IMG/VR virus record: IMGVR_UViG_3300046169_000081 | Location: 2,406 to 66,405 of that record | Reading direction: 5' to 3' (one strand) | Source of the DNA: a virus | Length of the DNA: 64,000 nucleotides | In this document: positions 1 through 64,000 of the stretch, in pieces | Layout of the letters: the number at the start of each line of letters is the position of its first letter | How positions within the stretch are numbered: the stretch's first letter is position 1 | Made by a program: the position numbers and the translations under genes | The notes under the pieces: model-generated | Databases searched by the model: none | Seen by the model: the letters and a program-made list of their open reading frames with translations, nothing else | What the model was told of the DNA's origin: nothing

Positions 1-2
1 AA

Positions 3-419
3 TTAAGATAACTTAGTAAACTCTTGAGTGATATTTTTTAATATCTCTATAGGGTCTTTAGTATTTTCAGTTGCTTTATCTGTAATTTCTTTAAATTTAT
101 CTTTATCAATAGGAACCTCTTCTACTTTAGTTAGACCTTGTTCATGGGCATAGTTTTTAAGTAAATGGATTAAGGCATAAAGAGTGTATATCTCTGATTC
201 AGTAGGAGTAAATATTCTTTTTTTGTCTTGAAAAGATTTAGGATCTTGTATAGATTCATTAAACTCTTTTATTAAATTGCTGATATCAGCAACATCATCA
301 TAGAACTCGGTAATATATCTTAGATATATTTGCTGGAGCCCAACAATAAAACTTGGGTTAATCTCAGCTTTAAGATTTTTAGAGTTGTCGTAGTTAATAT
401 AAGTTTTGTTATCAGCCAT
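3..419 (-). CDS. hypothetical protein (138 aa)
   Basis: ORF track; divergent from the UDG gene with a 26-nt spacer; no recognisable motif. Confidence 0.6.
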   Translation of the reverse strand: MADNKTYINYDNSKNLKAEINPSFIVGLQQIYLRYITEFYDDVADISNLIKEFNESIQDPKSFQDKKRIFTPTESEIYTLYALIHLLKNYAHEQGLTKVEEVPIDKDKFKEITDKATENTKDPIEILKNITQEFTKLS

Positions 420-445
420 ATTATAAAGTATTTAAAATCAAAATT

Positions 446-1153
446 ATGAATAATAAATCAATTATAAAAGAAAAACCAATAGAAGTTAATATAGAAGAAT
501 TAAGAGAGAATGTAAATTCTACTTTAGTATCTTCAGGATGGGATAAAATGCTATCTATATTTGTCAACGGTTTAGACTTTGATTATATAGTCAACAACTT
601 AGTTGATTGTGTAAATGCAGGTAAAAGATTTACACCGAAGTTTAAAGATATATTTAATGCATTTAAAGAATGTCCATATGATGATCTAAAAGTTGTTATA
701 GTAGGTCAAGATCCGTATCCACAGTTAGAAGTAGCTGATGGTATAGCATTTAGTTGTAGTAATAAAGGTAAAGCTGAAAAGTCTTTACAATACATAAATA
801 AAGCAATAGGTAAAGACTATACAGATTTAAGATGTTGGTCTAACCAAGGCGTACTTCTTATAAATACAGCATTAACAGTGCAAATAAATAGTATAGGTTC
901 ACATTATAATTTATGGAAACCTTTCACAACTTATTTGTTTGACACAATAAATAAAGTTAAACCAGATACAATATTTATACTAATGGGTAATAAAGCCCAA
1001 GAGTGGCAGACGCTCATACCAAATTGTACAAAAATTAAATGTTCTCATCCAGCTTCAGCAGCATATAGAGGTGGTGATTGGGACCATAATGATGTCTTCA
1101 ATAAAGCAAATAGATTATTGGAAAAGCAAAATAAATCTTTGATAAATTGGTAA
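446..1153 (+). CDS. ung: uracil-DNA glycosylase, family 1
   Basis: Motifs VVIVGQDPYP, ADGIAFS, QGVLLINTALTV and SHPAS. Confidence 0.95.
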   Translation: MNNKSIIKEKPIEVNIEELRENVNSTLVSSGWDKMLSIFVNGLDFDYIVNNLVDCVNAGKRFTPKFKDIFNAFKECPYDDLKVVIVGQDPYPQLEVADGIAFSCSNKGKAEKSLQYINKAIGKDYTDLRCWSNQGVLLINTALTVQINSIGSHYNLWKPFTTYLFDTINKVKPDTIFILMGNKAQEWQTLIPNCTKIKCSHPASAAYRGGDWDHNDVFNKANRLLEKQNKSLINW

Positions 1154-1154
1154 T

Positions 1155-1168
1155 TTTTAGTATATTTG
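1155..1168 (+). promoter_or_regulatory. putative Bacteroidota-type -7 promoter box (TATATTTG)
   Basis: ttttagTATATTTG in the 38-nt gap before ORF 1192; matches the TAnnTTTG consensus. Confidence 0.5.
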
Positions 1169-1191
1169 AATCAGACAAAACAAATAGATAA

Positions 1192-1713
1192 ATGTCTAAA
1201 AATCAAGAGATTAAATCAAAAAAAGATATTATAAATTTCAGAAAAAGATATAAGAAAAACTATGGTGTTGACTTATATATTTATGCTAGAAAAGAAGATA
1301 GACGTATAATTCCTATAGAGCTTTACATTAAAGTGGCTTTTGAATGTTTTAAAGAAGACAACCCGGATTTAACAGATATAAAAACAATTCACAATGATAG
1401 TAGACTAAGATGCTTCTTAGTGTACAAACAAGTAATGTGTTATTTAGCTCATAAAGATGGATATAGTAAAAACTTTATTGCAAGGAAGTTAGGTAAGAAT
1501 CATGCAACAGTAATTAATTCATGTACACGTACAGAAAATGGTCTTGAAGTTAATGATGAATTAGTTGTTAAAGCATATCATCAAATAATTAATAAACTAA
1601 CAGAAAATGTGGGAACTATTCCAGAAAATCTTAAAATTGAAGATCAGTCCGAATCAAGCATTGATACTATTTGGGATGAAGCAAGGCGTTTCCTTGCCCA
1701 AAGCCCTAAGTGA
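1192..1713 (+). CDS. DnaA C-terminal (domain IV)-like HTH DNA-binding protein
   Basis: KQVMCYLAHKDGYSKNFIARKLGKNHATVINSC resembles the DnaA domain IV signature (R-Q-x-AMYL...IG..F..RDHTTV.HA); no AAA+ domain. Confidence 0.7.
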   Translation: MSKNQEIKSKKDIINFRKRYKKNYGVDLYIYARKEDRRIIPIELYIKVAFECFKEDNPDLTDIKTIHNDSRLRCFLVYKQVMCYLAHKDGYSKNFIARKLGKNHATVINSCTRTENGLEVNDELVVKAYHQIINKLTENVGTIPENLKIEDQSESSIDTIWDEARRFLAQSPK

Positions 1714-2197
1714 AGATAAAGAATACCTTGTAGAAATAGGTATGCTTGAGAAAGAAAATGATCAGTATAAAATGACAGGAGAAGGTAAAGCTTTTTGTGC
1801 AAGACTTGATAATTATTTTATCAAAGCAAAAAAGAAAACTGATATACAACTTATGGGTAAAAACTTTGTTGATAAAATAAATACCTATAGAGAAATATTT
1901 CCTGCTAAAAAACTACCAAGTGGTACACCTGCAAGAAATAATGTTAAAGCATTAGGTGAAGCTTTTAGATGGTTTTTTGAAACATATGATTATTCATGGG
2001 ATGATATTATGGCTGCAACAAAGATGTATGTAAATGAATATAGAGACAAAGAGTATATGTATATGCAGACAAGTCAATATTTTATTTGCAAACAAGATAA
2101 ACATAGAGTTAAGAATTCTAGACTAGCAGATTACTGTGATATGATACGTGATGGTATTAGTACAGAAGAAGAACATTTTAAAGAAAGAGTTGTATGA
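1607..2197 (+). CDS. hypothetical protein, possible replication initiator/helicase loader
   Basis: ORF directly upstream of and coupled (ATGA overlap) to DnaB; N-terminal winged-helix-like segment (YLVEIGMLEKENDQYKMTGEG); function inferred from position. Confidence 0.5.
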   Translation: MWELFQKILKLKISPNQALILFGMKQGVSLPKALSEDKEYLVEIGMLEKENDQYKMTGEGKAFCARLDNYFIKAKKKTDIQLMGKNFVDKINTYREIFPAKKLPSGTPARNNVKALGEAFRWFFETYDYSWDDIMAATKMYVNEYRDKEYMYMQTSQYFICKQDKHRVKNSRLADYCDMIRDGISTEEEHFKERVV

Positions 2198-3150
2198 GTA
2201 AACCAAAACCAGCATGGGTGGGTCAATATGAAGCCTTCAATGATGCACTTAAATATATGTATGCCAGATCAACTGGTGAAGAGAAATCTATATATACACC
2301 GTGGCCTAAATTTAATGATGCATGTACTGATGGGTTAGAATGGAACACTTTAACGGTTATTGGTGGTAGACCTGGCTCAGGTAAAACATTAATAAAAGAC
2401 CAAATCATAAGAGAATCTTTTGTATTAAACCCTAATGATAAGTTTAGAGTATTAGAATTCCAGTTTGAGATGGTTGGTAGAACATCAGCTATTAGAGAAT
2501 TTAGTTCAATAACCGGTAAAACTTATAAAGAGTTATGTAGTGCCGGGTCTATACTTAATAATGATGTACTGAATTCTTGTCATCAGTATGCGAAGGAAAG
2601 AGTAAAATACCCTGTAGATATTGTTAGTACACCAATGACAGTTAATCAAATGCGTGATCAAATTGATCAGTATATGGAACATCATAAAGGAGTAAAAACA
2701 ATAATAACACTTGATCATAGCATGCTTGTAAAAAGAGCACCTTATCAAAATAGTACATTAGATATGTTATTTGAATTAGGTGAATTCTTTACACAGTGTA
2801 AGAGAGACTATCCTTGTTTATTTATATGTCTATCACAATTAAATAGAAATATAGATAACCCGGATAGAGCAATTGACGGTAAGTATGGTAATTATATACT
2901 TGAGTCAGATATATTTGGATCAGATGCAATGCTACAACATGCTGATACTTTGATAGGTATCAACAGGCCTGCAAAGCAAAAGATTAGGTTTTATGGTCCA
3001 GATAGATATATTATTGAAAATGACAGAACGTTAGTGTTGCACTTTCTAAAAGCCAGAAATGGTGATGCAAGAATGAGTTTCTTCAAAGCAAAGTTTGAAA
3101 AAATGCAGATAGAAGAAATGGCAACGCCAGCACAACAAGAAAGAAGATGA
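2194..3150 (+). CDS. dnaB: DnaB-like replicative helicase (SF4, C-terminal ATPase domain)
   Basis: Walker A GGRPGSGKT, FEM, ITLDH, LSQLNR, SDAMLQHAD, KARNG. Confidence 0.92.
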   Translation: MSKPKPAWVGQYEAFNDALKYMYARSTGEEKSIYTPWPKFNDACTDGLEWNTLTVIGGRPGSGKTLIKDQIIRESFVLNPNDKFRVLEFQFEMVGRTSAIREFSSITGKTYKELCSAGSILNNDVLNSCHQYAKERVKYPVDIVSTPMTVNQMRDQIDQYMEHHKGVKTIITLDHSMLVKRAPYQNSTLDMLFELGEFFTQCKRDYPCLFICLSQLNRNIDNPDRAIDGKYGNYILESDIFGSDAMLQHADTLIGINRPAKQKIRFYGPDRYIIENDRTLVLHFLKARNGDARMSFFKAKFEKMQIEEMATPAQQERR

Positions 3151-3713
3151 TAAATACTAAAAACTTAAGTAATAAAAAAAAAATGGGACTAACACCGCAA
3201 GAAAGAAAAGAAAAAGTAGCTGTCCTAAGAGAAGAGCATGAAGATTACTTCCAAACAGAAGGTAAAATAAATGCATTGTTTATACCTAAGATGGCTTATA
3301 GACCAAGCGGTAAAGATGAACTTCATATAAGTTTCTTTCCAAGTGAATTAGAAAAAGAAGAAGATATCTATACAGAATTTGTGTCTATAGATTATGATAC
3401 AGAAGATCCTAAAAGGACTTTATATTTGCATAAACACAACCCGCATTGGAGAGAAGAGTATGAGCTTGTAGAATCATCATCTGGTTTTATAAGACATATG
3501 ATACCCGTAAGTGAGTTAAAAATTATCAATGATGTGACAAGTAGGGGTAAAGCAATTGTAGACTTTGCTAATCCTAATTTGCCAGACCCAGATACACTGC
3601 TCCCTTCCTCCACTTCTCCCGACCTTAATGTGGAGTTGATTAATAAATTAGATGAAATCAATAAAACATTAAATAAATTAATAACAGTAATAAGTAAAAA
3701 CAATGGCAAATAG
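3147..3713 (+). CDS. hypothetical protein
   Basis: ORF in the replication operon; start may be M at 3183. Confidence 0.6.
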   Translation: MINTKNLSNKKKMGLTPQERKEKVAVLREEHEDYFQTEGKINALFIPKMAYRPSGKDELHISFFPSELEKEEDIYTEFVSIDYDTEDPKRTLYLHKHNPHWREEYELVESSSGFIRHMIPVSELKIINDVTSRGKAIVDFANPNLPDPDTLLPSSTSPDLNVELINKLDEINKTLNKLITVISKNNGK

Positions 3714-4386
3714 CGTATTAGTAATTGCAGATTCAGGTACAGGAAAGTCTACCTCAATCAGAACATTAGACCCAAAAGAGACTTTCATTATAAATATTGC
3801 TAATAAACCTTTACCGTTTAAAGGTTATAAAAGCATGTATACACAAATTAGCAAAGATAACCCAAATGGTAATCTGACATCAACTTCTACTGCACAAGGT
3901 ATAGTAAAAGCTATGATGCATGTTAATGATAAAATGCCTAACATTAAAACTATTGTTGTTGATGATTGGCAGTATATGAGTTCTTTTGAGTATTTTGATA
4001 GAGCCAATGAAAAAGGATATGATAAGTTTACCCAGATTGCATCTAACTTAGCACAAGTTGCAAAGCTTCCAAAAGATTTAAGGGATGACTTGACAATTAT
4101 TTTCTTAACTCATTCAGAAGATTCAACAGATATAAATGGAAATAGAAGAATTAAAGCTAAAACAGTTGGTAAAATGATTGATAATGCTTTAACTTTGGAA
4201 GGTCTATTTTCAATTGTCCTTTTTGGAAAAGTAAATAAAAATGATGATGGTGTTCTTGAGTATGGTTTTGAAACCCAAAACAATGGCGAGAATACATGTA
4301 AATCACCAATGGGTATGTTTGAGGAAAGTTTTATTCCAAATGACCTACAATTTGTAAAAGATTGTATTGAAGAATACAACAAGTAA
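3703..4386 (+). CDS. Sak4/AAA_24-like P-loop ATPase (probable ssDNA-annealing recombinase)
   Basis: ADSGTGKST, Walker B IVVDD, FLTHSE, C-terminal CKSPMGMFE...IPNDL; followed by an SSB-like gene. Confidence 0.75.
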   Translation: MANSVLVIADSGTGKSTSIRTLDPKETFIINIANKPLPFKGYKSMYTQISKDNPNGNLTSTSTAQGIVKAMMHVNDKMPNIKTIVVDDWQYMSSFEYFDRANEKGYDKFTQIASNLAQVAKLPKDLRDDLTIIFLTHSEDSTDINGNRRIKAKTVGKMIDNALTLEGLFSIVLFGKVNKNDDGVLEYGFETQNNGENTCKSPMGMFEESFIPNDLQFVKDCIEEYNK

Positions 4387-4413
4387 AAATTAATTAATTA
4401 AAAAAAGTAAATT

Positions 4414-5088
4414 ATGTTAAGTACTAAAGACATGTCAGCTGGAAATGGTGGTTCAAGACCAGTATTAGATCCAGGAAACCACAAAGTAAAAATCAATTCA
4501 ATCACATTTGATCAAACACCTTATGATTCTGAAGCATACAATATTGTATTGCATGTAGAAGGAGAACCTATGGGTGGAGATTTTCAAGGTTTTGCAAAGG
4601 ATATGAATAATCCAGATGGCCCACGTTATGAAGGTCAAGTTGGTAGAGTAAGGTTTAGCCCATATCCATACAAAGATGCTGTATTGCAAAATGGTAATGA
4701 AATCAATAGAGATACAGAAGTTTTGAAAGCTATGGTATTTCTTGCTGAAGTTGTAGGAAAGAGAAATGAGCTTGATGCTATTGAAGCAAATACAATTGAA
4801 GACTTTATGATAAAAGCATCAAATGTTTGTTCTAATACTGGTTATATTAACGCGTGTTTAGGTTCAAGAGAGTGGGAAAACAAAGATGGTTATGTAAATA
4901 ATGATCTATTCTTACCAAAGAGAACTAGAGGCAGTGTGCCATTAGAATCTTTAGATGTTGAAAATTCTAAATTGACAGCATTTGATAAAAATAATACAAA
5001 TCATTTTAGACCTTTTATTCAAAAAGATGCACCAAAAGCAGACAATTTTGAGCCAGCAGCAATAGCAGGTAGTGATTTTGATCTGTAA
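4414..5088 (+). CDS. putative single-stranded DNA-binding protein
   Basis: Follows the Sak4-like ATPase; beta-rich N-terminus (PGNHKVKINSI); acidic/aromatic tail SDFDL. Confidence 0.55.
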   Translation: MLSTKDMSAGNGGSRPVLDPGNHKVKINSITFDQTPYDSEAYNIVLHVEGEPMGGDFQGFAKDMNNPDGPRYEGQVGRVRFSPYPYKDAVLQNGNEINRDTEVLKAMVFLAEVVGKRNELDAIEANTIEDFMIKASNVCSNTGYINACLGSREWENKDGYVNNDLFLPKRTRGSVPLESLDVENSKLTAFDKNNTNHFRPFIQKDAPKADNFEPAAIAGSDFDL

Positions 5089-5101
5089 TATAAATTAAAG
5101 A

Positions 5102-5135
5102 ATGGGCTCAGTATAATGCTGGGCCCATCTCTTTT
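5102..5135 (+). terminator. intrinsic terminator
   Basis: atgggctcagta-taa-tgctgggcccat stem (12 bp with 2 G-U pairs) followed by ctctttt. Confidence 0.7.
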
Positions 5136-5148
5136 AAATATATAGATC

Positions 5149-6126
5149 ATGTTTAATACAAGAAATTTAATATTAAATGAATCAGATATACCAAGTTATT
5201 GGGTATTTCAATATTATTTAGATCTTCCTGAACAATTGACAGGACAAGATATTAAGATTAAATCTATATTTAATCCTAATGAAAGGACTGCCAGTTTTTG
5301 CATATACGTTGATAAATCAATTATGCAATATAAGTTTAAAGACTTTTCTACAGGTAGAGGTGGTAATAAAGCTGATTTAGTAAGACTTATTTTTGATTTA
5401 GATTATCCTGCAGCATCCAGAAAAATGATTGAAGACTATAACAACTTTATCAAAGAAGGTGGTAATGTTGACATAAGCTTTAAACCTGCGGCAAAGTGGG
5501 AAATAGATTATATCAAACATAGACCATGGACAGTTCAAGATAGAAAATATTGGCTAAGCTATAGAATAGGTAAGACTATTCTTGAAGAGTATAATGTAAA
5601 GCCAATTGATTATTTTACTATGTTTAAAAAAGAAGATGGTGAATATAGATCTCTTAGAGTTGGGAGTGCGCTATGCTATGGTTACTTTGATAAAGATGGT
5701 GAGGTGTATAAGATATATCAACCCAAAAGTAAATCACATAAATTTCATAAGGTTAAAGGTTATCTACAAGGTAAAGATCAATTAAACTATACGCAACCGT
5801 ATTTAGTAATTTGTTCTTCCCTTAAAGATGCAATGTGTTTGAAAAGTATGGGTTATAATGTAGAAGTTATAGCGCCAGATTCAGAGAATACAATAATAAA
5901 ACCACATGTGATATCTATATTTAAAAAGAAGTTCAAAAAAGTAATAACTCTATTTGATAATGATGAGGCTGGTAGGCAAGCTGTGGATAGATATGCAAAA
6001 GCATATAATATCAACGGATGTGTACCGACTATATGTAAAGACATATCAGATGCTATGAAACAACATGGCTTCAATGAAGTACATAAAATGCTTAAACCAT
6101 TATTAAAAGAAACATTAAATAAATAA
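5149..6126 (+). CDS. DNA primase (crAss-type DnaG/TOPRIM)
   Basis: N-terminal degenerate Zn-binding region (SIFNPNERTASF...FKDFSTGRGG), SSLKDAM, TOPRIM LFDNDEAG, KDISD. Confidence 0.85.
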   Translation: MFNTRNLILNESDIPSYWVFQYYLDLPEQLTGQDIKIKSIFNPNERTASFCIYVDKSIMQYKFKDFSTGRGGNKADLVRLIFDLDYPAASRKMIEDYNNFIKEGGNVDISFKPAAKWEIDYIKHRPWTVQDRKYWLSYRIGKTILEEYNVKPIDYFTMFKKEDGEYRSLRVGSALCYGYFDKDGEVYKIYQPKSKSHKFHKVKGYLQGKDQLNYTQPYLVICSSLKDAMCLKSMGYNVEVIAPDSENTIIKPHVISIFKKKFKKVITLFDNDEAGRQAVDRYAKAYNINGCVPTICKDISDAMKQHGFNEVHKMLKPLLKETLNK

Positions 6127-6128
6127 TT

Positions 6129-6557
6129 ATGCAAGAAAAAAAACCACAAACTACAACATCTGTTATCAAAAGACGGTGGTTTATACCCGGTAATGTACCT
6201 AGCAGTAAAAATGGTAGAAGGTGGACTGGTAAATACTTTATAGCAAGTAAGGCTGTAATGAACTATAGGAAAGCTACTAAAGAATATTTTCAGAAATATG
6301 CTAAAGACTTTAGAGCAGAAGTAGATAAACTAGATTCACCTGTAAAAATAAGTTTTGAATTTATCAGAGGTAGTAAACATAAGTTTGATTATATAAACCC
6401 TGCACAAACAGTACAGGATGATATGGTTAAATATGGATGGATAGAAGATGATAATGCAGAGTTTATAATACCAGGATTTCAACAGTATTCTTATAATAAA
6501 TCTAATCCTGGTGTGTGGATTGAACTATTAATAGATGATAATGGATCAGAATTTTGA
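6129..6557 (+). CDS. RusA-like Holliday junction resolvase
   Basis: GNVPSSKN start, FDYIN...VQDDMVKYGWIEDDN acidic motifs, C-terminal PGVWIEL. Confidence 0.75.
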   Translation: MQEKKPQTTTSVIKRRWFIPGNVPSSKNGRRWTGKYFIASKAVMNYRKATKEYFQKYAKDFRAEVDKLDSPVKISFEFIRGSKHKFDYINPAQTVQDDMVKYGWIEDDNAEFIIPGFQQYSYNKSNPGVWIELLIDDNGSEF

Positions 6558-6855
6558 AGGTAAGATAATCACAATAGATGAATTCTTTAGGTATAAAGAT
6601 ATGCTAGAAGGATTACCTGACGATAGAAACATAGCTTTAGAAATATTAAAAAAATCAAATTATAAAGATAAAGATATCATAAATACTCTACTTGCAAAAT
6701 CATTAATATTTGCTAAAAGAGCAGAATTTTGTGAGGGAGTTATGTTTAAGTTTGATTCTAAAAAATGTTCTTATCAAGATATTTATGCATTTATTAAAAG
6801 AGAAAAAGCAGATAAAATATATATGGATATATTTAAAAAAATGAGAGATGAATAA
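6535..6855 (+). CDS. hypothetical protein, first gene of the vWA-MoxR cluster
   Basis: ORF track; shares a helical motif with ORFs 9295 and 10323. Confidence 0.65.
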   Translation: MIMDQNFEGKIITIDEFFRYKDMLEGLPDDRNIALEILKKSNYKDKDIINTLLAKSLIFAKRAEFCEGVMFKFDSKKCSYQDIYAFIKREKADKIYMDIFKKMRDE

Positions 6856-8011
6856 TATACAAGACTTAGTTGCAAAGACAACTAAAAGTTTAATATTCAA
6901 AGAGCCCTTTTATGGGCTTTTTTTGATTGGTGTAAATAAGAGATATGTAGACTCTATACCAACAGCTGCAGTAAGCAAAAATAATATAGGTGTGCAGTTA
7001 ATGGTTAATCCTGAGTTTTATAAGGAGCTGAGTGAAGACCATAGGTTTGGTTTAATTAAGCATGAGCTATTACATATTGCTTTTGGACATTTAATAACAA
7101 GAGATAGATATGCAGATAAAAAGTTATTTAATATAGCTGCAGATCTAGAAATCAATCAATATATTTTAGAAAGTAATTTGCCAGACGGTGGTTTATTATT
7201 ATCAAGTTTTCCAGAACTAAACTTGCCAACAAAAGCAGGAACTAAAGTATATTATGATTTGTTACAAGAAGCTAGAGAAGATGGTACATCCCCATCTCTA
7301 GATGGTTTATTAGATAAGATGGATGGTGATACACCATATTGCCATAGTACATGGGATGAATTTGATGAATTACCTGATGCAGATAAAAAATTGATGCAAA
7401 AACAAATAGAGCATCAGTTAAAAGAAGCTGCAGAAACAACTCAAAAGAAATGTGGTAATATACCAGGAGAGCTTGCAGAATTAATTAGAAGGTTATTACA
7501 TGTAGAACCGGCAAAGTTTGATTGGAAAGCATATCTAAGAAGGTTTATAGGTAACTCAAGTATAGTATATACTAAAAAACTGAGGCGTAAGTATAACAAA
7601 CGTTATGCTGCTAATCCGGGTCTTAAGATTAAATTCAAGAATCATATATGTGTTGGTGTTGACACAAGCGGATCTGTAAATAATGATGAGCTAAAAGAAT
7701 TTTTCTCAGAGCTTACTCATATGCATAAAACAGGGCATAAAATTACAGTTGTTCAATGTGACACTAAGATAAGAAGTGTAAAAGAGTTTAATCCAAAAGC
7801 AGATTGGGAAATACATGGTCGTGGTGGAACAAGATTTCAACCAGTAATAGACCACTACAATGAAAAGAAAGGGCAATATACTGCTCTTATATATTTAACA
7901 GATGGTGAAGCATATACTCCAGAAAATTGTCCTAATAATACCTTATGGGTGCATAGTTCAAACTGTAGTATAAATGAAGAGTTACCAGGAAAGAAAATTC
8001 AATTAAATTAA
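6848..8011 (+). CDS. DUF2201-type metallopeptidase + vWA domain protein
   Basis: Zincin motif IKHELLH, NIAADLEINQ; vWA MIDAS VGVDTSGS, GRGGT, YLTDG. Confidence 0.9.
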   Translation: MNNIQDLVAKTTKSLIFKEPFYGLFLIGVNKRYVDSIPTAAVSKNNIGVQLMVNPEFYKELSEDHRFGLIKHELLHIAFGHLITRDRYADKKLFNIAADLEINQYILESNLPDGGLLLSSFPELNLPTKAGTKVYYDLLQEAREDGTSPSLDGLLDKMDGDTPYCHSTWDEFDELPDADKKLMQKQIEHQLKEAAETTQKKCGNIPGELAELIRRLLHVEPAKFDWKAYLRRFIGNSSIVYTKKLRRKYNKRYAANPGLKIKFKNHICVGVDTSGSVNNDELKEFFSELTHMHKTGHKITVVQCDTKIRSVKEFNPKADWEIHGRGGTRFQPVIDHYNEKKGQYTALIYLTDGEAYTPENCPNNTLWVHSSNCSINEELPGKKIQLN

Positions 8012-8021
8012 TAAAGAAAAA

Positions 8022-9293
8022 ATGGCACAAGTAAATTTAAATATCACTGAGTTAAAAGGATTTGTTAATCATATCATCACAAACAATAGATACTTACAAG
8101 ATAATAATAAAGGTCCTGTATCTGTAGAAGTTGTAGGTGAATCAGGTATTGGTAAAACCTCAACTATTGTTGAGTTAGCAAAAGAAAATAACTTAAACTT
8201 TGTGAAATTAAACTTAGCACAAATTGAGGAGTTAGGTGACCTTGTAGGTTTTCCAGTAAGACAATTCCAAATGTATAAAGAGAAAGTAGTAACCAATACA
8301 AATAATAACGCAGTTGGTATGGTTACAGCTACTCAAAGAGCAGGAAGTGCAAGTCTAGCAAACCTGAACACATCAACAACCAAAAAAGTAGGAGCGTGGG
8401 TTGATGAACTTGCAGTACAAGAGTATCTAAAGAATGGATACAAAATGACAGGCAAGAACAGAATGTCTTATTGTGCACCAGAATGGATTGCAGATAAAAA
8501 AGAAGGAGGCATTTTATTGTTAGATGACTGGAACCGTGCAGATACAAGATTCATACAAGCGGTTATGGAGTTGATTGATAGACAAACTTATATATCATGG
8601 GCACTACCAAAGGATTGGCATATTGTTTTAACAGCCAACCCAGACAACGGTGATTATATGGTTAATAGTATTGACTCAGCTCAGAAAACTAGATATATAA
8701 CTGCAAATCTAAAGTTTGATGTTGAAGTATGGGCAAAATGGGCAGAAGGTGCAGGTATAGATACTAGATGTATTAACTTCTTGTTACTTCACCCAGAGCT
8801 TGTAACACAAGAAACAAATGCAAGATCTATTACTACATTTTTCAATTCTATATCAAGCTTTGAATCTTTTGAAGATAATCTAAGCTTGATTCAAATGATT
8901 GGTGAAGGTAGTGTTGGTGATGCTTTTGCATCTATGTTTACAACATTTATTAATAATAAGCTAGATAAGCTTGTTACACCTAAAGATTTACTAACTCATG
9001 ATAATGAACAATATATTTTGAATGAGTTGAGATCTTGTATTGGTAAAGATGATAGTTACCGTGCAGATATTGCATCTACATTAGCTACAAGACTTGGAAA
9101 TTATTCTGTAGTATACTCTGAAAATAATACAATTACTCAGAAAATTACAGATAGACTTAAAGCTCTATGTACTATGGATTATTTTACAAATGATCTTAAG
9201 TATTTAATTGTACGTACAATATTCAACGGTAATAAAAAGAAGTTTAATAAACTAATGATGATCCCTGAGATCGTCACAATGACAATGAAATAA
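8022..9293 (+). CDS. MoxR-like AAA+ ATPase
   Basis: GESGIGKT, DLVGFP, Walker B LLLDDWNRAD, TANP, adjacent to the vWA gene. Confidence 0.88.
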   Translation: MAQVNLNITELKGFVNHIITNNRYLQDNNKGPVSVEVVGESGIGKTSTIVELAKENNLNFVKLNLAQIEELGDLVGFPVRQFQMYKEKVVTNTNNNAVGMVTATQRAGSASLANLNTSTTKKVGAWVDELAVQEYLKNGYKMTGKNRMSYCAPEWIADKKEGGILLLDDWNRADTRFIQAVMELIDRQTYISWALPKDWHIVLTANPDNGDYMVNSIDSAQKTRYITANLKFDVEVWAKWAEGAGIDTRCINFLLLHPELVTQETNARSITTFFNSISSFESFEDNLSLIQMIGEGSVGDAFASMFTTFINNKLDKLVTPKDLLTHDNEQYILNELRSCIGKDDSYRADIASTLATRLGNYSVVYSENNTITQKITDRLKALCTMDYFTNDLKYLIVRTIFNGNKKKFNKLMMIPEIVTMTMK

Positions 9294-9294
9294 A

Positions 9295-10326
9295 ATGGCA
9301 AGTAAATCAGTACATCAATTTTATGATGCTGGTGCAATGAGCTACTATGGTTTAGCAGGTGACCCCTTTTACGGGGTCATTGCTGGATCTAATGTAGAAA
9401 ATGTACTAGTTACACAAGATAAAACTACATATGAGAATATTCAAGATACACTAGAGTCATCAAAAGAAACAGACTCAACTTTTAAAAATAAAAAGAAAGC
9501 ATTTGTATTACCAGGTGCTGATGTATCTTTAGATAAGATAAAGGCTGCTTTGAAAGAACATAAAATCACAGTAACAAATGATTACACTTTAGCAGATTTG
9601 ATAGTGACTCACGACAATATAAGCAAACGTTGTGAAAATGGTGAAAATATACCATCATCAAAGATGCTAGTTAAACTTTGGAATTATGAAACAACAAGTG
9701 GTGATCCAAACTCACTGAGTTCAATTCAAAGTCTAATTGCAAGCCAAAATCGTGATGTTATTGTCACAAATAAAATAACAGACTCTATACGTTACTATAG
9801 TTTAAATATAGAAGATAGTTTATATGATGGTTGGATAATAACAGGTTTAGCATTAAATATAGCACATCTTATTGATACAGGTGAAGTAACAACAGTGGAT
9901 ATAGAGACAGTATTACATGCATCTGCAAATAAAATGCAGTTAACTGAAGAGCTAATGCAACAAATAAAATCTATGGTTCATGCAGGAGGCGATGATAAAG
10001 CAATGGCTGCTACTATAATTCCTAATATAGACTATGAAAGTAATCATCATTTTCTGTGGAAACTTGCACAAGATTGTAATGCTATTACTTATGATTTTAA
10101 TAGAAATAAAGATATACAATTCTGGTTAGATAAATCAAATTTTGGTGAGTTTTATCATAAAAATGCGCAAGATATGATACTTTGGCTAGAGGAAAATTCT
10201 TTATTAAGTAAAGAATCATTTAGATATCTTGAACCAATATGTAGAAAAGAGATAAGTATACACAATAGAGATCTGTATGTATTTCAAGTATCAGTTAAAA
10301 AAGAATATAAAAAATATTTAGTATGA
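9295..10326 (+). CDS. hypothetical protein, BRCT-like N-terminal segment; paralog of 10323
   Basis: KKAFVLPG...ITVTNDYTLADLIV pattern shared with the next ORF. Confidence 0.6.
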   Translation: MASKSVHQFYDAGAMSYYGLAGDPFYGVIAGSNVENVLVTQDKTTYENIQDTLESSKETDSTFKNKKKAFVLPGADVSLDKIKAALKEHKITVTNDYTLADLIVTHDNISKRCENGENIPSSKMLVKLWNYETTSGDPNSLSSIQSLIASQNRDVIVTNKITDSIRYYSLNIEDSLYDGWIITGLALNIAHLIDTGEVTTVDIETVLHASANKMQLTEELMQQIKSMVHAGGDDKAMAATIIPNIDYESNHHFLWKLAQDCNAITYDFNRNKDIQFWLDKSNFGEFYHKNAQDMILWLEENSLLSKESFRYLEPICRKEISIHNRDLYVFQVSVKKEYKKYLV

Positions 10327-11474
10327 AAACATATTATAATTTAAAGATAAATAAAGATTCAATTATTAAGGCGGCACAAGGACAAAGTTCTGTTGGAGGT
10401 AAAGATATAATTGATCTAGAACTTAAAAAAGATGAATATTTCTTAGGTTATACTAACTCATGGGAGTTAGGAAAAAAAGATATAGAAAATTTAAATTTGT
10501 CTAAACTCAAACCTGGAAAGTCATTTATAATTAATGGTAAAAAAATATATAGATATCCTAAATTAACTTTACCAAGAGAAAAAGTAGATTTACTTAAAAA
10601 AAAAGAAAATGTAAAAGTAGTAAGAGATCCAAATAGTGCAGATATACATATAGTATCTTACAGCTTTTTAAAAAATCTTTTTACTTTTAAATGGGAAAAT
10701 GCAATTCCTTTTGTTGATTTTTTTAAGATGATAAAAGTATGTATTGAAAAAGATTTACTTAATCAGGAAGCAGTAACTCAGCTTAAAGAAATAATTAGTA
10801 CTGCAGATAAAGATTCTTATGTAAGGTTTGATAGGTATTATTCTTATAATAATACTCCTGTACAAGATAAGTGGCTTGATGCGTTTAATAATATATATTC
10901 AGAACATAAAAAAGATTATAGTAGATTAATAGTTATAGAAGATAAAAACAAAAATAGATATGAAACTTTAATAAATACAAAATCTGAAATTGTATTTGAC
11001 ACAGATGTATTAGATATAATAGATTCTGAGTTGGCGGTTTTATCTGATGATCAATATGATAATATTAAGGATATGCTTATAAGTTCAGATAGGGATAATA
11101 GAACTCTTGCTGTAGAAATGATAGCTAATTGTAATGTTGAAAAATCTTTTAATGTTGTATCTGGTTTATACTGGTGGCATTATGATTTTTTCAAAGATTC
11201 AAATAATTGGAATTCGGTAAATGTAAAATCTTTACGTTCTAGAATGAAAAATTATGAAGGAGGTCATAATACAAGCAATATATATTCTTTTGATGCATAC
11301 ATAAAATGTTTAGCTAAAGATGGTAAATTAACAAGATTTGCGGTAGATAAAACTAGAAAACTATTAATGAGTACATTATTAAATAATATGTGTGGTGACA
11401 AAAGTCAAGTTTTTAAAGTTGATCTAGAAAATTTGTATATTGCAGATGAAATAGAAAATATGGTAAATGAATAG
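10323..11474 (+). CDS. hypothetical protein, paralog of 9295
   Basis: KKIYRYPK...VKVVRDPNSADIHIV and a shared C-terminal helical motif. Confidence 0.6.
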   Translation: MKTYYNLKINKDSIIKAAQGQSSVGGKDIIDLELKKDEYFLGYTNSWELGKKDIENLNLSKLKPGKSFIINGKKIYRYPKLTLPREKVDLLKKKENVKVVRDPNSADIHIVSYSFLKNLFTFKWENAIPFVDFFKMIKVCIEKDLLNQEAVTQLKEIISTADKDSYVRFDRYYSYNNTPVQDKWLDAFNNIYSEHKKDYSRLIVIEDKNKNRYETLINTKSEIVFDTDVLDIIDSELAVLSDDQYDNIKDMLISSDRDNRTLAVEMIANCNVEKSFNVVSGLYWWHYDFFKDSNNWNSVNVKSLRSRMKNYEGGHNTSNIYSFDAYIKCLAKDGKLTRFAVDKTRKLLMSTLLNNMCGDKSQVFKVDLENLYIADEIENMVNE

Positions 11475-12456
11475 AGATTTAAAAAAAGAAGAGGAGTTTT
11501 ATGCTAAAGAAGATTTTTTCTTTAGCTACTCCTCATTAAACAAATTATTATTTTCTCCGTCCTTGTTTTATAAGGATTATATATTATTAGATAGAGAGGT
11601 TAAGACTGATAAACATTTAATAGAAGGTAAGCTTCTACATTGTCTATTATTTGAACCTGAGAACTTTAATCAGAAGTTTAATCTTGTCCCCGGTAAAACA
11701 CCAAGTGACAATGTAATAAAAGTGCTGAAAGATATGAGTCTACATACTGATGCAGAAACATTAGCTTCATGTGATGATTTTGTTATACTTGATTCGCTTA
11801 AACAATTAAATTTATATCAATCACTTAAAACGGATGAACAAAGATTAAATAAGATTAGAACTGAAGATCATGAAAATTATTGGAAGTTCTTATCAAATGA
11901 TAGTAAGGATACTATAGATAATTCTACATATCAAAGAGCTTTAGAGCAGGTTGATATTTTAAAAGCAAATAAAGAAGTACAAGAATTATTTAAAGATAAG
12001 TCAACAGACTTTGAATTAGATAGTTTTAAAACTTATGCTGAAAAATATCTGAGCTTTAATCTAGCAGACAAAACATATGGTTTGCATGGATATGTAGATT
12101 ATTTTACAGTTGATCATGAGAAAAAGATAGCTACTATATGTGACCTCAAGACTACAGGTAAAACCATTGTAGATTTTCAAGAAACTGTAGACTTTTATAA
12201 TTACTGGTTGCAGGCGGCAATTTATTGTAAATTAGTTTATGAGTATCTCAAAGACAATAGAGATGAATATACTATACAGTTTAAGTTTGTTGTTATAGAT
12301 AAGTATAATCAAGTTTATGTTTTTGATGTTAGTGAACAAACATTAGGTTCGTGGGCTGAAGGTTTAGGAGGTGTTCTTAAAGTAGCTGATTATCATTATA
12401 CAAACAAAAATTATTCTTTACCCTATGATTTCTTAGTAAATAGGGTTAAATTATAG
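11467..12456 (+). CDS. PD-(D/E)xK exonuclease (RecE/ExoVIII-, Cas4-superfamily-like)
   Basis: FSYSSL start, GKLLHCLLFEP, GYVD...ICDLKTT, YWLQAAIY. Confidence 0.85.
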   Translation: MNRDLKKEEEFYAKEDFFFSYSSLNKLLFSPSLFYKDYILLDREVKTDKHLIEGKLLHCLLFEPENFNQKFNLVPGKTPSDNVIKVLKDMSLHTDAETLASCDDFVILDSLKQLNLYQSLKTDEQRLNKIRTEDHENYWKFLSNDSKDTIDNSTYQRALEQVDILKANKEVQELFKDKSTDFELDSFKTYAEKYLSFNLADKTYGLHGYVDYFTVDHEKKIATICDLKTTGKTIVDFQETVDFYNYWLQAAIYCKLVYEYLKDNRDEYTIQFKFVVIDKYNQVYVFDVSEQTLGSWAEGLGGVLKVADYHYTNKNYSLPYDFLVNRVKL

Positions 12457-12457
12457 T

Positions 12458-13039
12458 ATGGGAGTGTATACACAATATTTTCAAAAGAGTAAAGTTTTTT
12501 TATATCCATTATTAGGTATAAAGAAAGGCATGTCGTATGTCCCTAGGGAAACTTATATAGCCTGGGAAGACATGTACTCTTTTGAAGATAATGTATTTTT
12601 ATGTATATATCAAACACCTATGACTGAAAGGTTTGAAAGATTTATAAATAAACATATAGTTAGTAATAAATTATTTGAAAATTATATAAAGCTAGAAGAA
12701 AGTAAACATTTATTTATATTTAATCTTGAAGCATATAAGTTTGACTTTGATAACTTTATAAAAGGAAAGTATTCAAAAATTTCTCTTGATAGTAAGATCA
12801 AAATATTAGATTACTTTAGTAGCAATGATAAAGCTGAAAATTATATTCATTCATTTTTATCACCTAAAGATTATCATGAAGAGTATGCGGAATACTTAGG
12901 TGTTGAGGTAGAAAGTTTAAAAGAAGTTTATGAACTTTGTACACCGCCAGATCTAAAAAAAGAAACTCTTGTCAATAATAATTGGATATTAAATAAAATA
13001 TTAGAAGAAAATTCTATATATTTGACAGACACAAAATAA
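12458..13039 (+). CDS. hypothetical protein
   Basis: ORF track; operon context. Confidence 0.6.
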   Translation: MGVYTQYFQKSKVFLYPLLGIKKGMSYVPRETYIAWEDMYSFEDNVFLCIYQTPMTERFERFINKHIVSNKLFENYIKLEESKHLFIFNLEAYKFDFDNFIKGKYSKISLDSKIKILDYFSSNDKAENYIHSFLSPKDYHEEYAEYLGVEVESLKEVYELCTPPDLKKETLVNNNWILNKILEENSIYLTDTK

Positions 13040-13049
13040 ACCAGCAAAT

Positions 13050-13469
13050 ATGGCACAAATTGGACAAAACATGATGCTTGTTAATTCAGCATTTAGAAAT
13101 GTTAAATCATTTACACTTATTCCCGTGAGCTTAGACTCACCTTATACAGAAGCAATGTTTGATCCCGCATCAGGGATTTTAGCAGTCATTAGTAAAGTAA
13201 TGAAAAAATCATATCATATGGTTCCCAAACTAGATGATAATGGTGATCCTATTAGATTAAAAATTCCAAACAAACAAACAGGAAAAACTGTTAAAGAACA
13301 AAGAGTTCAAGTGGATACTTTTTCTGAGTTTTATTTGACAGAAAAAAGTGATATTGAAACTTTTATTCACACTTTTGCTATAAATGCAAATGAGTTTGAT
13401 TACTCAGAGTTTATGCAAACTGATGTGAAAGAAACTAAGACTTCAAATATAATTATGCCAGGGCAATAA
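13050..13469 (+). CDS. hypothetical protein
   Basis: ORF track; preceded by TATATTTG at 13017-13024. Confidence 0.6.
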   Translation: MAQIGQNMMLVNSAFRNVKSFTLIPVSLDSPYTEAMFDPASGILAVISKVMKKSYHMVPKLDDNGDPIRLKIPNKQTGKTVKEQRVQVDTFSEFYLTEKSDIETFIHTFAINANEFDYSEFMQTDVKETKTSNIIMPGQ

Positions 13470-13524
13470 TACTCACGGAGGTTAAAGATCCCTAATCCAG
13501 ATCTTTAGTTATTTAACTGGTATC

Positions 13525-13554
13525 AAAAAAAGCTCATTAATTTGGGCTTTTTTT
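13525..13554. terminator. bidirectional intrinsic terminator
   Basis: aaaaaaagctca-ttaatt-tgggcttttttt hairpin with A and T tracts on either side. Confidence 0.7.
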
Positions 13555-13573
13555 AGCTAAAAACAATAAATAT

Positions 13574-15565
13574 ATGAAACATTGGATAATGGATTATGAA
13601 ACTCTTGTAAATTGTTTCGTAGGTGTATTTGAAGATTACAAAACAAATGAAACTAAAATATTTGTTATTCACCACTTACGTAATGATTTTGATGAGTTTA
13701 TTGAATTTTTACATAATAATATAGAAAAGAGACAATGGCATATTTCTTATAATGGATTAGCTTTTGATGCACAAGTAACACACTATATCTTAGATAATTA
13801 TGATAAATTAAAAGATAAAGATGGTGCAGAGATAGCGTCTATAATATATGGCTACGCACAAAGATGTATTAATAAAAGTAACAATAAAGAATTTAGTGAT
13901 TATCCTATTTGGAAGATGACTATTGGTCAAATAGATTTGTTTAAACTACATCATTGGGATAACCCTGCTAAAAGATCTAGTCTTAAATGGATTCAGTATA
14001 GTATGGATTGGCAGAATATATTAGAAATGCCTATAGAGCATGATACAATTATTGAATCCACTGGAGAAATAGATACTATTATTGGTTACTGTATAAATGA
14101 TGTTAGATCTACTAAAGAGATATTTAATAGATCAAAATCACAAATCAAACTTAGAAAAGAGTTAACTGATACATATGGTATTAATTTATACAGTGCTTCT
14201 GAACCAAGAATAAGTAAAGAATTATTTGGTTATTATTTATCTAACAAACTTAATATACCCAAAAGAGATCTTAAAAGAATGAGAACTTATAGGGATACTA
14301 TTAAAGTTAAAGATATAATACTACCTTATATTTCTTTTACCTCATCTGAATTTAAAATGTTATATGAAAGGTTTAAATCATTAGAAGTTGATGCATCTAA
14401 ACTTAAGGGTAGCTTTAAATATAGTGTAAACTATAAAGATGTAAAAACAGATTTTGGTTTAGGTGGTGTTCATGGTGCGGCAAAGAAAGGTGTTTATGAG
14501 TCAAATGATGATATGGTTATAATGTCTTCAGACGTTACTAGCTTTTATCCTAATTTAGCTATTAGAAATAAATTTTCACCAGGACACTTTCCTGTAGATG
14601 AATTCTGTGATCAATATGAATGGTTCTTTAATGAAAGAAAAAAGATTCCTAAGAGTAATCCTATGAACTATGTATATAAAATTATACTTAATAGTACATT
14701 TGGTCTAAGTAATGATGCAAATAGTTTCTTTTATGATCCTGAGCTATGTTTACGCATAACTATTAATGGTCAGTTAACTTTAATGATGTTATATGAGCAA
14801 ATTATGGAGCGTATACCTGGTGCAGTTGCATTGTTACAGAATACAGATGGTGTAGAAACTATTATTCCTAGAGAATATATAGGTCTATATATGGAAATAT
14901 GTGAAGAATGGGAAAAGACAACTAATTTAAGTCTAGAACATGATGAATATCAAAAGCTTGTACTTTCAGATGTAAATAATTATATAGGTGTAAACAACTT
15001 CATAGATGTAGACATTACTAAGTTTAGAGAAATGAAACAGTCTCAACCTCATTATTTATATAAAGTTAATAATGATAAGTTTAGTTATGCTCCTGTAAAG
15101 CTGAAAGGTAGGTTTGATTTTCATAACTTACAGCTACACAAAAACAAATCTAAATTAGTTATACCAAAAGGTATATATTCTTATTTTGTGAAAGACATGT
15201 TACCAGAAGATTATTTAGAGTCTAACAAAAATATAATTGATTATTGTATTGGCGGTAAATCTAAAGGTGACTGGAAACAAGTGGCACGATATATAGATAA
15301 TGGAGTATATAAAGAAACACCTTTACAAAAAATAAATAGATATTTTATATCTAAATCAGGAGTAAAGATTATAAAAGTAAATAAAAAAGACGGAAGAGAA
15401 ATACAATTAGAAGCGGGTAAATGGTTGCAAACAGTTTATAATGATATGAAAGTTGAACCTAAATGGGAAAACTATAATATAGATAAAGCATATTATTTGC
15501 AAGCAATTGAATCTGAGATAAATAGTATATTAACTGTATCGTCAAATCAACTTAAATTATTCTAA
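13574..15565 (+). CDS. polB: DNA polymerase family B with 3'-5' exonuclease
   Basis: Exo I MDYET, Exo II YNGLAFD, Exo III YCINDV; Pol motifs SDVTSFYPN, KIILNSTFG, NTDG; no intein seen. Confidence 0.93.
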   Translation: MKHWIMDYETLVNCFVGVFEDYKTNETKIFVIHHLRNDFDEFIEFLHNNIEKRQWHISYNGLAFDAQVTHYILDNYDKLKDKDGAEIASIIYGYAQRCINKSNNKEFSDYPIWKMTIGQIDLFKLHHWDNPAKRSSLKWIQYSMDWQNILEMPIEHDTIIESTGEIDTIIGYCINDVRSTKEIFNRSKSQIKLRKELTDTYGINLYSASEPRISKELFGYYLSNKLNIPKRDLKRMRTYRDTIKVKDIILPYISFTSSEFKMLYERFKSLEVDASKLKGSFKYSVNYKDVKTDFGLGGVHGAAKKGVYESNDDMVIMSSDVTSFYPNLAIRNKFSPGHFPVDEFCDQYEWFFNERKKIPKSNPMNYVYKIILNSTFGLSNDANSFFYDPELCLRITINGQLTLMMLYEQIMERIPGAVALLQNTDGVETIIPREYIGLYMEICEEWEKTTNLSLEHDEYQKLVLSDVNNYIGVNNFIDVDITKFREMKQSQPHYLYKVNNDKFSYAPVKLKGRFDFHNLQLHKNKSKLVIPKGIYSYFVKDMLPEDYLESNKNIIDYCIGGKSKGDWKQVARYIDNGVYKETPLQKINRYFISKSGVKIIKVNKKDGREIQLEAGKWLQTVYNDMKVEPKWENYNIDKAYYLQAIESEINSILTVSSNQLKLF

Positions 15566-15566
15566 C

Positions 15567-15716
15567 ATGCTAGAACTTTATGGAATTTTTTTTTTAATTA
15601 TACTTAGTTTTGTTTTCCATATTCTAGTATGGGAGGATGATTATATTAAAAAATGGTATTGGAAGTTAACAGCAGCAATAGTAATACTATTAATTACTTT
15701 TGCTGCTTTTTTTTAA
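15567..15716 (+). CDS. small membrane protein (49 aa, two hydrophobic segments), not in ORF track
   Basis: Manual translation MLELYGIFFLIILSFVFHILVWEDDYIKKWYWKLTAAIVILLITFAAFF; fills the gap after polB. Confidence 0.5.
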   Translation: MLELYGIFFLIILSFVFHILVWEDDYIKKWYWKLTAAIVILLITFAAFF

Positions 15717-15738
15717 ATAAAAATTTAGATTATATATT

Positions 15739-16164
15739 ATGGATTATTTTGAATTAGAATGTGCAGTAGAACACTGGGCGGAAGAAAAAGGAATTCTTTC
15801 TAAAGCAACACCAATGGCACAAGCATTAAAAACTTTAGAAGAATGCACTGAACTGGGTGTAGCAGTTAATAACAATGACAGAGCAGAGATTATAGATGCT
15901 ATGGGTGATATAATGGTCACCCTGATTATTCAGGCTAAAATGCAGGGGCTTAAACTAGAGGAGTGTCTTGAGTCTGCGTATAATGTAATTGCAAAACGCA
16001 CAGGTAAGATGATCAATGGTCAATTTGTGAAAGATGATGAAGGCAAATTTTCAGAATGGAATGATTTGGAAGACATTGAAGTTAAGGATCCTGAGGAAAT
16101 AAAAATAAAAGATATAGATATTATATCCGGTACTGAATCTGCATATATTAAAAATGAGTTATAG
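15739..16164 (+). CDS. MazG-like NTP pyrophosphohydrolase
   Basis: KTLEECTEL...EIIDAMGDIMVTL, AYNVIAKRTGKMING. Confidence 0.85.
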   Translation: MDYFELECAVEHWAEEKGILSKATPMAQALKTLEECTELGVAVNNNDRAEIIDAMGDIMVTLIIQAKMQGLKLEECLESAYNVIAKRTGKMINGQFVKDDEGKFSEWNDLEDIEVKDPEEIKIKDIDIISGTESAYIKNEL

Positions 16165-16450
16165 ACCATTACCTGAAGGTCTTACAATAAAAGATTCTTC
16201 AGTGCACGGTTTGGGTTTATTTGCAACGCAAGATATTGCTAAAGGTATTGAACTTGGAATAACTCATGTGTATGATGATAAGTTTGAAAATAACTATATA
16301 AGAACTCCATTGGGTGGATTCATTAATCATAGTGATGAACCCAATGCTCAGTTAATTTCTGTTGGTAACATGATGCGTTTAACAACAATAAAATTTATTA
16401 AAAAAGGGGATGAACTCTTTACTAAATACAAATTATATGAAATTATATGA
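16154..16450 (+). CDS. minimal SET-domain methyltransferase
   Basis: SSVHGLGLFA, GGFINHSDEPN, IKKGDELFTKY. Confidence 0.88.
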   Translation: MSYRPLPEGLTIKDSSVHGLGLFATQDIAKGIELGITHVYDDKFENNYIRTPLGGFINHSDEPNAQLISVGNMMRLTTIKFIKKGDELFTKYKLYEII

Positions 16451-16647
16451 AACACCTAGAAATAGTTAAAGTAATAGCAGGTATTAAAGTACCTCCTTCT
16501 TCTCCAGTTATTGAAAAAGCAGAGGAACTCAATTTTAGCCATGTAGATGGAATGTATAGTTACTGCACAAGAGATAATGGTGAAGTAGTACATTTAGCAG
16601 CATGGACAGAAGTAGAAATAATAGATGATAAAGACACAGAAAACTAA
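16447..16647 (+). CDS. hypothetical protein (66 aa)
   Basis: ORF track; overlaps both neighbours. Confidence 0.55.
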   Translation: MKHLEIVKVIAGIKVPPSSPVIEKAEELNFSHVDGMYSYCTRDNGEVVHLAAWTEVEIIDDKDTEN

Positions 16648-17458
16648 AACTCTTGTAACTAAAGACAATAATAATAGTGCTAACTGCATAGCTCCCAATA
16701 TAATCTATGGATGTTTTGGGGGTTGTGTGGATACTTATTGTTATATGTCTAGATACAATGGTAATAGAGTTTATGTCAACACAAATGTTGATGAGATATT
16801 TCAGTCTGTTGTTGATTGGGAAAAAAATTATTATAAGCAACCTGATCAACAAGACCCTATATATACAATGGTAGATGTTGCATGTAACTCTGATTTAGTT
16901 TTAATGCAAAAGCATATGCCAGAACCTTTGATTGATTATCTTAAAAGATATGATAATCATCCACAGTTAAATACCACAATGGCCACAAAGTATCCGGGAT
17001 TATTAAAATTAGATGTTAATCACTTTAATAAACCACCACGGGTACGTGTAAGTCTCATGCCTCAGAAGTATTCTAATATATTAGAACCTAAAATGCAAAA
17101 GATAGCTAGCCGCATAGAAGATATCAATCGTCTTAAAGACTTAGGATGGGAAGTACATTGTAATTACAGTCCTCTAGTGTTTTATCCAGGGTGGAAAGAA
17201 GAGTATAATAATCTTTTTTCTATGGTAAAAGATAATGCAGGCATTAATAAATGTGAGGTAATTGCATTAACCAACCATAAAAATCAAATGGCTAAAGCAT
17301 CTCCAGAAGCTCAAGAACTTATGAGACGTTCTTATGAAGTTAAGAATCAATCAGGAGTTATGAGATATCCTTTAGAACATAAAGGAAGATTGCTTAATGA
17401 ATTTAAGGAGATATATAGTAAATATTTTCCTATAGATACAATAAGATATATATTTTAA
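16625..17458 (+). CDS. spore photoproduct lyase-like radical SAM protein
   Basis: GCFGGCVDTYCY cluster motif, DVACNSD, ATKY, RVRVSLMPQ, EVHCNYSP, MRYP as in the SplB family. Confidence 0.75.
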   Translation: MIKTQKTKTLVTKDNNNSANCIAPNIIYGCFGGCVDTYCYMSRYNGNRVYVNTNVDEIFQSVVDWEKNYYKQPDQQDPIYTMVDVACNSDLVLMQKHMPEPLIDYLKRYDNHPQLNTTMATKYPGLLKLDVNHFNKPPRVRVSLMPQKYSNILEPKMQKIASRIEDINRLKDLGWEVHCNYSPLVFYPGWKEEYNNLFSMVKDNAGINKCEVIALTNHKNQMAKASPEAQELMRRSYEVKNQSGVMRYPLEHKGRLLNEFKEIYSKYFPIDTIRYIF

Positions 17459-17510
17459 TTTGCTGTGTCAGATTAATTTATTATATTTACACTTTAAAAG
17501 TTTAATAATT

Positions 17511-18401
17511 ATGGGATATAAAAAACCAACAGAGTTACCAGAGTCTTATCTAGAAACTGCACCCTTACCTAATCATGGTAAGACTTACACAGTGTTACTC
17601 ACAAAGAAGTGATAGACAATACTTACACCTTACTTAATGCAAGAGTGGGTTTACAGTAACAAAGAAATATATAGAGCAAATATGAATGCTCAATTAGCAC
17701 AAGGGATCTATCATATCTACCCATTAAACCGCTGATCAGAAATTATTGAAGAAATGAATTAGGGATGATGTTTGCCTGGACAAATTCATATGATAAAAGT
17801 ACAAGATTTCATGTGCTATTGGTGCATATGTAAGAGTTTGTTATAACGGTATGGTTGCCGGAGATATGATGAACTTCAAAAGAAAGCATACTGGGACAGC
17901 AAATTATGGATTGTTAGAATCATATAGCTGATCAAATTAAAAATGCTGAGAAGTATTATAAGCGTATTGATAGCAGACAAAGATTATTTAAAAACTATTG
18001 ATATTGATTGCAGAGCTGCCTCAGAATTAATTGGTAGACTATATATTGAAGAGGATTTATTAGATTCTCAACAAATGTCTATGGTTAAAAAAGAAATGGA
18101 TAAACCATCTTTTAACTATGGAGTAGCTAAAGATAGTGCATGGGCCTTCTATAATCATGTTACGCATGCATTAAAGAAAGCACATCCGCGGGATTGGTTA
18201 AATGACCAACAAGACTTTCATGATTTTATTACCGCTGAACTGATTAATAAAAATTTATATTCCAATATTGAAGTTGTTAATCAAGACTACGCATCTAATA
18301 ATAATATTGAAGTAACCATGGAAGAAGTAGTTGATGTTGTTATAGATGAAGATATAACACATAGCAGGTTAGTTCATGATGCATATATGGATAGGCTGTA
18401 A
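17511..18401 (+). pseudogene. DUF932-family protein broken by about 8 frameshifts in its 5' half (probably sequence errors)
   Basis: Frame-hopping reading: MGYKKP...PNHGKTYTV/THKEVID...GMMFAWTNSYDKSTRF/CAIGAYVRVCYNGMV...KRKHTG, continuing into ORF 17943-18401. Confidence 0.7.
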
Positions 18402-18403
18402 AA

Positions 18404-18484
18404 ATGGATAGAGATTTAGTAATATTAATAATTGCTATAATAATTTTATACAGGATAGTCCGGTATAGATCATTTGGTGAGTAA
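18404..18484 (+). CDS. possible 26-aa single-pass membrane peptide
   Basis: Manual translation MDRDLVILIIAIIILYRIVRYRSFGE. Confidence 0.3.
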   Translation: MDRDLVILIIAIIILYRIVRYRSFGE

Positions 18485-18486
18485 AA

Positions 18487-18523
18487 AAGGGGTCAAACCA
18501 ACCAGGTAAACCTGTGACCCCTT
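18487..18523. other. GC-rich bulged stem-loop (possible minus-strand terminator or regulatory RNA)
   Basis: aaggggtca-aaccaac-cagg-taaa-cctg-tgacccctt, preceded by an A tract. Confidence 0.5.
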
Positions 18524-18542
18524 GCACCATTATTTAAAATAT

Positions 18543-18704
18543 ATGAATGAAACAAAAAGAAGGGCCTTACAAATATATGATACTTTAGGTGTAAAAGATG
18601 GACAAACACATATAACTATGATGCTATATTTTATACAGTCAATGAATAAAGAATTATATATTTACTGGAGTAAAGTGGATAGTGAGTTTCAAAAGATAAA
18701 ATAA
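18543..18704 (+). CDS. hypothetical protein (likely start ATG 18543)
   Basis: ORF track 18522-18704; the TTG start lies in the stem-loop, so the ATG is preferred. Confidence 0.45.
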   Translation: MNETKRRALQIYDTLGVKDGQTHITMMLYFIQSMNKELYIYWSKVDSEFQKIK

Positions 18705-18706
18705 AA

Positions 18707-19045
18707 ATGAAAGAGATGGATAGGGACATGTTGAATAAGTTATTAGAGGTTCAGTATCTTAAAGGACGCTTAGATGAGTTGCAGTTTAAAGCTTTACCAA
18801 ATACAATAAATTTAAACAAGCAAAGAAAACTTGATGTTAGAATAGATAAGTATCATAAAAAACTCAGGTCAGTAGATCCATTGTCTTATCATTTATATGT
18901 AATGGAGCATCATAATAGGGTTGTAGCAAAACAAAAGTCTAAAACCAGAATGAAAAAGTTATTGGAAGATATCCTTCCTCTTATAGATGTAGAAACACAT
19001 GGAGAAACATATGAAAAAATCAAAGCGCAACTATATAGTTATTAA
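18707..19045 (+). CDS. hypothetical protein
   Basis: ORF track. Confidence 0.55.
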   Translation: MKEMDRDMLNKLLEVQYLKGRLDELQFKALPNTINLNKQRKLDVRIDKYHKKLRSVDPLSYHLYVMEHHNRVVAKQKSKTRMKKLLEDILPLIDVETHGETYEKIKAQLYSY

Positions 19046-19153
19046 TGGTAGAAAAGTCAGATATGAAGATTGTAGTGAATTTAATCAAACTTATTACTGG
19101 CAAAGATCTAATATGCAAACCACTGCTAAAAGAAAAAATAAAAATAAAAGTTA

Positions 19154-19456
19154 ATGAGTCCTGAAGAAAGAAAAAAAAGACCCGTATTTAGTGGAGTACT
19201 AAAATATTTTCCGGATGCTATAATGGAAATAGCTCGTGTATCGTTACAAGGGAATAAACAACACCATCCTGATAAACCATTACACTGGGATCGTAATAAA
19301 TCTAATGATGATTATGATGCCCTCGCAAGACATCTAATTGATGCAGGGACAATAGATAGTGATGGAATTCGTCATACCGCAAAAGTGGCGTGGCGTGCAT
19401 TAGCATGTTTACAAAAAGAAATAGAAAATGAAAATAAGAAGGGGACAATACGTTGA
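19154..19456 (+). CDS. dATP/dGTP diphosphohydrolase-domain protein (DUF5664-like)
   Basis: FPDAIMEIARVSLQGNKQH, DALARHL, DGIRHTAKVAWRALACLQ. Confidence 0.75.
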   Translation: MSPEERKKRPVFSGVLKYFPDAIMEIARVSLQGNKQHHPDKPLHWDRNKSNDDYDALARHLIDAGTIDSDGIRHTAKVAWRALACLQKEIENENKKGTIR

Positions 19457-19574
19457 ACAAACATCATTCGGTATTACATATGCATACTATCATGATCGGT
19501 ATAAAGCATTGATATTTGAATTTGGTATATGGTATGTTGAATTAATATTTAAAGATTATGAAAAGAAGAATTAA
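19428..19574 (+). CDS. small beta-rich protein (48 aa), not in ORF track
   Basis: Manual translation MKIRRGQYVEQTSFGITYAYYHDRYKALIFEFGIWYVELIFKDYEKKN; bridges the gap between neighbours. Confidence 0.45.
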   Translation: MKIRRGQYVEQTSFGITYAYYHDRYKALIFEFGIWYVELIFKDYEKKN

Positions 19575-20058
19575 AAGATTTTTTTATAAAATAAAACGTG
19601 TAATAGACTTTATACCTATTGTATGGAAAGGATATGATTTTGATTATTATTCATCTATAGAACTTTTTAAATATCAGCTAAAACGAACAGCTGAATACCT
19701 AGAATCAGATAAAGCTCATACATTAGAAGCAAAAACAAATGCCTCTAAAATATGGACTGCTGTTGAATTGATGGAGAAAGTATATGATGAAGAGTATGGT
19801 ACGGAGTATATAGATATCATTGAGAAACTTTATGGTAAAAGTAAACATGAATTTGTAGAGTTAGATGAAAAAGATGAGAATGGAGACCCATACTATACAA
19901 TGAAAATATGGAATGAATTAGCAGTAGATGAAGAGCATCAAAAAGAAATTGATGAAGTAAGACATCAAATGTTTCTACTTAGTAAAGATAAACAAAAACG
20001 TGCCCATAAACTACTTTGGACGTATATTGAGCATAATATTTTAAAATGGTGGGATTAA
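19558..20058 (+). CDS. hypothetical protein
   Basis: ORF track; ends in KWWD. Confidence 0.6.
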   Translation: MKRRIKRFFYKIKRVIDFIPIVWKGYDFDYYSSIELFKYQLKRTAEYLESDKAHTLEAKTNASKIWTAVELMEKVYDEEYGTEYIDIIEKLYGKSKHEFVELDEKDENGDPYYTMKIWNELAVDEEHQKEIDEVRHQMFLLSKDKQKRAHKLLWTYIEHNILKWWD

Positions 20059-20078
20059 TATAAAATTTAAAAAGAAAG

Positions 20079-20234
20079 ATGAAAACACCGCTGGAAGAAT
20101 TACTTAAACTTGAATCAGACTTAACACATATGTTTGATTCAGACCAAAGAGTTGCAATGGCTTTACTTGAGCATATTCGTAATAATAAGAAAGAAATGCT
20201 TGAGAAAGAGAAAGAGATGAAAGGTGAGGTTTAA
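20079..20234 (+). CDS. hypothetical protein (51 aa), last gene of the + strand module
   Basis: Manual translation MKTPLEELLKLESDLTHMFDSDQRVAMALLEHIRNNKKEMLEKEKEMKGEV. Confidence 0.45.
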   Translation: MKTPLEELLKLESDLTHMFDSDQRVAMALLEHIRNNKKEMLEKEKEMKGEV

Positions 20235-20247
20235 GAAAGTAATTAAT

Positions 20248-20430
20248 TTACTTTCCGTAATTTTCAGACATTATACTATTCATAGTACCTAGTACAGTTG
20301 TATTAGGGTCAGGTCTAAAACCACCTTTATTTGAGTTTTGACTAGTATTAACCACTGAGCCAGTAGCCCTTGTTTTAGGACTATGTGGACTCAGTGGATT
20401 ACTTGCTTTATTTCCTTTTACTTTACTCAT
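20248..20430 (-). CDS. small basic hypothetical protein
   Basis: ORF track; directly follows the 1202-aa gene. Confidence 0.5.
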   Translation of the reverse strand: MSKVKGNKASNPLSPHSPKTRATGSVVNTSQNSNKGGFRPDPNTTVLGTMNSIMSENYGK

Positions 20431-20431
20431 A

Positions 20432-23400
20432 TTAAATGTTTTGGAATCCTAAATCTTGAAGTTTTGTACGAATTAGAGTTTGATAGAAACCAGCACTAGG
20501 TGAGGTTTGTGGTATACCGGTTGTTCCATATGTTGGGTCTCCGTTATAACCAGAAAACTCTATCCTTCTTGGTGTAGGTGGAGTTGGTTCAATTGGTAAT
20601 AGTGGTGCAGTAGTATTACTCCAGTTACCACCAAACTGTAGTCCAGCAGCTACATCACCAAATCCTACTCCATTACGAGCTCCAGCAGAAATACCTATAT
20701 TACGAATAGTAGAATTAGTGTTAGCAGCAAACATACAACCAACAGCATTTACATTTGTTGGAGTACCATTTATACTAGCATTAGGTCCAAGAGTAATCCA
20801 AGTACGTGTTGAATTTAAATCAGCAAGTAAGTTGGCACCACCTGCAGTACCAGTACCACTATATGGACCGGTGTTATTAGGTAGATCATAAGAACCAGAA
20901 GCTTCATCTCCAAATACTAGTGTACAAATTGTTGTTGCTCTTTCAAATATTCCACCAGTAGAAACAGAAGCATCAAATTCTGCTTGAGTATCTTGATAAC
21001 CATAATTTGCAAGACCATAAAACCAGTTTTCTCCATTTCCTGGAGCTTGATTCATGAAACCAAATTTAAGGTGAGAAGTATATCTATTTCTACCATTGGT
21101 TGCTGGGTCAGGATTATTATCTGGTGCTCCTTCTACTCCACCTGTTGCATAGAAATCTTGGAATAAAGATCTAAGACTATCTTGATTATTATAGTCATTT
21201 GATGCAAGCGCATCACTTATAGTTAATAATAAAAAATCACCAACTTGAATAGTTCCGGTTGGATTGGCATCACAAAGTAAAGTATTAGAACCCGGATTTT
21301 GTTGAGTTGTAATATTTATACCAGTATTAGTTAAGTTACCATTGGTTGGGTCAATTATTTGAATTGAAAAAGATGTTGTAACTCCAGCAGGAAGAGTGCT
21401 TGGAACCACAAAAAAAGAATTTTGACCTACACCTGCATCACCCGCTACTACAGCACTAACATCATTTATAAAAACGCTATTAGCTACTTGAGTTCCACCA
21501 GTTACACCACCTGTTCCAGTTATACTATTAGCAGTTACACCCGTAACTTCTACTATAGCTTGCCCAACGCTTACTTGTCTTGCAAGCTCTTGAGCAAGAT
21601 CGTCCATTGATCCTGAATTATCAATCCAAACTGCAAAATATGTATCTCTATCTGGAATAATACCTGATATTGTAAATTGTTGTGTGGCTGATAAACCTCC
21701 TGGATCAGTAACTGTAAGTATAACTGTCCATATACCCCCTGTTACTGGATATGTTCCACTAAGTGTACCTCCACAATCAGCTGGAGTATTTGGTGTAAAT
21801 GTTAACCAAGTTCCTGGAGTACCATTAGAATCAACTAGTGTCATGTTATAAGTTAAATCAGAACAAGGATGATCTGGATCAGCTACTGTCCAGTTATAAG
21901 GAACTAGAACATCGCCTCCTGTAAGATTAGTCCATGGAGTTCCTGTATATGTTGGATCTGTAGGATCAATTGATGTCCATATAGGTGCATCATTAATTGA
22001 ATTAACAGTTATATTAACATTTGCTATATTACTATCACAATAACCATCATTTGCTTGATACGTAAAGCTGTCAAAACCATTATAATTAAGATTTGGTGTA
22101 TATGTATATGTTCCTGTAGCTGAATCAAAATTAGTTATTGTTCCATTTGTTGGTTGAGATACTATAGTAAATGTATATCCATATCCTCCATAACCATCAT
22201 CTGAAGTAATAAGTGTACCATTATGAGATGTGTCTTCATCTACTGTAAAGCTAGCATTATTTACTATAGGACAAGTGTTATCAGAATATATCTTACAGCA
22301 TGCATCCCAATTTAATTGAGCATTGCTTGTTGTAGGTACTTCATATAATTCTGCTTTAAATTTAAGCTTCTCACCAAATAAAAGAGTTGAAGTTTCATAG
22401 CCATTATCAATAGCGCCTGTCCAACCGGAACCTATACTAGCTTGATTCCAAGATGTATGATTGCTTACGGTTGTAAAAGAAGCAGAACTCCATTGAGGGA
22501 ATCTAATTACATTATCGGCTAACAATGAACCTGTCTTTACATTTTCTGCAATTACTACAACTCTATCTCCATCAACAAGCCAATCCATATCTTTAATATT
22601 TTTGACTGCAGTTGTTGTGTCATCAAGCTTTACATATGCATTAAAGTTACCATCGGTTGATGCCCAACCATCAGGTAACATTTCTAATGTATCAAAGCCA
22701 ACTTGTGGTTTAATAGTAGATGCATCTCTTTGTCTTACCAATCCTGTGGTAGTGTCTCTTACTAATACTTTCTCTAAAGCATTATCATCAGGAACATCTT
22801 CTAATTCTAAATCAACATTTATTTGAACAGATCCATCTGCTAAACGTGGGTGTACACCACCTGCAGCATCACCTCCTAATACAAGTTTATTGTTAGTTTG
22901 TGTAGTATCAACATCAAAAGAGATGAATTCTTCTTTTGATAGGTTAGCATCTTCACTTGTAAAGTGCTCTATTTTAAGTTGATCTGAACTAATACTATCA
23001 GTCTCTATACCAAAGACATTGTTACCCTCTGCAAAAAAGTTTACTTGATTAATATCATCATTAACTAAATTAATAACTGAGTCTGCTGATGTATTTATCA
23101 CGTTGAATGTAACGCTAGATATTACATTTGTAGCTGGTGTAGAATTATCACCATCTTGAATAAGTTTTGAACAGCCTAGTGTGTTAGAGTCAGGAGTCCA
23201 AAGAGGAATTGTATATACAGCACATTGCTCTCCTACTATAGCAGCAGGGTTATCCTCCCATGAGAACGTAACCCCATCAGAAATCAAAATTTGATCAGCA
23301 TTACCAATAGGCAATTCTTGTTTGAGGTCATTTATATTACCTTGCCATAGACTACCATATGTAAGAGCTTCAACAACGTCATCATCAGACCATATAACTC

Positions 23401-24040
23401 TACCATCAGCAAGACCTACAAGAACTTGTGCTAGTCCACCCACATTACCTTGAGAGTCATATACCGGACCATTAAGGAATATGTTTGAGTTTATAACTGT
23501 GTTTGTAGTTGGTTGAGCTGGTGACACAACAGGAACACCATGCTGAACATTTACTAAAGCTGTAAATGTAACACCATCCATTGTAAAGTTTGGATCATCT
23601 TCTAATTCTCCATTTGGCCCTACAATAACTATACGGTCCTCAGTAAGGTCTAATATATTTGCTGAACCAGCTGTAAGTTGCAAGTCTACTATAAGATTAC
23701 CATTGTTTACTGTAATAGTATCTCCAATAGCATTCTGTGTAATAATAGAATCCTTTAGCGTATCCCAAGAACAAGATCCTTCAGGTGTAGTATAGACAGG
23801 TACAAAACCTAAATTACCTGAGCCAGGTTGAGTTCTGGTCAGGTCTTCTGTTGCTTCACATACAAGGTCTCCCCATTTAATTACAAATGGTTCCATTTTA
23901 GGATTATAAGCCGCTCCAGTATTTAAATTACTGGTTTGATAAAGCTTACCAAACTCAAAATGATCTCTCATTTTGTCTAGCTTCTTTTTCTTTTTATTTC
24001 TTTTTAATAGCCCTAAGACTTCTTGTATATAAACGCTCAT
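20432..24040 (-). CDS. fibre/adhesin-like virion protein with Ig/cadherin-like domains and a C-terminal vWA-like domain
   Basis: G/T/N/D-rich; FTVDEDT...YTYTPNLNYNGFDSFTYQANDG (Big/cadherin-like), GTLSGT...LTVTDPGGLSATQQFTI (Ig-like), VWIDNSGSM...LVFGDE (MIDAS-like). Confidence 0.7.
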   Translation of the reverse strand: MSVYIQEVLGLLKRNKKKKKLDKMRDHFEFGKLYQTSNLNTGAAYNPKMEPFVIKWGDLVCEATEDLTRTQPGSGNLGFVPVYTTPEGSCSWDTLKDSIITQNAIGDTITVNNGNLIVDLQLTAGSANILDLTEDRIVIVGPNGELEDDPNFTMDGVTFTALVNVQHGVPVVSPAQPTTNTVINSNIFLNGPVYDSQGNVGGLAQVLVGLADGRVIWSDDDVVEALTYGSLWQGNINDLKQELPIGNADQILISDGVTFSWEDNPAAIVGEQCAVYTIPLWTPDSNTLGCSKLIQDGDNSTPATNVISSVTFNVINTSADSVINLVNDDINQVNFFAEGNNVFGIETDSISSDQLKIEHFTSEDANLSKEEFISFDVDTTQTNNKLVLGGDAAGGVHPRLADGSVQINVDLELEDVPDDNALEKVLVRDTTTGLVRQRDASTIKPQVGFDTLEMLPDGWASTDGNFNAYVKLDDTTTAVKNIKDMDWLVDGDRVVVIAENVKTGSLLADNVIRFPQWSSASFTTVSNHTSWNQASIGSGWTGAIDNGYETSTLLFGEKLKFKAELYEVPTTSNAQLNWDACCKIYSDNTCPIVNNASFTVDEDTSHNGTLITSDDGYGGYGYTFTIVSQPTNGTITNFDSATGTYTYTPNLNYNGFDSFTYQANDGYCDSNIANVNITVNSINDAPIWTSIDPTDPTYTGTPWTNLTGGDVLVPYNWTVADPDHPCSDLTYNMTLVDSNGTPGTWLTFTPNTPADCGGTLSGTYPVTGGIWTVILTVTDPGGLSATQQFTISGIIPDRDTYFAVWIDNSGSMDDLAQELARQVSVGQAIVEVTGVTANSITGTGGVTGGTQVANSVFINDVSAVVAGDAGVGQNSFFVVPSTLPAGVTTSFSIQIIDPTNGNLTNTGINITTQQNPGSNTLLCDANPTGTIQVGDFLLLTISDALASNDYNNQDSLRSLFQDFYATGGVEGAPDNNPDPATNGRNRYTSHLKFGFMNQAPGNGENWFYGLANYGYQDTQAEFDASVSTGGIFERATTICTLVFGDEASGSYDLPNNTGPYSGTGTAGGANLLADLNSTRTWITLGPNASINGTPTNVNAVGCMFAANTNSTIRNIGISAGARNGVGFGDVAAGLQFGGNWSNTTAPLLPIEPTPPTPRRIEFSGYNGDPTYGTTGIPQTSPSAGFYQTLIRTKLQDLGFQNI

Positions 24041-24078
24041 CTCTTTTTAATTTATTTTTAAATATAGTAAAATTATTT

Positions 24079-24291
24079 TTAACCTCTCCTATATCCTTTT
24101 TTAAAAGCTGCTGACTGAACTGGTTCTGCAGCTCTTGTAGATTTTTGAGGAGGATTCAATTTACTTTTTTTAGCCATTCTCATTCTAGCTTCTACAGCCC
24201 TTCTGTTTTTCTTTTGTTGAATTGCTTGGGGTATGGATGTAGGATCATAATATCCATTTTCTCCTGGTTGTAATTTTTTATGTGACTTCAT
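24079..24291 (-). CDS. small basic protein (70 aa)
   Basis: ORF track; K/R-rich. Confidence 0.55.
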   Translation of the reverse strand: MKSHKKLQPGENGYYDPTSIPQAIQQKKNRRAVEARMRMAKKSKLNPPQKSTRAAEPVQSAAFKKGYRRG

Positions 24292-24297
24292 AATATT

Positions 24298-24552
24298 TTA
24301 TTTTTTACTTTTTATACCGCCACCATTTCTCATAGTTCTTGGGTCAAGGACATCTCCACCATTCATATAACCCATAAGACCTCCACCTTTGGCCATTTGA
24401 TTCATACGTGCTTTATTTGGAGTAATATCTCCATCACCAGCTCCATAAGTGCTACCGCCCATTTTTTTATATCCTTTAGCTTTCAAAGCATCAAATAGTG
24501 CTTGTGCACCTTTTCCTTTTGAACCGCCTTTCTTATACATTCTCTTTTTCAT
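24298..24552 (-). CDS. small basic protein with five x-x-G-G motifs
   Basis: YKKGG, KKMGG, MAKGG, YMNGG, MRNGG in 84 aa. Confidence 0.65.
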   Translation of the reverse strand: MKKRMYKKGGSKGKGAQALFDALKAKGYKKMGGSTYGAGDGDITPNKARMNQMAKGGGLMGYMNGGDVLDPRTMRNGGGIKSKK

Positions 24553-24557
24553 AATTT

Positions 24558-25019
24558 TTATTTTTTAATTGTTGTATACTTTTCAAATCCACGTGAGCCA
24601 AAATAAGCTACATAAATTGTAACTAATAAAGTCTTTAGTAATTCTACCCAACTTTCATCTATGTCAAATGCAATATCTAATGAATCAAGCACAATATATA
24701 AAGAAGTGATGATTGTTAAATACACTAGTGTCAGTGGTCTTGTATTTTTACTTAACCACGAATCTGATTTCATATCACTATCCCAACGTTTTGTTACTTC
24801 TTGCATTTCAATCATATCTAATTCAAGAAGTTTCATAGCTTTTTCTTTATCTTCAGGCGGTAATGTAGGATCTTTATCAATAAGATTTTTTACTACACCT
24901 AAAACACCTGAGTCAGGTAATAGATCTCCAACTGTGTCTACAATACCTGAACCAGCGCCTAACAAAAATTTCCCAACTTTTGTATCTTTAAATTTCTTTT
25001 TAGGTTTTTTATTACTCAT
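24558..25019 (-). CDS. holin of the 3TM (GTA-type) family
   Basis: RWDSDMKSDSWLSKNTRP followed by two TM segments and YFGSRGFEK. Confidence 0.8.
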   Translation of the reverse strand: MSNKKPKKKFKDTKVGKFLLGAGSGIVDTVGDLLPDSGVLGVVKNLIDKDPTLPPEDKEKAMKLLELDMIEMQEVTKRWDSDMKSDSWLSKNTRPLTLVYLTIITSLYIVLDSLDIAFDIDESWVELLKTLLVTIYVAYFGSRGFEKYTTIKK

Positions 25020-25021
25020 TG

Positions 25022-26005
25022 TTAATATTGTTTAATTAATAGTTCTGTATTAAGTAATTGATCATCAGGTCCTACAGGAACACCAATCTGCATAACACGC
25101 AATTCAAAACCATTTGTAGTTACACTATTAATTTGAGCTAGGTAACCACTATTTTTAAAAACCTGAGCAATATTAATAGATGCAACATTAGAAATTGGGC
25201 TTGCAAATGTTGCCGTGTACTGCCCTACACCTTGATATGCCCAAGTTATAGTAATTCCGGCAGTATTAACTAATACTGTTTCTGCTGGAGCGTTAGTCCC
25301 TGTTTGTGTTAATAAAACTCTATACTCGGTATATGGTGCTACTATATCAATATTATCTGTGTTTTGTGATATTGCTACACTACCATTTGAAGAAGTTAAT
25401 GATCTAAATTGTAATTCAGGTCCAGCTTTCTGTGCAAATGTTCCTGCCCCTATACCTACATTTGATGCTGTGTTAACTTCACCTCCTCCAGCTGCTGATG
25501 TAATTGTAATTTCTCCGTTATTCTCTGATAAATTAATATTACTACCTGCAACTAAAGATTTAAAATTAAGTGTTTCACCAACTTTATCTGCCCAAACACC
25601 AATACCATTACCTAAGTTAGCAGCAGTATTTGGTTCCCCATCTGTATCAATTTCAATATAATTATCATCAGCTGATAAATTTAAAGTGAGGTTACTACTT
25701 AATGATTTTAGAGATCTAAGGTATACTGTGCATTTATTTGTAGTTGGATCTACATCTTGTTTTTGAAATATACCTACCGACCCTGTTTCTGGGCTAGCTG
25801 GTGCATTAGCAGTATCACAATTTTCTGAAGATGCAAGATCTTTTACTTTAATAAGCTTTACTGATTTATAAGGTATTGGAGATGCAACACCAGTCATATC
25901 CGGCTTTTCATTCCACATACCTAAAACAACAACATCATCTTTGTGAGCTGTTTCTGTAAATTTACCGCGTCTAATAAGACTTAATATGTCAGTTAAAATG
26001 TTCAT
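25022..26005 (-). CDS. fibre-like virion protein with three internal repeats
   Basis: Repeats GEPNTAANLG..GVWADK..LNFKSL / GEVNTASNVG..GTFAQK..LQFRSL / GIFQKQ..YLRSL. Confidence 0.65.
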   Translation of the reverse strand: MNILTDILSLIRRGKFTETAHKDDVVVLGMWNEKPDMTGVASPIPYKSVKLIKVKDLASSENCDTANAPASPETGSVGIFQKQDVDPTTNKCTVYLRSLKSLSSNLTLNLSADDNYIEIDTDGEPNTAANLGNGIGVWADKVGETLNFKSLVAGSNINLSENNGEITITSAAGGGEVNTASNVGIGAGTFAQKAGPELQFRSLTSSNGSVAISQNTDNIDIVAPYTEYRVLLTQTGTNAPAETVLVNTAGITITWAYQGVGQYTATFASPISNVASINIAQVFKNSGYLAQINSVTTNGFELRVMQIGVPVGPDDQLLNTELLIKQY

Positions 26006-26007
26006 GT

Positions 26008-26229
26008 CTATTTACCAGAATGAGTCCAACCACCCATTTTATATTCTTGCATTTTTTCTGAGCCGTCTTTATTTTTAACAACTCTTTCTGCTTTACCACC
26101 TTTACGCATTTTTTCAACAACTGAACCCAGCATCATATCATCTAATTCTCCACCGCTTCTCATTAGTAGTTTAGCTTGCTGTCTTGTTATTTTTTGTGGT
26201 TTTAAACCCGCTTGTTTCTTTTTACTCAT
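26008..26229 (-). CDS. small basic protein with three x-x-G-G motifs
   Basis: MRSGGEL, MRKGGKA, YKMGGWT. Confidence 0.6.
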   Translation of the reverse strand: MSKKKQAGLKPQKITRQQAKLLMRSGGELDDMMLGSVVEKMRKGGKAERVVKNKDGSEKMQEYKMGGWTHSGK

Positions 26230-26372
26230 GATATATCTAATGTTAATGTAACTACGAGCAAGTACAACCTAATTGTTGTAAATGGCTCTTTTTCATTTGC
26301 TTCTATAAACTCCCATCCTAATGCAAGTCTATTGTGAGGCCAATGAAATGCTATTTCTAAATCCCAATTCAT
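26226..26372 (-). CDS. small beta-rich protein (48 aa), not in ORF track
   Basis: MNWDLEIAFHWPHNRLALGWEFIEANEKEPFTTIRLYLLVVTLTLDIS; start and stop overlap neighbours (TAATG, ATGA). Confidence 0.6.
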   Translation of the reverse strand: MNWDLEIAFHWPHNRLALGWEFIEANEKEPFTTIRLYLLVVTLTLDIS

Positions 26373-26473
26373 TATACACAACTTTTAGTTTTATTACATA
26401 AACCTTGACGGCAATAACCTAAACACTTTTTTCCTTTAGTAATCCATTGTATGAATAAGCAAATGTTTCTCAT
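26372..26473 (-). CDS. Cys-rich microprotein (33 aa), not in ORF track
   Basis: MRNICLFIQWITKGKKCLGYCRQGLCNKTKSCV; coupled to neighbours at both ends. Confidence 0.55.
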   Translation of the reverse strand: MRNICLFIQWITKGKKCLGYCRQGLCNKTKSCV

Positions 26474-26598
26474 CTTTTTCCGCCTTGACCTTTATATTTT
26501 TGTTTATAGCCACTTTGACCTTTGCTAGCATTTTTACTGTGCACACCAGGTCTTTTAGTTCTACTTGAAGGAGTAAAGTTGTTTATTACTTTAGCCAT
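26470..26598 (-). CDS. basic microprotein (42 aa) ending KYKGQGGKR, not in ORF track
   Basis: MAKVINNFTPSSRTKRPGVHSKNASKGQSGYKQKYKGQGGKR; resembles small Y(R/K)GQG-ending proteins of aquatic phages. Confidence 0.6.
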   Translation of the reverse strand: MAKVINNFTPSSRTKRPGVHSKNASKGQSGYKQKYKGQGGKR

Positions 26599-26758
26599 TG
26601 TTTTTACCTTTTAAAGCTTTAACTGCAGCTTTGGTTCTTTTTTTAGTTTCTTTGACACCTTCAATAACCTTTTCATCTACTTCAGTTTTTGACCAAGCCC
26701 ATTTCCAATAGTCTTGAAGACTGAAAGTCCAGATTACATTTAATATTTTTTTTAACAT
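26591..26758 (-). CDS. microprotein (55 aa), not in ORF track
   Basis: MLKKILNVIWTFSLQDYWKWAWSKTEVDEKVIEGVKETKKRTKAAVKALKGKNNG; first gene after the promoter motif. Confidence 0.55.
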   Translation of the reverse strand: MLKKILNVIWTFSLQDYWKWAWSKTEVDEKVIEGVKETKKRTKAAVKALKGKNNG

Positions 26759-26786
26759 CCTTTAAAAATTTAAAGTACTATAGTAA

Positions 26787-26875
26787 TAATATACAAAATT
26801 ACTATAAGCTATTCAAATATAATTGTATATTTGTGTTGTATCACAGCTTCTGATATATAATTAATATACAAAATT
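26787..26875. promoter_or_regulatory. divergent promoter region: two copies of AATTTTGTATATTA (- strand) and one TATATTTG (+ strand)
   Basis: Exact 14-nt repeat taatatacaaaatt at 26787-26800 and 26862-26875; TATATTTG at 26826-26833. Confidence 0.55.
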
Positions 26876-26905
26876 TATTTCTAATTATTTTAAAACACAT
26901 ATCCT

Positions 26906-27094
26906 ATGAATAAAGTGAATCCTTTAGTATTCAAAAATAAATTATCTGTTGAGTTTTTACCCACTGAAACATTATTTGGTTTAAAAACTGTTAACTGTGA
27001 AGTATTATGTGATGATAATAAATACCGTTGGGTCAATGGTTTAGAAATTGGATTAATTTTTTTAACAATTTCTTACGTTAATATCAAGCTTTAA
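26906..27094 (+). CDS. small beta-rich hypothetical protein (62 aa)
   Basis: ORF track. Confidence 0.5.
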   Translation: MNKVNPLVFKNKLSVEFLPTETLFGLKTVNCEVLCDDNKYRWVNGLEIGLIFLTISYVNIKL

Positions 27095-27138
27095 TTCTTT
27101 TTTTATAGATATATTTTTCTTAAATTATATCACATGGC

Positions 27139-27170
27139 AGCTGCACTTCTCTTCTGAGGTGCGGCTTTTT
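27139..27170 (+). terminator. intrinsic terminator-like hairpin 20 nt upstream of nrdB
   Basis: agctgcacttc-tcttct-gaggtgcggct then tttt. Confidence 0.65.
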
Positions 27171-27190
27171 AATCCTTAATAACTATCCTT

Positions 27191-28171
27191 ATGAATAAAA
27201 ATATTTTTAAACCTAGAACAAATATACTCCCTTATGAATACCCACAATTACTTGCCTACAAAGATGCCATCCGCCACTCATATTGGATAGACACAGAATT
27301 TAATTTTACAGAAGATATCCAAGATTATAAAGTTAACATCACACCAAAAGAAAAAGATGTTATTAAAAAAACAATGCTCGCTATTGCACAAATAGAAGTT
27401 AATGTAAAAACCTTTTGGGGTGATCTTTACAAGCGTATGCCAATCACAGAGATAGGTGATGTAGGGTTTACTTTTGCTGAGTCAGAGGTAAGACATAAAG
27501 ATGCTTATGCTAGACTTTTGCGTATATTAGGTTTAGAAAATGAATTTCAAAATGTGATTAATGAACCAGCAATAGAGGGAAGGCTTAAGTATTTAAAAAA
27601 GTATCTTGATGGTACTCGCTCTAGAGATGACAAGATGTACACTAAGTCTGTATTATTGTTCTCATTATTTATTGAACACGTAAGTTTATTTAGTCAGTTC
27701 TTAATTATGATGAGTTTCAACAAAGAGAAAAACGTACTTAAAGGTATTTCTAATGTAGTTGAAGCTACAAGTAAAGAGGAAGAGATACATGGTAACTTTG
27801 GAGCTGAAATCATAAATATTATTAAAAAGGAGAACCCTGAGTGGTTTGATGCTGAATTTGAAGATCTAATTTATTCAGCATGTAAGAAAGCCTATATAGC
27901 TGAATGTGGTATATTAGATTGGATATTTGAAAAAGGTGAACTTGAGTTTCTACCTAAAGAAACTATTTTTCATTTTATAAAAAATAGATTTAATAACTCA
28001 TTGGAAAAAATAGGAATCAAACCCATCTTTGAAGTTGATGAAAATAAACTAAAATCAGTTGAGTGGTTTGATATTGAAATCACTGGTACTAAAGAAGGAG
28101 ACTTCTTTTATAAAAAGAGTGTAGACTATAATAAGAAAAGCAAGAGCATCACTGTAGATGACTTATTTTAA
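27191..28171 (+). CDS. nrdB: ribonucleotide reductase class I beta subunit
   Basis: Metal ligands QIE, ESEVRHKDAY, IEHVSLFSQF, KEEEIHG; C-terminal DFF...DY. Confidence 0.93.
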   Translation: MNKNIFKPRTNILPYEYPQLLAYKDAIRHSYWIDTEFNFTEDIQDYKVNITPKEKDVIKKTMLAIAQIEVNVKTFWGDLYKRMPITEIGDVGFTFAESEVRHKDAYARLLRILGLENEFQNVINEPAIEGRLKYLKKYLDGTRSRDDKMYTKSVLLFSLFIEHVSLFSQFLIMMSFNKEKNVLKGISNVVEATSKEEEIHGNFGAEIINIIKKENPEWFDAEFEDLIYSACKKAYIAECGILDWIFEKGELEFLPKETIFHFIKNRFNNSLEKIGIKPIFEVDENKLKSVEWFDIEITGTKEGDFFYKKSVDYNKKSKSITVDDLF

Positions 28172-29810
28172 TAAACCAACAACCATGGAATATAATAGAT
28201 ACTACTGGCTGAATGAAGACAGCCGCACATTTTTATCAAGAGGGTATATATCAGAAAGCCCTGAACAAAGAATCAAAGACATTGCTATAAAGGCAGAGAA
28301 ATATTTGAATATAAAAGGCTTTGCTGAAAAGTTTGAGGATTATATGGCAAGAGGATTTTACTCTTTGTCTACTCCTGTATGGATTAACTTTGGTAAACAA
28401 AAAGGTTTACCTATCAGCTGTTATGGATCTAATATAGATGATAACTTAGATAGTATACTTAACGCAGGACGTGAGATAGGTATGATGTCTAAGTATGGTG
28501 GTGGTACTAGTGCTTACTTGGGTAATATTAGACCTAGAGGTAGCGTAATATCAACCGGGGGTCATGCTGATGGACCAATTCATTATGCTAGAATGTATGA
28601 CACTGTAGTGGATGTATGCAAACAATCAGAAGCTAGACGTGGAGCTTGTGCAGTATATTTACCAGTTGAGCATGCTGACATAGATGAGTTCTTAGATATT
28701 GGTACTGAGGGTAATCCAATACAAAACTTGCAGTATGGTGTTACAGTAAGTGATGCCTGGATGCAAGAAATGAAAGATGGGGATAGAAAGAAACGTAAGA
28801 TATGGGCAAAAATAATTCAGCGTAGATCTGAGTTTGGCTTTCCTTATATTATGTTTAAGGATAACACCAATAATAATACACCTTACAAAGATATGGGAAT
28901 GGAGATCACAGCTTCAAATTTATGCTCAGAGATCCAGCTTCCTACAGATAGTTATAATTCTTTTGTATGCTGCCTAGGTTCTATAAATGTATTACACTGG
29001 GATGAAATAAAAGAGACAGATGCTATACAGACATATGTATATTTTCTTAATGCTGTAATGGATGAGTTTATCATAAAAGCTGAAACTATGCCCGGTATGA
29101 AGAGAGCATATAACTTTGCTAGTAAACACAGAGCCATTGGTTTAGGAGTTCTTGGATATCATTCTTTATTTCAGTCTAAGTTAATTGAGTTTGACTCAAT
29201 ACAAGCTAAAGGGTTAAATAGTGAAATATTCAGAACAATAAAAGATAGAAGTGAAATAGCATCAAGAAAACTGCACACTGACTATGGATATAAGTGTTTA
29301 AGAGAAGGATATGCCAACACTACACTAATGGCCATTGCTCCTACTAAATCTAGTAGTTTTATCCACGGTGCAGTGTCTATGGGAATAGAGCCTATTAAGT
29401 CTAACTACTTTGTAAAAGATCTTGCTAAGTCTAAGACTGTATATAAAAACCCTTATTTAGAGAGTGAGCTTGAAAAGTATGGATTAAATACAGATAAAAC
29501 TTGGAAGTCTATTCTAAGTAAAGATGGTAGTGTTCAACACTTAGACTTTCCTACTAAAGCTGTGTTTAAATCTTTTGTTGAGATCTCACCTAAAGAGATT
29601 GTTTTGCAAGCAGCTCAAAGACAAAAATATATTGATCAGTCACAGTCACTTAATTTAATGATTGATCCATCTGTGTCTGCTAAGCATATTAACCAATTAT
29701 ATTTATATGCTTGGGAAGAAGGGGTAAAGACTTTATACTATCAATTTAGTAAAAGTAGTGCTCAAGACTTTGCTCGTAATATATTAGAATGCGCTAGTTG
29801 TGAGGGGTAG
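28158..29810 (+). CDS. nrdA: ribonucleotide reductase class I alpha subunit, no ATP cone (likely start M at 28185)
   Basis: LPISC, SKYGGG, RRGACA, SNLCSEI, IAPTKSSS, KTLYY, C-terminal CASCEG. Confidence 0.95.
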   Translation: MTYFNKPTTMEYNRYYWLNEDSRTFLSRGYISESPEQRIKDIAIKAEKYLNIKGFAEKFEDYMARGFYSLSTPVWINFGKQKGLPISCYGSNIDDNLDSILNAGREIGMMSKYGGGTSAYLGNIRPRGSVISTGGHADGPIHYARMYDTVVDVCKQSEARRGACAVYLPVEHADIDEFLDIGTEGNPIQNLQYGVTVSDAWMQEMKDGDRKKRKIWAKIIQRRSEFGFPYIMFKDNTNNNTPYKDMGMEITASNLCSEIQLPTDSYNSFVCCLGSINVLHWDEIKETDAIQTYVYFLNAVMDEFIIKAETMPGMKRAYNFASKHRAIGLGVLGYHSLFQSKLIEFDSIQAKGLNSEIFRTIKDRSEIASRKLHTDYGYKCLREGYANTTLMAIAPTKSSSFIHGAVSMGIEPIKSNYFVKDLAKSKTVYKNPYLESELEKYGLNTDKTWKSILSKDGSVQHLDFPTKAVFKSFVEISPKEIVLQAAQRQKYIDQSQSLNLMIDPSVSAKHINQLYLYAWEEGVKTLYYQFSKSSAQDFARNILECASCEG

Positions 29811-29811
29811 T

Positions 29812-30225
29812 TTACTTTCTTAAACCTTTGTGATTATCAATTCTATCAAGAATTTTATTAAGTTCTTCTGTCTTTATTAAGCCGGCCATAGAAGCATTTT
29901 TTAATGCACTTACAAGTTGTAGTATCATGAACGGTACAACAACAACCTCGGATAGCCAACCTGTTCCTGAAAATCCTTTTTCAACCATAAGGAGAACGGT
30001 TAGGATGGCTATCCACACAAAGGTGTTTCTTGTTATCTTCAGTGCTTTATAAGTTTTAAAACCTTCTCTTTTTATTCCTGCCCAAATTCCAAATATACCG
30101 TCTAACCATAATACAGAACAAACAGCTAAGTACTGTTCCATATTTTCCATAGATAAATTAAGAAAGTATGTACATAAATATGTACAAAAAGCTGTTATCC
30201 CCACTATAATTATTTTAGTTGTCAT
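29812..30225 (-). CDS. phage holin (holin_4-like)
   Basis: Several TM segments, LDGIFGIWAG, LVSALKNASMAG, charged C-terminus. Confidence 0.7.
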   Translation of the reverse strand: MTTKIIIVGITAFCTYLCTYFLNLSMENMEQYLAVCSVLWLDGIFGIWAGIKREGFKTYKALKITRNTFVWIAILTVLLMVEKGFSGTGWLSEVVVVPFMILQLVSALKNASMAGLIKTEELNKILDRIDNHKGLRK

Positions 30226-30233
30226 GTTAATAC

Positions 30234-30566
30234 TTATTCATTTATACAGCTCTCAATTTCTTTTACTTTTAATTTTAATATGTCAATATCATTAACTGCT
30301 TTTTCTTGGTACTTTTCTAAATATAATAATCTCATATTCTGTTCAGCGTCATCAGGTAATGATCCTAACTCTCCCCTTGGCCACTTTACTCTAAACTCTG
30401 AATTCATTTCAAGTTCGGATTCCATTCTCATTAGATTAATTTCTAACTGTTGAATCTGCGCTACTAGTGTAAAATAAACACCTGCTATAGATAATAAACC
30501 AAAACAAATAGCAACAATGGTTTTTACATTTACATTTAAACGTGTATCTTCAGATAACTCTTTCAT
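30234..30566 (-). CDS. membrane-anchored coiled-coil protein (possible lysis accessory)
   Basis: One N-terminal TM segment then heptads; next to the holin. Confidence 0.55.
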   Translation of the reverse strand: MKELSEDTRLNVNVKTIVAICFGLLSIAGVYFTLVAQIQQLEINLMRMESELEMNSEFRVKWPRGELGSLPDDAEQNMRLLYLEKYQEKAVNDIDILKLKVKEIESCINE

Positions 30567-30589
30567 GGTAGATTATAGGGTTTATACTA

Positions 30590-30603
30590 TAATATACTAA
30601 AAC
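30590..30603 (-). promoter_or_regulatory. putative phage promoter motif TTTTAGTATATTA
   Basis: Same GTATATTA core as 26787, 26862 and 58803; about 24 nt upstream of ORF 30566. Confidence 0.45.
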
Positions 30604-30641
30604 TTACTGACACAATTCTATTTTATATCTGTAAATTTGTC

Positions 30642-33600
30642 TTACTTGATATAAAAATCATCAAGTTTTTCAAATGCACCCCACTTTTGAACTGTATATA
30701 TTAAAGGTATAACATCAGCCCAGTTTTTATAAACTTTGAGCTGCCCTTTTCTTGGTCTATTTTGATATACTACAGCAGAGTCATCTGCAAATTCTTGATC
30801 GGTTAGAGTCAGTGATTTAACACCTGTTAAAACGGATAGTTCTAAAGCCTGACCAAATTCCCCTAAAGTTCTTGTTGCTGCTATTGGTGTTTTAGCCATT
30901 TGATATGTTTGCTGTAGTCCACCTAAACCAGGTAGAGGAACAAATAGAATCATTTCACTATAAGTTCTGTCTGCTTGATAAGCAGCAAAGTTTTTAAGTT
31001 TCTTTTCTAATGGATCATCATCCGGGTCTGCACCTTTTAACATTAGTGATATTGCATATACAGCCATAACTATCATTGCTTCACCCAAAGTTCTATATAC
31101 ATTTTTAAGCATCATGTTTGCCTTCTCTTCACTATAGGTACCAGTTTCAGTCAAACCAAACTGTTTTTTAAATTCAGCACCAACTTCTTTTAAACCTAAA
31201 GTTTTTGATCCTCGCAAACCAACAACACCCATTTGAGTAAAGAAATTAATAAACTTCACAGCAGAAACATATCTACCTTCTAACCATCCTAAGTTTGAAT
31301 CATAATACATACCTTGGAATCTTGCTCTATATGCAGGCATTACCCATTTATGAAACTGAGCAATAAGTTTACCTAGAAAATTATTTTGGATAACCATCCT
31401 GTCTTCTCTAGCATAGTTACCATGTATTTGTTTATTTACTTCACGTATATTATTTCTTAGTCTTTTAAAGTAAGTTCTATCATAAGGGAATTCTTCTTTA
31501 GTTCTAAAGTCTATAACAGTATCAAAACCTTCTCTTAATTTACCTTCACCTGTAGATCTATCCCAATCAAATGCTTCATCTAATCCTATTGTCTCACCCG
31601 TTTTACTGTTTTTTATTAGAGTTGATTTAAGTATAGCCATTCCAATTTTGCTCTGAACCATATATTCAGCTCCTTGGTTAAATGAATAACCAATCTGAGT
31701 AAATCTTTCCCATACAGTTCCTTTCTCTGCAGAGCCTGTAACTTCTCGTAAATCTGAATCTGGATCCATCATTCTGAATTCATCCACTAACCATTCATAT
31801 TTACTAACAGGTTTTGTTACATCATAATCACTTTTCTTAAGCTGTAAAGTATTTAGTGTAGCAACTCTACCCGCTAAGTCTGCTAGTTCTCCGGCAACAT
31901 ATGAAGTTCTTCTTACTAAATTAGGTACAGCTTTAGTTATAAAATCTTTTTCTGCATCTGCATAAGCTCGTGGTGTAAAGTATAATCCACCTATACCTTC
32001 AATCCAGTTGTTCACTTGACCTAAAGTTGCGTTGTTGATATTACCAAATATGTTAAATGCAACGTAAGTTAGAGAAGAAAAATTAATTACTGCATTTGTA
32101 ACATTCTCTAAGGCGCCTTTTGTAACTTCTGAATTATCATAATAGACCATCTTCATAAACTGATGAGCTCTTCTTGCAGCATTACTTTGTAGGCCTTGAT
32201 AGTTTTTCTTACCTGTTTCTTTAGTAATGAAACCCTTAGTCTTATCATATACTTTTGATAGAAGAGTATTTGAATCAGGGGTTGTATAAGTTCTCATTTC
32301 AATAGCTTTGACCATTGCTTGCAATGTGCCTTCTACTTCACCCATTACTTCAAAGTTTTCAGCCATCCTGCCAAACTTTAAAAGACTGGTTGTCATATCT
32401 GTACTTACTTCACCTAGTGTAGGTTGTGATCTAAGTTTTACTGCTTGTGCCTCTAGCTTAGCTCTTTCTTTACTATATTGATTTACAGTTATAGCACCCG
32501 TAGTTCTTTTATTTTTTAATTCTTGTATTTGATTATATATATTTTCTAGTGCATCTTCTGCTCTAGCGTTACCGGTATAAAATACTGGAAGTGTGTCAAT
32601 TAAATTACCATCTTTATTAACCATGACCATTCTTTGCTCAGAAGTCTGAACAAAAAAGTTTTTTACACTTCTTAAAAAGTTTGGTACTAATCTAGCAAAG
32701 TATGATGGTTTTGCTTTTATTTCATCAGCAAAATTATTTCTAATAATAGGAACTTTACCAAGCATTTGACCTCTTGTTGCTCTAGGTAGTTTGTCAAGAA
32801 GCTCTTCATAGTTTTTAACAAACATTTCATAATAAGCTTTTCTTGCTTCACCTAATGCATCTTTAGGATTCATGATAGCCTCATACTTCTCACTTAGAAG
32901 GCTTTCTTGTTGACCCGTTTCTGTATTAAAAAATGAATCTTTAACTTCTACATATTCTGGTTTTACAGCATCATCAAACTTCATGTTTTCTTTAATGGCA
33001 CCGGTAGGTTCACCATTATTCCTATACATTTTAGTATATGTTAACTCTTGATAATACTTTGCTCTATAAGCATTATATGCTGTTATATCCACCCCTTGTT
33101 TTCTAACCCATCTTCCACCTTCATTATTAGAATAAGGTTGAAAGTATTCAAAATTAGCTCTAGCAGTTTTAAATTCTTGTGTATACTGATGATATTTTCC
33201 TGATGTTAATTGACCATCCTCATATCTTTCAGCAGCCATAAATTCTCTAAATGCTTGTTTTTTTCTATAAAGATCTTTATTAAATTCTATCTCTTCCGCT
33301 TTAGCATTTTCTAATGAATAAATAGGATAATACTCATATGGTTTTCCATTCTCATCATATAGTTGACCACGTATTTTTTGTTTTTCATTATTATATTTTT
33401 GACCTATACGTTGTACATATAAACCAGAAAAACTTCCATCATCTTCATATTCCAACATGAAATCATAAAGTCTATTTACATCTGTTTCTGGTGAAAGTCT
33501 TAATAAAGTTTGACCAGCCGTTAATAATTCTTTTTCTCTTTTTTCAATTCTATCTAAAAACTCTTGTCTCTGAAACTTTACTATCTTGTCCATAGTAGCA

Positions 33601-36410
33601 AGTATAGCATCTTTACTTGTTGACAAGTCTCTTGCATACAAATCAGAGTTGGCAATATCAGGAGCAAGATCTCTAACCATTGATCTAAGATCTGCTAAAG
33701 TAAATTCCATACCACCATGTGATTGTATAACTACCTCATCATCCTTTTTAGTTCCTTGAAATGCATAGTCTTTTATAACTTTTTCAACATAGTCTAAAAT
33801 TGCATCATTAATAAGGCCTTGACCTTTTCCAGAACCTGAAACAACTTTAGTACCTAGAAGTTTTCTTAATTCTATTTCAATACTACCTACTAAAGATCTT
33901 TGTGTTGCATTTAGTTCTTTATTTTCAGTTACTGCATATAGACCCTCAAAAGTTTCTAGAAATCTTTCAAAGTTTAATACATAGTATATATACTTAGGAT
34001 CTGATAAATTCTGTGGATCATTAATATATGCAGAAAAAGATTTCATTTGCCTTAGCGCATCTTGAAGTAATCTTGTATATACAGCAGATCTAGCAACAGG
34101 TCCTTCAGCTCTTGCAACACTAATCATTCCAATCGTACTTGCAATTTGTTCTCTAGCTTCTTCACCTTGTCTATCCATAAAGATATTATTCTGAGCTAGG
34201 TCAAAAGCTTTTTGTTTTTCTATTAATGCAACTTCATAAGCTTCTAATGCACCAGATACCGTACTCAAAGCGGGATATTCTGCAGGATCTATTTCTTCTG
34301 CAATGCCTTCCAACTCATCTATTTGAGATTCGGTTTTATATATTTGATCTTCTGCATCTTTAATTACTTGTTCTTCAATCTCTTTCTGCTTAGCTAAGTT
34401 ATATGCATCTGGTATAAGCATATCTACTTTATCAAGATTTTGAGTAGTAGCATGATTAGCATGACCATTAAACTTTAATTTATTACCTTTATAACTTGTA
34501 TGTAAACTAACAAGTGCATCTTCTCCATAAGCTATTTCGTATCCCATGTTTTCAACTAAACGTCTTATGATATTTAGTTCAAGAGAATCCTGAACACTTT
34601 GAGCCAAAGAAGATTCTCCAGATACTTGACTATACAAACTATTTTTATCTAATTCAACTTTAACTGTATAGTATGGACTAGTTTTTTCATAAGCAGCTTT
34701 AGCAATACCCTCAATACTTTGCAACCATTTCTTAGGGTCTGTACTGATGATGTTATCTTTATGCATTTGTATTTGAGCAACTTTTACTTTACCAGTTCTG
34801 GTTATAAAAACAAGATCTGCTTTAGCCGCAATCTGAGTATCTTTATCATGAAATACAACATTAGTTAGAAGCACGTCCCCTCTATCTCTTATTGTTTCAA
34901 TTTGATCTACTATATTATTAAATGTTTGTTCTGCAAGCGTCTCATCAATATTAGTTATTTGATCTTTTATTTCAGCAAATGTTCTTGCACCTGCAATAGC
35001 ATCAAGCATAGTATTAACATCTTCTTTAATTCCTATAGCCGCTTGATCTTGTTTAATACCAACTGCTTCTTTAGCAGATATATAAGGTGTTCTAGATGAT
35101 GGGTCATCTGATAAATTATAAAATTTACCATCTTGTTTATTTAAGATAACAAGATCTTCAGAGTTATATTCTAATTGTGCTGTACCAGATAAAGTATCCG
35201 ATAAGGTTTTAGTTTGATTTACATTATGGAATAATCTATCAATCATTCTTTTTTGTAAATCATTACCTTGAGCTTTTGCTTTATTAACAATATTTTTCTT
35301 ACCGGGAGATAGATTATATTTTACCTGACCATTCTTAGGTATTGTATAATCAAATCTAATTCCTTCTGTATTTAATAACTTTGCTATGTCAGTTAGTTTT
35401 GCATTTGGTGAAATATTACCAACTGTAATTACACCCGTCATAGCTTCTTGAAGATTTACTATAATATTTTTAAACCACTCTAATAAGTCTGTAATTAATT
35501 TTTGAAATCTTGTAGTGGGTTGTTTCTCATACTCATTATTAAAATGTCTAGATAATGCTTGAGTTACAACTTCAATATCTCTATCTTCCGCACTAAATCT
35601 TCTTTTATCATTATATGCATCCTCAATTTCTTGTGTCAACTCAGGAAAGTTTCTTTTTGCTTCTGCAAGTAAACCTTCAAATAAAGCAATGTTATCAACT
35701 TTGATGGCATCAACAAATGGGTGGAGTATTTCTTCTATGGCTGTTTCATCTGTTACTCTACCTTTTATAAGTACAGCATAACCCTGGTAATAAAAAGAAT
35801 TGATTTTACTAAATGGTACTTTGCTCTTAGCATAATAGTTAATGCTATTATAAATATCTTCAGCTTGTTTTACTGACATTAATCTTACATCAATATCAGG
35901 AAACATTTTCATTAAATGCATTACAACTTTTCTAGCTCTAGGTGTATCCCAAGATCTAGATGCTTCAAGCATATCTTTATTACTAAATAAACTAGAGTCA
36001 ATACTAACAGCAAATGTTTTAGGTGTTTTTCTTAAGGATACAGATTCACTAGATATATTATTAATACTTAAGTATTCATATAACCTTTCAATATTAGCCT
36101 TCACTAAATCAGGATCAGTCGCAAGATTTTCTTGGTTTGTATTAACAATATAGTATTCATTATTATAATTGTGTATAATACCTTCCCTTCTTAAATTATT
36201 TAGAAGTGCTTGTGCAAAATCTCTCTGTTTTAAATTAAAAGCAATTTTATTTTTTTTAAGTAGATCTGCTGCTTGCTCGGTAGTTGGTATTGCATCTGTT
36301 TTAGTAAATGATTGATACTGATCAATAACGTTGCCTGTTACTAAATCAGTACCATAAACATTCTTTAATGCTTTATATTCAACTGTATTTCTATTGTGAC
36401 ATTTACTCAT
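30642..36410 (-). CDS. giant virion cargo/ejection protein (1922 aa) with degenerate zincin and nuclease-like domains
   Basis: Follows the vRNAP gene; IEEILHPFV (HExxH variant), IAAKADLVFI...KVAQIQ (PD-(D/E)xK remnant), helical C-terminal region typical of phage ejection proteins. Confidence 0.7.
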   Translation of the reverse strand: MSKCHNRNTVEYKALKNVYGTDLVTGNVIDQYQSFTKTDAIPTTEQAADLLKKNKIAFNLKQRDFAQALLNNLRREGIIHNYNNEYYIVNTNQENLATDPDLVKANIERLYEYLSINNISSESVSLRKTPKTFAVSIDSSLFSNKDMLEASRSWDTPRARKVVMHLMKMFPDIDVRLMSVKQAEDIYNSINYYAKSKVPFSKINSFYYQGYAVLIKGRVTDETAIEEILHPFVDAIKVDNIALFEGLLAEAKRNFPELTQEIEDAYNDKRRFSAEDRDIEVVTQALSRHFNNEYEKQPTTRFQKLITDLLEWFKNIIVNLQEAMTGVITVGNISPNAKLTDIAKLLNTEGIRFDYTIPKNGQVKYNLSPGKKNIVNKAKAQGNDLQKRMIDRLFHNVNQTKTLSDTLSGTAQLEYNSEDLVILNKQDGKFYNLSDDPSSRTPYISAKEAVGIKQDQAAIGIKEDVNTMLDAIAGARTFAEIKDQITNIDETLAEQTFNNIVDQIETIRDRGDVLLTNVVFHDKDTQIAAKADLVFITRTGKVKVAQIQMHKDNIISTDPKKWLQSIEGIAKAAYEKTSPYYTVKVELDKNSLYSQVSGESSLAQSVQDSLELNIIRRLVENMGYEIAYGEDALVSLHTSYKGNKLKFNGHANHATTQNLDKVDMLIPDAYNLAKQKEIEEQVIKDAEDQIYKTESQIDELEGIAEEIDPAEYPALSTVSGALEAYEVALIEKQKAFDLAQNNIFMDRQGEEAREQIASTIGMISVARAEGPVARSAVYTRLLQDALRQMKSFSAYINDPQNLSDPKYIYYVLNFERFLETFEGLYAVTENKELNATQRSLVGSIEIELRKLLGTKVVSGSGKGQGLINDAILDYVEKVIKDYAFQGTKKDDEVVIQSHGGMEFTLADLRSMVRDLAPDIANSDLYARDLSTSKDAILATMDKIVKFQRQEFLDRIEKREKELLTAGQTLLRLSPETDVNRLYDFMLEYEDDGSFSGLYVQRIGQKYNNEKQKIRGQLYDENGKPYEYYPIYSLENAKAEEIEFNKDLYRKKQAFREFMAAERYEDGQLTSGKYHQYTQEFKTARANFEYFQPYSNNEGGRWVRKQGVDITAYNAYRAKYYQELTYTKMYRNNGEPTGAIKENMKFDDAVKPEYVEVKDSFFNTETGQQESLLSEKYEAIMNPKDALGEARKAYYEMFVKNYEELLDKLPRATRGQMLGKVPIIRNNFADEIKAKPSYFARLVPNFLRSVKNFFVQTSEQRMVMVNKDGNLIDTLPVFYTGNARAEDALENIYNQIQELKNKRTTGAITVNQYSKERAKLEAQAVKLRSQPTLGEVSTDMTTSLLKFGRMAENFEVMGEVEGTLQAMVKAIEMRTYTTPDSNTLLSKVYDKTKGFITKETGKKNYQGLQSNAARRAHQFMKMVYYDNSEVTKGALENVTNAVINFSSLTYVAFNIFGNINNATLGQVNNWIEGIGGLYFTPRAYADAEKDFITKAVPNLVRRTSYVAGELADLAGRVATLNTLQLKKSDYDVTKPVSKYEWLVDEFRMMDPDSDLREVTGSAEKGTVWERFTQIGYSFNQGAEYMVQSKIGMAILKSTLIKNSKTGETIGLDEAFDWDRSTGEGKLREGFDTVIDFRTKEEFPYDRTYFKRLRNNIREVNKQIHGNYAREDRMVIQNNFLGKLIAQFHKWVMPAYRARFQGMYYDSNLGWLEGRYVSAVKFINFFTQMGVVGLRGSKTLGLKEVGAEFKKQFGLTETGTYSEEKANMMLKNVYRTLGEAMIVMAVYAISLMLKGADPDDDPLEKKLKNFAAYQADRTYSEMILFVPLPGLGGLQQTYQMAKTPIAATRTLGEFGQALELSVLTGVKSLTLTDQEFADDSAVVYQNRPRKGQLKVYKNWADVIPLIYTVQKWGAFEKLDDFYIK

Positions 36411-36419
36411 CGTTGCTTT

Positions 36420-39400
36420 TTATTTACCTAATATACATTTTTTAATATTTTCTACAAAAGATTCTTCACTCTCAAATGAGTTAGTTTCAAAAGCAGATAC
36501 CATATCTTCAAGGCTACTAATATTATTTTCTTTCAAAGAAGTTTTATTTTGAAGTATTTCTTCATTAACAAAACCTAGTGCAAAAATACTATTATAAAAT
36601 TCAGTAATTATAGGATATCTATCTTGTAATTCAGCTTCAAACAAATCCAATTGTTCTGCTTTTTGTTCTGATACTTCTGGTAAACTAGCCTGAGCTTCAA
36701 GTACATTTTCTGACTGTTCAACCCCACTAGTTTGTTGTGTTGGTTTTATTACTTTAGGAATATTACCTGAATTATCAATACCTAATTCTAATAATTTAGA
36801 ATCTAAATAAGACTGATGCTGAGAAGGTAATTTAGCAAATCTACCACCTTGACCTATTCTAAAGTTACCCAATTTAAGAGTTTTAAATTTAGGCAAATCT
36901 TGTTTAATTTGAGCTATCTCATCATCAATTGTATCTTTAAATAAATCAAAATTTTCATTAGTCCAATTAGTACCATAAGCACTCATTGTAGAAATAGGGT
37001 AGGCATTATTCTTACCTCTTATTACTGCACTAGTAGGGTTAGATTTACTACCATAGTGTAAAGGCTTATCAGTTTTATCTTTATACTTTTCCGCATACCA
37101 ACCTTCTATAATATTAGGAGAAGTGGCGTTAGGTCTAGAGGTTCTTTCAGCATTGTCTGTAAATAAATACATACTGCTTGAATCATTATCTAATGAGTTT
37201 CTAGAATACTTTTTACTAGTAACTTCTATTTTAACCTCACTAGGTTGTTGTGTTGGAGCTTCTTGTGATGTAACTGATAACAAATTTGATAATGTTGCAT
37301 CACTAATATTAATTGCACCTTGACCCTCATCTATAATACCAACAGAGTTTTCATCTGCAACTATATCAGCTCTATCATTACTTAATATTCTTGCTGATAC
37401 AGATGTGTTATTTTGCATTTGAATATTTTGTAATGCACTCTCTGAAGGTTCAAAGCTAGTATCTACACCTGCAAATTCATTTGTCCCATAACCAATCTCT
37501 TCTTTATTTTGGATATTATATTTGACTTGGTTATAAGTATCACGTTCACCAAACATAAAACCAATACCATTTTGGAAGTTAGAGCCCATAGTATCAATAA
37601 GATTATATCTATATGAAGAAGCCTTTTCAGAAGGTTCTATTTTAAATGTTAAGTAAGTTGTTTTTACAAAACCTGTAGCAACATTTTCAACCATATCCTT
37701 AACTCTTATATATTTAGGTTGATCTTCAAAGTCAAAATTTAATTCACCATCTGCCGCTTTAGATATAAATGCTTTTTTATCATTTGTTAAAGACCCTCTA
37801 AGACCTCTGACTTGTGTACCTAAATTAGATTGATAAACTTCTACTTGCTTTAATTTAGGCCCTGTAATATTTGATGTAAGATATCCATCTTCTAATTCAT
37901 TATATAATTCTTCTTTGTTTAATCCAAAGGTTTCTATAAAGCCTGCATCATTTTGCTCAGGTCTTAAAAATGTTTCCTTAACTGTATTAATGTGTGTAAG
38001 ATATTCATCAATAACAAAAGGTGAAATAGCATCCAACAATGTTCCTCTCTTAAGTTGTAAACCATCTTTAACCATAATATAGTTTACAATTGTCATAGCA
38101 TCTGCTCTTGTTGCTGGATTACCATAAAGCTTTGCAAAAGATGTTTGAAGGTCTATCTTTTGTAACTTATTTAGTTTTCTCCAACTATTAGATTGAAGTA
38201 TGTTTAAACCAGTAACATTATTTTTATTTTGTATTGGTAATACTTCTAAAAATTTAGTCAAGAAAAAGTTATTTGGATCTGCAGTTTTCAATCTATTTAC
38301 AGAAGTATAAATATTAAAATTACCTCCAGGGTAAATTAATGCATTACTTAAAGTACCAGCACTCTTTTCTTTTGTATTAGCTACATTATGCATGTATGCT
38401 TTTATAGTAAAGTAAGAAAGTAAATCTCTTTTAATACTTTGCTCAACCTCATTATTAAATGCTAAATTATCTGTATCAAAACTTACAGCTAACCTATCAT
38501 AGAACTCATTCATTACATCAGTTCCAGTAATAAATGTAGTAGGTATTAATTGATCTGCAAGTTCATTAAATACCCTCAAAGATGAGTTTACCCAACTATC
38601 TTGAATTATTGGTGTAATATCTAATAAAGGCGATACCTCTAACTTTGAAGGTCTTAATCCAAGTTTTTCAAACTTATCAATTCTATCTTCTACATCAGAT
38701 AGATTCTTGCCAATACCATTACCAGATATACCAGTAAGTGCTTCTAGATTTCCGGTAAATTGAGATATAGAAGCAACTTTATATAGTATGCTTAAAATAT
38801 CTCTTTCGGTTTCAGGTAACAAAGTTTCCCCTTCTACACTAGCAGCTAATTGATCTTGATTTACATCTGAATCTGAAAGACCTTTTTTCTTTAATTCTTT
38901 ATTAAGTAATGTGATTCTTTCTTTTATAAGGCTTGTAAATCCTTTGTCAAACTTTTGTTTTTTATTAGCAGCTTGATCAAATAAGTCTCTTGCTATTTTA
39001 GTGTTTAATAATAGTACTGCATCTTCAAGGGGTACACCCAAAGCAACCATATTTGTAGCAATGCTTACCGCTTGTTTATGCATACCAAGTTTGGCTACAT
39101 AATTTTCCTTTGAGTTATCAGTTAACATTGTAACTATAGATGATATTACATCTTGTTTTCTTTCACCATCTCTAACTTCTAGTACATCAAATCCTTTATA
39201 GAATTTATCATTTAAACGGAATTGAACTCTTGGATCTAACTGTATCCCATACTCAGTTAACAAACTTAAATATAAGTTTGGAGACACAGCTCTACCAATA
39301 GCAGCACCTTTATTATTTTCAAATGATAATGTTTTACCGTAAATATCATCTACATCTACATTTTCTGCACTTCTACTTTCAACATAATTAGGAGCTAGTA

Positions 39401-42400
39401 ATTTTAAATTTTTATATGATGCTTCTACAGCTGCTAATGCAGCAGGTGTGGTAGAAATTTTTCTTATCCCTTCATTACCAAGTAATGCTATTCTGTAATC
39501 TAGTATTTGATTATCAATAGCGCCGCTATAAGGCTCACCATATTGTTCTTTATATTTAGTATATTCTAATTGAGTTTTGGGTAAACCTAATCTTTGTATT
39601 GCCTTTATACTTCTATCAGACCAACCTAAATCATTTAAGTTAAGTGTCTCAGCAGAATCTTCTAATTTTGATCCTTGTCTTTCAAAAGACTTTACTGCTT
39701 GTGCATAAACAGTGTCTTCGTTTACTTTCTTATTTATAAAAGCAATATAGTCTTGAAACTCTCTACCTTTTGTTTCACCATAAGCATCAAAAGTTTTTGT
39801 TTCTGAATTATAATAGTAATCCTTCATTTGAGTATAAAGCTTATCAATATCAAAATCAGCTCCTGATACTTCAACTAATTCAGCAGCAAACATTGCTGAT
39901 GAACCATAATATGTAGGTAAGAAATCAACAACTTTAATATTCATGGCAGAATGTTTATCCTGTGAAGGAATTCTAACACCAAACATTTTTGCAATTACGT
40001 CTGGTATTTTACCACTCTTTTCACTTATTTGCTCATATACCTCTTTAGAAAGTGCAGGCATCAAAGCTTCACTATAAACTAGACCCGTTTCATTACCTTT
40101 ATTATCATACTCTTTTAGGTTATATCTTAGTCTATCATATATGACTATACCTTCTTTAGGTATTTCTAATCCTTTTAATCCTTCAATAGTTAGATCACTA
40201 TCAACAGTTATACCTTTAGAGTCTATCTCTCTTATTACTTCCTGATCTACCTAATTTACCATCAGCCTCTAAACTATAAACTCTTCTTAATACTCTAGCG
40301 CCTAAATCAGAAACTAATGCAAAACTATCTCCAGGTATTTTTTCTTGGAATACTCCTTTATTAAAGTAACTTAAGAAACAACTGCTCTGCCTTAGCAATT
40401 GCAATAGGGTTGTTTATATCAAAGTTAGGTTCATTTGTCTCAGGATTAATTGAGAACATTTCTATCAGGTTACTGCTAGATTGACTTGCTTTTAAGGAGT
40501 TTTGTGCATACTCAAAAAAAGTAGCTAGGTTAGCTGTAATTTTATTACTTTGTCTACTAAGATCTAATTCAGATAGTAAACCTTCAAACGTATATATTAA
40601 GTTTCTCTTATCTTTAAATTTGAGATAAAGTCTTTTTCTAATTGCATTATTATATGCTCTTTTTACATCAGCAATATTTTTAATCTCAGGCATACCCTCT
40701 ATAGATATAGGAGTATCATCAACTTGCTCAGATGTAATTAAAGTTTTAATTTGGCTAAGTTCTGTAATTTGTTTTTTGTTAGATGGATTTACAACCTGCA
40801 AACCAAAATCTCTTGCGCTTATAATAGATGAAGGAGAATCAATGTTATCTTTAAGATTAACTAAATTTTGTTTTAACATCTTAAATGCAGATTCTGGAGC
40901 AGCAATACTTGGAAAATTATTTTCAGCTTCTAAAGCTTCCATATTATTTAACAAGAAATGTAATTCTTCTTTTCCTGGTTTTGCTTCCCATATAATGTTA
41001 TCATTCTCATCTCTTCTTCCTGTATCATTAGAAGTAAGTTGTCTAGATAACATAAACCCTGACATTTTGATAAATGACTCACCATCAAAGTGAACAAACT
41101 TTTTTGAGTTGAATACCCCATTTTGGTTAATTAAACCTTGTGGTCCAAATACATCATCAGAAGTTAATTTTTCTCCACGCTCTATTTTATTTAATAGATC
41201 GGCTTGTGTCTGAGAAAGTTTACCTAAACCAAACCAGAACTGTCTAAATGCTTTAGGAGTCAAATACATTTGAGCATCAGCACGGTCTATGCTATTATTA
41301 GAAAAGTCTGAAGTAACAGTTGGCTCATTAAACTGAATAACATTAATTTCAGTTGTTGGAGATGTCACTCCTTTTTTCTCATCAGTAAGTGGTGTGTATA
41401 CATTATCAAAAGCAGCATTCATACCTTTTGCTCTTTTGATTTTATCTATACTATTTTTGAGTATTTTAGCTTGATCTCCTAATAATAATTCATTTAGTGA
41501 TTTAGTATTTATATAATCATTAAAGAATACTTGTCTTAAGTTATATCTCTGATCAGCTCTTAAATTAAGTGCTTCAGCAGCCTTAATAGATAAAGCTCTT
41601 GCCTCACCCTTTTTATCTAGCACAATACCTTTTTTAAGATCATTATTTATTAGCTCATCTATTTCATATTGTTCTATAAGAGCTTCAAATCTATTATACT
41701 TTGCTTCTAAACTTGTTCTTATTACTTTGTCTAAAAACTGAGACTTTGAAAAACCTGCAAGTTTTACCGCTTGATCAAATAAAATGTCTTGATCTTGATT
41801 CATTGCGGACATTTCAAGTTGTGATTTAACTTGTACATTATCTCCTAAGAAAAACGCTTCACTATTAAATAAAGTATTTGCTCTTTGGACTTCTCCAATA
41901 TTATATCCAACTATATCATCTTGAGTTTTTGTCTCACTATTATTTTCTCTTTTGATACGGTTGTACTCATTTTCTATAGAGTCATATACAACATTTAACA
42001 CTTCTGTAGTAATAGCGGCTTCCTTGCCAGATACAGCTTTTATAACCGGCAGTGATGCTAAATCACCAGTGTTAGATGCTTCTAATACTCTAATAAGTAA
42101 AGGTGCTGTAGCTACAATCTCTGTTCCACCTGACTCAGTTTCAATTCTAACCTCACTCTTTAATTTATTGTTTTTCGGATTAAAGTCTAACGTATAATTG
42201 TTAATAAGGTTTGTTATAAATTGCTTCGGTGTATAGCTACCATACTCAGTTGTATTTAAGATACCCTCTATAAACGCGTCATAATCAGACTCTCTATCTA
42301 GCGTTTCAACTAATTTAGTACCTGAAATTCTTTTAATAGATAAAAGGTTACTATTAGCCATGCTCTCAAAAGCAGGATTGTTCAATAGATAATTAGAACT

Positions 42401-45400
42401 TAAAAATACTGAGTTAAGCAATTTTTGTCTTTCACTTATTTTATTAAGTGCTGTAACTCTTTTAAGATTAAATGTAGGTTTCTGATGTGCATTAACCATG
42501 TCACCATTTACATTGGTAAATACTGATAATCCAATTGACTCATCAAACACAGCATTATTGATTGCCATTTTTCTAATCTTAGATGTAGCACCATATTCAG
42601 AATATAGATCTACATCTTTTACTATCAAGTCATTTATAAAATAAAGATCTTCTGCAGTAACTGGATCTGATGTTTCATTGAAGTCTAATAACAATTGTTG
42701 GTTAGATGATCCTGCTCCTCTAGATCTAATAATACTATACTTTATGTATAAAGGACTAAGTTTTATACCTGTACTATCAAAAAGATTTTGAGCTATACTC
42801 ACAGACAAATTTTGCAAAGCAGCATCTTCAATAGTTTCTGTTGCTAACAATTGAGCTCTAAAAGCTTTTATGGAATCTGTAGCTTCTTTCTTTTTTCTTT
42901 TATCAAGTAACCACTGTTGACTTAATGTTAGATATGCTTGACCCCAAAGATCTATTTGTGTGTGTATATCATCTCTTTCTGCAGCAGAATATGTTATTAC
43001 ATTTCCTGATTCATCCATCTGTTGGAATAACCACTCTACTCTAAAGTTTGTAAATGCTTTTGTTATCTGATTAAATAATAAAGGATCTTTGATATTTTCG
43101 GGTAAAGTCATTTGACTAACATCAACACCATAAGGTATACCTATGTCCTCAAACATTTTTTTAACAACACCTTTAGTATTAGGATTGTCTTGAGAAAATA
43201 AATACATAGCCTGTAGAATCTCTAAAGGATCTTCTTTTGATTTTACAGATTTTAATATTCCATTATAGACACTATATACATCTATAGGTACAATCAAAGG
43301 TTCTCCTTCTGTAAGTTCTACATTACCAAAAATATCAGTTTGCTCTTTAGTTATAGTTGCTAAGTAACTTCTAATATATGTAGGCAGTGAACTAAAACCA
43401 CCATTCATGTAAGCTTCTTTACCAAACTGTGTTACATTTCTAAGACCATCTTGATTTTCATAATCATCTTCTGATAACTCTTGCTGTTGTTTCTGAACAT
43501 CTATAATGTCAAGAACATCCATAACAGCCTTATAAATAGGTTGGTTTTTTACATCAGCAAATAAATCAAAGTTTATTGCTTGATATATCTGAACTAACTT
43601 ATCATATCTTAATTGATTAGTTGGTGTATCTGTTGCTAAAAGTTTTTCATTTGCAGGATTGTTAGGATCATACAAATCAGAAAAATCATTAAGCAAGTCT
43701 TCTATTATCTCTTCGTTTGTTTTTTGTTTACCCTCATCATTGAGATAAAACCTTGGATCTTTTCTTCTATTAATATAGTTGGCAGCAATAGTTAAAGCCA
43801 AATTGTTAGCAATATTAGAATCTAAGTATAATCTTCCTTTAGATCCATTTACTTGTACAGCTTCATATGGCAGCAATGCATTTGCAATTGTAATAGCCGG
43901 CCCTGCCTGCATAGTAAAGTCATTTGCTACAACAGTAGCATTTGCATATTTACCAGCATCAATATTTTCAAACAAAGTTTGTAACTCTGTTTTAGAGTAT
44001 GATTCAAACACAGCTTTAATCCATTCAATTATTCTATTAAAGAATGATTTTATTGAGCTGTCTGTTTTAGTATCTTTAGGATTAGCTTTAAATAACTCAA
44101 ACTGATCCGCCATATACTCTTCATAATACTCTCTCTCAAGTTGTTCTTGAGTCATATTTGTATAAGTATCCGCAGAGTTTCTAAATTTAATTAACTCTTT
44201 TTGAAGACTCTTACCTTCTTTTCTTAATTGTGCTCTCTTTTCTTTCTTAGCAATCGCAAGCAAACGTTTTTGCTGTTCAGGTGAAAGTAGCATTCTGTAT
44301 ACACCGTGGAAAGCTTCATGATATCTAAAAGGATTTGTTGCACCTGTATATATCGTACCACCCGCAGTTAAACCACCAGCTAAACCATTTAAGTCTAAAA
44401 CAAATGCACCAACTCTTTTACCACCTGCTTTAAGATTATTACCAAGTTGTTTTATATCAGCTACAGTAATAAACTCAGGTAAGTTATCCTGTGCCCACAG
44501 TAAAAAGTCATCAAGACTTTCTAAATCAGATACTGAATATCCTGCAGGTAAAACTTTATTCCCTGGTTTTAAAAGTCTCTCTCTTTCTTGTAATAAACTT
44601 TGATACTCTTTACTTTCTTTAAGAGCTTTTCTTTTATTGTTCCAACCTACCTCTGAAGTTATTTTTTCTTCAAGTTCTTTAATCTTGCCATTTAGTACAT
44701 CAATAGGTGTTGCAGCTAGTGCAGTCAAATCAATTGACTTGTTTTTGCTCTTCAGCCATACTTGACCCTTTAGGTATTCTTCTATCTGTGGTGCAATGGA
44801 TCCTTCTTGTCTAATTGCTTGCTCTCTTTCTGTAAGAGGTACACCAGCCATAATTTTCTGTGCAATAGAATCAATCAATTGCTTCTGTACTGTTGTTGGA
44901 TCATTTACAAATCCTTCCCAAACAACATCAGATACTTCACCTGCACGTGCTTTATCAGCTTCAGCAGCAACCTCATCTCTTGCATCAACTTGATCCTCTG
45001 CTAGTTTACTTAGTATATCAGCTTCTTGATTATCTATCTTAGATTTCTGACCTTGGCTTATAGATTTTTTTGGTTCTACATTATCTGGTCTATTAATATT
45101 TGCAGCTTTATCTATAGCAGCTTGAACCATTCCAGATTCAGCATTCACAAACAAATAACCACCTCTTCTAATTTGAGGTGATAGTTTTGTAGATAAACTT
45201 TCTAACATCTCATTAATAGATGCATTTAATGGCACACTGGTAGTAAAATTGTTTATTGTAACATTTACATCTTTAGCCACACTTTGTTCTGTAAGTTTAG
45301 CTAATAATTGCTCTAGTTTAGAAATATTAGAACCTTCTTTATTTAAATCTGCTTCATATAAATATTGATATGCACCAACACGTCCTACACCATTCTGATA

Positions 45401-48400
45401 AATTTCTCCTCTAATTTTACCCCATGGATCTACTGTAATATTCAAATTAAATCCCTTGGGCATATTAACCCTAAACTTTTTATTTGTATCATTATTAAAT
45501 ACAGTATTGTAATCAGCATTTATATAATCACCAACTTTTTTACCAGGATGTTTACTAATGTTTTCAGAAGTAACTAAATTCTCCTGTCTAGTTTTTTCTG
45601 CTTGAGTTTTCATATCAAGCATTACACTTTCTAATACATCTTTAGATAATCCTGTAGTTTTTGCTGTAGCTAGAGTATAAGTACCATTAGGTTGTCTAAC
45701 TACGTATTGATATCTTTCTGTGTAGTTAAAGGTATCAGGCCCCATCATCTTATCAAATAAACTAATGCTTTGACCACCAATAGGTAACTTTAATCCTTCT
45801 TCAACTTCTGCTACTAATGCTGCTTTTTGATCTGGGTCTGTTATGTTAGAATATGTTTCATAGTCCATCATTGATCCATCCGCTGCTCTTGTAATATCAA
45901 ATATTAATACATCACCTCCATCATTAGCTGCATAAGGAAGTTCAGATAGTGGTATTAAAGGATTATTACCACTATAATCCGGATATCCTGCAAAGTTTCT
46001 AATTTGAATGCCTGCAGGTAGTTGACCAATTTTAATAACGTTTTGATCTTTTTTAATTAAAGCTTCAACCTCATTTAACAATAAATCTTGTTTTGCAAAA
46101 TTAATTTTTGCTTCTTCTAAAGTTTGCTCAATTGTTTTTCCTTTTTGTGGAACAAATACATTACTTGCAAAATCAACAGACATTTGTGCAGGAAGAACTT
46201 GATTACCTTTATCATCTCTAAATATAATTGACTCAGCAGGTATATAACCTATTTCTCCATTTTCTGGTATAGTTGGTAGTTTTGCATCTGTAAGTTTTTG
46301 ATTTAAATTATTTCTTAAAACAGGATCAGCAATAGCAACTTGTAATGTCACCCTTTGATTCTTTCTTCTTATATATGGGTTACTAATACCATTAATTATA
46401 AAAGGATCCTCATATAATTTATCATTTGGTAAAATATTAATTATAACACCATTTAATAATTGATCTTCTGTTAAAGATGCACCAATAAGTGCAAGTTGTT
46501 TTTCACCAATTTCTCTATCTAATTCTTTTGGTGAATAGATTACTACAGGATCATCTACTGTTACTTTAGGGGCATCAGCAGATAATACTGTAAAACTAAT
46601 TTTTTCTATCTCAAACCTTTTAGAAAAGTCTAATTCACTTTCATAAATAGCAGCATCTTTTCTATCATTATAATTATTAGTCCATCTATCTGCAGGTACT
46701 AAAGATACTGTACCTCTAGATGCATGTTTAGGATTACTGTTAATTATAAACTCAGTACCAACGGGATAATCATCTATAGCCACTTTACTAAATACTGATA
46801 TACCTTTACTTAAAGACATACCATCAAATCTAAATGTTGTACCATCTGAATACTCTCTTTCAAGAGTATCAAATGCAACCTTAGCTTCTTCCATAGAACT
46901 AAAAGTAGCACCCAAAGGTCTATTGATTATTTCTAACATTTCATTAGAAAGAGAATTACCGTTTACATCAACAATTTCTACAAACTCTCCTTGAGCAGAT
47001 GATCTTCTTACACCTCTAAATGCTACACCATCCATACCACTAATAGGTTGAACGGCAGCTTGACCCGTATTAGATCTAGAAAAAATACTCATGTTTAATC
47101 CATAGTCATTTACTATAGATTGTACTAAAGGATTTTCAATTGCTTCTCTACTATCTAAAAACTTCTGAAAACCAATTTCACTTTCTATTTCTTGTTGTGT
47201 AGGTTTAACCTTAACCGCTGTTTCTTGACCATTTTGAACCACAATAGTATCATATCCTGTAGCCCAAATTCTTTTTAATGCGGATAAAGCAGCAACAATA
47301 TTAGTTGCATTTGTTGTCTTTCTCCATTGTTCTGGAGTTAATATAGCATCTTTTGTGTTAGCTCTATATTTACGGTATTCTTTTTCTAAAATAGACTTTA
47401 AAGTTTTTGAAGTATTTATATCTCCAATATTTATTTGAATACCTGCATCTTCTAATTTATCTTCAACATCTAAAATAGTTTCTGCTTGAACAGATTGTGA
47501 AGATTCTACTTCTGCTTGTGCTTTATCTTGTTGATCTAGTTGAACAAATGCGGCAAGCAAACCACCCACCTCTTTGATTAATTTAGCATCTTGTTCTAAT
47601 CTTGGATTAAGTAATTTACCATCAATAAAAAATGCACCTTTATTACCCTGTAGTAGTAAAGCAAGTAAATCTTTTTCTGTTATTTCACCAGCAAAATATT
47701 TCCTAACTAAGGTTGGCTCTATAGCAACCTCCTTTTCATATAACAAATTAATTAGCTCATTCTTTTTTTGTGTATCTAAATATCTAGCAGCTGCATCTCT
47801 TACTACCGCATCTTTATTTTTATACAACCATTCATAGTATTGCTTTGATCTATCAGCAATTTCTTGTTGCTTAGTGGGGTTAGTCATAAAATCAATAGAC
47901 CTAGAAAATGATGCTGCATCAGATCTAAGTGCGCTATGATCTACAATTTTTGCAACTGCATCATCAACTAAATCTTGATTAACAAAGTCAGAATTATTTT
48001 CCGCAAGAACTTGTATATAGTTTTTAAATGCAGATCTAACTTTATTTACTGTACCTTGTCTTCTGCTTATGTTTCCTTTTTTAGTTATATTTTTTGGGTC
48101 ATTAATAACATCAGCATACTTCTGTAAAGCTTTCCTTTTATTTTTCTTTTTGTTGATTACTGTTTTAGATTCTCCTGCTTCCTCTGCAGCTTTAATCTCA
48201 GCATCTAGCAAAGTTAACTCTTGGTCTATACTTTCTTTGTTATATAGTATTCTTATATCAGAACTTGCTTGATTAGCAAACAAAGGTTCTGTTTCTAATG
48301 ATGTCTCTATAGCTGCTTGCCTTTCTACAGCATTTTTATAAGCTTCATTAGTAAACATATAAAGCATCTTATTATGTTTATATGCCTGTTCTTCTCTTTG

Positions 48401-50710
48401 TAAATTTAAATACTCTGGACTACCAGCAGTTAAATTCTCGTAGTTAAAAGTTTTATCAAATACTTTAGGTAATTTATTAGCAAAAGTCTCACCATATTCA
48501 TCTATCAGATTAATTTGTTTCTGAATACGTTTTCTTACCTTCTCAGGTTTTCCAAACTCTTTTGGATTAAAAGCTTCTGCAAGATCTTTATCTGACATTT
48601 TACTAAACTCAAGATAACTTTCTCTTGCAAATTTTATAGAGCCTCTTTCATATGCTGAATACAAATTAAAAAATTGTGCAGCAAACTGTGCATTATCAAA
48701 ATCATATTTATCATTATCTGCAAACGCAATGCTTTGCTCAGAAAAATTTTGTTTTTGTAATATAGCTTGAAATTGAGCTGGTGAAAGCACAGATTCTAAA
48801 TCTTGTTTCATCATTTCACCACGCTCATTAATTTGTTTTACAATATCATCTAATACTTGTTCTCTTCTTTGACTATATTCTTTAGCATAGTTTGATTGTG
48901 TACCATCACCAAATTTTGTGTTTGCTTTTGCATATGCACTTCTACCAATAGCAGGTAAACCCTGAAACAAAACTTGCTGATAAGGACCAGCTAAACCACC
49001 CATTAAAAATCCTGAAAGAAAAACACTCATGCCTTCTTTTGATGCAAGATTAGAAGTTGATTGACCAACATAACCGGCAAGAGTTGACGGGCCACCGCTT
49101 AAAGGATCTCTCAATAATGAGCTGTAATATCCAACTGTTGCAGCAGAAATTGCTTCTTGAGATACTTCTTGTACACCTTCTGCTAAATTAGCAGCACCAT
49201 ATCTTAACATCTGAGTACCCATAACTTTAGCAGCTCCTTTGTAACCGGCTCTATTAAAGGCTAATTTAAGTTCTTGTGGTATTCTCTTTATTAAATATTT
49301 ACTTCCCTTTACTGCTGTAAATGCATCTTTACGTAGGATTCTATTGGAGTTAGTAACTTGCCTTCTCCAACCACCAAATGCATTTTTTAAAACAATTCTG
49401 TTAGAGGCATATATAACAGCAAAGTTTGCCATCTGAGCTTTAAAAGATGCCTCAGCAGCTTTAACCATTATATCCTTGGTCTGTTGTTCTGTTACACCCC
49501 CACCTTGATTTTTATAGTTTGCTTCATTAAAACCATTATTTAAAACTTGGTTATAAACCATACCTGCTTCCATTTTAGATTCAGATAATGATGCATTAAC
49601 CATTCTAAAATCTCTATAGAATGCACCAAATAAATTTGTTGTCTTAGCAAGATTTATTGTATTCTGTGCAGTGGTTTTTGCAGTCTTCCAATTTTTAAGT
49701 GCATATAAAGTTTCTGGTGCTATTGCTCTAAATACAGTATTCATACCTTTACCAAGCTGAGCAGCATTAAAAAGATCTCTTGCTCTTTCTACTTGAGATA
49801 TTTGTTTTACAAAGTCATATGAAGCTTTTGCACCTCTTGTAAAAGATGTACCTTTCATTGTAAAATCAAAAGCCCTTTTTATTCTAGGTATAAATCTTCC
49901 TTGTGCAGCAACAAATGCAGCAAGACTACCACCACCAGTTGGTACAGCTGTAAGAGCAGCTCCGGCTGCTAATATTGCTTCTTCAACGGCAATAGATGCC
50001 ACAATACCTGCTGTATAACCAAAGTTTAAACCAAGGTTGCCAAACCAACCACCAAAACTACCAGATGTACTACCACCAATTCTCATAGCATCTTCCATCT
50101 CTTGTGCAGACTCAAGATCTGGATCTTCCCAATAACTATCACCATCAAAAATATCTGCTAATGATCTATAACTTGATACAAAACCAGTCCCTCCAAGCTT
50201 TAAAAATTGTTCAAAACCTCTTTGAAATCCATCCCAACCAGTCATATTTTTATTGAATACAGCATCCATGTTAGCATAAGGAGCAAAACCTATGTCTGCA
50301 AAAGCATTACTCTCGTACTGTCTATCAAAGTTTATTTGTCTTACATTGCTCCAAATAGGATTTGGAAGTGTTCCTTCATCAGGTGTAAGAGGTTCTTTAA
50401 GACTTTGCTCTAATTGTTCTGCTATAGTTAATTTTTTTTGTGGCTGTGTGCTGGTAGATAAACCAGGAGACAACTTATCCATAAACATATTACCAATAGC
50501 ATTAGGTCCAACCTTATCCATTTCTGTTCTGTACATATCAATTTGCTGCATGTACTTATCATCAATAGGATTTTCTAAAGGAGGCAGGATATCATCTATA
50601 GATTGATAAGGAACAGATGTATCAATAGGATTCATATCAACTGAATCTTGTACAATTCTCTGTTTCAAATCAAAATCTGGACTTGGTAAATTGTTTGTTA
50701 ATTCTGACAT
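36420..50710 (-). CDS. giant virion-packaged RNA polymerase polyprotein (~4,762 aa when two +1 indels near 40371 and 40246 are removed)
   Basis: Catalytic GADFDIDKL (39843-39857) and VRIPSQ as in crAss-like/phi14:2 gp66 RNAP; DAQMY and KKF...IKMS in the upstream ORF; HEAFH zincin (44306-44320); ORFs 40361-50710, 40216-40404 and 36420-40064 join into one frame. Confidence 0.85.
36717..37256 (-). repeat. 27-bp imperfect direct repeats (24/27) flanking a 171-codon domain in the vRNAP gene
   Basis: ttcaaccccactagtttgttgtgttgg (36717-36743) vs tttaacctcactaggttgttgtgttgg (37230-37256); period 513 nt. Confidence 0.8.
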
Positions 50711-50721
50711 ACTATGCTGAT

Positions 50722-53700
50722 TTATTCTTTAATGTTTGCCATTGTTTGCTCGTATGCTAATTTAGCACTTTCTTGCGTAGCACCTGGAACTTTTCTCATA
50801 TATTCTTTAGTCCAACTTTCTTCAGTTAAACTTGCAGCTCTAGATTGCATTTCTAATAAATTATTTTGTACATTCTGTGCCTCTAAAGATTGCATAATTT
50901 TATTAAATCTATTATTCAAATCTTTTGAATAATCTTGAGATTCATCATACCTTAATATAACTTCATTTTGAGCATAAGTAGTGTATTGATTATTTATATC
51001 TGTAGCGTTTGGGTCAAATTGATTTAACTCATAACTAACAACAAATTCATTTGGTTTAGTTTTAAATATAGTAGCTTTACCAGGACTAAACAAACTACCG
51101 TCACCTGTATAAGTATAACTTTGGTTAGGTGATAAATCAATTTGTTGTTCTAAAAAAGACTGTCTTGAATTGTTATATGCACCTGGATTAACATCTGTAT
51201 TTCTATCAAATACAACCATTAGACCGTTATTCAAAACTTTTTTCATTGCTTCCAGACTTATATTTTCTGGTAAATTATTACTATTGCTAAATTTTTTGAT
51301 TATTTCAGCATCAAAATCACTATACTGATATGCTGCAGTAGGTGTTCTAATTTCTTCTCCCTCATCATCTAAAATTGAAGGTCCAAGGTTTGGAAAGTAA
51401 GTCAAACTAAATGTACCAACTTTAGTTTCTCCTGCTTCTAACATGCCTTTTAAAAACTCAGCAGCTTTTTGACTTTCAGTTTTAGTAACACCTTCACTTA
51501 TATTTAGGTTTTCTATTACACTTGTATCATCCGGCCTCATAATAACTTGAGTACCTAAACCACCCGCTTTACCAGATATTTGTTGTTGATAAATAGAAGT
51601 AGCAAGTAAATCATTAGCTCTTGTTCCTGGTTCAGGGTTGTTATCTGTCCGAACAGTTTCTGTCGCTACAAATGCAACATCAGTAGTGGAAGCAGCACCT
51701 AAGCCTCTATCAAGAGAAATAAAAGTTTTGGATGGTACCATGCTTTGTTCTTTAACAATATGTTCTTTTATAGCATCCCATATATAGCTTGACTTTCCAT
51801 CCATTGCATCATAGTCCCATGCATTTGGTATATACATCATTGATGGGATAGAAGTTCCAGTAGAAATAGTTTCAAATTCCCCATCTTTCCAATTTGGATC
51901 ATCATCACCATCGCTGGCTTTATTTGTTCCAGATGGATCAAAGTTTTTTATCTTACCTGCTTTAGCTTCCTCTCTAAAAAGATCCATGTACTCTTTTTTA
52001 TTCATGAATCTTTTTACACCATTTTCTTCTGTATAGGGTAATGGATATCCTTGTTTTACAAGCTCATTGAAAGTATTATCACTTTCTTGTAATGCAACTT
52101 TTGCATTTTTACCTGCTTGATAAAAAGTCTCTGCATTTTGCGCAACAGTTTTATTAAATAAATCTTCTCTTAATACTAAACCAGATTTTTCATAATCATT
52201 AGGGTCTTGTCTAAACAGTTGATTATAAATATTATCATACCTGCCGCCAGGTTGTAAATACTCCGGTGTCTTTTCTTGATAAACTTTATCTCTGTTTTTA
52301 AACCATTTAGATTGCTCATCAAACATTTTAACAATATCTTGATAGTATTGCAATTGATCTGTTTCAATTACTGCACCATCTTCTTCTATTCTTTTTTTCT
52401 TTTTAAGCTCATTTGTTATTTGCAGAGGTGTACCTGTAAAATCAAACTGAGTACCATCTTCTTTTGTAAGCTTTATAGTGTAAGTATTATCAGGATTTTG
52501 ATATCTAACAGATAACATATCTCCTAATAAACCCGCCTTTTCAGAAGTAATTCCTAATTCTTTATCAGCAATTGCATCATTATTAGCTTTTATTGGATCA
52601 ACATTTACAAACTTTCCATCCTTCATTTGATAGGTAGTTGAAAGAACATCCGAAAAATTAAAACCTGAACCAGCTCTTGCATTAGCTAAAGCGTCTTGAC
52701 CAACTATTTTACCTTCTGCTTGTAATTTTATTAAATCAGTTTCCCTATTATATTCAGCAAGATCCATCCTATCTTCTTGCTTAATATCTTCTAGTTCTTT
52801 ATCATACCAAGCTTTTACTCTAATCTTTTGAAGTTCATATTTGTATTTCTCATCTTGAAGAGTAAATGGATCTTCTTTAATTTTTAATGATCTTTCTAAA
52901 TTACTAAAGTTATAAGCAGCCCTACGCATATCCTGATCCATATAATAGCTAGATAACATTGAATATGCTTTTGACATAAGTGCTTGATCATCAATATCGG
53001 GTGACTCTGCAACTTTATTAAGGCCAATTCTTTTTTCTAAATCTGCCTGTAATTGTTCACTGTATGATTTTTCTTTTTCAACATAATTTTGTTCTGCCGG
53101 TGTTAAACCTTTATTAGCGGAATAATTATCCCACTTTACAACAACATTATTACTATCTTTTATCTGGTTTTTTGTATTGTCAATTTTTTGTTTATTAAGT
53201 TGATCAAGCCTTAAAACTTGTTCTTGAGCCCAGTTGTTCATAGCTTGTTGCTCAGAAATACTTCCATCTTGAGAAGCTTGAGTTGCATACCTTTTTGAAT
53301 CTACATATGCTTTTGTGTTATACCACTTAGTAACTCTAGGGTCATCATATAAGCCAGACATAATTTGGTTATAAGCATCTATCTCAACACGTTTACCACC
53401 TTTTTCAGTAATGATCCATTTATTAGGTGTATCATCTTTTGTTCCTAGTATTCCGTCAGGTCCTGAAGTGTCTTGGAGCCTATCATACTCTTCAAACTTA
53501 TAACCAAGATCTTGAAGATACTTTTGACCTAAAGTTGCCATATCAGGATCTTCAACAAACTCAGGAAGTCTCATTCCTAAAGCTTGGTTAGCGGATGCAT
53601 TTTGAAATTCTTGTAATCTATAATTCATTGCCTCGGTAGCAATTGGATTAAATTTATCTCTTACTTCTTGTATTGGACTTTGTGCAAGTTGTTCAGCATA

Positions 53701-54057
53701 ACGCATTTGTTGTTTATATGTTGAAGTATAAACCATATCTTTTGCAACAACATCATCTTCAAAAAAAGGAGCAAACACACCTTTAGCTGCATCTACATTT
53801 TTAGCAATAGATAAATCAAGACCAGAAATCTTTTGCATCTCTGGAGCTAACTTTTCAATAAAGTGTTTCTGAAAATCTTTAGTGTCTTCTCTAGACAAAT
53901 CAGAATATATCCTGCTATACAGATCATTAGTAGCCTGCCAACCCGCTTGATACTTAGCTTCTCTTGCATCTAATGTAGCATTAAGAAACTTATAATCAGG
54001 GGTAAACGGTTTAATATCCGGGTAAAAATTCTTTTCTCCTTTTATATATGTTGCCAT
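50722..54057 (-). CDS. virion cargo protein (1111 aa)
   Basis: Position upstream of vRNAP; helical Q/K/E-rich; N-terminal PFTPDYKFL. Confidence 0.65.
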   Translation of the reverse strand: MATYIKGEKNFYPDIKPFTPDYKFLNATLDAREAKYQAGWQATNDLYSRIYSDLSREDTKDFQKHFIEKLAPEMQKISGLDLSIAKNVDAAKGVFAPFFEDDVVAKDMVYTSTYKQQMRYAEQLAQSPIQEVRDKFNPIATEAMNYRLQEFQNASANQALGMRLPEFVEDPDMATLGQKYLQDLGYKFEEYDRLQDTSGPDGILGTKDDTPNKWIITEKGGKRVEIDAYNQIMSGLYDDPRVTKWYNTKAYVDSKRYATQASQDGSISEQQAMNNWAQEQVLRLDQLNKQKIDNTKNQIKDSNNVVVKWDNYSANKGLTPAEQNYVEKEKSYSEQLQADLEKRIGLNKVAESPDIDDQALMSKAYSMLSSYYMDQDMRRAAYNFSNLERSLKIKEDPFTLQDEKYKYELQKIRVKAWYDKELEDIKQEDRMDLAEYNRETDLIKLQAEGKIVGQDALANARAGSGFNFSDVLSTTYQMKDGKFVNVDPIKANNDAIADKELGITSEKAGLLGDMLSVRYQNPDNTYTIKLTKEDGTQFDFTGTPLQITNELKKKKRIEEDGAVIETDQLQYYQDIVKMFDEQSKWFKNRDKVYQEKTPEYLQPGGRYDNIYNQLFRQDPNDYEKSGLVLREDLFNKTVAQNAETFYQAGKNAKVALQESDNTFNELVKQGYPLPYTEENGVKRFMNKKEYMDLFREEAKAGKIKNFDPSGTNKASDGDDDPNWKDGEFETISTGTSIPSMMYIPNAWDYDAMDGKSSYIWDAIKEHIVKEQSMVPSKTFISLDRGLGAASTTDVAFVATETVRTDNNPEPGTRANDLLATSIYQQQISGKAGGLGTQVIMRPDDTSVIENLNISEGVTKTESQKAAEFLKGMLEAGETKVGTFSLTYFPNLGPSILDDEGEEIRTPTAAYQYSDFDAEIIKKFSNSNNLPENISLEAMKKVLNNGLMVVFDRNTDVNPGAYNNSRQSFLEQQIDLSPNQSYTYTGDGSLFSPGKATIFKTKPNEFVVSYELNQFDPNATDINNQYTTYAQNEVILRYDESQDYSKDLNNRFNKIMQSLEAQNVQNNLLEMQSRAASLTEESWTKEYMRKVPGATQESAKLAYEQTMANIKE

Positions 54058-54061
54058 AATT

Positions 54062-54073
54062 CAAATTTACTAA
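54062..54073 (-). promoter_or_regulatory. putative TAAATTTG -7 box immediately before ORF 54057
   Basis: Minus strand TTAGTAAATTTG ends 4 nt before the ATG (would give a near-leaderless mRNA). Confidence 0.3.
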
Positions 54074-54116
54074 TATTTATAAAGTTTATCAACTAATATA
54101 AATAAACCTTTAATGT

Positions 54117-56936
54117 TTACATACCCATCTTACCCGTATAGAATGGATAAGCAAATGGTTTTATTTCTTTTCCTTTTCTTCCTGTTAATCCATCTGTTCT
54201 TACAGAAGGTGCATTACTAGTTAACCCAGAAGCATTGGGATTACTACCGCTTTCAAAATCATTATAATTTTGACTTTTCTTTTTGCGTGAACCAGTCTGA
54301 CCTGTTAACAAATAATCTACACGGTTTTCTATTTCATCTTCAGGCATATCTGGATATTGTTCTATTAACCTATCTCTTGTTTGAATATACGTATCCATTC
54401 TTTTTTGTTGATCAGTTCTATCATCCGTATCTACTTCAAATGGTTTAGCATACTTTTGAGATTGAACACCACCTGCAGATGGGTCAGCTTTATAGTAATC
54501 TTTAAGCTGATTCATATTAAATGTATTAGCTCTGTTAGTTATAGCTTGATTATATAACTCATTTGTTTTTTGCTTATCCCAATTTTCAAAATCAATATAT
54601 CTTTGTAAGGCTGTAACCGTACTGTCATACTCATCTTTATACGCTTGTGCATTTGCAACACCAGTTCTTAAATTAAGCTGTGCTTGTGGCAATGCAACAC
54701 TATTCATAATTTTTATATTATTAGTGTTTACTGATCCTACATCTTTAGCAAGTTGACCAACTGCTTTACCAAATAAGTTTGAACCTGCAACTTTACCTTT
54801 ACCAAAAGCTCTAAGATTTTGAGCCATGGTATTTAATGCTGCATTAGTCATATTTGCTCTACCAGTCCAATCATCTAATACGTAATCAATTTCTTCATTA
54901 GGTACTTTAGGAATGTTTGGTAAAAACAATGGATTCTCTAAAGAAGCTTGAGTTGCTAAATTATTAAGATCTTGCCACCACCATTCTGGTTTCTCTTGCT
55001 CTGGCATCTCTAAAGTATTAGGATCTCTTGGTTGTAATGTATCTTTAACTTCTTCTTCTAAAATTTCTTGCTCCTTTGTTCTAATATAACTTCTAGCTTT
55101 ATTAAATGTATCTAAACCTAGTTTACCATCTATACCACTACCCGGTCTATCACCAGGAAATAAAACTCTTGGTTCCGTTTCATTCTTTTGAGCAAACTCA
55201 TTTTCAACTTCTTGCATTGCATTTTGCATAGCAGTCCACTGTTTCTTATAAGCTTTAGCTTGTGCATCAACAGGATTACTACCGCTCCATTTTCCTTGTG
55301 GCATATTATAATCAAAACCAGGAACTTTAGATGCAGCATCTCCCCATCTTAGCATAAAATCTTTTTCTGCTATATCAGTACTTAAGTCTGCTCCAAATGA
55401 GTTTGAAGCCTCACCCATAGAAGATTGAATTTTTGGTCTGTTTTGCCCAGAGTAAATACCTTTTCTAATTCTAGCATTATCGGGAAAACCTTCATAAACT
55501 TCTATTAACTCATTTGTTATTTCGTCTGTAACAGGAATACTACCCTGTCCTTGAACATCAATTGATTGTTGTTTATATTCTGTAAAATCTTCAAACAAAC
55601 TTGGGCCTGCTGGCTCAATTAATTTGTAATTTGTTTTACCGCTTACTTTATCCCTGGATTCAACTAATTGATATCCTTGCATAATTTTTTCTGTAAACAA
55701 ATCTCTTTTAGGATGTCCTATAGGAAGAGGATTACTTTCTTCTGCTTGAGCTCTTGTAATTTTACCATCAGTATCTTCAGTAGTTGTTTGTTGAGTTTCT
55801 TCTTGTCTACTTTGTTTTTTATATTCTGCAGGAAAAAATGCCCCTAACTCTGAATCATATACGTAAGCTCCTCTATCTTCTTTTTTAACATCTGGTAAAC
55901 CAATTCTATCATAATACTCATTATATCCTTCACCATCTTGAGGAGAATCATAACCTACTGTTTGCACTGTTACTCCTCCATTATCACTATCCTTTTGTTC
56001 TGTACCATCTTGAGCCTTTGCTAGTTCGCCTCCTTTTTTAAGTGTAGCTGTAAGTTCTTGATCTGCAATTGCTACATCAGCTTCATTGGGTGCTCCTTGT
56101 GAATCTGGTAATGCTAATTCTCTAGATGAATCTTGAACTGCACCTGCATTAGGATTTTCAATGTTTTGCATCATAGCTTGTAAACGCAGAATTTGATCTT
56201 GTTGTTCTGGTGGCAATGATGCAATAAAATTAAGCTCAGCTTGTTGTCTTGATTGTTCTTCAATTTGTGCGGTAAAATCAATTGGATCTATACCCTGTTC
56301 TTGCAAATATGGATATGCAGCTAAAGGCACACCGTCTTCAAAACCTTTCTTAAGTTCTTGTCCAAAAGCAAGCTTTGATAAACTTCTCATATTTTTACTT
56401 AACATCATATCTGCACTTCTTGTAGATATTTCATCAGCATACTGATCATTTATTTGTGCTAAGTATTCATTTAGTTTAAATTTTTTAGATACCTGAGCTG
56501 GAGTTTTTTTCTTTCTGGATTCTATACCAAACTCTGCTAACTCAGATCTATCCATCTTCATTGCATTAGTATCAGAAAAAATAAATGACTGTTCTGGTAA
56601 ATACATAGGAACTCCACCTTGAGAGTGTCTTGGTCCTGTTATATCATACAAACCAAACTGACCATTATTATTTAAATCAGTTAAAACAGTTTCTCCACCT
56701 TCAGCTTCTATATTGGCATCTTCTCTTGGCACACTAGATAAACTATATCTTACAGATGTATCTTTATCATCATTAAAATTTGTATCTCCATAGAATTCTT
56801 CTGGAGTTGTAACCAAACCATACTCTGCTTGATCACCAGTAACAAGGCCACCATCTCTTTTGATAGTTTTCTTTTTTACTTTACCATCAACTAATTCAAA
56901 ACCTTTTGGTAATTTATTTATCTTAACTTTTGCCAT
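54117..56936 (-). CDS. virion cargo protein (939 aa) with crAss-type N-terminal domain
   Basis: ANIEAEGGETV...GPRHSQGGVP...FIFSD motif; GG linkers KRDGG and LKKGGELAKAQDG. Confidence 0.7.
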   Translation of the reverse strand: MAKVKINKLPKGFELVDGKVKKKTIKRDGGLVTGDQAEYGLVTTPEEFYGDTNFNDDKDTSVRYSLSSVPREDANIEAEGGETVLTDLNNNGQFGLYDITGPRHSQGGVPMYLPEQSFIFSDTNAMKMDRSELAEFGIESRKKKTPAQVSKKFKLNEYLAQINDQYADEISTRSADMMLSKNMRSLSKLAFGQELKKGFEDGVPLAAYPYLQEQGIDPIDFTAQIEEQSRQQAELNFIASLPPEQQDQILRLQAMMQNIENPNAGAVQDSSRELALPDSQGAPNEADVAIADQELTATLKKGGELAKAQDGTEQKDSDNGGVTVQTVGYDSPQDGEGYNEYYDRIGLPDVKKEDRGAYVYDSELGAFFPAEYKKQSRQEETQQTTTEDTDGKITRAQAEESNPLPIGHPKRDLFTEKIMQGYQLVESRDKVSGKTNYKLIEPAGPSLFEDFTEYKQQSIDVQGQGSIPVTDEITNELIEVYEGFPDNARIRKGIYSGQNRPKIQSSMGEASNSFGADLSTDIAEKDFMLRWGDAASKVPGFDYNMPQGKWSGSNPVDAQAKAYKKQWTAMQNAMQEVENEFAQKNETEPRVLFPGDRPGSGIDGKLGLDTFNKARSYIRTKEQEILEEEVKDTLQPRDPNTLEMPEQEKPEWWWQDLNNLATQASLENPLFLPNIPKVPNEEIDYVLDDWTGRANMTNAALNTMAQNLRAFGKGKVAGSNLFGKAVGQLAKDVGSVNTNNIKIMNSVALPQAQLNLRTGVANAQAYKDEYDSTVTALQRYIDFENWDKQKTNELYNQAITNRANTFNMNQLKDYYKADPSAGGVQSQKYAKPFEVDTDDRTDQQKRMDTYIQTRDRLIEQYPDMPEDEIENRVDYLLTGQTGSRKKKSQNYNDFESGSNPNASGLTSNAPSVRTDGLTGRKGKEIKPFAYPFYTGKMGM

Positions 56937-56938
56937 AA

Positions 56939-58789
56939 TTATAATATTTCTATGTCAGCTCCAGCTGCAATTAGTTGTGCTATCATATCTTGTGATAATT
57001 CTAATACTTCACCACCTTGTTGCATTTCATCTTTATGCAGGTAACCCATATCAGCCATTCTTTCATGATCAGCTTTTACATTAGCTTTATAACCTTTATT
57101 TGTTTTAGGATCAAACATCATATGAGGTTTAAACTCTCCTCCTTCTTTTGCAGTTCCAGAAAAACTATAAGGACTGCCTGCAAAGTTCATGTAGTATCCT
57201 GCTACTCTATCTGCTTCACTACCCAATTGTCCAGATAAAGCATCATAAGTACCTCTAGTTCTTGGGCCTGACATTTTTGTTGCATACTTATAATCAGCGC
57301 CAGATCTTTCTTCAAGTTGATCTTGAGCTTCTAAATAAGTTTTTTGATCTGCAATTCTATTATATAAACCAGCAAAATCAGATGCTGCTCCTAATATAGA
57401 AGCACCAGCTCTTACATATGGATTATCACCCAATCTATCTATTGTACCAGATATTGGGTTGTTAACATTAATTTCTGGTTGAAAGTTAACATCATTATAC
57501 ATGTCTTCTAGATTAGGTCTATCAACAGTTCCATAAGCGGGTACACCTGTACCCTCTCCACCATCTATATCCATAACATCCGGTATGCCATCACCATCTG
57601 CATCAGGATTAAAACCCGGTGTTTCAAAACCCATTTGTGCACTATAAACAGATCCACCAAACATTTTATTATATATACTGTCAAACATACTTCTTGCAGT
57701 ATCCATATTTGTAATACTTGGATTCTTTTGTAACCATTGTTCAAACGTTGGTTTTGCTACTGTCAAGTCTGATACTTGTTTATCAGCTTTTGCTTTATTT
57801 TCTTGAGTTTGATATTGTAATTCTTGTGCTTCTGCAGTTGCCCAATCTTTAAATTTATTGATATTTTCTTCTGATCTTACATCACTAAAATCAAGATCTA
57901 CATCATAATATTTATATTTGTCAGCTTTATACTGATCTACTTTATCTCCAAAGTTGCTAAACTCACCTTTAACATCTCCAATTACAGTTCCCACAGTATT
58001 AACGATATCAAATAATGGATTTACTGCTGGAGGTGGCATCATTGGTAATACTGCATATTGTGGATCTGGAAAATAATATTGATCCTGTCTTTGCAAATTT
58101 TTATAAAATGCATCATTTGCTATTTCACTTTCATCTGGAATAAAGACACCGTTTATTATTTCACCTTTTGGTTGTCCACCACTTTGAAAATTGCTAATAG
58201 CTCTTTTTACATAACCCATAGCATTATCTACATCACCTCCAAATTCTTTATTCCAACCAGCTGCATTTTTTGCAAAGTTTGCCATTTTAACAACATCAGT
58301 TGTATATCTATCTTTATTTGACATTACTTTATTTGCCGCGTCAGAAACAGTCATGCCTCTTTTCTTTGCCCATGCTGTAAACTTACCTTTGTTCTCAGGT
58401 TTAATTTCAATACCAGACTTAGCCATACCCATCATTTGATTTTCTTGAGCGGCTTCTTGTTCTTCTTGTTTAATTATATCTTCATTTCTTGAAAGTAACT
58501 CTGGATTTGAATTTACTTCTTCTGGAGTAGATGGTTGAGTGCTTCTTTCTATTTGTTCAAATAAAGACATAATATCTTCTTCAGCCATACCAACCATCAT
58601 AAGCGCTTGAGCAATAACTTGTTGATCTACTTGATTTTGAACAAGTGCTGCTACAACCTCTTGCGGGTTTTGACCTTCTTGTACAGATGAAGCAATAGCT
58701 TGAGATATCTCCATAACTTGTGGATCAACTTGCTGTTGAGCCTCACCTCCCGTTTGTTTTAAACTTATTTTGTTTAGTTCCACACTCAT
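56939..58789 (-). CDS. virion cargo protein (616 aa), GG-punctuated modules
   Basis: IEIKPENKGKFTAWA...MANFAKNAAGW module, DADGDGIPDVMDID Ca-binding-like loop, repeated xxGG linkers. Confidence 0.65.
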   Translation of the reverse strand: MSVELNKISLKQTGGEAQQQVDPQVMEISQAIASSVQEGQNPQEVVAALVQNQVDQQVIAQALMMVGMAEEDIMSLFEQIERSTQPSTPEEVNSNPELLSRNEDIIKQEEQEAAQENQMMGMAKSGIEIKPENKGKFTAWAKKRGMTVSDAANKVMSNKDRYTTDVVKMANFAKNAAGWNKEFGGDVDNAMGYVKRAISNFQSGGQPKGEIINGVFIPDESEIANDAFYKNLQRQDQYYFPDPQYAVLPMMPPPAVNPLFDIVNTVGTVIGDVKGEFSNFGDKVDQYKADKYKYYDVDLDFSDVRSEENINKFKDWATAEAQELQYQTQENKAKADKQVSDLTVAKPTFEQWLQKNPSITNMDTARSMFDSIYNKMFGGSVYSAQMGFETPGFNPDADGDGIPDVMDIDGGEGTGVPAYGTVDRPNLEDMYNDVNFQPEINVNNPISGTIDRLGDNPYVRAGASILGAASDFAGLYNRIADQKTYLEAQDQLEERSGADYKYATKMSGPRTRGTYDALSGQLGSEADRVAGYYMNFAGSPYSFSGTAKEGGEFKPHMMFDPKTNKGYKANVKADHERMADMGYLHKDEMQQGGEVLELSQDMIAQLIAAGADIEIL

Positions 58790-58802
58790 AATATTATATT
58801 AT

Positions 58803-58816
58803 TAATATACAAATAA
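58803..58816 (-). promoter_or_regulatory. putative phage promoter motif TTATTTGTATATTA
   Basis: Intergenic, 13 nt upstream of ORF 58789; same core as the other copies. Confidence 0.5.
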
Positions 58817-58843
58817 TTAAGGACAATCACTAATTTTTAAGGT

Positions 58844-61800
58844 TTAAGAACTCTTCATTACATAAGTAAGAATATAATTTGGAACTGACATTCCAAGTCC
58901 TTTTGCATCTGTATAATGTACTCTGTTTAATTTATCATAAATACTTTTACTTGTATCATCTGTTGCACCACCCATAACATACTTTTTATATATATCATAA
59001 AGGGTTAATTCACCACCACCTTCAAAAGAACTATATCCACCCTCAATACCTTCTTTTTCTGCTGCATTAAAACTTTCTAAAAAAGAATTTCTATCTCCTT
59101 GGCTTTCAACATTTTTATGTCCTTTTAACCAAAGATCTTCTAGTTTCATTTTGCCTTCTGCATAATCAGCTAACTTTGCATCTGACTCAATTAAGTTTGC
59201 AAAGAACAAAGTATATTGATCTTGAGCATTTAATTCATCTGCTGACTTAGCATTTAAAATATCTGGGTTAGGCGTAAAACCTTTTGATTTAGCAATGTTT
59301 GTATATCTCTTTTGTGCAGTTTTTAATGATGGTGGTTCAAATTGAAATAAACCTCTACCCGGACCGCCAAGATACTGTTTAGCTTTAGGATCCATTCTTG
59401 CCCAAGGACCTGATTCATGAAAAGCTATTGTATCAGCAGCTTTACCCCATAACTCTTTAGTACCTCCCCTAGTATCAACAACATAATCTAATATATTATT
59501 AAAGTTTAATGTCTTAGCTTTTTGAAATTCAGGTTTTGGTTTAGCAAGATTTTCTATAAACTCTTGTTTTGTAAATCCATCTTTAGGTGGTATTACAACG
59601 CTATCATTAACAGGAGGATTCATTACAGCTTCTGGATTTTGTTGTCTATAATATTCCCAACTTTCTTTATCAAAAGGTGCTTGTCCGCCTTCTTGTAATT
59701 TATCTAATGGTACTTTTCTATAAGCAAAGAAAGGATCTTTTTTATAAAAATTAAAATTTTCAACATTTCTCATTTTTGGTTTCATGATGCCAATATCCCC
59801 AACCCATTTATTCATTGGTGTTGGATCTACCATCATATTTTGCATATAAGCCGGTTGAAAGTATGAATCCATACCTTGATATTTGATTGGATCTGATGGA
59901 TCAAACTCAATCAAATAATCAGCACTACCTGATCTACCTCTAGTATTACGTTTACCATCTAAACCAGATTTAGACTTTTTGTTATAATCAAAAAATGTTT
60001 CGCCCTTTTTAAAAAAAGGCCCTGGATATCTTTTACTAAGTTGGAACATTCCCGGTTGCAAATTTTGAAGTTCAGCAAGTTTTTCTGCAAAAACTCGCGG
60101 ACTTATTTCTTCACCCATTTCTCTTACAGTACGAGTTGCTTGTGCATCTCTAATTGCTGGTTCTCCAACTTGTCTTAACCATTTTTCATTTTCTTTATTA
60201 AACTGTAAAAACTCCGGAAGCTTTGAGTTTATATTATTATATGCCCAAGGGTTATATTTATATAAATCATTTTGAATAAACTCATCTATATAATTAGCAC
60301 CCTTTTTAATAGCAGGTTTTAATTTTTTTAAAAAAGCACCTAGCTGAGCTTTATCCAAATCACTAATATCTCCACCATACTTTTTATAAAAATCAGATAA
60401 ATTTTTTAATACTTCATCAGCATTACCTATAAAAGCAGAGGCACCTGGAATCTTGCCGGTTTCTCTTATTTGTTTTACAAGTGGTGGTGGTAAAACATAC
60501 TCACTAGAGATTGGCATATTACCCATACCACCACTCATGTTTAATGCTCGTTCAGTTGCTGTTCCTGTATATAAATTAAAGTTTTTAGCATCTGCTGGAT
60601 CAAAATACGCTGTTATCAATCTTCTAGGTGCTGCTGGCTCAAGAACTTCAATAAAATCAGCTTGACTCATAGCATCTTTTGTTTTATCAATATAAAATTT
60701 ACTTAACTTATCATTAAACCAATTTCCATCTTCATAATTACTAAATGATGTATTACTTACATTAGCATCCTCAACTCTGTTTAATCTTACAGCATCTTTT
60801 TTTGGTATTTTTTTTATTGACCCATCTCCGGTAACTACTTCAACTAACTCATCAAGTTTATCTAACGGTGCATTCTTAGCTACATTTTTTCCTTTTGATA
60901 ACCATGCAGGTACAATTGGTATTGCGCCTAATGCATCAAAACCAGCATCAAGATATTCTCCCTCCTCTGCATTACGTTTTGCAGATGCAGCATATTTAGC
61001 CCAAGCAAAAGGATTAATTGCATCAATCACTCCATCAAATGCATTTCTATTTTCTGCATTAATTGGTATGCTATCTGGTAAATCTTGATTTCTAGCTGAA
61101 TAGCCAAAAGCAGTCATAGGACTTGCTAAATAGTCTAATGCTTTCTCATACCATGCTGGTTCTTCATATTGAGATATGGTTGGTTGTTCTTTACCGCTTT
61201 GAGCAATTGGTACTCCACCATTTTTATATTTTGGATTAATTTGTATATCTCTAGATCTACTATCACCAAACATTCTCATAAGTTCCCTCATTCTGTTTTC
61301 GTCTCCTTCTACTTTCATTTCTTTTGACATCCAAGAAGGATTGGGGTTTGCCATGTTTGCATCTGGTGTTATAATAGCCTCATATGATGTAGGTATTCTT
61401 GGTACATTTATCTGACTAGTTTCTATTGAATTAGAAACAGTAAGAGGTGTTAATTTAGCAGAATTTAGTTTAGTAGGTGTTGGTATTTTATTTCTTACCT
61501 CCTTCATAAACCAATCTACAGGATAAGTATAGTTGTTTTTTCCAAAACTAAAAGAAACATACTCATCATCAACATCTTTTATTTCAAGGTCTTTAAAATC
61601 CTTGTCTTGATAAGATCTTTCAAATTTTAGTTTTTCTTTTATTTTATCTACAGTGATATCTGGTACTTTTACTTTTCCTCCATCTTGAGCAATAGGTAAA
61701 GCTTCTCCTCCACATTTATGACAAGTTGTTAGATCATTACCTCCATCTGCAGCTTTCCATTTCCAACCGCAACTATTACATTTCATAGTTTTAGTTAAAA

Positions 61801-62098
61801 GACCACCTCCTCTTTTAGCCATTGGAACCTCAACAACATAATCAGCATCTCCGTAGTTTATATTTTTTTCTCCGGGTTTCATATCTTTAACAATACCATT
61901 GTTTCCATATCCTCTAACTGGAAAGTCCACACCTTCCATAGTAATATCTGCTGATGGTATAATATTAAAAGGATTATTTACATCAGGACTATCTGACTTA
62001 TATCCATCTATAGAAAACATGCCAGTAATGTATGTAAACTGTTCGTTTGGTCCACCGGGTAATCCTATTGATTCTATATGTTTAAAGTTCTTTTTCAT
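58844..62098 (-). CDS. modular virion cargo protein (1084 aa): Zn ribbon, two ART-like domains, lysozyme/transglycosylase-like domain
   Basis: CNSC...CHKC; RLNRVE...GNWFND...SEYVLP; LRQVG...GPFFKKG; IAFHESG...GRGLFQFE; modules separated by GG linkers. Confidence 0.6.
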   Translation of the reverse strand: MKKNFKHIESIGLPGGPNEQFTYITGMFSIDGYKSDSPDVNNPFNIIPSADITMEGVDFPVRGYGNNGIVKDMKPGEKNINYGDADYVVEVPMAKRGGGLLTKTMKCNSCGWKWKAADGGNDLTTCHKCGGEALPIAQDGGKVKVPDITVDKIKEKLKFERSYQDKDFKDLEIKDVDDEYVSFSFGKNNYTYPVDWFMKEVRNKIPTPTKLNSAKLTPLTVSNSIETSQINVPRIPTSYEAIITPDANMANPNPSWMSKEMKVEGDENRMRELMRMFGDSRSRDIQINPKYKNGGVPIAQSGKEQPTISQYEEPAWYEKALDYLASPMTAFGYSARNQDLPDSIPINAENRNAFDGVIDAINPFAWAKYAASAKRNAEEGEYLDAGFDALGAIPIVPAWLSKGKNVAKNAPLDKLDELVEVVTGDGSIKKIPKKDAVRLNRVEDANVSNTSFSNYEDGNWFNDKLSKFYIDKTKDAMSQADFIEVLEPAAPRRLITAYFDPADAKNFNLYTGTATERALNMSGGMGNMPISSEYVLPPPLVKQIRETGKIPGASAFIGNADEVLKNLSDFYKKYGGDISDLDKAQLGAFLKKLKPAIKKGANYIDEFIQNDLYKYNPWAYNNINSKLPEFLQFNKENEKWLRQVGEPAIRDAQATRTVREMGEEISPRVFAEKLAELQNLQPGMFQLSKRYPGPFFKKGETFFDYNKKSKSGLDGKRNTRGRSGSADYLIEFDPSDPIKYQGMDSYFQPAYMQNMMVDPTPMNKWVGDIGIMKPKMRNVENFNFYKKDPFFAYRKVPLDKLQEGGQAPFDKESWEYYRQQNPEAVMNPPVNDSVVIPPKDGFTKQEFIENLAKPKPEFQKAKTLNFNNILDYVVDTRGGTKELWGKAADTIAFHESGPWARMDPKAKQYLGGPGRGLFQFEPPSLKTAQKRYTNIAKSKGFTPNPDILNAKSADELNAQDQYTLFFANLIESDAKLADYAEGKMKLEDLWLKGHKNVESQGDRNSFLESFNAAEKEGIEGGYSSFEGGGELTLYDIYKKYVMGGATDDTSKSIYDKLNRVHYTDAKGLGMSVPNYILTYVMKSS

Positions 62099-64000
62099 TA
62101 TCTCATTGAAAGTAATAGTTTAGTATTCTCCAGTCTTAACAACATTTTTCTATTTCCTGATTCTTGTCTTTTCAACAAAACATGATTTGAATAATGTCTA
62201 AACTTTTTACGTTGCATTGCTGGTTTATAATAATTTAAATTAGTTGAGTTTAAAGGTCTAATGTATCCATTACACTCTGTATTAAATACAGATTGTTCTG
62301 CATTACTAAACTCACCTCTATCATTAGTAATATCCGCAAATTGATTAAATCTAAACTTATGTTCTACTTTAGAAGCTAGAATAGTTGTAGAGTTAGCACT
62401 AGTTATTGGATATTGTAATTCACCCCATGGATCATTATAAGGTTGAGAAACAATATTTAACAAACCTGATACTTGCTCATTATTGTAAATAATAGCTTTG
62501 TCAAAATTAAACAATAAATCTTCCCATTTATCACCTCCACACATATTATATTCAGGCTCACCTTTATATACATAAGTTTCAAGTTGATACTCAATACTTC
62601 TTACAGTGTTAACTGCTTGTCCAGTATTTGAAATCAATTCAATTTCCCAAGGATAGCTTTTCCCATAATAATTTGCAAATAAATCACATCTAACATTATG
62701 TCTCCAAAAAGATCCTGTTTTATAACTTGGTTGTACAAAGTCTGTATAATATGTATCACATATAGGTGGGGTTGGATCAACCCAATTAGGATCTCCTATA
62801 TAAGCCAACTCTGGCATTGTATCTGGACAAGTGCCTAACAATGTACTTGTAAAGTTAGGAAGAGGTGGAGGACAAGTACAAGAAACTTGTCTACAAACAG
62901 GTGGTGTTATATCATCACATGTACCTGTTGGTGCATCATAAAATCCATTTGATCCCAAATAAACTAGTTCATAGCCTGTTGGACATTCACATATATAAGG
63001 TGTTGAACATACCGCTCCTGCAATTGCATTTGCTGTTTGATCTAAACCTGCATTATCTAAGGCATCTGTTGTAAATTGATAAGGAGCAGAAGGTACACCT
63101 GGTTGAGAGTAATTTGTACCACTAATAGAATTTAATAAAGCAGCATTACCCGGTACTCCATTATCACCATTACCTACAAAACCACCCCATATTTCTTGCT
63201 TATTAGGATCACCTAAATTAGTGTTTGCCCAACCGCCTGTATTACCATTTCCTGCTAAAGGTGTTTGAAATGCAGTAACAGCCGGGTTAGGCACAGCACC
63301 TCCAGTACCATCAGTAATACAAATCAATACTTGCCTAAATGTTCCAGACTGTGATCTTGCAGGATAATTTGCAGCTAGTTGAGAGTGTACTTTATCATTT
63401 AATAAAGCTAGTGCACCAGCCCCTGTTGTTGGCGTTGATGTACCTAAAGCCGCATCAGCATCTGTACTATTACCAGCATTAAACCAATTGTTTTGGTACC
63501 AATTGATTATTGCTACTCTATCTATTCCATTATTCCATGTACCACCTCCTCCAACACCTGTATATAAAGAAGTATTGCTTGTAAAAAACTGCACTGAATT
63601 AGAAGCCCACTTTGCAAATCCAATTTGCATTGTTCCATTATTTAAAGCGCTATCTATTAATGGATTATTTAAAAATACATCTAACCATCTTAATTCTGCA
63701 CTTGATCTACAAGTATTTCCAACAACACCAGTACCGGGAATTAGTTGTCCTGTTGCATCAAACTGCATTGGTACGTAATTAGGTGCATTACCATTACAAC
63801 TTTGGTTTGTACTCCCGGAAGAATCCATAGTAATAACTAAATCTATTAAACATGCTTCAGGACCACCTGTAACTGATGCTGCTACTTCATCTACATTTAT
63901 TGTAGCTGGTATTTGTGTGTTCTGTACAATTTCACATAAGCCTGTTGTAGCATTAAAGCTGTATCCTGGAGGACATATTGGAACATCACTCTCAATTGTT
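62098..64000 (-). CDS. tail muzzle/stabilisation protein, 3' part (5' end beyond window), with a vWA insertion
   Basis: Frame is open from the window edge (TIESDVPICPPGY...LVITMDSSGS); C-terminus WRHN...NYYG..YPWEIE...FDKAIIYNNEQVSG...RFNQFAD...KKFR resembles crAss-like tail stabilisation proteins. Confidence 0.7.
   Translation of the reverse strand, partial: TIESDVPICPPGYSFNATTGLCEIVQNTQIPATINVDEVAASVTGGPEACLIDLVITMDSSGSTNQSCNGNAPNYVPMQFDATGQLIPGTGVVGNTCRSSAELRWLDVFLNNPLIDSALNNGTMQIGFAKWASNSVQFFTSNTSLYTGVGGGGTWNNGIDRVAIINWYQNNWFNAGNSTDADAALGTSTPTTGAGALALLNDKVHSQLAANYPARSQSGTFRQVLICITDGTGGAVPNPAVTAFQTPLAGNGNTGGWANTNLGDPNKQEIWGGFVGNGDNGVPGNAALLNSISGTNYSQPGVPSAPYQFTTDALDNAGLDQTANAIAGAVCSTPYICECPTGYELVYLGSNGFYDAPTGTCDDITPPVCRQVSCTCPPPLPNFTSTLLGTCPDTMPELAYIGDPNWVDPTPPICDTYYTDFVQPSYKTGSFWRHNVRCDLFANYYGKSYPWEIELISNTGQAVNTVRSIEYQLETYVYKGEPEYNMCGGDKWEDLLFNFDKAIIYNNEQVSGLLNIVSQPYNDPWGELQYPITSANSTTILASKVEHKFRFNQFADITNDRGEFSNAEQSVFNTECNGYIRPLNSTNLNYYKPAMQRKKFRHYSNHVLLKRQESGNRKMLLRLENTKLLLSMR

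Follow-up and report, generated by a model that had tools for sequence, protein, structure and literature searches.

Why should one short peptide built around a Gly-Gly pair recur in several late proteins of a phage, near their ends as well as deep inside them? The question was raised by a window of 64,000 nucleotides (the whole stretch of DNA analysed here) from a contig that is an incomplete marine crAss-like phage and from which the portal gene is absent. The first-pass annotation had described the peptide in at least five unrelated late proteins, two of them very small, and proposed that it serves the loading or processing of internal head proteins; all the peptides it quoted were found in the sequence at the ORFs named. 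The features concerned are collected in Table 1, and the present phage (G000) was compared with two relatives (G001 and G002), both 100% complete.

Table 1. Motif-bearing proteins of the window and their genomic context.
Feature	Position	Strand	Evidence or remark
84-aa microprotein, directly after the holin gene	24298..24552	-	motif enrichment, homologous clusters
Holin, between the two micro-ORFs (context only)	24558..25019	-	phrog_3427, E 4e-18
73-aa microprotein, upstream of a fibre-like gene and the holin gene	26008..26229	-	enrichment, small homologues
1922-aa RNA-polymerase-associated cargo protein	30642..36410	-	crAss001 gp49, E 2e-24; zero [KQR]xGG
1214-aa part, RNA-polymerase DFDID at aa 69	36420..40064	-	crAss001 gp50, E 9e-16; phi14:2 g066, E 3e-13
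3449-aa front part of giant virion polyprotein	40361..50710	-	crAss001 gp47, BLASTP E 2e-7 across HExxH
939-aa cargo-block protein	54117..56936	-	site conservation
616-aa cargo protein, crAss001 C1 (gp45) homologue by sequence	56939..58789	-	BLASTP, shuffles, conserved Gly-Gly
gp45-aligned stretch of the 616-aa protein (residues 110-242)	58064..58462	-	holds GG184 and GG204
1084-aa cargo-block protein	58844..62098	-	motif enrichment, sites kept in homologues
C-terminal 633 aa of the ~2170-aa protein, truncated by the contig end	62098..63999	-	zero [KQR]xGG

Counts of [KQR]xGG were set against composition shuffles (1000 per ORF, 49 ORFs), and more copies than expected were observed in the 84-aa ORF (4 against 0.93, p 0.005), the 73-aa ORF (3 against 0.38, p 0.002), the 616-aa ORF (4 against 0.69, p 0.003) and the 1084-aa ORF (7 against 1.07, p <0.001). 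The 3449-aa ORF gave 5 against 1.88 (p 0.03) and the 1111-aa ORF 2 against 0.56 (p 0.10); the 939-aa ORF was not enriched (2 against 1.03, p 0.28), and the 30 plus-strand ORFs together held three copies, with no ORF significant. The strict form [MFYL][KQR]xGG occurred on the late and early strands 15 and 0 times in G000, 11 and 0 times in G001 and 7 and 0 times in G002 (33 versus 0 in sum). No enrichment of [KQR]xGG was seen in the 1084-aa homologues of G001 (3 against 1.20) and G002 (2 against 1.06). One exception on the early side was a 417-aa ORF of G001, with two matches against 0.16 expected. Among 120 homologues of the 616-aa protein, which are not independent of one another, 620 copies were counted against 113.6 expected.

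The residues around the Gly-Gly pairs were also biased. Around the 35 Gly-Gly runs of the cargo proteins and micro-ORFs of the present phage, K, Q or R stood at position -2 in 18 (background 0.18, p 7e-6), M, Y, F or L at -3 in 13 and E at +1 in nine. No such bias was seen at the 47 Gly-Gly runs of the remaining late proteins or the 20 runs of the early proteins, and it recurred in both relatives in the cargo and micro-ORF set only. Only C1-type cargo proteins and micro-ORFs carried the motif; it was missing in the capsid, portal and fibre proteins and in the polymerase cargo. The Gly-Gly codons were ordinary, GGTGGT being the most frequent, and the signal thus resides in the protein and not in the DNA. 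N-terminal copies were found at residues 9-30 in all five motif-bearing proteins, and further copies lie internally and in C-terminal cassettes. The motif is real and specific to the cargo and micro-ORF set, and no published description of such a junction peptide was found. That it is a functionless by-product of a Gly/Lys-rich, low-complexity composition is very improbable. The micro-ORFs are indeed very rich in Gly and Lys and the 939-aa protein alone is unenriched, but composition-preserving shuffles were exceeded in four ORFs, the flank biases persist given Gly-Gly, the sites hold their position among homologues of 40-60% identity while the surroundings diverge, and a Gly-rich late protein of 1202 aa (10% Gly) carries no excess (1 against 0.98 expected).

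The order of the late-strand genes (2170-aa protein, 1084, 616, 939, 1111, polyprotein, 1922) is common to the present phage and its relatives, the equivalent order in crAss001 being gp44, gp45, gp46, gp47. The ~2170-aa protein is a putative muzzle by its position, as in crassviruses; the 633-aa fragment in the window is 79% identical to the terminal part of a 2169-aa ORF (L001), and BLASTP of this candidate against crAss001 gp44 and phi14:2 g071 gave no match at E 1e-3. The 616-aa gene is on the late strand and has the muzzle position to one side and the genes for the RNA-polymerase cargo to the other, as expected of a C1-type gene. Its product aligns through residues 110-242 with residues 357-485 of gp45 (BLASTP E 1e-9, 33% identity over 135 aa), and its family HMM detects gp45 at E 5e-5 (Z=1000). 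Judged by these alignments, the 616-aa protein is a homologue of the crAss001 cargo protein C1 (gp45). The 939-aa and 1084-aa proteins had no significant match to gp45, and PDB sequence searches with the three large proteins returned chance-level rows only (E 0.36-0.93). Because the 616-aa protein is a C1 homologue within the cargo block, to read the motif bearers as internal, loaded proteins seems fair.

The Gly-Gly sites are well kept within the families of the large proteins. The 616-aa protein has seven pairs (residues 14, 184, 204, 378, 410, 550 and 592), four of them [KQR]xGG, and four Gly-Gly columns are kept in 32 aligned homologues. The 1084-aa protein has 16 overlapping Gly-Gly positions, seven of them [KQR]xGG, with an LP-x-AQ-x-G companion after two of its motif copies; the sites at residues 15, 523 and 575 are kept in seven of eight homologues and that at 1027 in all eight. 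In the 939-aa protein, which carries two [KQR]xGG (residues 26-31 and 299-304), GG29, GG80 and GG107 are kept in 7/7 homologues. One Gly-Gly-bounded cassette occurs in relatives and is missing from the present phage. A weak AF2 model of the 616-aa protein (mean pLDDT 49.9) places all seven pairs in coil, GG204 and GG378 directly after predicted helices, and residues 26-121 of the 939-aa protein are nearly invariant, yet unfolded alone in low-confidence AF2 models.

The microproteins had been taken for little more than the motif and basic spacers, a description that does not fit two conserved families with conserved cores. The 84-aa microprotein (Gly 22.6%, Lys 17.9%, Met 9.5%; four [KQR]xGG) belongs to a family of 29 homologous clusters of 59-104 aa that keep the core and the Gly-Gly positions, and it shows similarity to the 616-aa protein at residues 365-412 of the latter. 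The motif-bearing proteins are thus not entirely unrelated. The 73-aa microprotein (Lys 19.2%, Met 9.6%; three [KQR]xGG) has 19 small representatives among 1.84 billion proteins, and its family signature was present at 17 of 80 holin loci, on the same strand as the holin; the micro-ORFs are accessory, and roughly one in five of the examined holin loci has them. Some members of the 73-aa family carry S, N, A or V in place of the second Gly, and the segments between seams start acidic and end basic. One micro-ORF (L152) is a composite in which cassettes from the 84-aa and 73-aa families are joined with those of an 83-aa ORF of G001. The two microproteins are conserved families assembled from cassettes common to the cargo proteins.

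We propose, with a probability of about one half, that the motif tags the uncut seams and the ends of the cassettes from which these proteins are built, providing flexible joints with possible docking. Such a cassette architecture would be found solely in the cargo (ejection) proteins other than the polymerases, within a marine crAss-like clade, and in the two microprotein families. Each cassette would be a short helix or mini-domain ending in a hydrophobic residue (M/Y), a basic residue or Gln, any residue and Gly-Gly, and the next would often begin with Glu. In the particle the Gly-Gly pairs would stay uncut, stopping helices and acting as hinges on which the chain may fold back for storage in the cargo zone, some of its parts docked to the portal like crAss001 C1, and at infection the chain would thread partly unfolded through the tail. 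The motif flanks may supply docking contacts, and the microproteins would be packaged too. Gain, loss and recombination of cassettes take place at the Gly-Gly seams, as seen in the cassette missing from the present phage, in the L152 micro-ORF and in the similarity of the 84-aa ORF to the 616-aa protein. In the 616-aa protein, GG184 and GG204 fall opposite GG427 and GG447 of gp45 in the alignment, and residues 425-552 of gp45 form one compact portal-bound domain in cryo-EM of crAss001 virions (PMC10172136). Because the aligned pairs lie inside this resolved, intact domain, the two joints of the 616-aa protein are probably uncut by homology, and KEFGGDV and FQSGGQ, which align with Gly-Gly inside it, do not support a cleavage signal. 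The mapping to a solved structure covers only two of about 20 motif sites, on a distant gut phage with a different motif flavour. Also against the uncut joint, a zincin-like HExxH domain is predicted to travel in the same particle, and the micro-ORFs are only accessory.

Such a domain would suit a cleavage code, in which a protease cuts after Gly-Gly at maturation, or a co-injected zincin-like metallopeptidase does so after injection, freeing the cassettes and breaking the microproteins up into several small basic peptides each. Phage head proteases cleave at module borders and near N-termini, and the present motif is regular and lies at such places in several proteins. The HExxH stands at residue 2131 of the 3449-aa part (nt 44306-44320), in a conserved context in all three genomes; its region matched no Pfam family, and the zincin-like fold is assigned from the literature. 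Published work calls crAss-like polyproteins "likely cleaved" and has zincin-like peptidases probably processing polyvalent proteins (Iyer et al. 2017, PMC5512222), and a cut after injection would be invisible in virion structures. However, the prohead maturation proteases S78 (PF04586), S77 (PF03420) and ClpP/S14 (PF00574) had no match at E <= 1 in any of the three records, nor were clan CE C5 adenain (PF00770), C48 Ulp1 (PF02902) and C57 poxvirus I7 (PF03290) or the C39 peptidase (PF03412) found in them. The seven families searched thus yielded no maturation protease of the kind that the first-pass annotation suggested looking for, and its interpretation is supported in part. A double-glycine leader for C39 was rejected, as C39 is absent and the motif is also internal and C-terminal. 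In the head module of G001, PHROG (20 ORFs) and Pfam (10 ORFs) scans gave no protease, and a 428-aa ORF between the portal and capsid genes matched neither Pfam nor PHROG. Moreover, the motif does not divide up the very polyprotein that bears the HExxH: most Gly-Gly sites there are of another type, the sites are poorly conserved, its own borders lack the motif, and the 4701-aa ORF of G001, which unites the 1214-aa and 3449-aa parts, is not enriched (3 against 2.71 expected, p 0.51). The two joints intact in crAss001 virions and the replaceable second Gly of the 73-aa family also speak against cutting, the N4 polymerase with its zincin-like domain is reported to be packaged unprocessed, and no word beginning "cleav" or "protease" occurs in the crAss001 paper (PMC10172136). 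Altogether we regard a cleavage code as unlikely.

The regular flanks, the doubled Gly and the presence of the same peptide at protein ends go beyond the needs of a plain hinge, which suggests that something reads the motif. It could be a pure address tag, a linear motif read by a fixed procapsid or tail receptor (portal, ring proteins or scaffold) that loads and orders the cargo, the microproteins being multivalent tag carriers or competitors. The restriction to C1-type cargo and micro-ORFs agrees with this, as do the copies among the N-terminal 30 residues of each of the five proteins; a crAss001 segment resolved in the tail barrel (214-245) begins four residues past GG209-210, and the nearly invariant stretch of the 939-aa protein is modelled as unfolded alone, as would be expected if it folds on a partner. 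We nevertheless find a pure address doubtful, as no receptor was found, the flavour varies by clade ([FY]GG in crAss001, N-x-x-x-hydrophobic-GG in phi14:2) though portals are highly conserved, and up to seven copies per chain exceed the need of an address. Similarly tentative is the idea that hydrophobic-[K/Q/R]-x-Gly-Gly-Glu is a true recognition code of the large cargo and microproteins, read by the co-injected zincin-like peptidase or by the tail-barrel rings. If the peptidase reads it, strings of pre-effectors would be delivered and cut in the host into many small Met-rich basic peptides; if the rings do, the cargo would be ordered for ejection.

Crassviruses belong to the most abundant known phages, and the junction peptide offers a handle on the loading, storage and ejection of several megadaltons of their cargo protein. 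It marks C1-type cargo, delimits the cassettes for a dissection into domains, and lends itself to mutation or reporter fusion as a test of the loading, hinge and cleavage models. Judging by the microproteins, the cargo repertoire may include very small proteins that are easily missed by gene callers and proteomics.

Several known systems resemble the present one in part. The clan CE proteases of adenovirus (acting on pVII and pX/mu) and ASFV (pS273R) cut at Gly-Gly after a hydrophobic residue and free small basic core peptides. The hydrophobic residue and the small basic peptides are alike here; the difference is that C5, C48 and C57 are absent from the three records, the hydrophobic residue lies one place farther from Gly-Gly than in the adenain site, and the hosts are bacteria. 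In T4, with its capsid-targeting sequence and gp21-cleaved internal proteins, and in the inner-body proteins of phiKZ, a short common peptide serves loading and cleavage. Several internal proteins likewise share a short peptide here, but the gp21-type S77 was found in none of the three records and the motif also lies deep inside the chains and at C-termini. We know of no junction peptide common to the ejection proteins of podoviruses. These proteins (T7 gp14-16, P22 gp7/16/20, N4 gp51/52) are stored in the head, extruded partly unfolded and form a channel, as discussed in PMC10172136; their sequence similarity to the present proteins was not found (PDB rows E 0.36-0.93). Polyvalent proteins (Iyer et al. 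2017, PMC5512222) are likewise injected or packaged multi-module proteins in which an HExxH domain is joined to a virion RNA polymerase; for the zincin-like ones it is proposed that they are processed where modules meet, and the accessible part of the paper describes no junction peptide. A zincin-like HExxH domain in a giant protein predicted to be packaged is present here too, but the modules are tiny cassettes instead of recognisable enzymes, and no peptidase domain is present in the proteins that bear the motif. The crAss001 C1 protein (gp45; Bayfield et al. 2023, PMC10172136), whose available description makes no mention of the motif, shares homology with the 616-aa protein over 135 residues and the same gene block. 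Its 20 Gly-Gly runs make it similarly rich in the pair, most of them preceded by an aromatic residue and many by N-x-x, and its N-terminus is basic, with Gly-Gly coming next at residue 20; however, [KQR] at -2 and Glu at +1 do not characterise it (1 [KQR]xGG against 2.49 expected). No free-standing microproteins sharing these seams have been described for crAss001, and in the present phage, unlike in crAss001, the C1-type functions are seemingly split over the 1084-, 616- and 939-aa proteins.

All the peptides quoted in the first-pass annotation were found in the translated ORFs, and their Gly-Gly site was scored as [KQR]xGG or, more strictly, as [MFYL][KQR]xGG (here called a seam, with the short segments between seams called cassettes). 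When 49 ORFs were compared with 1000 composition-preserving shuffles each, the proposed enrichment of [KQR]xGG over composition held for the 84-, 73-, 616- and 1084-aa ORFs and failed for the 939-aa ORF (see the table). The 30 plus-strand ORFs contained three [KQR]xGG in total. A difference between late and early proteins, which had also been suggested, was borne out: the strict pattern occurred on the late strand 15 times in the source phage and 11 and 7 times in two complete relatives (G001 and G002, respectively), and never on the early strand. Counter-evidence comes from one early ORF of G001 with two [KQR]xGG versus 0.16 expected, and the 1084-aa homologues of G001 (3/1.20 observed/expected) and G002 (2/1.06) were not enriched. 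Among the 35 Gly-Gly runs of the cargo trio (616-, 939- and 1084-aa proteins) and the two micro-ORFs (84 and 73 aa) of the source phage, K/Q/R was found at -2 in 18 (background 0.18, p 7e-6), M/Y/F/L at -3 in 13 and Glu at +1 in nine. This bias was confined to the trio and the micro-ORFs, similarly in G001 and G002, and was absent from the 47 runs of the remaining late proteins and the 20 runs of the early ones. A companion peptide, [LIVMA][PAK]-x-AQ-x-G, mostly stands directly after a seam, and all nine occurrences in the three phages are in the trio. A chance origin of the motif is excluded for practical purposes. As codon pairs at the motif Gly-Gly are those used at other sites, selection is on the protein, and a DNA-level signal (Shine-Dalgarno-like GGAGG, prompted by 'GGAGGA...ATG' in one relative) is ruled out; at two related loci (L005 and L007) a GTG start codon simply precedes the coding sequence of the N-terminal tag. 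Our literature search found no publication describing the peptide, and none combining Crassvirales, cargo protein and Gly-Gly.

Individual sites are well conserved. In the 1084-aa protein, sites 15, 523 and 575 are kept in 7/8 homologues and site 1027 in 8/8, and in the 939-aa protein GG29, GG80 and GG107 are kept in 7/7, while seam 302 is Gly-Gly in four of the seven and Gly-Ser or Gly-Thr in three. The 616-aa family comprises 492 database proteins at E <= 0.001, none of them named, and 120 homologues, which are not independent of each other, hold 620 [KQR]xGG versus 113.6 expected. Alignment of 32 members has four prominent Gly-Gly columns: an N-terminal tag K-x-S-x-K-Q-x-G-G, a W-K-K-E-E-G-G-E seam, an x-G-G-x-L-P-K-A-Q seam and a C-terminal K/Q-x-G-G-E seam followed by a conserved 24-residue tail. 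A cassette in the 1084-aa ORF (aa 107-131, CxxC...CxxC, between two seams and present in 3/8 homologues) is a possible zinc ribbon, and a His-rich one right after a seam in the 616-aa ORF (aa 553-586, P-H-x-M-[FY] ... H ... G-Y-x-H) possibly binds metal; in some relatives it occurs again behind the W-K-K-E-E-G-G-E seam. An Asp-rich D-x-D-G-D-G-I-P-D stretch ending in Gly-Gly (aa 396-411, 616-aa ORF), conserved in several homologues, resembles a thrombospondin-type-3 or OmpA-like calcium-binding repeat. For the five motif proteins Pfam gave no family and PHROGs gave only rows of unknown function or generic 'virion structural protein'. The ESM Atlas gave only small unnamed clusters, and PDB sequence searches with the trio only rows at chance level.

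The source contig has 66,405 bases with both ends open (the window being bases 2406-66405) and an estimated completeness of 58% (CheckV). Early and replication genes are on the plus strand (1-20 kb of the window) and late genes on the minus strand (20-64 kb), in a block split in two by the genes for the small and large ribonucleotide reductase subunits, which run in the opposite direction and are arranged likewise in G001 and G002. The 1922-aa ORF is similar to crAss-like phage genes annotated 'putative RNA-polymerase subunit' (matches in 73 phage records) and matched crAss001 gp49 in BLASTP (E 2e-24), the 1214-aa ORF matched crAss001 gp50 (E 9e-16) and phi14:2 g066 (E 3e-13), and the 3449-aa ORF crAss001 gp47 (E 2e-7); these matches of the polymerase block place the phage among crAss-like phages. 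Eleven related viral loci were found, two of them from 100%-complete records (G001, 116,877 bases; G002, 115,836 bases), and G001 has genes for a portal (917 aa), a major capsid protein (538 aa) and an IHF-like protein in the usual crassvirus order. The phage thus belongs to the Crassvirales as a marine-type member with its head genes off the contig. No phage of this clade is known to be in culture, and neither the 8-kb DNA of the cargo genes nor the 939-aa protein had a match in a cultured-phage collection. In G002 the portal gene appears as a series of short ORFs (185 aa for the N-terminal part, followed by 138, 148 and 220 aa), where G001 has a single 917-aa ORF; introns, inteins, frameshifts or errors of assembly are possible causes.

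The 616-aa protein is homologous to the crAss001 cargo protein C1 (gp45; BLASTP E 1e-9, 33% identity, 135 residues), which was also the sole significant match when the family HMM was run on the 196 crAss001 and phi14:2 ORFs. GG184 (KEFGGDV) and GG204 (FQSGGQ) align with gp45 GG427 and GG447, respectively, both within residues 425-552, which are reported to form a single compact domain on the portal. Taken together with the crAss001 virion structure, as far as it is described in the accessible part of the paper (PMC10172136), the alignment means that two homologous seams are uncut in the solved virion. The paper contains neither 'cleav' nor 'protease', assigns gp45 residues 214-245 to the lining of the tail barrel and lists gp45, gp46 and three polymerase proteins as cargo by mass spectrometry. 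AF2 models were weak, with a mean pLDDT of 49.9 over the 616-aa protein and 52.2 over residues 1-330 of the 939-aa protein; in the 616-aa model all seven Gly-Gly pairs are in coil between predicted helices or strands, with a helix directly before GG204 and GG378. Residues 26-121 of the 939-aa protein are nearly invariant, yet unfolded alone in AF2 (pLDDT below 50). A likeness by eye between its N-terminal domain and the portal-bound domain of gp45 was without BLASTP or HMM support. The best fit, with a probability of roughly one half, is that the seams remain uncut, where they would stop helices and serve as flexible joints, in some cases inside a portal-docking domain. Such an architecture would suit compact storage and then extrusion in a partly unfolded state, as the accessible part of the same paper proposes for C1. 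That the peptide would be purely an address tag seems quite improbable. A complex prediction that paired residues 1-860 of the G001 portal with residues 1-135 of the 939-aa protein scored 0.00 in a run without controls and counts neither for nor against any reading.

Processing at Gly-Gly had also been proposed, and the maturation protease sought for it, including clan CE (C5, C48, C57), was found in 0/3 records in a six-frame search of the source phage, G001 and G002; S78, S77, ClpP and C39 were likewise 0/3 each, and PHROG and Pfam scans found no protease in the G001 head module. The 3449-aa protein has a conserved HExxH (residue 2131) that G001 and G002 share. The literature (including PMC5512222) ascribes this region of crassvirus and N4 polymerase proteins to zincin-like metallopeptidases, suggests that it processes polyproteins and reports the N4 polymerase as packaged unprocessed. 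It is unlikely that the seams are a cleavage code, most plausibly one read after injection by this co-packaged domain, but the idea keeps weight, as the peptide is more regular than hinges need and is also found at protein ends, where a hinge would not call for it. The motif does not punctuate the giant polyprotein, as the 4701-aa ORF of G001 has 3 versus 2.71 expected, at sites with poor conservation, which rules out a border code. The corresponding gene in the window is broken by two frame changes: the 3449-aa frame ends, the homology runs on through a 62-aa ORF in a different frame and then passes to the 1214-aa frame, where G001 has one ORF; this could be assembly error, pseudogene or programmed frameshifting. 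Ten of the 19 Gly-Gly positions of the 3449-aa ORF cluster at aa 170-580 in Gly/Ala-rich hydrophobic stretches, which are of another kind than the seam motif and are similar to a Gly-rich stretch of crAss001 gp45 (aa 120-160) predicted to be a membrane segment.

Coordinates of the features (window positions unless another record is named) and [KQR]xGG counts of the ORFs
Feature	Position	Strand	Observed/expected	p
1202-aa Ig-domain protein	20432-24040	minus		
84-aa micro-ORF	24298-24552	minus	4/0.93	0.005
Holin	24558-25019	minus		
327-aa fibre-like protein	25022-26005	minus		
73-aa micro-ORF	26008-26229	minus	3/0.38	0.002
Ribonucleotide reductase genes	27191-29810	plus		
1214-aa ORF	36420-40064	minus		
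Polyprotein gene break	40064-40404	minus		
3449-aa ORF	40361-50710	minus	5/1.88	0.03 (marginal)
Gly-Gly cluster, 3449-aa ORF	48971-50203			
939-aa ORF	54117-56936	minus	2/1.03	0.28 (not enriched)
616-aa ORF	56939-58789	minus	4/0.69	0.003
His-rich cassette	57032-57133			
Asp-rich stretch	57557-57604			
1084-aa ORF	58844-62098	minus	7/1.07	<0.001
CxxC...CxxC cassette	61706-61780			
63-68-aa ORF family, G001	L020 9435-9623			
63-68-aa ORF family, G002	G002 58207-58410			
Portal fragments, G002	L015 about 10093-10647 (= G002 50093-50647) and neighbours			

Both micro-ORFs represent real families. The 73-aa ORF had 22 matches in 1.84 billion representatives, 19 of them small (50-106 aa) and three long repetitive proteins that look like chance. 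Its family has three conserved Gly-Gly positions, the second Gly of the first two sometimes being S, N, A or V, and inter-seam segments that run from an acidic start to a basic end, as would helices capped at both ends. Searches with the 84-aa ORF gave 29 related clusters that conserve a core of 35 residues and carry Lys tails. Met content is about 9.5% in both, and at position -3 of the seams Met is more frequent than any other residue; one relative of 113 aa is extremely rich in Met, with alternating Lys-Met at its end. The micro-ORFs are accessory genes, with a Gly-Gly micro-ORF right after the holin at 17/79 holin loci with downstream room, the 73-family signature at 17/80 holin loci (same strand as the holin) and the 84-family signature at 13/80. 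These candidate cargo microproteins are mosaics of cassettes that the large proteins also contain: the 84-aa ORF is similar to the 616-aa protein at residues 365-412, and at one related locus (L152) a single micro-ORF joins cassettes of both families. Pfam at E <= 10 gave only sub-threshold DUF rows for seven micro-ORFs. A further family of small basic ORFs (63-68 aa) has two Gly-Gly or Gly-Gly-Gly sites and a core G-Q-W-S-A-R-K-A-Q; a suspected membership of the 63-aa ORF of G001 in DUF5872 found no support in Pfam, with no match at E <= 10. The 1202-aa and 327-aa proteins have similar starts of about 15 residues and then a Lys/Arg run, and G001 and G002 have four or five paralogues with a start peptide of this kind, which is probably a shared attachment helix of interchangeable fibres.

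Gly-Gly sites are also found in known cargo proteins, in different forms. While crAss001 gp45 has 20 Gly-Gly runs, they are of another flavour, mostly aromatic-Gly-Gly, with [KQR]xGG once versus 2.49 expected, and phi14:2 g069 and g070, detected in virions by MS/MS according to the record annotation, have N-x-x-x-hydrophobic-Gly-Gly. Given these differently flavoured sites, the Gly-Gly seam appears to be an ancient feature of C1-type cargo, with the K/Q/R-Glu flavour as the form that it takes in this marine clade.

Follow-up and report, generated by a model that had tools for sequence, protein, structure and literature searches.

CrAss-like phages are abundant. The podovirus T7 ejects its internal core protein gp16, which carries a lytic transglycosylase at its N-terminus. 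Polymorphic toxins with pre-toxin domains were reportedly described by Zhang et al. in 2012. Bayfield et al. showed in 2023 that gp45 of PhicrAss001 is cargo protein C1, that parts of it sit in the tail barrel and others on the portal, and that its segments lie in both tail and capsid (PMC10172136). The gene order of this phage is R1/R2-gp44-gp45-gp46-giant proteins, and in the available text of the article channel formation is the sole proposal for the role of gp45. Iyer, Burroughs, Anand, de Souza and Aravind published in 2017 an account of polyvalent proteins, encoded by phages as well as by conjugative elements, among which, as far as the available part of the article goes, ADP-ribosyltransferases (ARTs) are the commonest protein-modifying domain and lysozyme domains are frequent; the same source lists T4 Alt as an ART packaged in the virion and injected with the DNA (PMC5512222).

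The gene analysed here lies in a window of 64,000 nucleotides, the whole stretch of DNA under study, and its product is called P0001. Of the cargo-position virion proteins of an uncultured crAss-like phage we consider it, with a probability of roughly 0.6, to be the first: a polyvalent protein in which conserved ends frame exchangeable modules joined by linkers.

Genomic position and block structure

The reading frame proposed in the first-pass annotation held when its translation was checked (Table 1), and all the motifs that the annotation had listed, namely CxxC..CxxC, DAGFDALGAIPIVP, GNWF, SEYVLP, LRQVG, GPFFKKG, YLIEF, HESG and GRGLFQF, are present in it. P0001 matches 1441 representative clusters (50% identity) at E ≤ 1e-3 and divides into at least eight blocks, including a zinc ribbon, a predicted ART-fold domain and a lysozyme-like block.

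The annotation had placed the gene in a block of ejected cargo, a context that the relatives bear out. In L003, a relative of 116.9 kb, CrAss_Ring_2 (E 7.9e-19), CrAss_Ring_1 (E 5.6e-7) and a virion structural protein of 1680 aa precede the homologue, and all six large ORFs of the block (four complete ones, the one cut upstream and one of 3449 aa) are matched there by homologues in unchanged order. In a second relative, L005, this is true of five of the six, the locus ending before the counterpart of the 3449-aa ORF. The cargo-block homologues in both loci are just 33–36% identical. Judged by this synteny, the gene occupies the position of the PhicrAss001 cargo protein gp45. The two proteins match different PHROGs and share no sequence similarity (best BLASTP E 0.8), and the packaging of P0001 in the virion, which we consider probable, therefore rests on gene position and a weak PHROG hit. 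Residues 29-98 match phrog_36695, a 'virion structural protein', at E 1.1e-6; we infer that aa 1-91 are a virion-anchoring or targeting part and aa 1032-1084 a virion-anchoring part.

The CxxC..CxxC ribbon is kept in 68 of 77 homologous copies and gives a weak Pfam match to HypA (E 0.16). The common adaptor is predicted to be helical at low confidence (pLDDT <50), and its hydropathy is weak, with a maximum mean Kyte-Doolittle value of 1.15 over 19 residues (aa 383-401). Its end, which had been described as a pre-toxin-like hydrophobic hairpin, acts as a junction: 55 endpoints of BLAST HSPs lie near aa 409, and 119 copies of the adaptor are followed by at least 25 different modules. Modules of the aa 413-571 type and of the aa 588-797 type are alternative tips after this adaptor (clusters of 25 and 19 among the 119).

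Table 1. Features of P0001 and of the neighbouring cargo-block ORFs, with positions in the window
Feature	Residues (aa)	Position	Strand	Basis or remarks
Whole ORF, P0001	1-1084	58844..62098	(-)	1084 aa, ATG start; putative polyvalent cargo-position protein
N-terminal block	1-91	61826..62098	(-)	leader M..KKSIGLPGGPNE; in 188/245 retrieved relatives
Linker 1, PMAKRGG	92-98	61805..61825	(-)	107 internal HSP endpoints within ±5 aa
Zinc-ribbon-like module	99-133	61700..61804	(-)	CNSC...CHKC at aa 107-129
Linker 2, LPIAQDGG	134-141	61676..61699	(-)	DNA repeat TTGAGCAATAGGTA at 61685; HSP endpoints
Rare cassette, fold not assigned	142-290	61229..61675	(-)	in 6/245 relatives; lacking in P0002
Linker 3, YKNGGVPIAQSG	291-302	61193..61228	(-)	DNA repeat TTGAGCAATTGGTA at 61199; 110 HSP endpoints
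Common adaptor	303-412	60863..61192	(-)	ends in hydrophobic LDAGFDALGAIPIVPAWLS; in 116/245 relatives
Folded alpha/beta domain, possibly ART-like	413-571	60386..60862	(-)	pLDDT about 80-90
Linker 4, KKYGGDISDLDKAQLG	572-587	60338..60385	(-)	motif match, HSP endpoints
Predicted ADP-ribosyltransferase-fold domain	588-797	59708..60337	(-)	predicted structure, structural neighbours, conservation
Linker 5, LDKLQEGG	798-805	59684..59707	(-)	motif match, HSP endpoints
Spacer block, short	806-861	59516..59683	(-)	LysM domain at same place in many relatives
Lysozyme/SLT-like block	862-1024	59027..59515	(-)	motif, conservation, sub-cut-off profile matches
Linker 6, FEGGGEL	1025-1031	59006..59026	(-)	119 HSP endpoints
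C-terminal block	1032-1084	58847..59005	(-)	in 170/245 relatives
Upstream ORF, cut by contig end		62098..63999	(-)	homologous to C-terminus of 1680-/2171-aa virion structural proteins of L003/L005
Next cargo-block ORF, 616 aa		56939..58789	(-)	motifs SLKQTGGE at about aa 12, FQSGG 202, SAQMG 384, EMQQGGE 590
Third cargo-block ORF, 939 aa		54117..56936	(-)	KKGGELAKAQDGTEQ, AQDG core from aa 308; GG near aa 29

The linker peptide and the exchange of cassettes

All six linkers claimed in the first-pass annotation were found, at agreeing positions; the family consensus of the linker is about KK-x-GG-x-LPKAQ-x-GGE. In 168 non-redundant family proteins the pattern P.AQ.G occurs 220 times versus 2.7 times in composition shuffles, an 81-fold excess, and GG.{1,3}P.AQ occurs 116 times versus 0.8; GG alone is a mere 1.3-fold over the shuffles. 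There are 512 internal linker sites, with at least one site in 156 of the 168 proteins, and another 96 sites stand at a conserved N-terminal position, so that some of the excess is inherited and not wholly independent recurrence. The recurrence as such is above chance. Linker codons match background codon usage (19 sites), and selection therefore acts on the peptide. The two 14-nucleotide repeats noted earlier both encode PIAQ; their 13/14 identity is real, but its source is this shared peptide together with biased codon use, and they flank a cassette that has no counterpart in P0002.

The two cargo ORFs that follow contain the motif as well, both here and in their homologues in L003 and L005; it is common to three consecutive cargo proteins. 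Its copies in the neighbouring proteins are found some 10-30 aa in from the N-termini and, at one C-terminus, some 25 aa before the end, and Q-x-GG variants occur near the termini.

The idea that blocks are delimited and swapped at the linkers agrees with alignment endpoints, with permuted block orders and with an indel in the closest relative. Linker windows (linker ±5 aa) make up 11.2% of the protein and hold 467 of its 859 internal BLAST HSP endpoints. Family-wide, 15,845 of 47,169 endpoints (33.6%) fall in the motif-adjacent 6.2% of residues, an enrichment of about 5-fold, as compared with 1.9-9.9% in shifted-mask controls. The closest relative, P0002, is 95% identical over aa 287-1084 and lacks aa 141-295, the gap lying exactly between two PIAQxG linkers; between VPMAQIG and KMKRGG it has, in addition, a module of about 78 aa. 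Orthologues are thus not collinear without variation at the linkers; P0002 differs exactly there. Block occupancy spans about 7 to about 109 in the first 119 relatives, and in P0046 and P0049-52 the blocks stand in a different order. As judged from these alignments, cassettes are gained, lost and reordered at a conserved linker peptide.

It is extremely improbable that the linkers mark nothing and are glycine-rich patches due to chance, or an artefact of alignment. Such a view could appeal to the 1.3-fold figure for GG alone and to the one inherited N-terminal site per protein that feeds the motif count, but it is refuted by the shuffles, by the HSP endpoints with their shifted masks and by the exact cassette indel between two linkers in P0002, and the 512 internal sites speak against it as well.

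ART-like and lysozyme-like blocks

Two blocks had been proposed to be ART-like. The proposal stands for aa 588-797, where the predicted fold and the conserved R642 and E731 agree with it, while for aa 413-571 the structural matches are weak and tied. The model of aa 588-797 has a pLDDT of 62 overall and of 70-88 in the core. Its neighbours in the VIA-wide search are Tpt1 (Z 5.9, rmsd 4.2, 94 aligned), CC0527 (5.5), Scabin (5.0), DarT1 (4.6) and TreX and TreTu (4.5), and of the 50 rows at least 42 are, by title or by known family, proteins of an ART or NAD-utilising fold. In the pdb_via search, a Z of 2.8 or more is reached by ART-type chains alone (CC0527 6.0, TreTu 4.7 at 17% identity, TccC3 3.9, CNFy 2.8). 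No VIA Z-score reaches 8, and the tool itself calls this range common; the ART call therefore depends on how consistent the hits are and not on the score. The top BFVD row is a phage protein with an 'ART-PolyVal-like domain' (E 0.15, prob 0.77), and Tox-ART-HYD1 and Arr-ms lead in the ESM Atlas (0.80). Successive predicted strands carry R642 (WLRQV), P694 and F696 (PFFK) and E731 (YLIEF); in 37 copies of the domain R642, P694 and F696 are conserved throughout and E731 in 35, and D651, E663, R777 and N781 are likewise invariant or nearly so. In its predicted structure, aa 588-797 has the ART fold.

The other domain, aa 413-571, is invariant in all 39 copies at R441, E443, D444, N446, E456, G458, N459, W460, R493, S522, G524 and E533. 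Its best Z is 3.5, to TreX; 20 of its 24 VIA-wide rows are of ART type (3 of uncertain family) and 4 are ribosomal, and in a second look the ART rows were tied with ribosomal eS26 and tissue factor. On these models it may be ART-like. The Foldseek comparison that the first-pass annotation had suggested yielded no PDB match at E ≤ 1e-3 for the model of either block. P0001 has no Pfam hit to ART-PolyVal (PF18760) at E ≤ 1, and hhalign of the blocks against the family's own ART-PolyVal modules gave probabilities of at most 1.3%, with a positive control at 100%.

For the block proposed to be lysozyme-like, the ES...GLFQ motif and its conservation are borne out, but matches stay below the Pfam cut-off, and a PDB sequence-profile search of aa 862-1024 returned no lysozyme and no match. 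H894, E895 and G916 are kept in all 71 copies, Q919 in 70 and S896 in 67, and F918 and F920 are conserved. Over 26 columns the block aligns at 58% identity to the ES...GLgQ of the family's SLT (PF01464) modules. Phage_lysozyme2 (PF18013) matches it at E 0.01-0.039 (14.6-16.4 bits, cut-off 28.2), three of ten pieces match Phage_lysozyme2 or SLT at E 0.01-0.1, and phrog_3108 matches at E 1.4e-4; hhalign of aa 862-1027 against the family's SLT modules found no confident relation (3.4%). The block bears a faint likeness to lysozymes, at motif level only.

Delivery, linker processing and comparison with known systems

We propose that P0001 would be packaged and would leave the virion either before the DNA or together with it, its conserved N- and C-terminal blocks holding it in the particle beforehand. 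A wall-active module would help to breach peptidoglycan, as suggested by the LysM, SLT, YkuD and PG_binding modules that relatives carry, and the ART-fold module or modules would modify a host target, using NAD+. In our preferred reading, although we hold it to be somewhat less likely than not, the linker would be a sequence-specific processing site for the proteolytic release of modules and also the joint for cassette exchange. The recurrence of a sequence-specific site between modules, seen in motif counts and HSP endpoints, is one mark of a processed virion polyprotein. Five protease families (S78, S77, ClpP, C39 and MPTase-PolyVal) were searched for and found in none of four near-complete relatives, the S77 control matching nowhere, and the available text of PMC10172136 contains neither 'cleav' nor 'proteoly'. 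A wider proposal, which we regard as somewhat unlikely, is that in a very large and uncultured clade of crAss-like phages the motif would serve as a dedicated 'cargo code', read by an unrecognised protease or a portal/tail docking site, with P0001 as a true virion polyprotein from which ART-fold effectors and wall-active enzymes would be set free in the host, and with the motif also driving exchange.

The chain might instead stay intact and tethered like gp45, with the linkers as flexible but sequence-constrained hinges or short docking motifs for the unfolding of the domains and their threading, domain by domain, through portal and tail, a possibility that we hold to be real if doubtful. Cassette exchange at the linkers would then be a by-product. 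Segments of gp45 are resolved in tail and capsid with intervening peptides detected, and the available text leaves proteolysis unmentioned (PMC10172136). The protease search points the same way, as do the low pLDDT of linkers and adjoining regions in the models of both ART-like blocks and a motif shared by three consecutive cargo proteins, as expected of a common docking or translocation signal. However, L-P-K-A-Q-x-G-G-E is conserved beyond the needs of flexibility, the near-terminal copies in the neighbouring cargo proteins resemble removable targeting peptides, and P0001 lacks homology to gp45.

It is also conceivable, but in our view unlikely, that P0001 is mainly a cell-wall-breaching ejection protein, concerned with peptidoglycan binding, cleavage and channel formation by analogy with T7 gp16, and that its ART-fold domain or domains are non-catalytic binding or structural parts instead of enzymes of host takeover. 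The modules of the 120 relatives listed are indeed mostly wall-directed (LysM 54, PG_binding_1 29, YkuD 21 and SLT 16 by hand count), as a direct scan of six proteins confirmed; it is well established that NAD+ is not available in the periplasm, and a shared fold does not show function. Against this stand the near-invariant R642, D651, E663, E731, R777 and N781, as expected for an active site, the place of both ART-like module types as alternative tips after one adaptor, as in polymorphic toxins, and the occurrence of ART-PolyVal in 4 of the 120 relatives listed, two of which scored below the Pfam cut-off when rescanned directly.

Together, the data suggest for one large clade a first cargo protein that is a polymorphic carrier of enzymes. 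It combines modules that bind or cut the cell wall with ART-fold domains and a large variety of tips, and its cassettes are put together at a defined peptide joint. The proteolytic processing of crAss-type cargo and the host molecules modified by ART-fold modules are now directly testable, and so is the possible use of the linker to predict where modules begin and end in thousands of phage proteins that are still uncharacterised.

Like gp45, P0001 is encoded after ring and giant tail protein genes, and the genes that come next encode, in both cases, a protein of about 600 aa and giant RNAP-related proteins; the two are of a similar size class (842 aa for gp45), and both have a hydrophobic segment in the N-terminal half, a weak one in P0001. 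Enzymatic modules and a conserved linker are found in P0001, whereas none are reported for gp45 in the available text of PMC10172136. With polymorphic toxins the protein shares a constant adaptor with a hydrophobic end that is followed by many alternative tips, and the closest structures of its ART-fold tips include the Rhs toxins TreX and TreTu. Unlike in those toxins, its variable modules are internal and not C-terminal, no immunity gene is evident, and delivery would be by the phage virion. An SLT-type wall-cleaving module in an ejected protein recalls T7 gp16, the assignment in P0001 being at motif level.

The likeness to T4 Alt, which is one of description and not of sequence relation, lies in the ART fold, in conserved residues of the Arg...Glu type and in probable virion carriage; Alt belongs to the R-S-E Alt/VIP2 clade and has a single enzyme (PMC5512222, available part), whereas P0001 is multi-modular, and the Alt target, RNA polymerase, is not transferable to it. 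The polyvalent proteins remain the closest parallel. As described in the available part of PMC5512222, they too join several unrelated effector-type domains in one large phage chain of variable architecture and are predicted to be carried in the particle and to reach the host on invasion, as P0001 probably is and does; its gene is likewise associated with virion genes. The ART-PolyVal site is H-Y-D in that source, whereas aa 588-797 conserves Arg and Glu instead, and unlike the polyvalent proteins described there, the family showed no MPTase in four near-complete relatives. The conserved motif between modules, the constant blocks at both ends of the chain and the cargo position in a crAss-like genome go beyond the description in the available text, in which neither 'linker' nor 'crAss' occurs. 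P0001 is a fresh variant of the known polyvalent protein theme.

A mosaic protein at the cargo position

The 1084-aa product of the cargo ORF is encoded where crAss-like phages have their cargo genes and is built as a mosaic, with constant ends and swappable internal modules that are joined by a motif conserved at the peptide level. The virus contig is 66.4 kb long, of which the window covers 64 kb. The window has phage genes for replication, coding for a DNA polymerase, an ATPase and the two ribonucleotide reductase subunits, and a series of giant minus-strand ORFs, one of them encoding 3449 aa. The replication module looks ordinary and lies on the strand opposite to the cargo block. Searches with the cargo protein (tblastn) and the neighbouring 10-kb gene (megablast) against 50,697 phage records, a set from which near records are possibly absent, gave no match; IMG/VR does contain relatives, of which several are near-complete, with lengths of 107-117 kb. 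In the relative locus L003, the region upstream of the homologue encodes a virion structural protein of 1680 aa as well as proteins matching Pfam CrAss_Ring_2 (E 7.9e-19) and CrAss_Ring_1 (E 5.6e-7), and homologues of the window's cut upstream ORF and of its downstream 616-, 939-, 1111- and 3449-aa ORFs are arranged there as they are in the window. A second locus, L005, has the same set in order minus the 3449-aa ORF, as it stops before that counterpart. This order agrees with that of the crAss-like phage PhicrAss001, described as ring proteins, gp44 muzzle, gp45 cargo protein 1, gp46 cargo protein 2 and giant RNA-polymerase-related proteins (PMC10172136), and the ejected-cargo context proposed in the first-pass annotation is therefore well founded by position. 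The cargo ORF and gp45 have no sequence similarity (best E 0.8).

Judged by position alone, the 3449-aa ORF, which over its N-terminal part shares 30% identity with its positional counterpart in L003, could be a virion RNA-polymerase-type giant cargo protein. Pfam and PHROGs searches matched nothing in it or in the other giant ORFs of the window apart from the 1202-aa ORF, which has an Ig-like Big_9/Cadherin_5 match (aa 588-680, E 8.7e-13) and may encode a fibre or adhesin. The giant ORFs lacking a family match include those of 1214 and 1922 aa; the former is listed with a TTG start, its true start being uncertain, and a gap of about 300 bases separates 40064 from 40361.

Positions of the cargo ORF, its segments and linkers, and other features; occupancy is the number of relatives, among the first 119, with BLAST HSPs mapped onto the segment
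Feature	Position	Strand	Length	Occupancy
Cargo ORF	window 58844..62098	minus	1084 aa	
Linkers 1-6 of cargo ORF	aa 92-98, 134-141, 291-302, 572-587, 798-805, 1025-1031			
Two DNA 14-mers in linkers	window 61685 and 61199			
Cargo ORF segment	aa 1-97			about 109
Cargo ORF segment	aa 100-140			35-57
Cargo ORF segment	aa 145-290			about 7
Cargo ORF segment	aa 296-410			90-99
Cargo ORF segment	aa 460-575			about 41
Cargo ORF segment	aa 585-805			about 37
Cargo ORF segment	aa 805-1020			40-65
Cargo ORF segment	aa 1028-1084			about 108
Basic, helix-prone segment after linker 4	aa 588-636, window ~60190-60337			
Second cargo-block ORF	window 56939-58789	minus	616 aa	
Third cargo-block ORF	window 54117-56936	minus	939 aa	
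Homologues of the 616- and 939-aa ORFs	L003 14688-19408; L005 14009-19593			
Giant ORF	window 40361-50710	minus	3449 aa	
Giant ORF	window 36420-40064	minus	1214 aa	
Giant ORF	window 30642-36410	minus	1922 aa	
Giant ORF with Ig-like match	window 20432-24040	minus	1202 aa	
HNH-endonuclease-family protein, DNA polymerase, both ribonucleotide reductase subunits	window 6848-8011, 13574-15565, 27191-29810	plus		

A word-indexed search with the cargo protein returned 150 relatives, nearly all with partial query coverage, and when searched exhaustively the family proved very large, with 1441 representative clusters at E<=1e-3, of which 627 also reached E<=1e-10. Occupancy along the protein is step-wise, with HSP ends clustering at aa 97, 118, 140, 408, 446, 578, 805 and 1030 and HSP starts at aa 296, 591, 805, 862 and 1023-1028. 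With all 245 relatives included, the internal endpoints number 859, and 467 of them fall within 5 aa of the six linkers, windows that take up 11.2% of the protein; endpoints also concentrate around aa 409, 118 and 859. The enrichment holds family-wide: in 143 non-redundant proteins, 15,845 of 47,169 internal endpoints (33.6%) are within 8 aa of AQ.G or Q.GG, as against 6.2% of residues in such windows and 1.9-9.9% of endpoints with shifted-mask controls.

The first-pass annotation had asked whether relatives gain or lose blocks at the linkers, and they do. The closest relative, P0002 (95% identity over aa 287-1084), is without aa 141-295, the missing part being bounded exactly by two PIAQxG linkers, and has an additional module of about 78 aa between VPMAQIG and KMKRGG. 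The cassette that it lacks is flanked by direct repeats, namely the two DNA strings that are identical at 13 of 14 positions. Block order is also permuted, the aa 585-805 block preceding the aa 395-578 block in P0046 and P0049-52. In some relatives, such as P0083 (at 558-702 and 847-966) and P0033, a block of the aa 296-412 type occurs twice in one protein, each copy after a GG..LP.AQ.G linker.

An ART-fold module and possible wall-directed modules

Direct family searches place little on the cargo ORF, in which all strings quoted in the first-pass annotation were recovered. Pfam gave Phage_lysozyme2 (E 0.039, aa 895-962) and HypA (E 0.16, aa 104-148), and PHROGs gave a 'virion structural protein' family at aa 29-98 (E 1.1e-6) and a family of no known function at aa 891-969. 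The zinc ribbon retains CxxC..CxxC in 68 of 77 homologous copies. Wall-directed families are common among relatives: in a hand count of the precomputed Pfam column over 120 rows, LysM appears in 54, PG_binding_1 in 29, YkuD in 21, SLT in 16 and ART-PolyVal in 4, and direct scans of six relatives confirm these families, the two ART-PolyVal matches among them lying below the cut-off.

The block at aa 862-1024 is plausibly, and somewhat more probably than not, lysozyme-like. H894 and E895 are invariant (71/71), and G916, F918, Q919, F920 and E921 are conserved; this motif aligns with ES...dP.a...GLgQ of the relatives' bona fide SLT modules (26 columns, hhalign probability only 3.4%). Three of 10 pieces match Phage_lysozyme2, all below the cut-off (E 0.01-0.1). 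A PDB sequence-profile search with a clean aa 862-1027 profile matched only ubiquitin (E>=0.14), which we took as spurious, and searches with two other family profiles (A1 and A3) matched the relatives' LysM domain and nothing else.

An ART (ADP-ribosyltransferase) fold is accepted for the predicted structure of aa 585-805. Its AlphaFold2 model, from an alignment of 28 rows, has a mean pLDDT of 62 and a pTM of 0.62, with a core at 70-88 and low confidence in the first 52 or so residues; a basic, helix-prone segment (GAFLKKLKPAIKKG...), likewise of low pLDDT, directly follows linker 4, and similar segments (GALGKxxKPxx) come after linkers in several relatives. Foldseek had no PDB match at E<=1e-3. 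The Foldseek-independent VIA-wide structure search listed Tpt1 (Z 5.9, rmsd 4.2, 94 aligned), CC0527 (5.5), Scabin (5.0), DarT1 (4.6) and TreX and TreTu (both 4.5), followed by heat-labile, pertussis, Plt, TccC3, CARDS and pierisin toxins, PARPs and diphtheria-type toxins. We take at least 42 of the 50 rows to belong to the ART superfamily, the family of the other 8 being uncertain. A repeat comparison against 74 chains listed CC0527 (Z 6.0), TreTu (4.7, 17% identity), TccC3 (3.9) and CNFy (2.8) and no further chain. Since Z values below 8 are singly unremarkable, it is the coherence of the hit list that carries the assignment. In BFVD the top row is a phage 'ART-PolyVal-like domain' protein (E 0.15), and the nearest named ESM Atlas clusters, Tox-ART-HYD1 and Arr-ms (score 0.80), are a lead only. 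The conserved R642 (37/37), P694 and F696 (37/37) and E731 (35/37) lie on successive predicted strands.

For aa 415-584 the evidence for an ART-like fold is no more than suggestive. In the AlphaFold2 model of aa 296-584 (alignment of 35 rows), aa 296-414 are helical at low confidence and aa 415-584 folded at a pLDDT of about 80-90. For the whole model Foldseek likewise had no PDB match at E<=1e-3, and the ESM Atlas had no usable match to aa 411-584. The VIA-wide search placed 24 rows on the folded part, namely 20 of ART type (TreX 3.5, CC0527 3.4, PltA 3.4, ParT 3.3, Arr 2.9 and others, with 3 of the 20 of uncertain family) and 4 ribosomal proteins; in the repeat comparison ART rows stood level with eS26 and tissue factor. 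By hhalign this block (aa 413-578) has no relation to aa 585-805 (probability 0.5%), and aa 141-295, 296-412, 413-578 and 585-805 are unrelated to the family's ART-PolyVal modules in the same comparison (probability at most 1.3%, the positive control reaching 100%). An ART-PolyVal equivalent at aa 141-295, proposed from a P0057 Pfam hit inside a BLAST HSP covering that segment, was rejected on this comparison.

The preceding segment, aa 296-412, behaves like a pre-toxin adaptor to judge from its distribution: relatives hold 119 copies, with at least 25 unrelated modules downstream, the largest groups being the aa 413-571 type (25), a type of no known identity (23) and the aa 588-797 ART-fold type (19). 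It ends with the protein's most hydrophobic stretch (aa 383-401). The usual transmembrane threshold for the 19-residue Kyte-Doolittle mean is about 1.6; the value here is 1.15, and a transmembrane helix was not upheld.

The linker and what it may do

Shuffles of 168 non-redundant proteins contain 2.7 occurrences of P.AQ.G and 1.3 of LP.AQ, where the real sequences have 220 and 135; GG by itself is only 1.3-fold over shuffles. When 490 unique internal sites are combined in a logo, the consensus is roughly K-K-x-G-G-x-L-P-K-A-Q-x-G-G-E. One or more internal sites are present in 156 of the 168 proteins. At 19 sites in the window and the relatives' loci, linker codon use equals the background of these genes; the conserved entity is therefore the peptide, and conservation of the DNA as a recombination signal was rejected. 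The motif also occurs in the next two cargo-block ORFs. The 616-aa ORF has Q.GG or AQ.G at about aa 12, 202, 384 and 590, and the 939-aa ORF carries KKGGELAKAQDGTEQ. Their L003 and L005 homologues, only 33-36% identical, retain such sites (KYGGDLPKAQLG, KYGSELPKAQDGK and APKAQDGGE). Copies in these two ORFs have an LPKAQ-like context, one standing about 10-30 aa from the N-terminus. In all three cargo proteins GG lies about 13-31 residues or less from the N-terminus, and the second has ...MQxGGE about 25 residues ahead of its C-terminus.

We tentatively favour, with a probability of roughly 0.35-0.4, the reading that the linker is a putative sequence-specific processing site that doubles as a recombination joint, because specific residues are conserved, the site is common to three cargo proteins, and copies stand near termini, where they resemble removable targeting peptides. 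Its probability is held down by a search for five protease families in four near-complete relatives, which found none, and by the main text on PhicrAss001, which has nothing pointing to cleavage (PMC10172136). About equally likely is a tethered chain, in which the protein stays intact and is not cut at the linkers. The cargo protein would be packaged and leave the virion with or before the DNA. Its constant ends would hold it in the particle; in PhicrAss001 the N-terminal part of gp45 is in the tail barrel and a C-terminal domain on the portal (PMC10172136). Wall-directed modules might then help to cross peptidoglycan, and ART-fold modules might modify host molecules.

Relation to known packaged proteins

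That phages package proteins in which ART, lysozyme and other domains are put together in varying arrangements is already known (Iyer et al. 2017, PMC5512222); the words 'linker' and 'crAss' do not occur in the main text of that study. Literature searches on crAss cargo with ART, peptidoglycan or linkers brought up nothing relevant, and a further one brought up general crAss papers only. As far as these searches show, what is new is a multi-domain variable protein at the cargo-1 position of a large crAss-like clade, its conserved ends and pre-toxin-like adaptor, a defined linker motif at module borders that recurs in neighbouring cargo proteins, and an Arg/Glu ART-fold module that by profile is unrelated to ART-PolyVal. 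The ART-PolyVal active site is given by Iyer et al. as H-Y-D (PMC5512222), whereas the ART-fold module of the cargo ORF has a conserved Arg and Glu.
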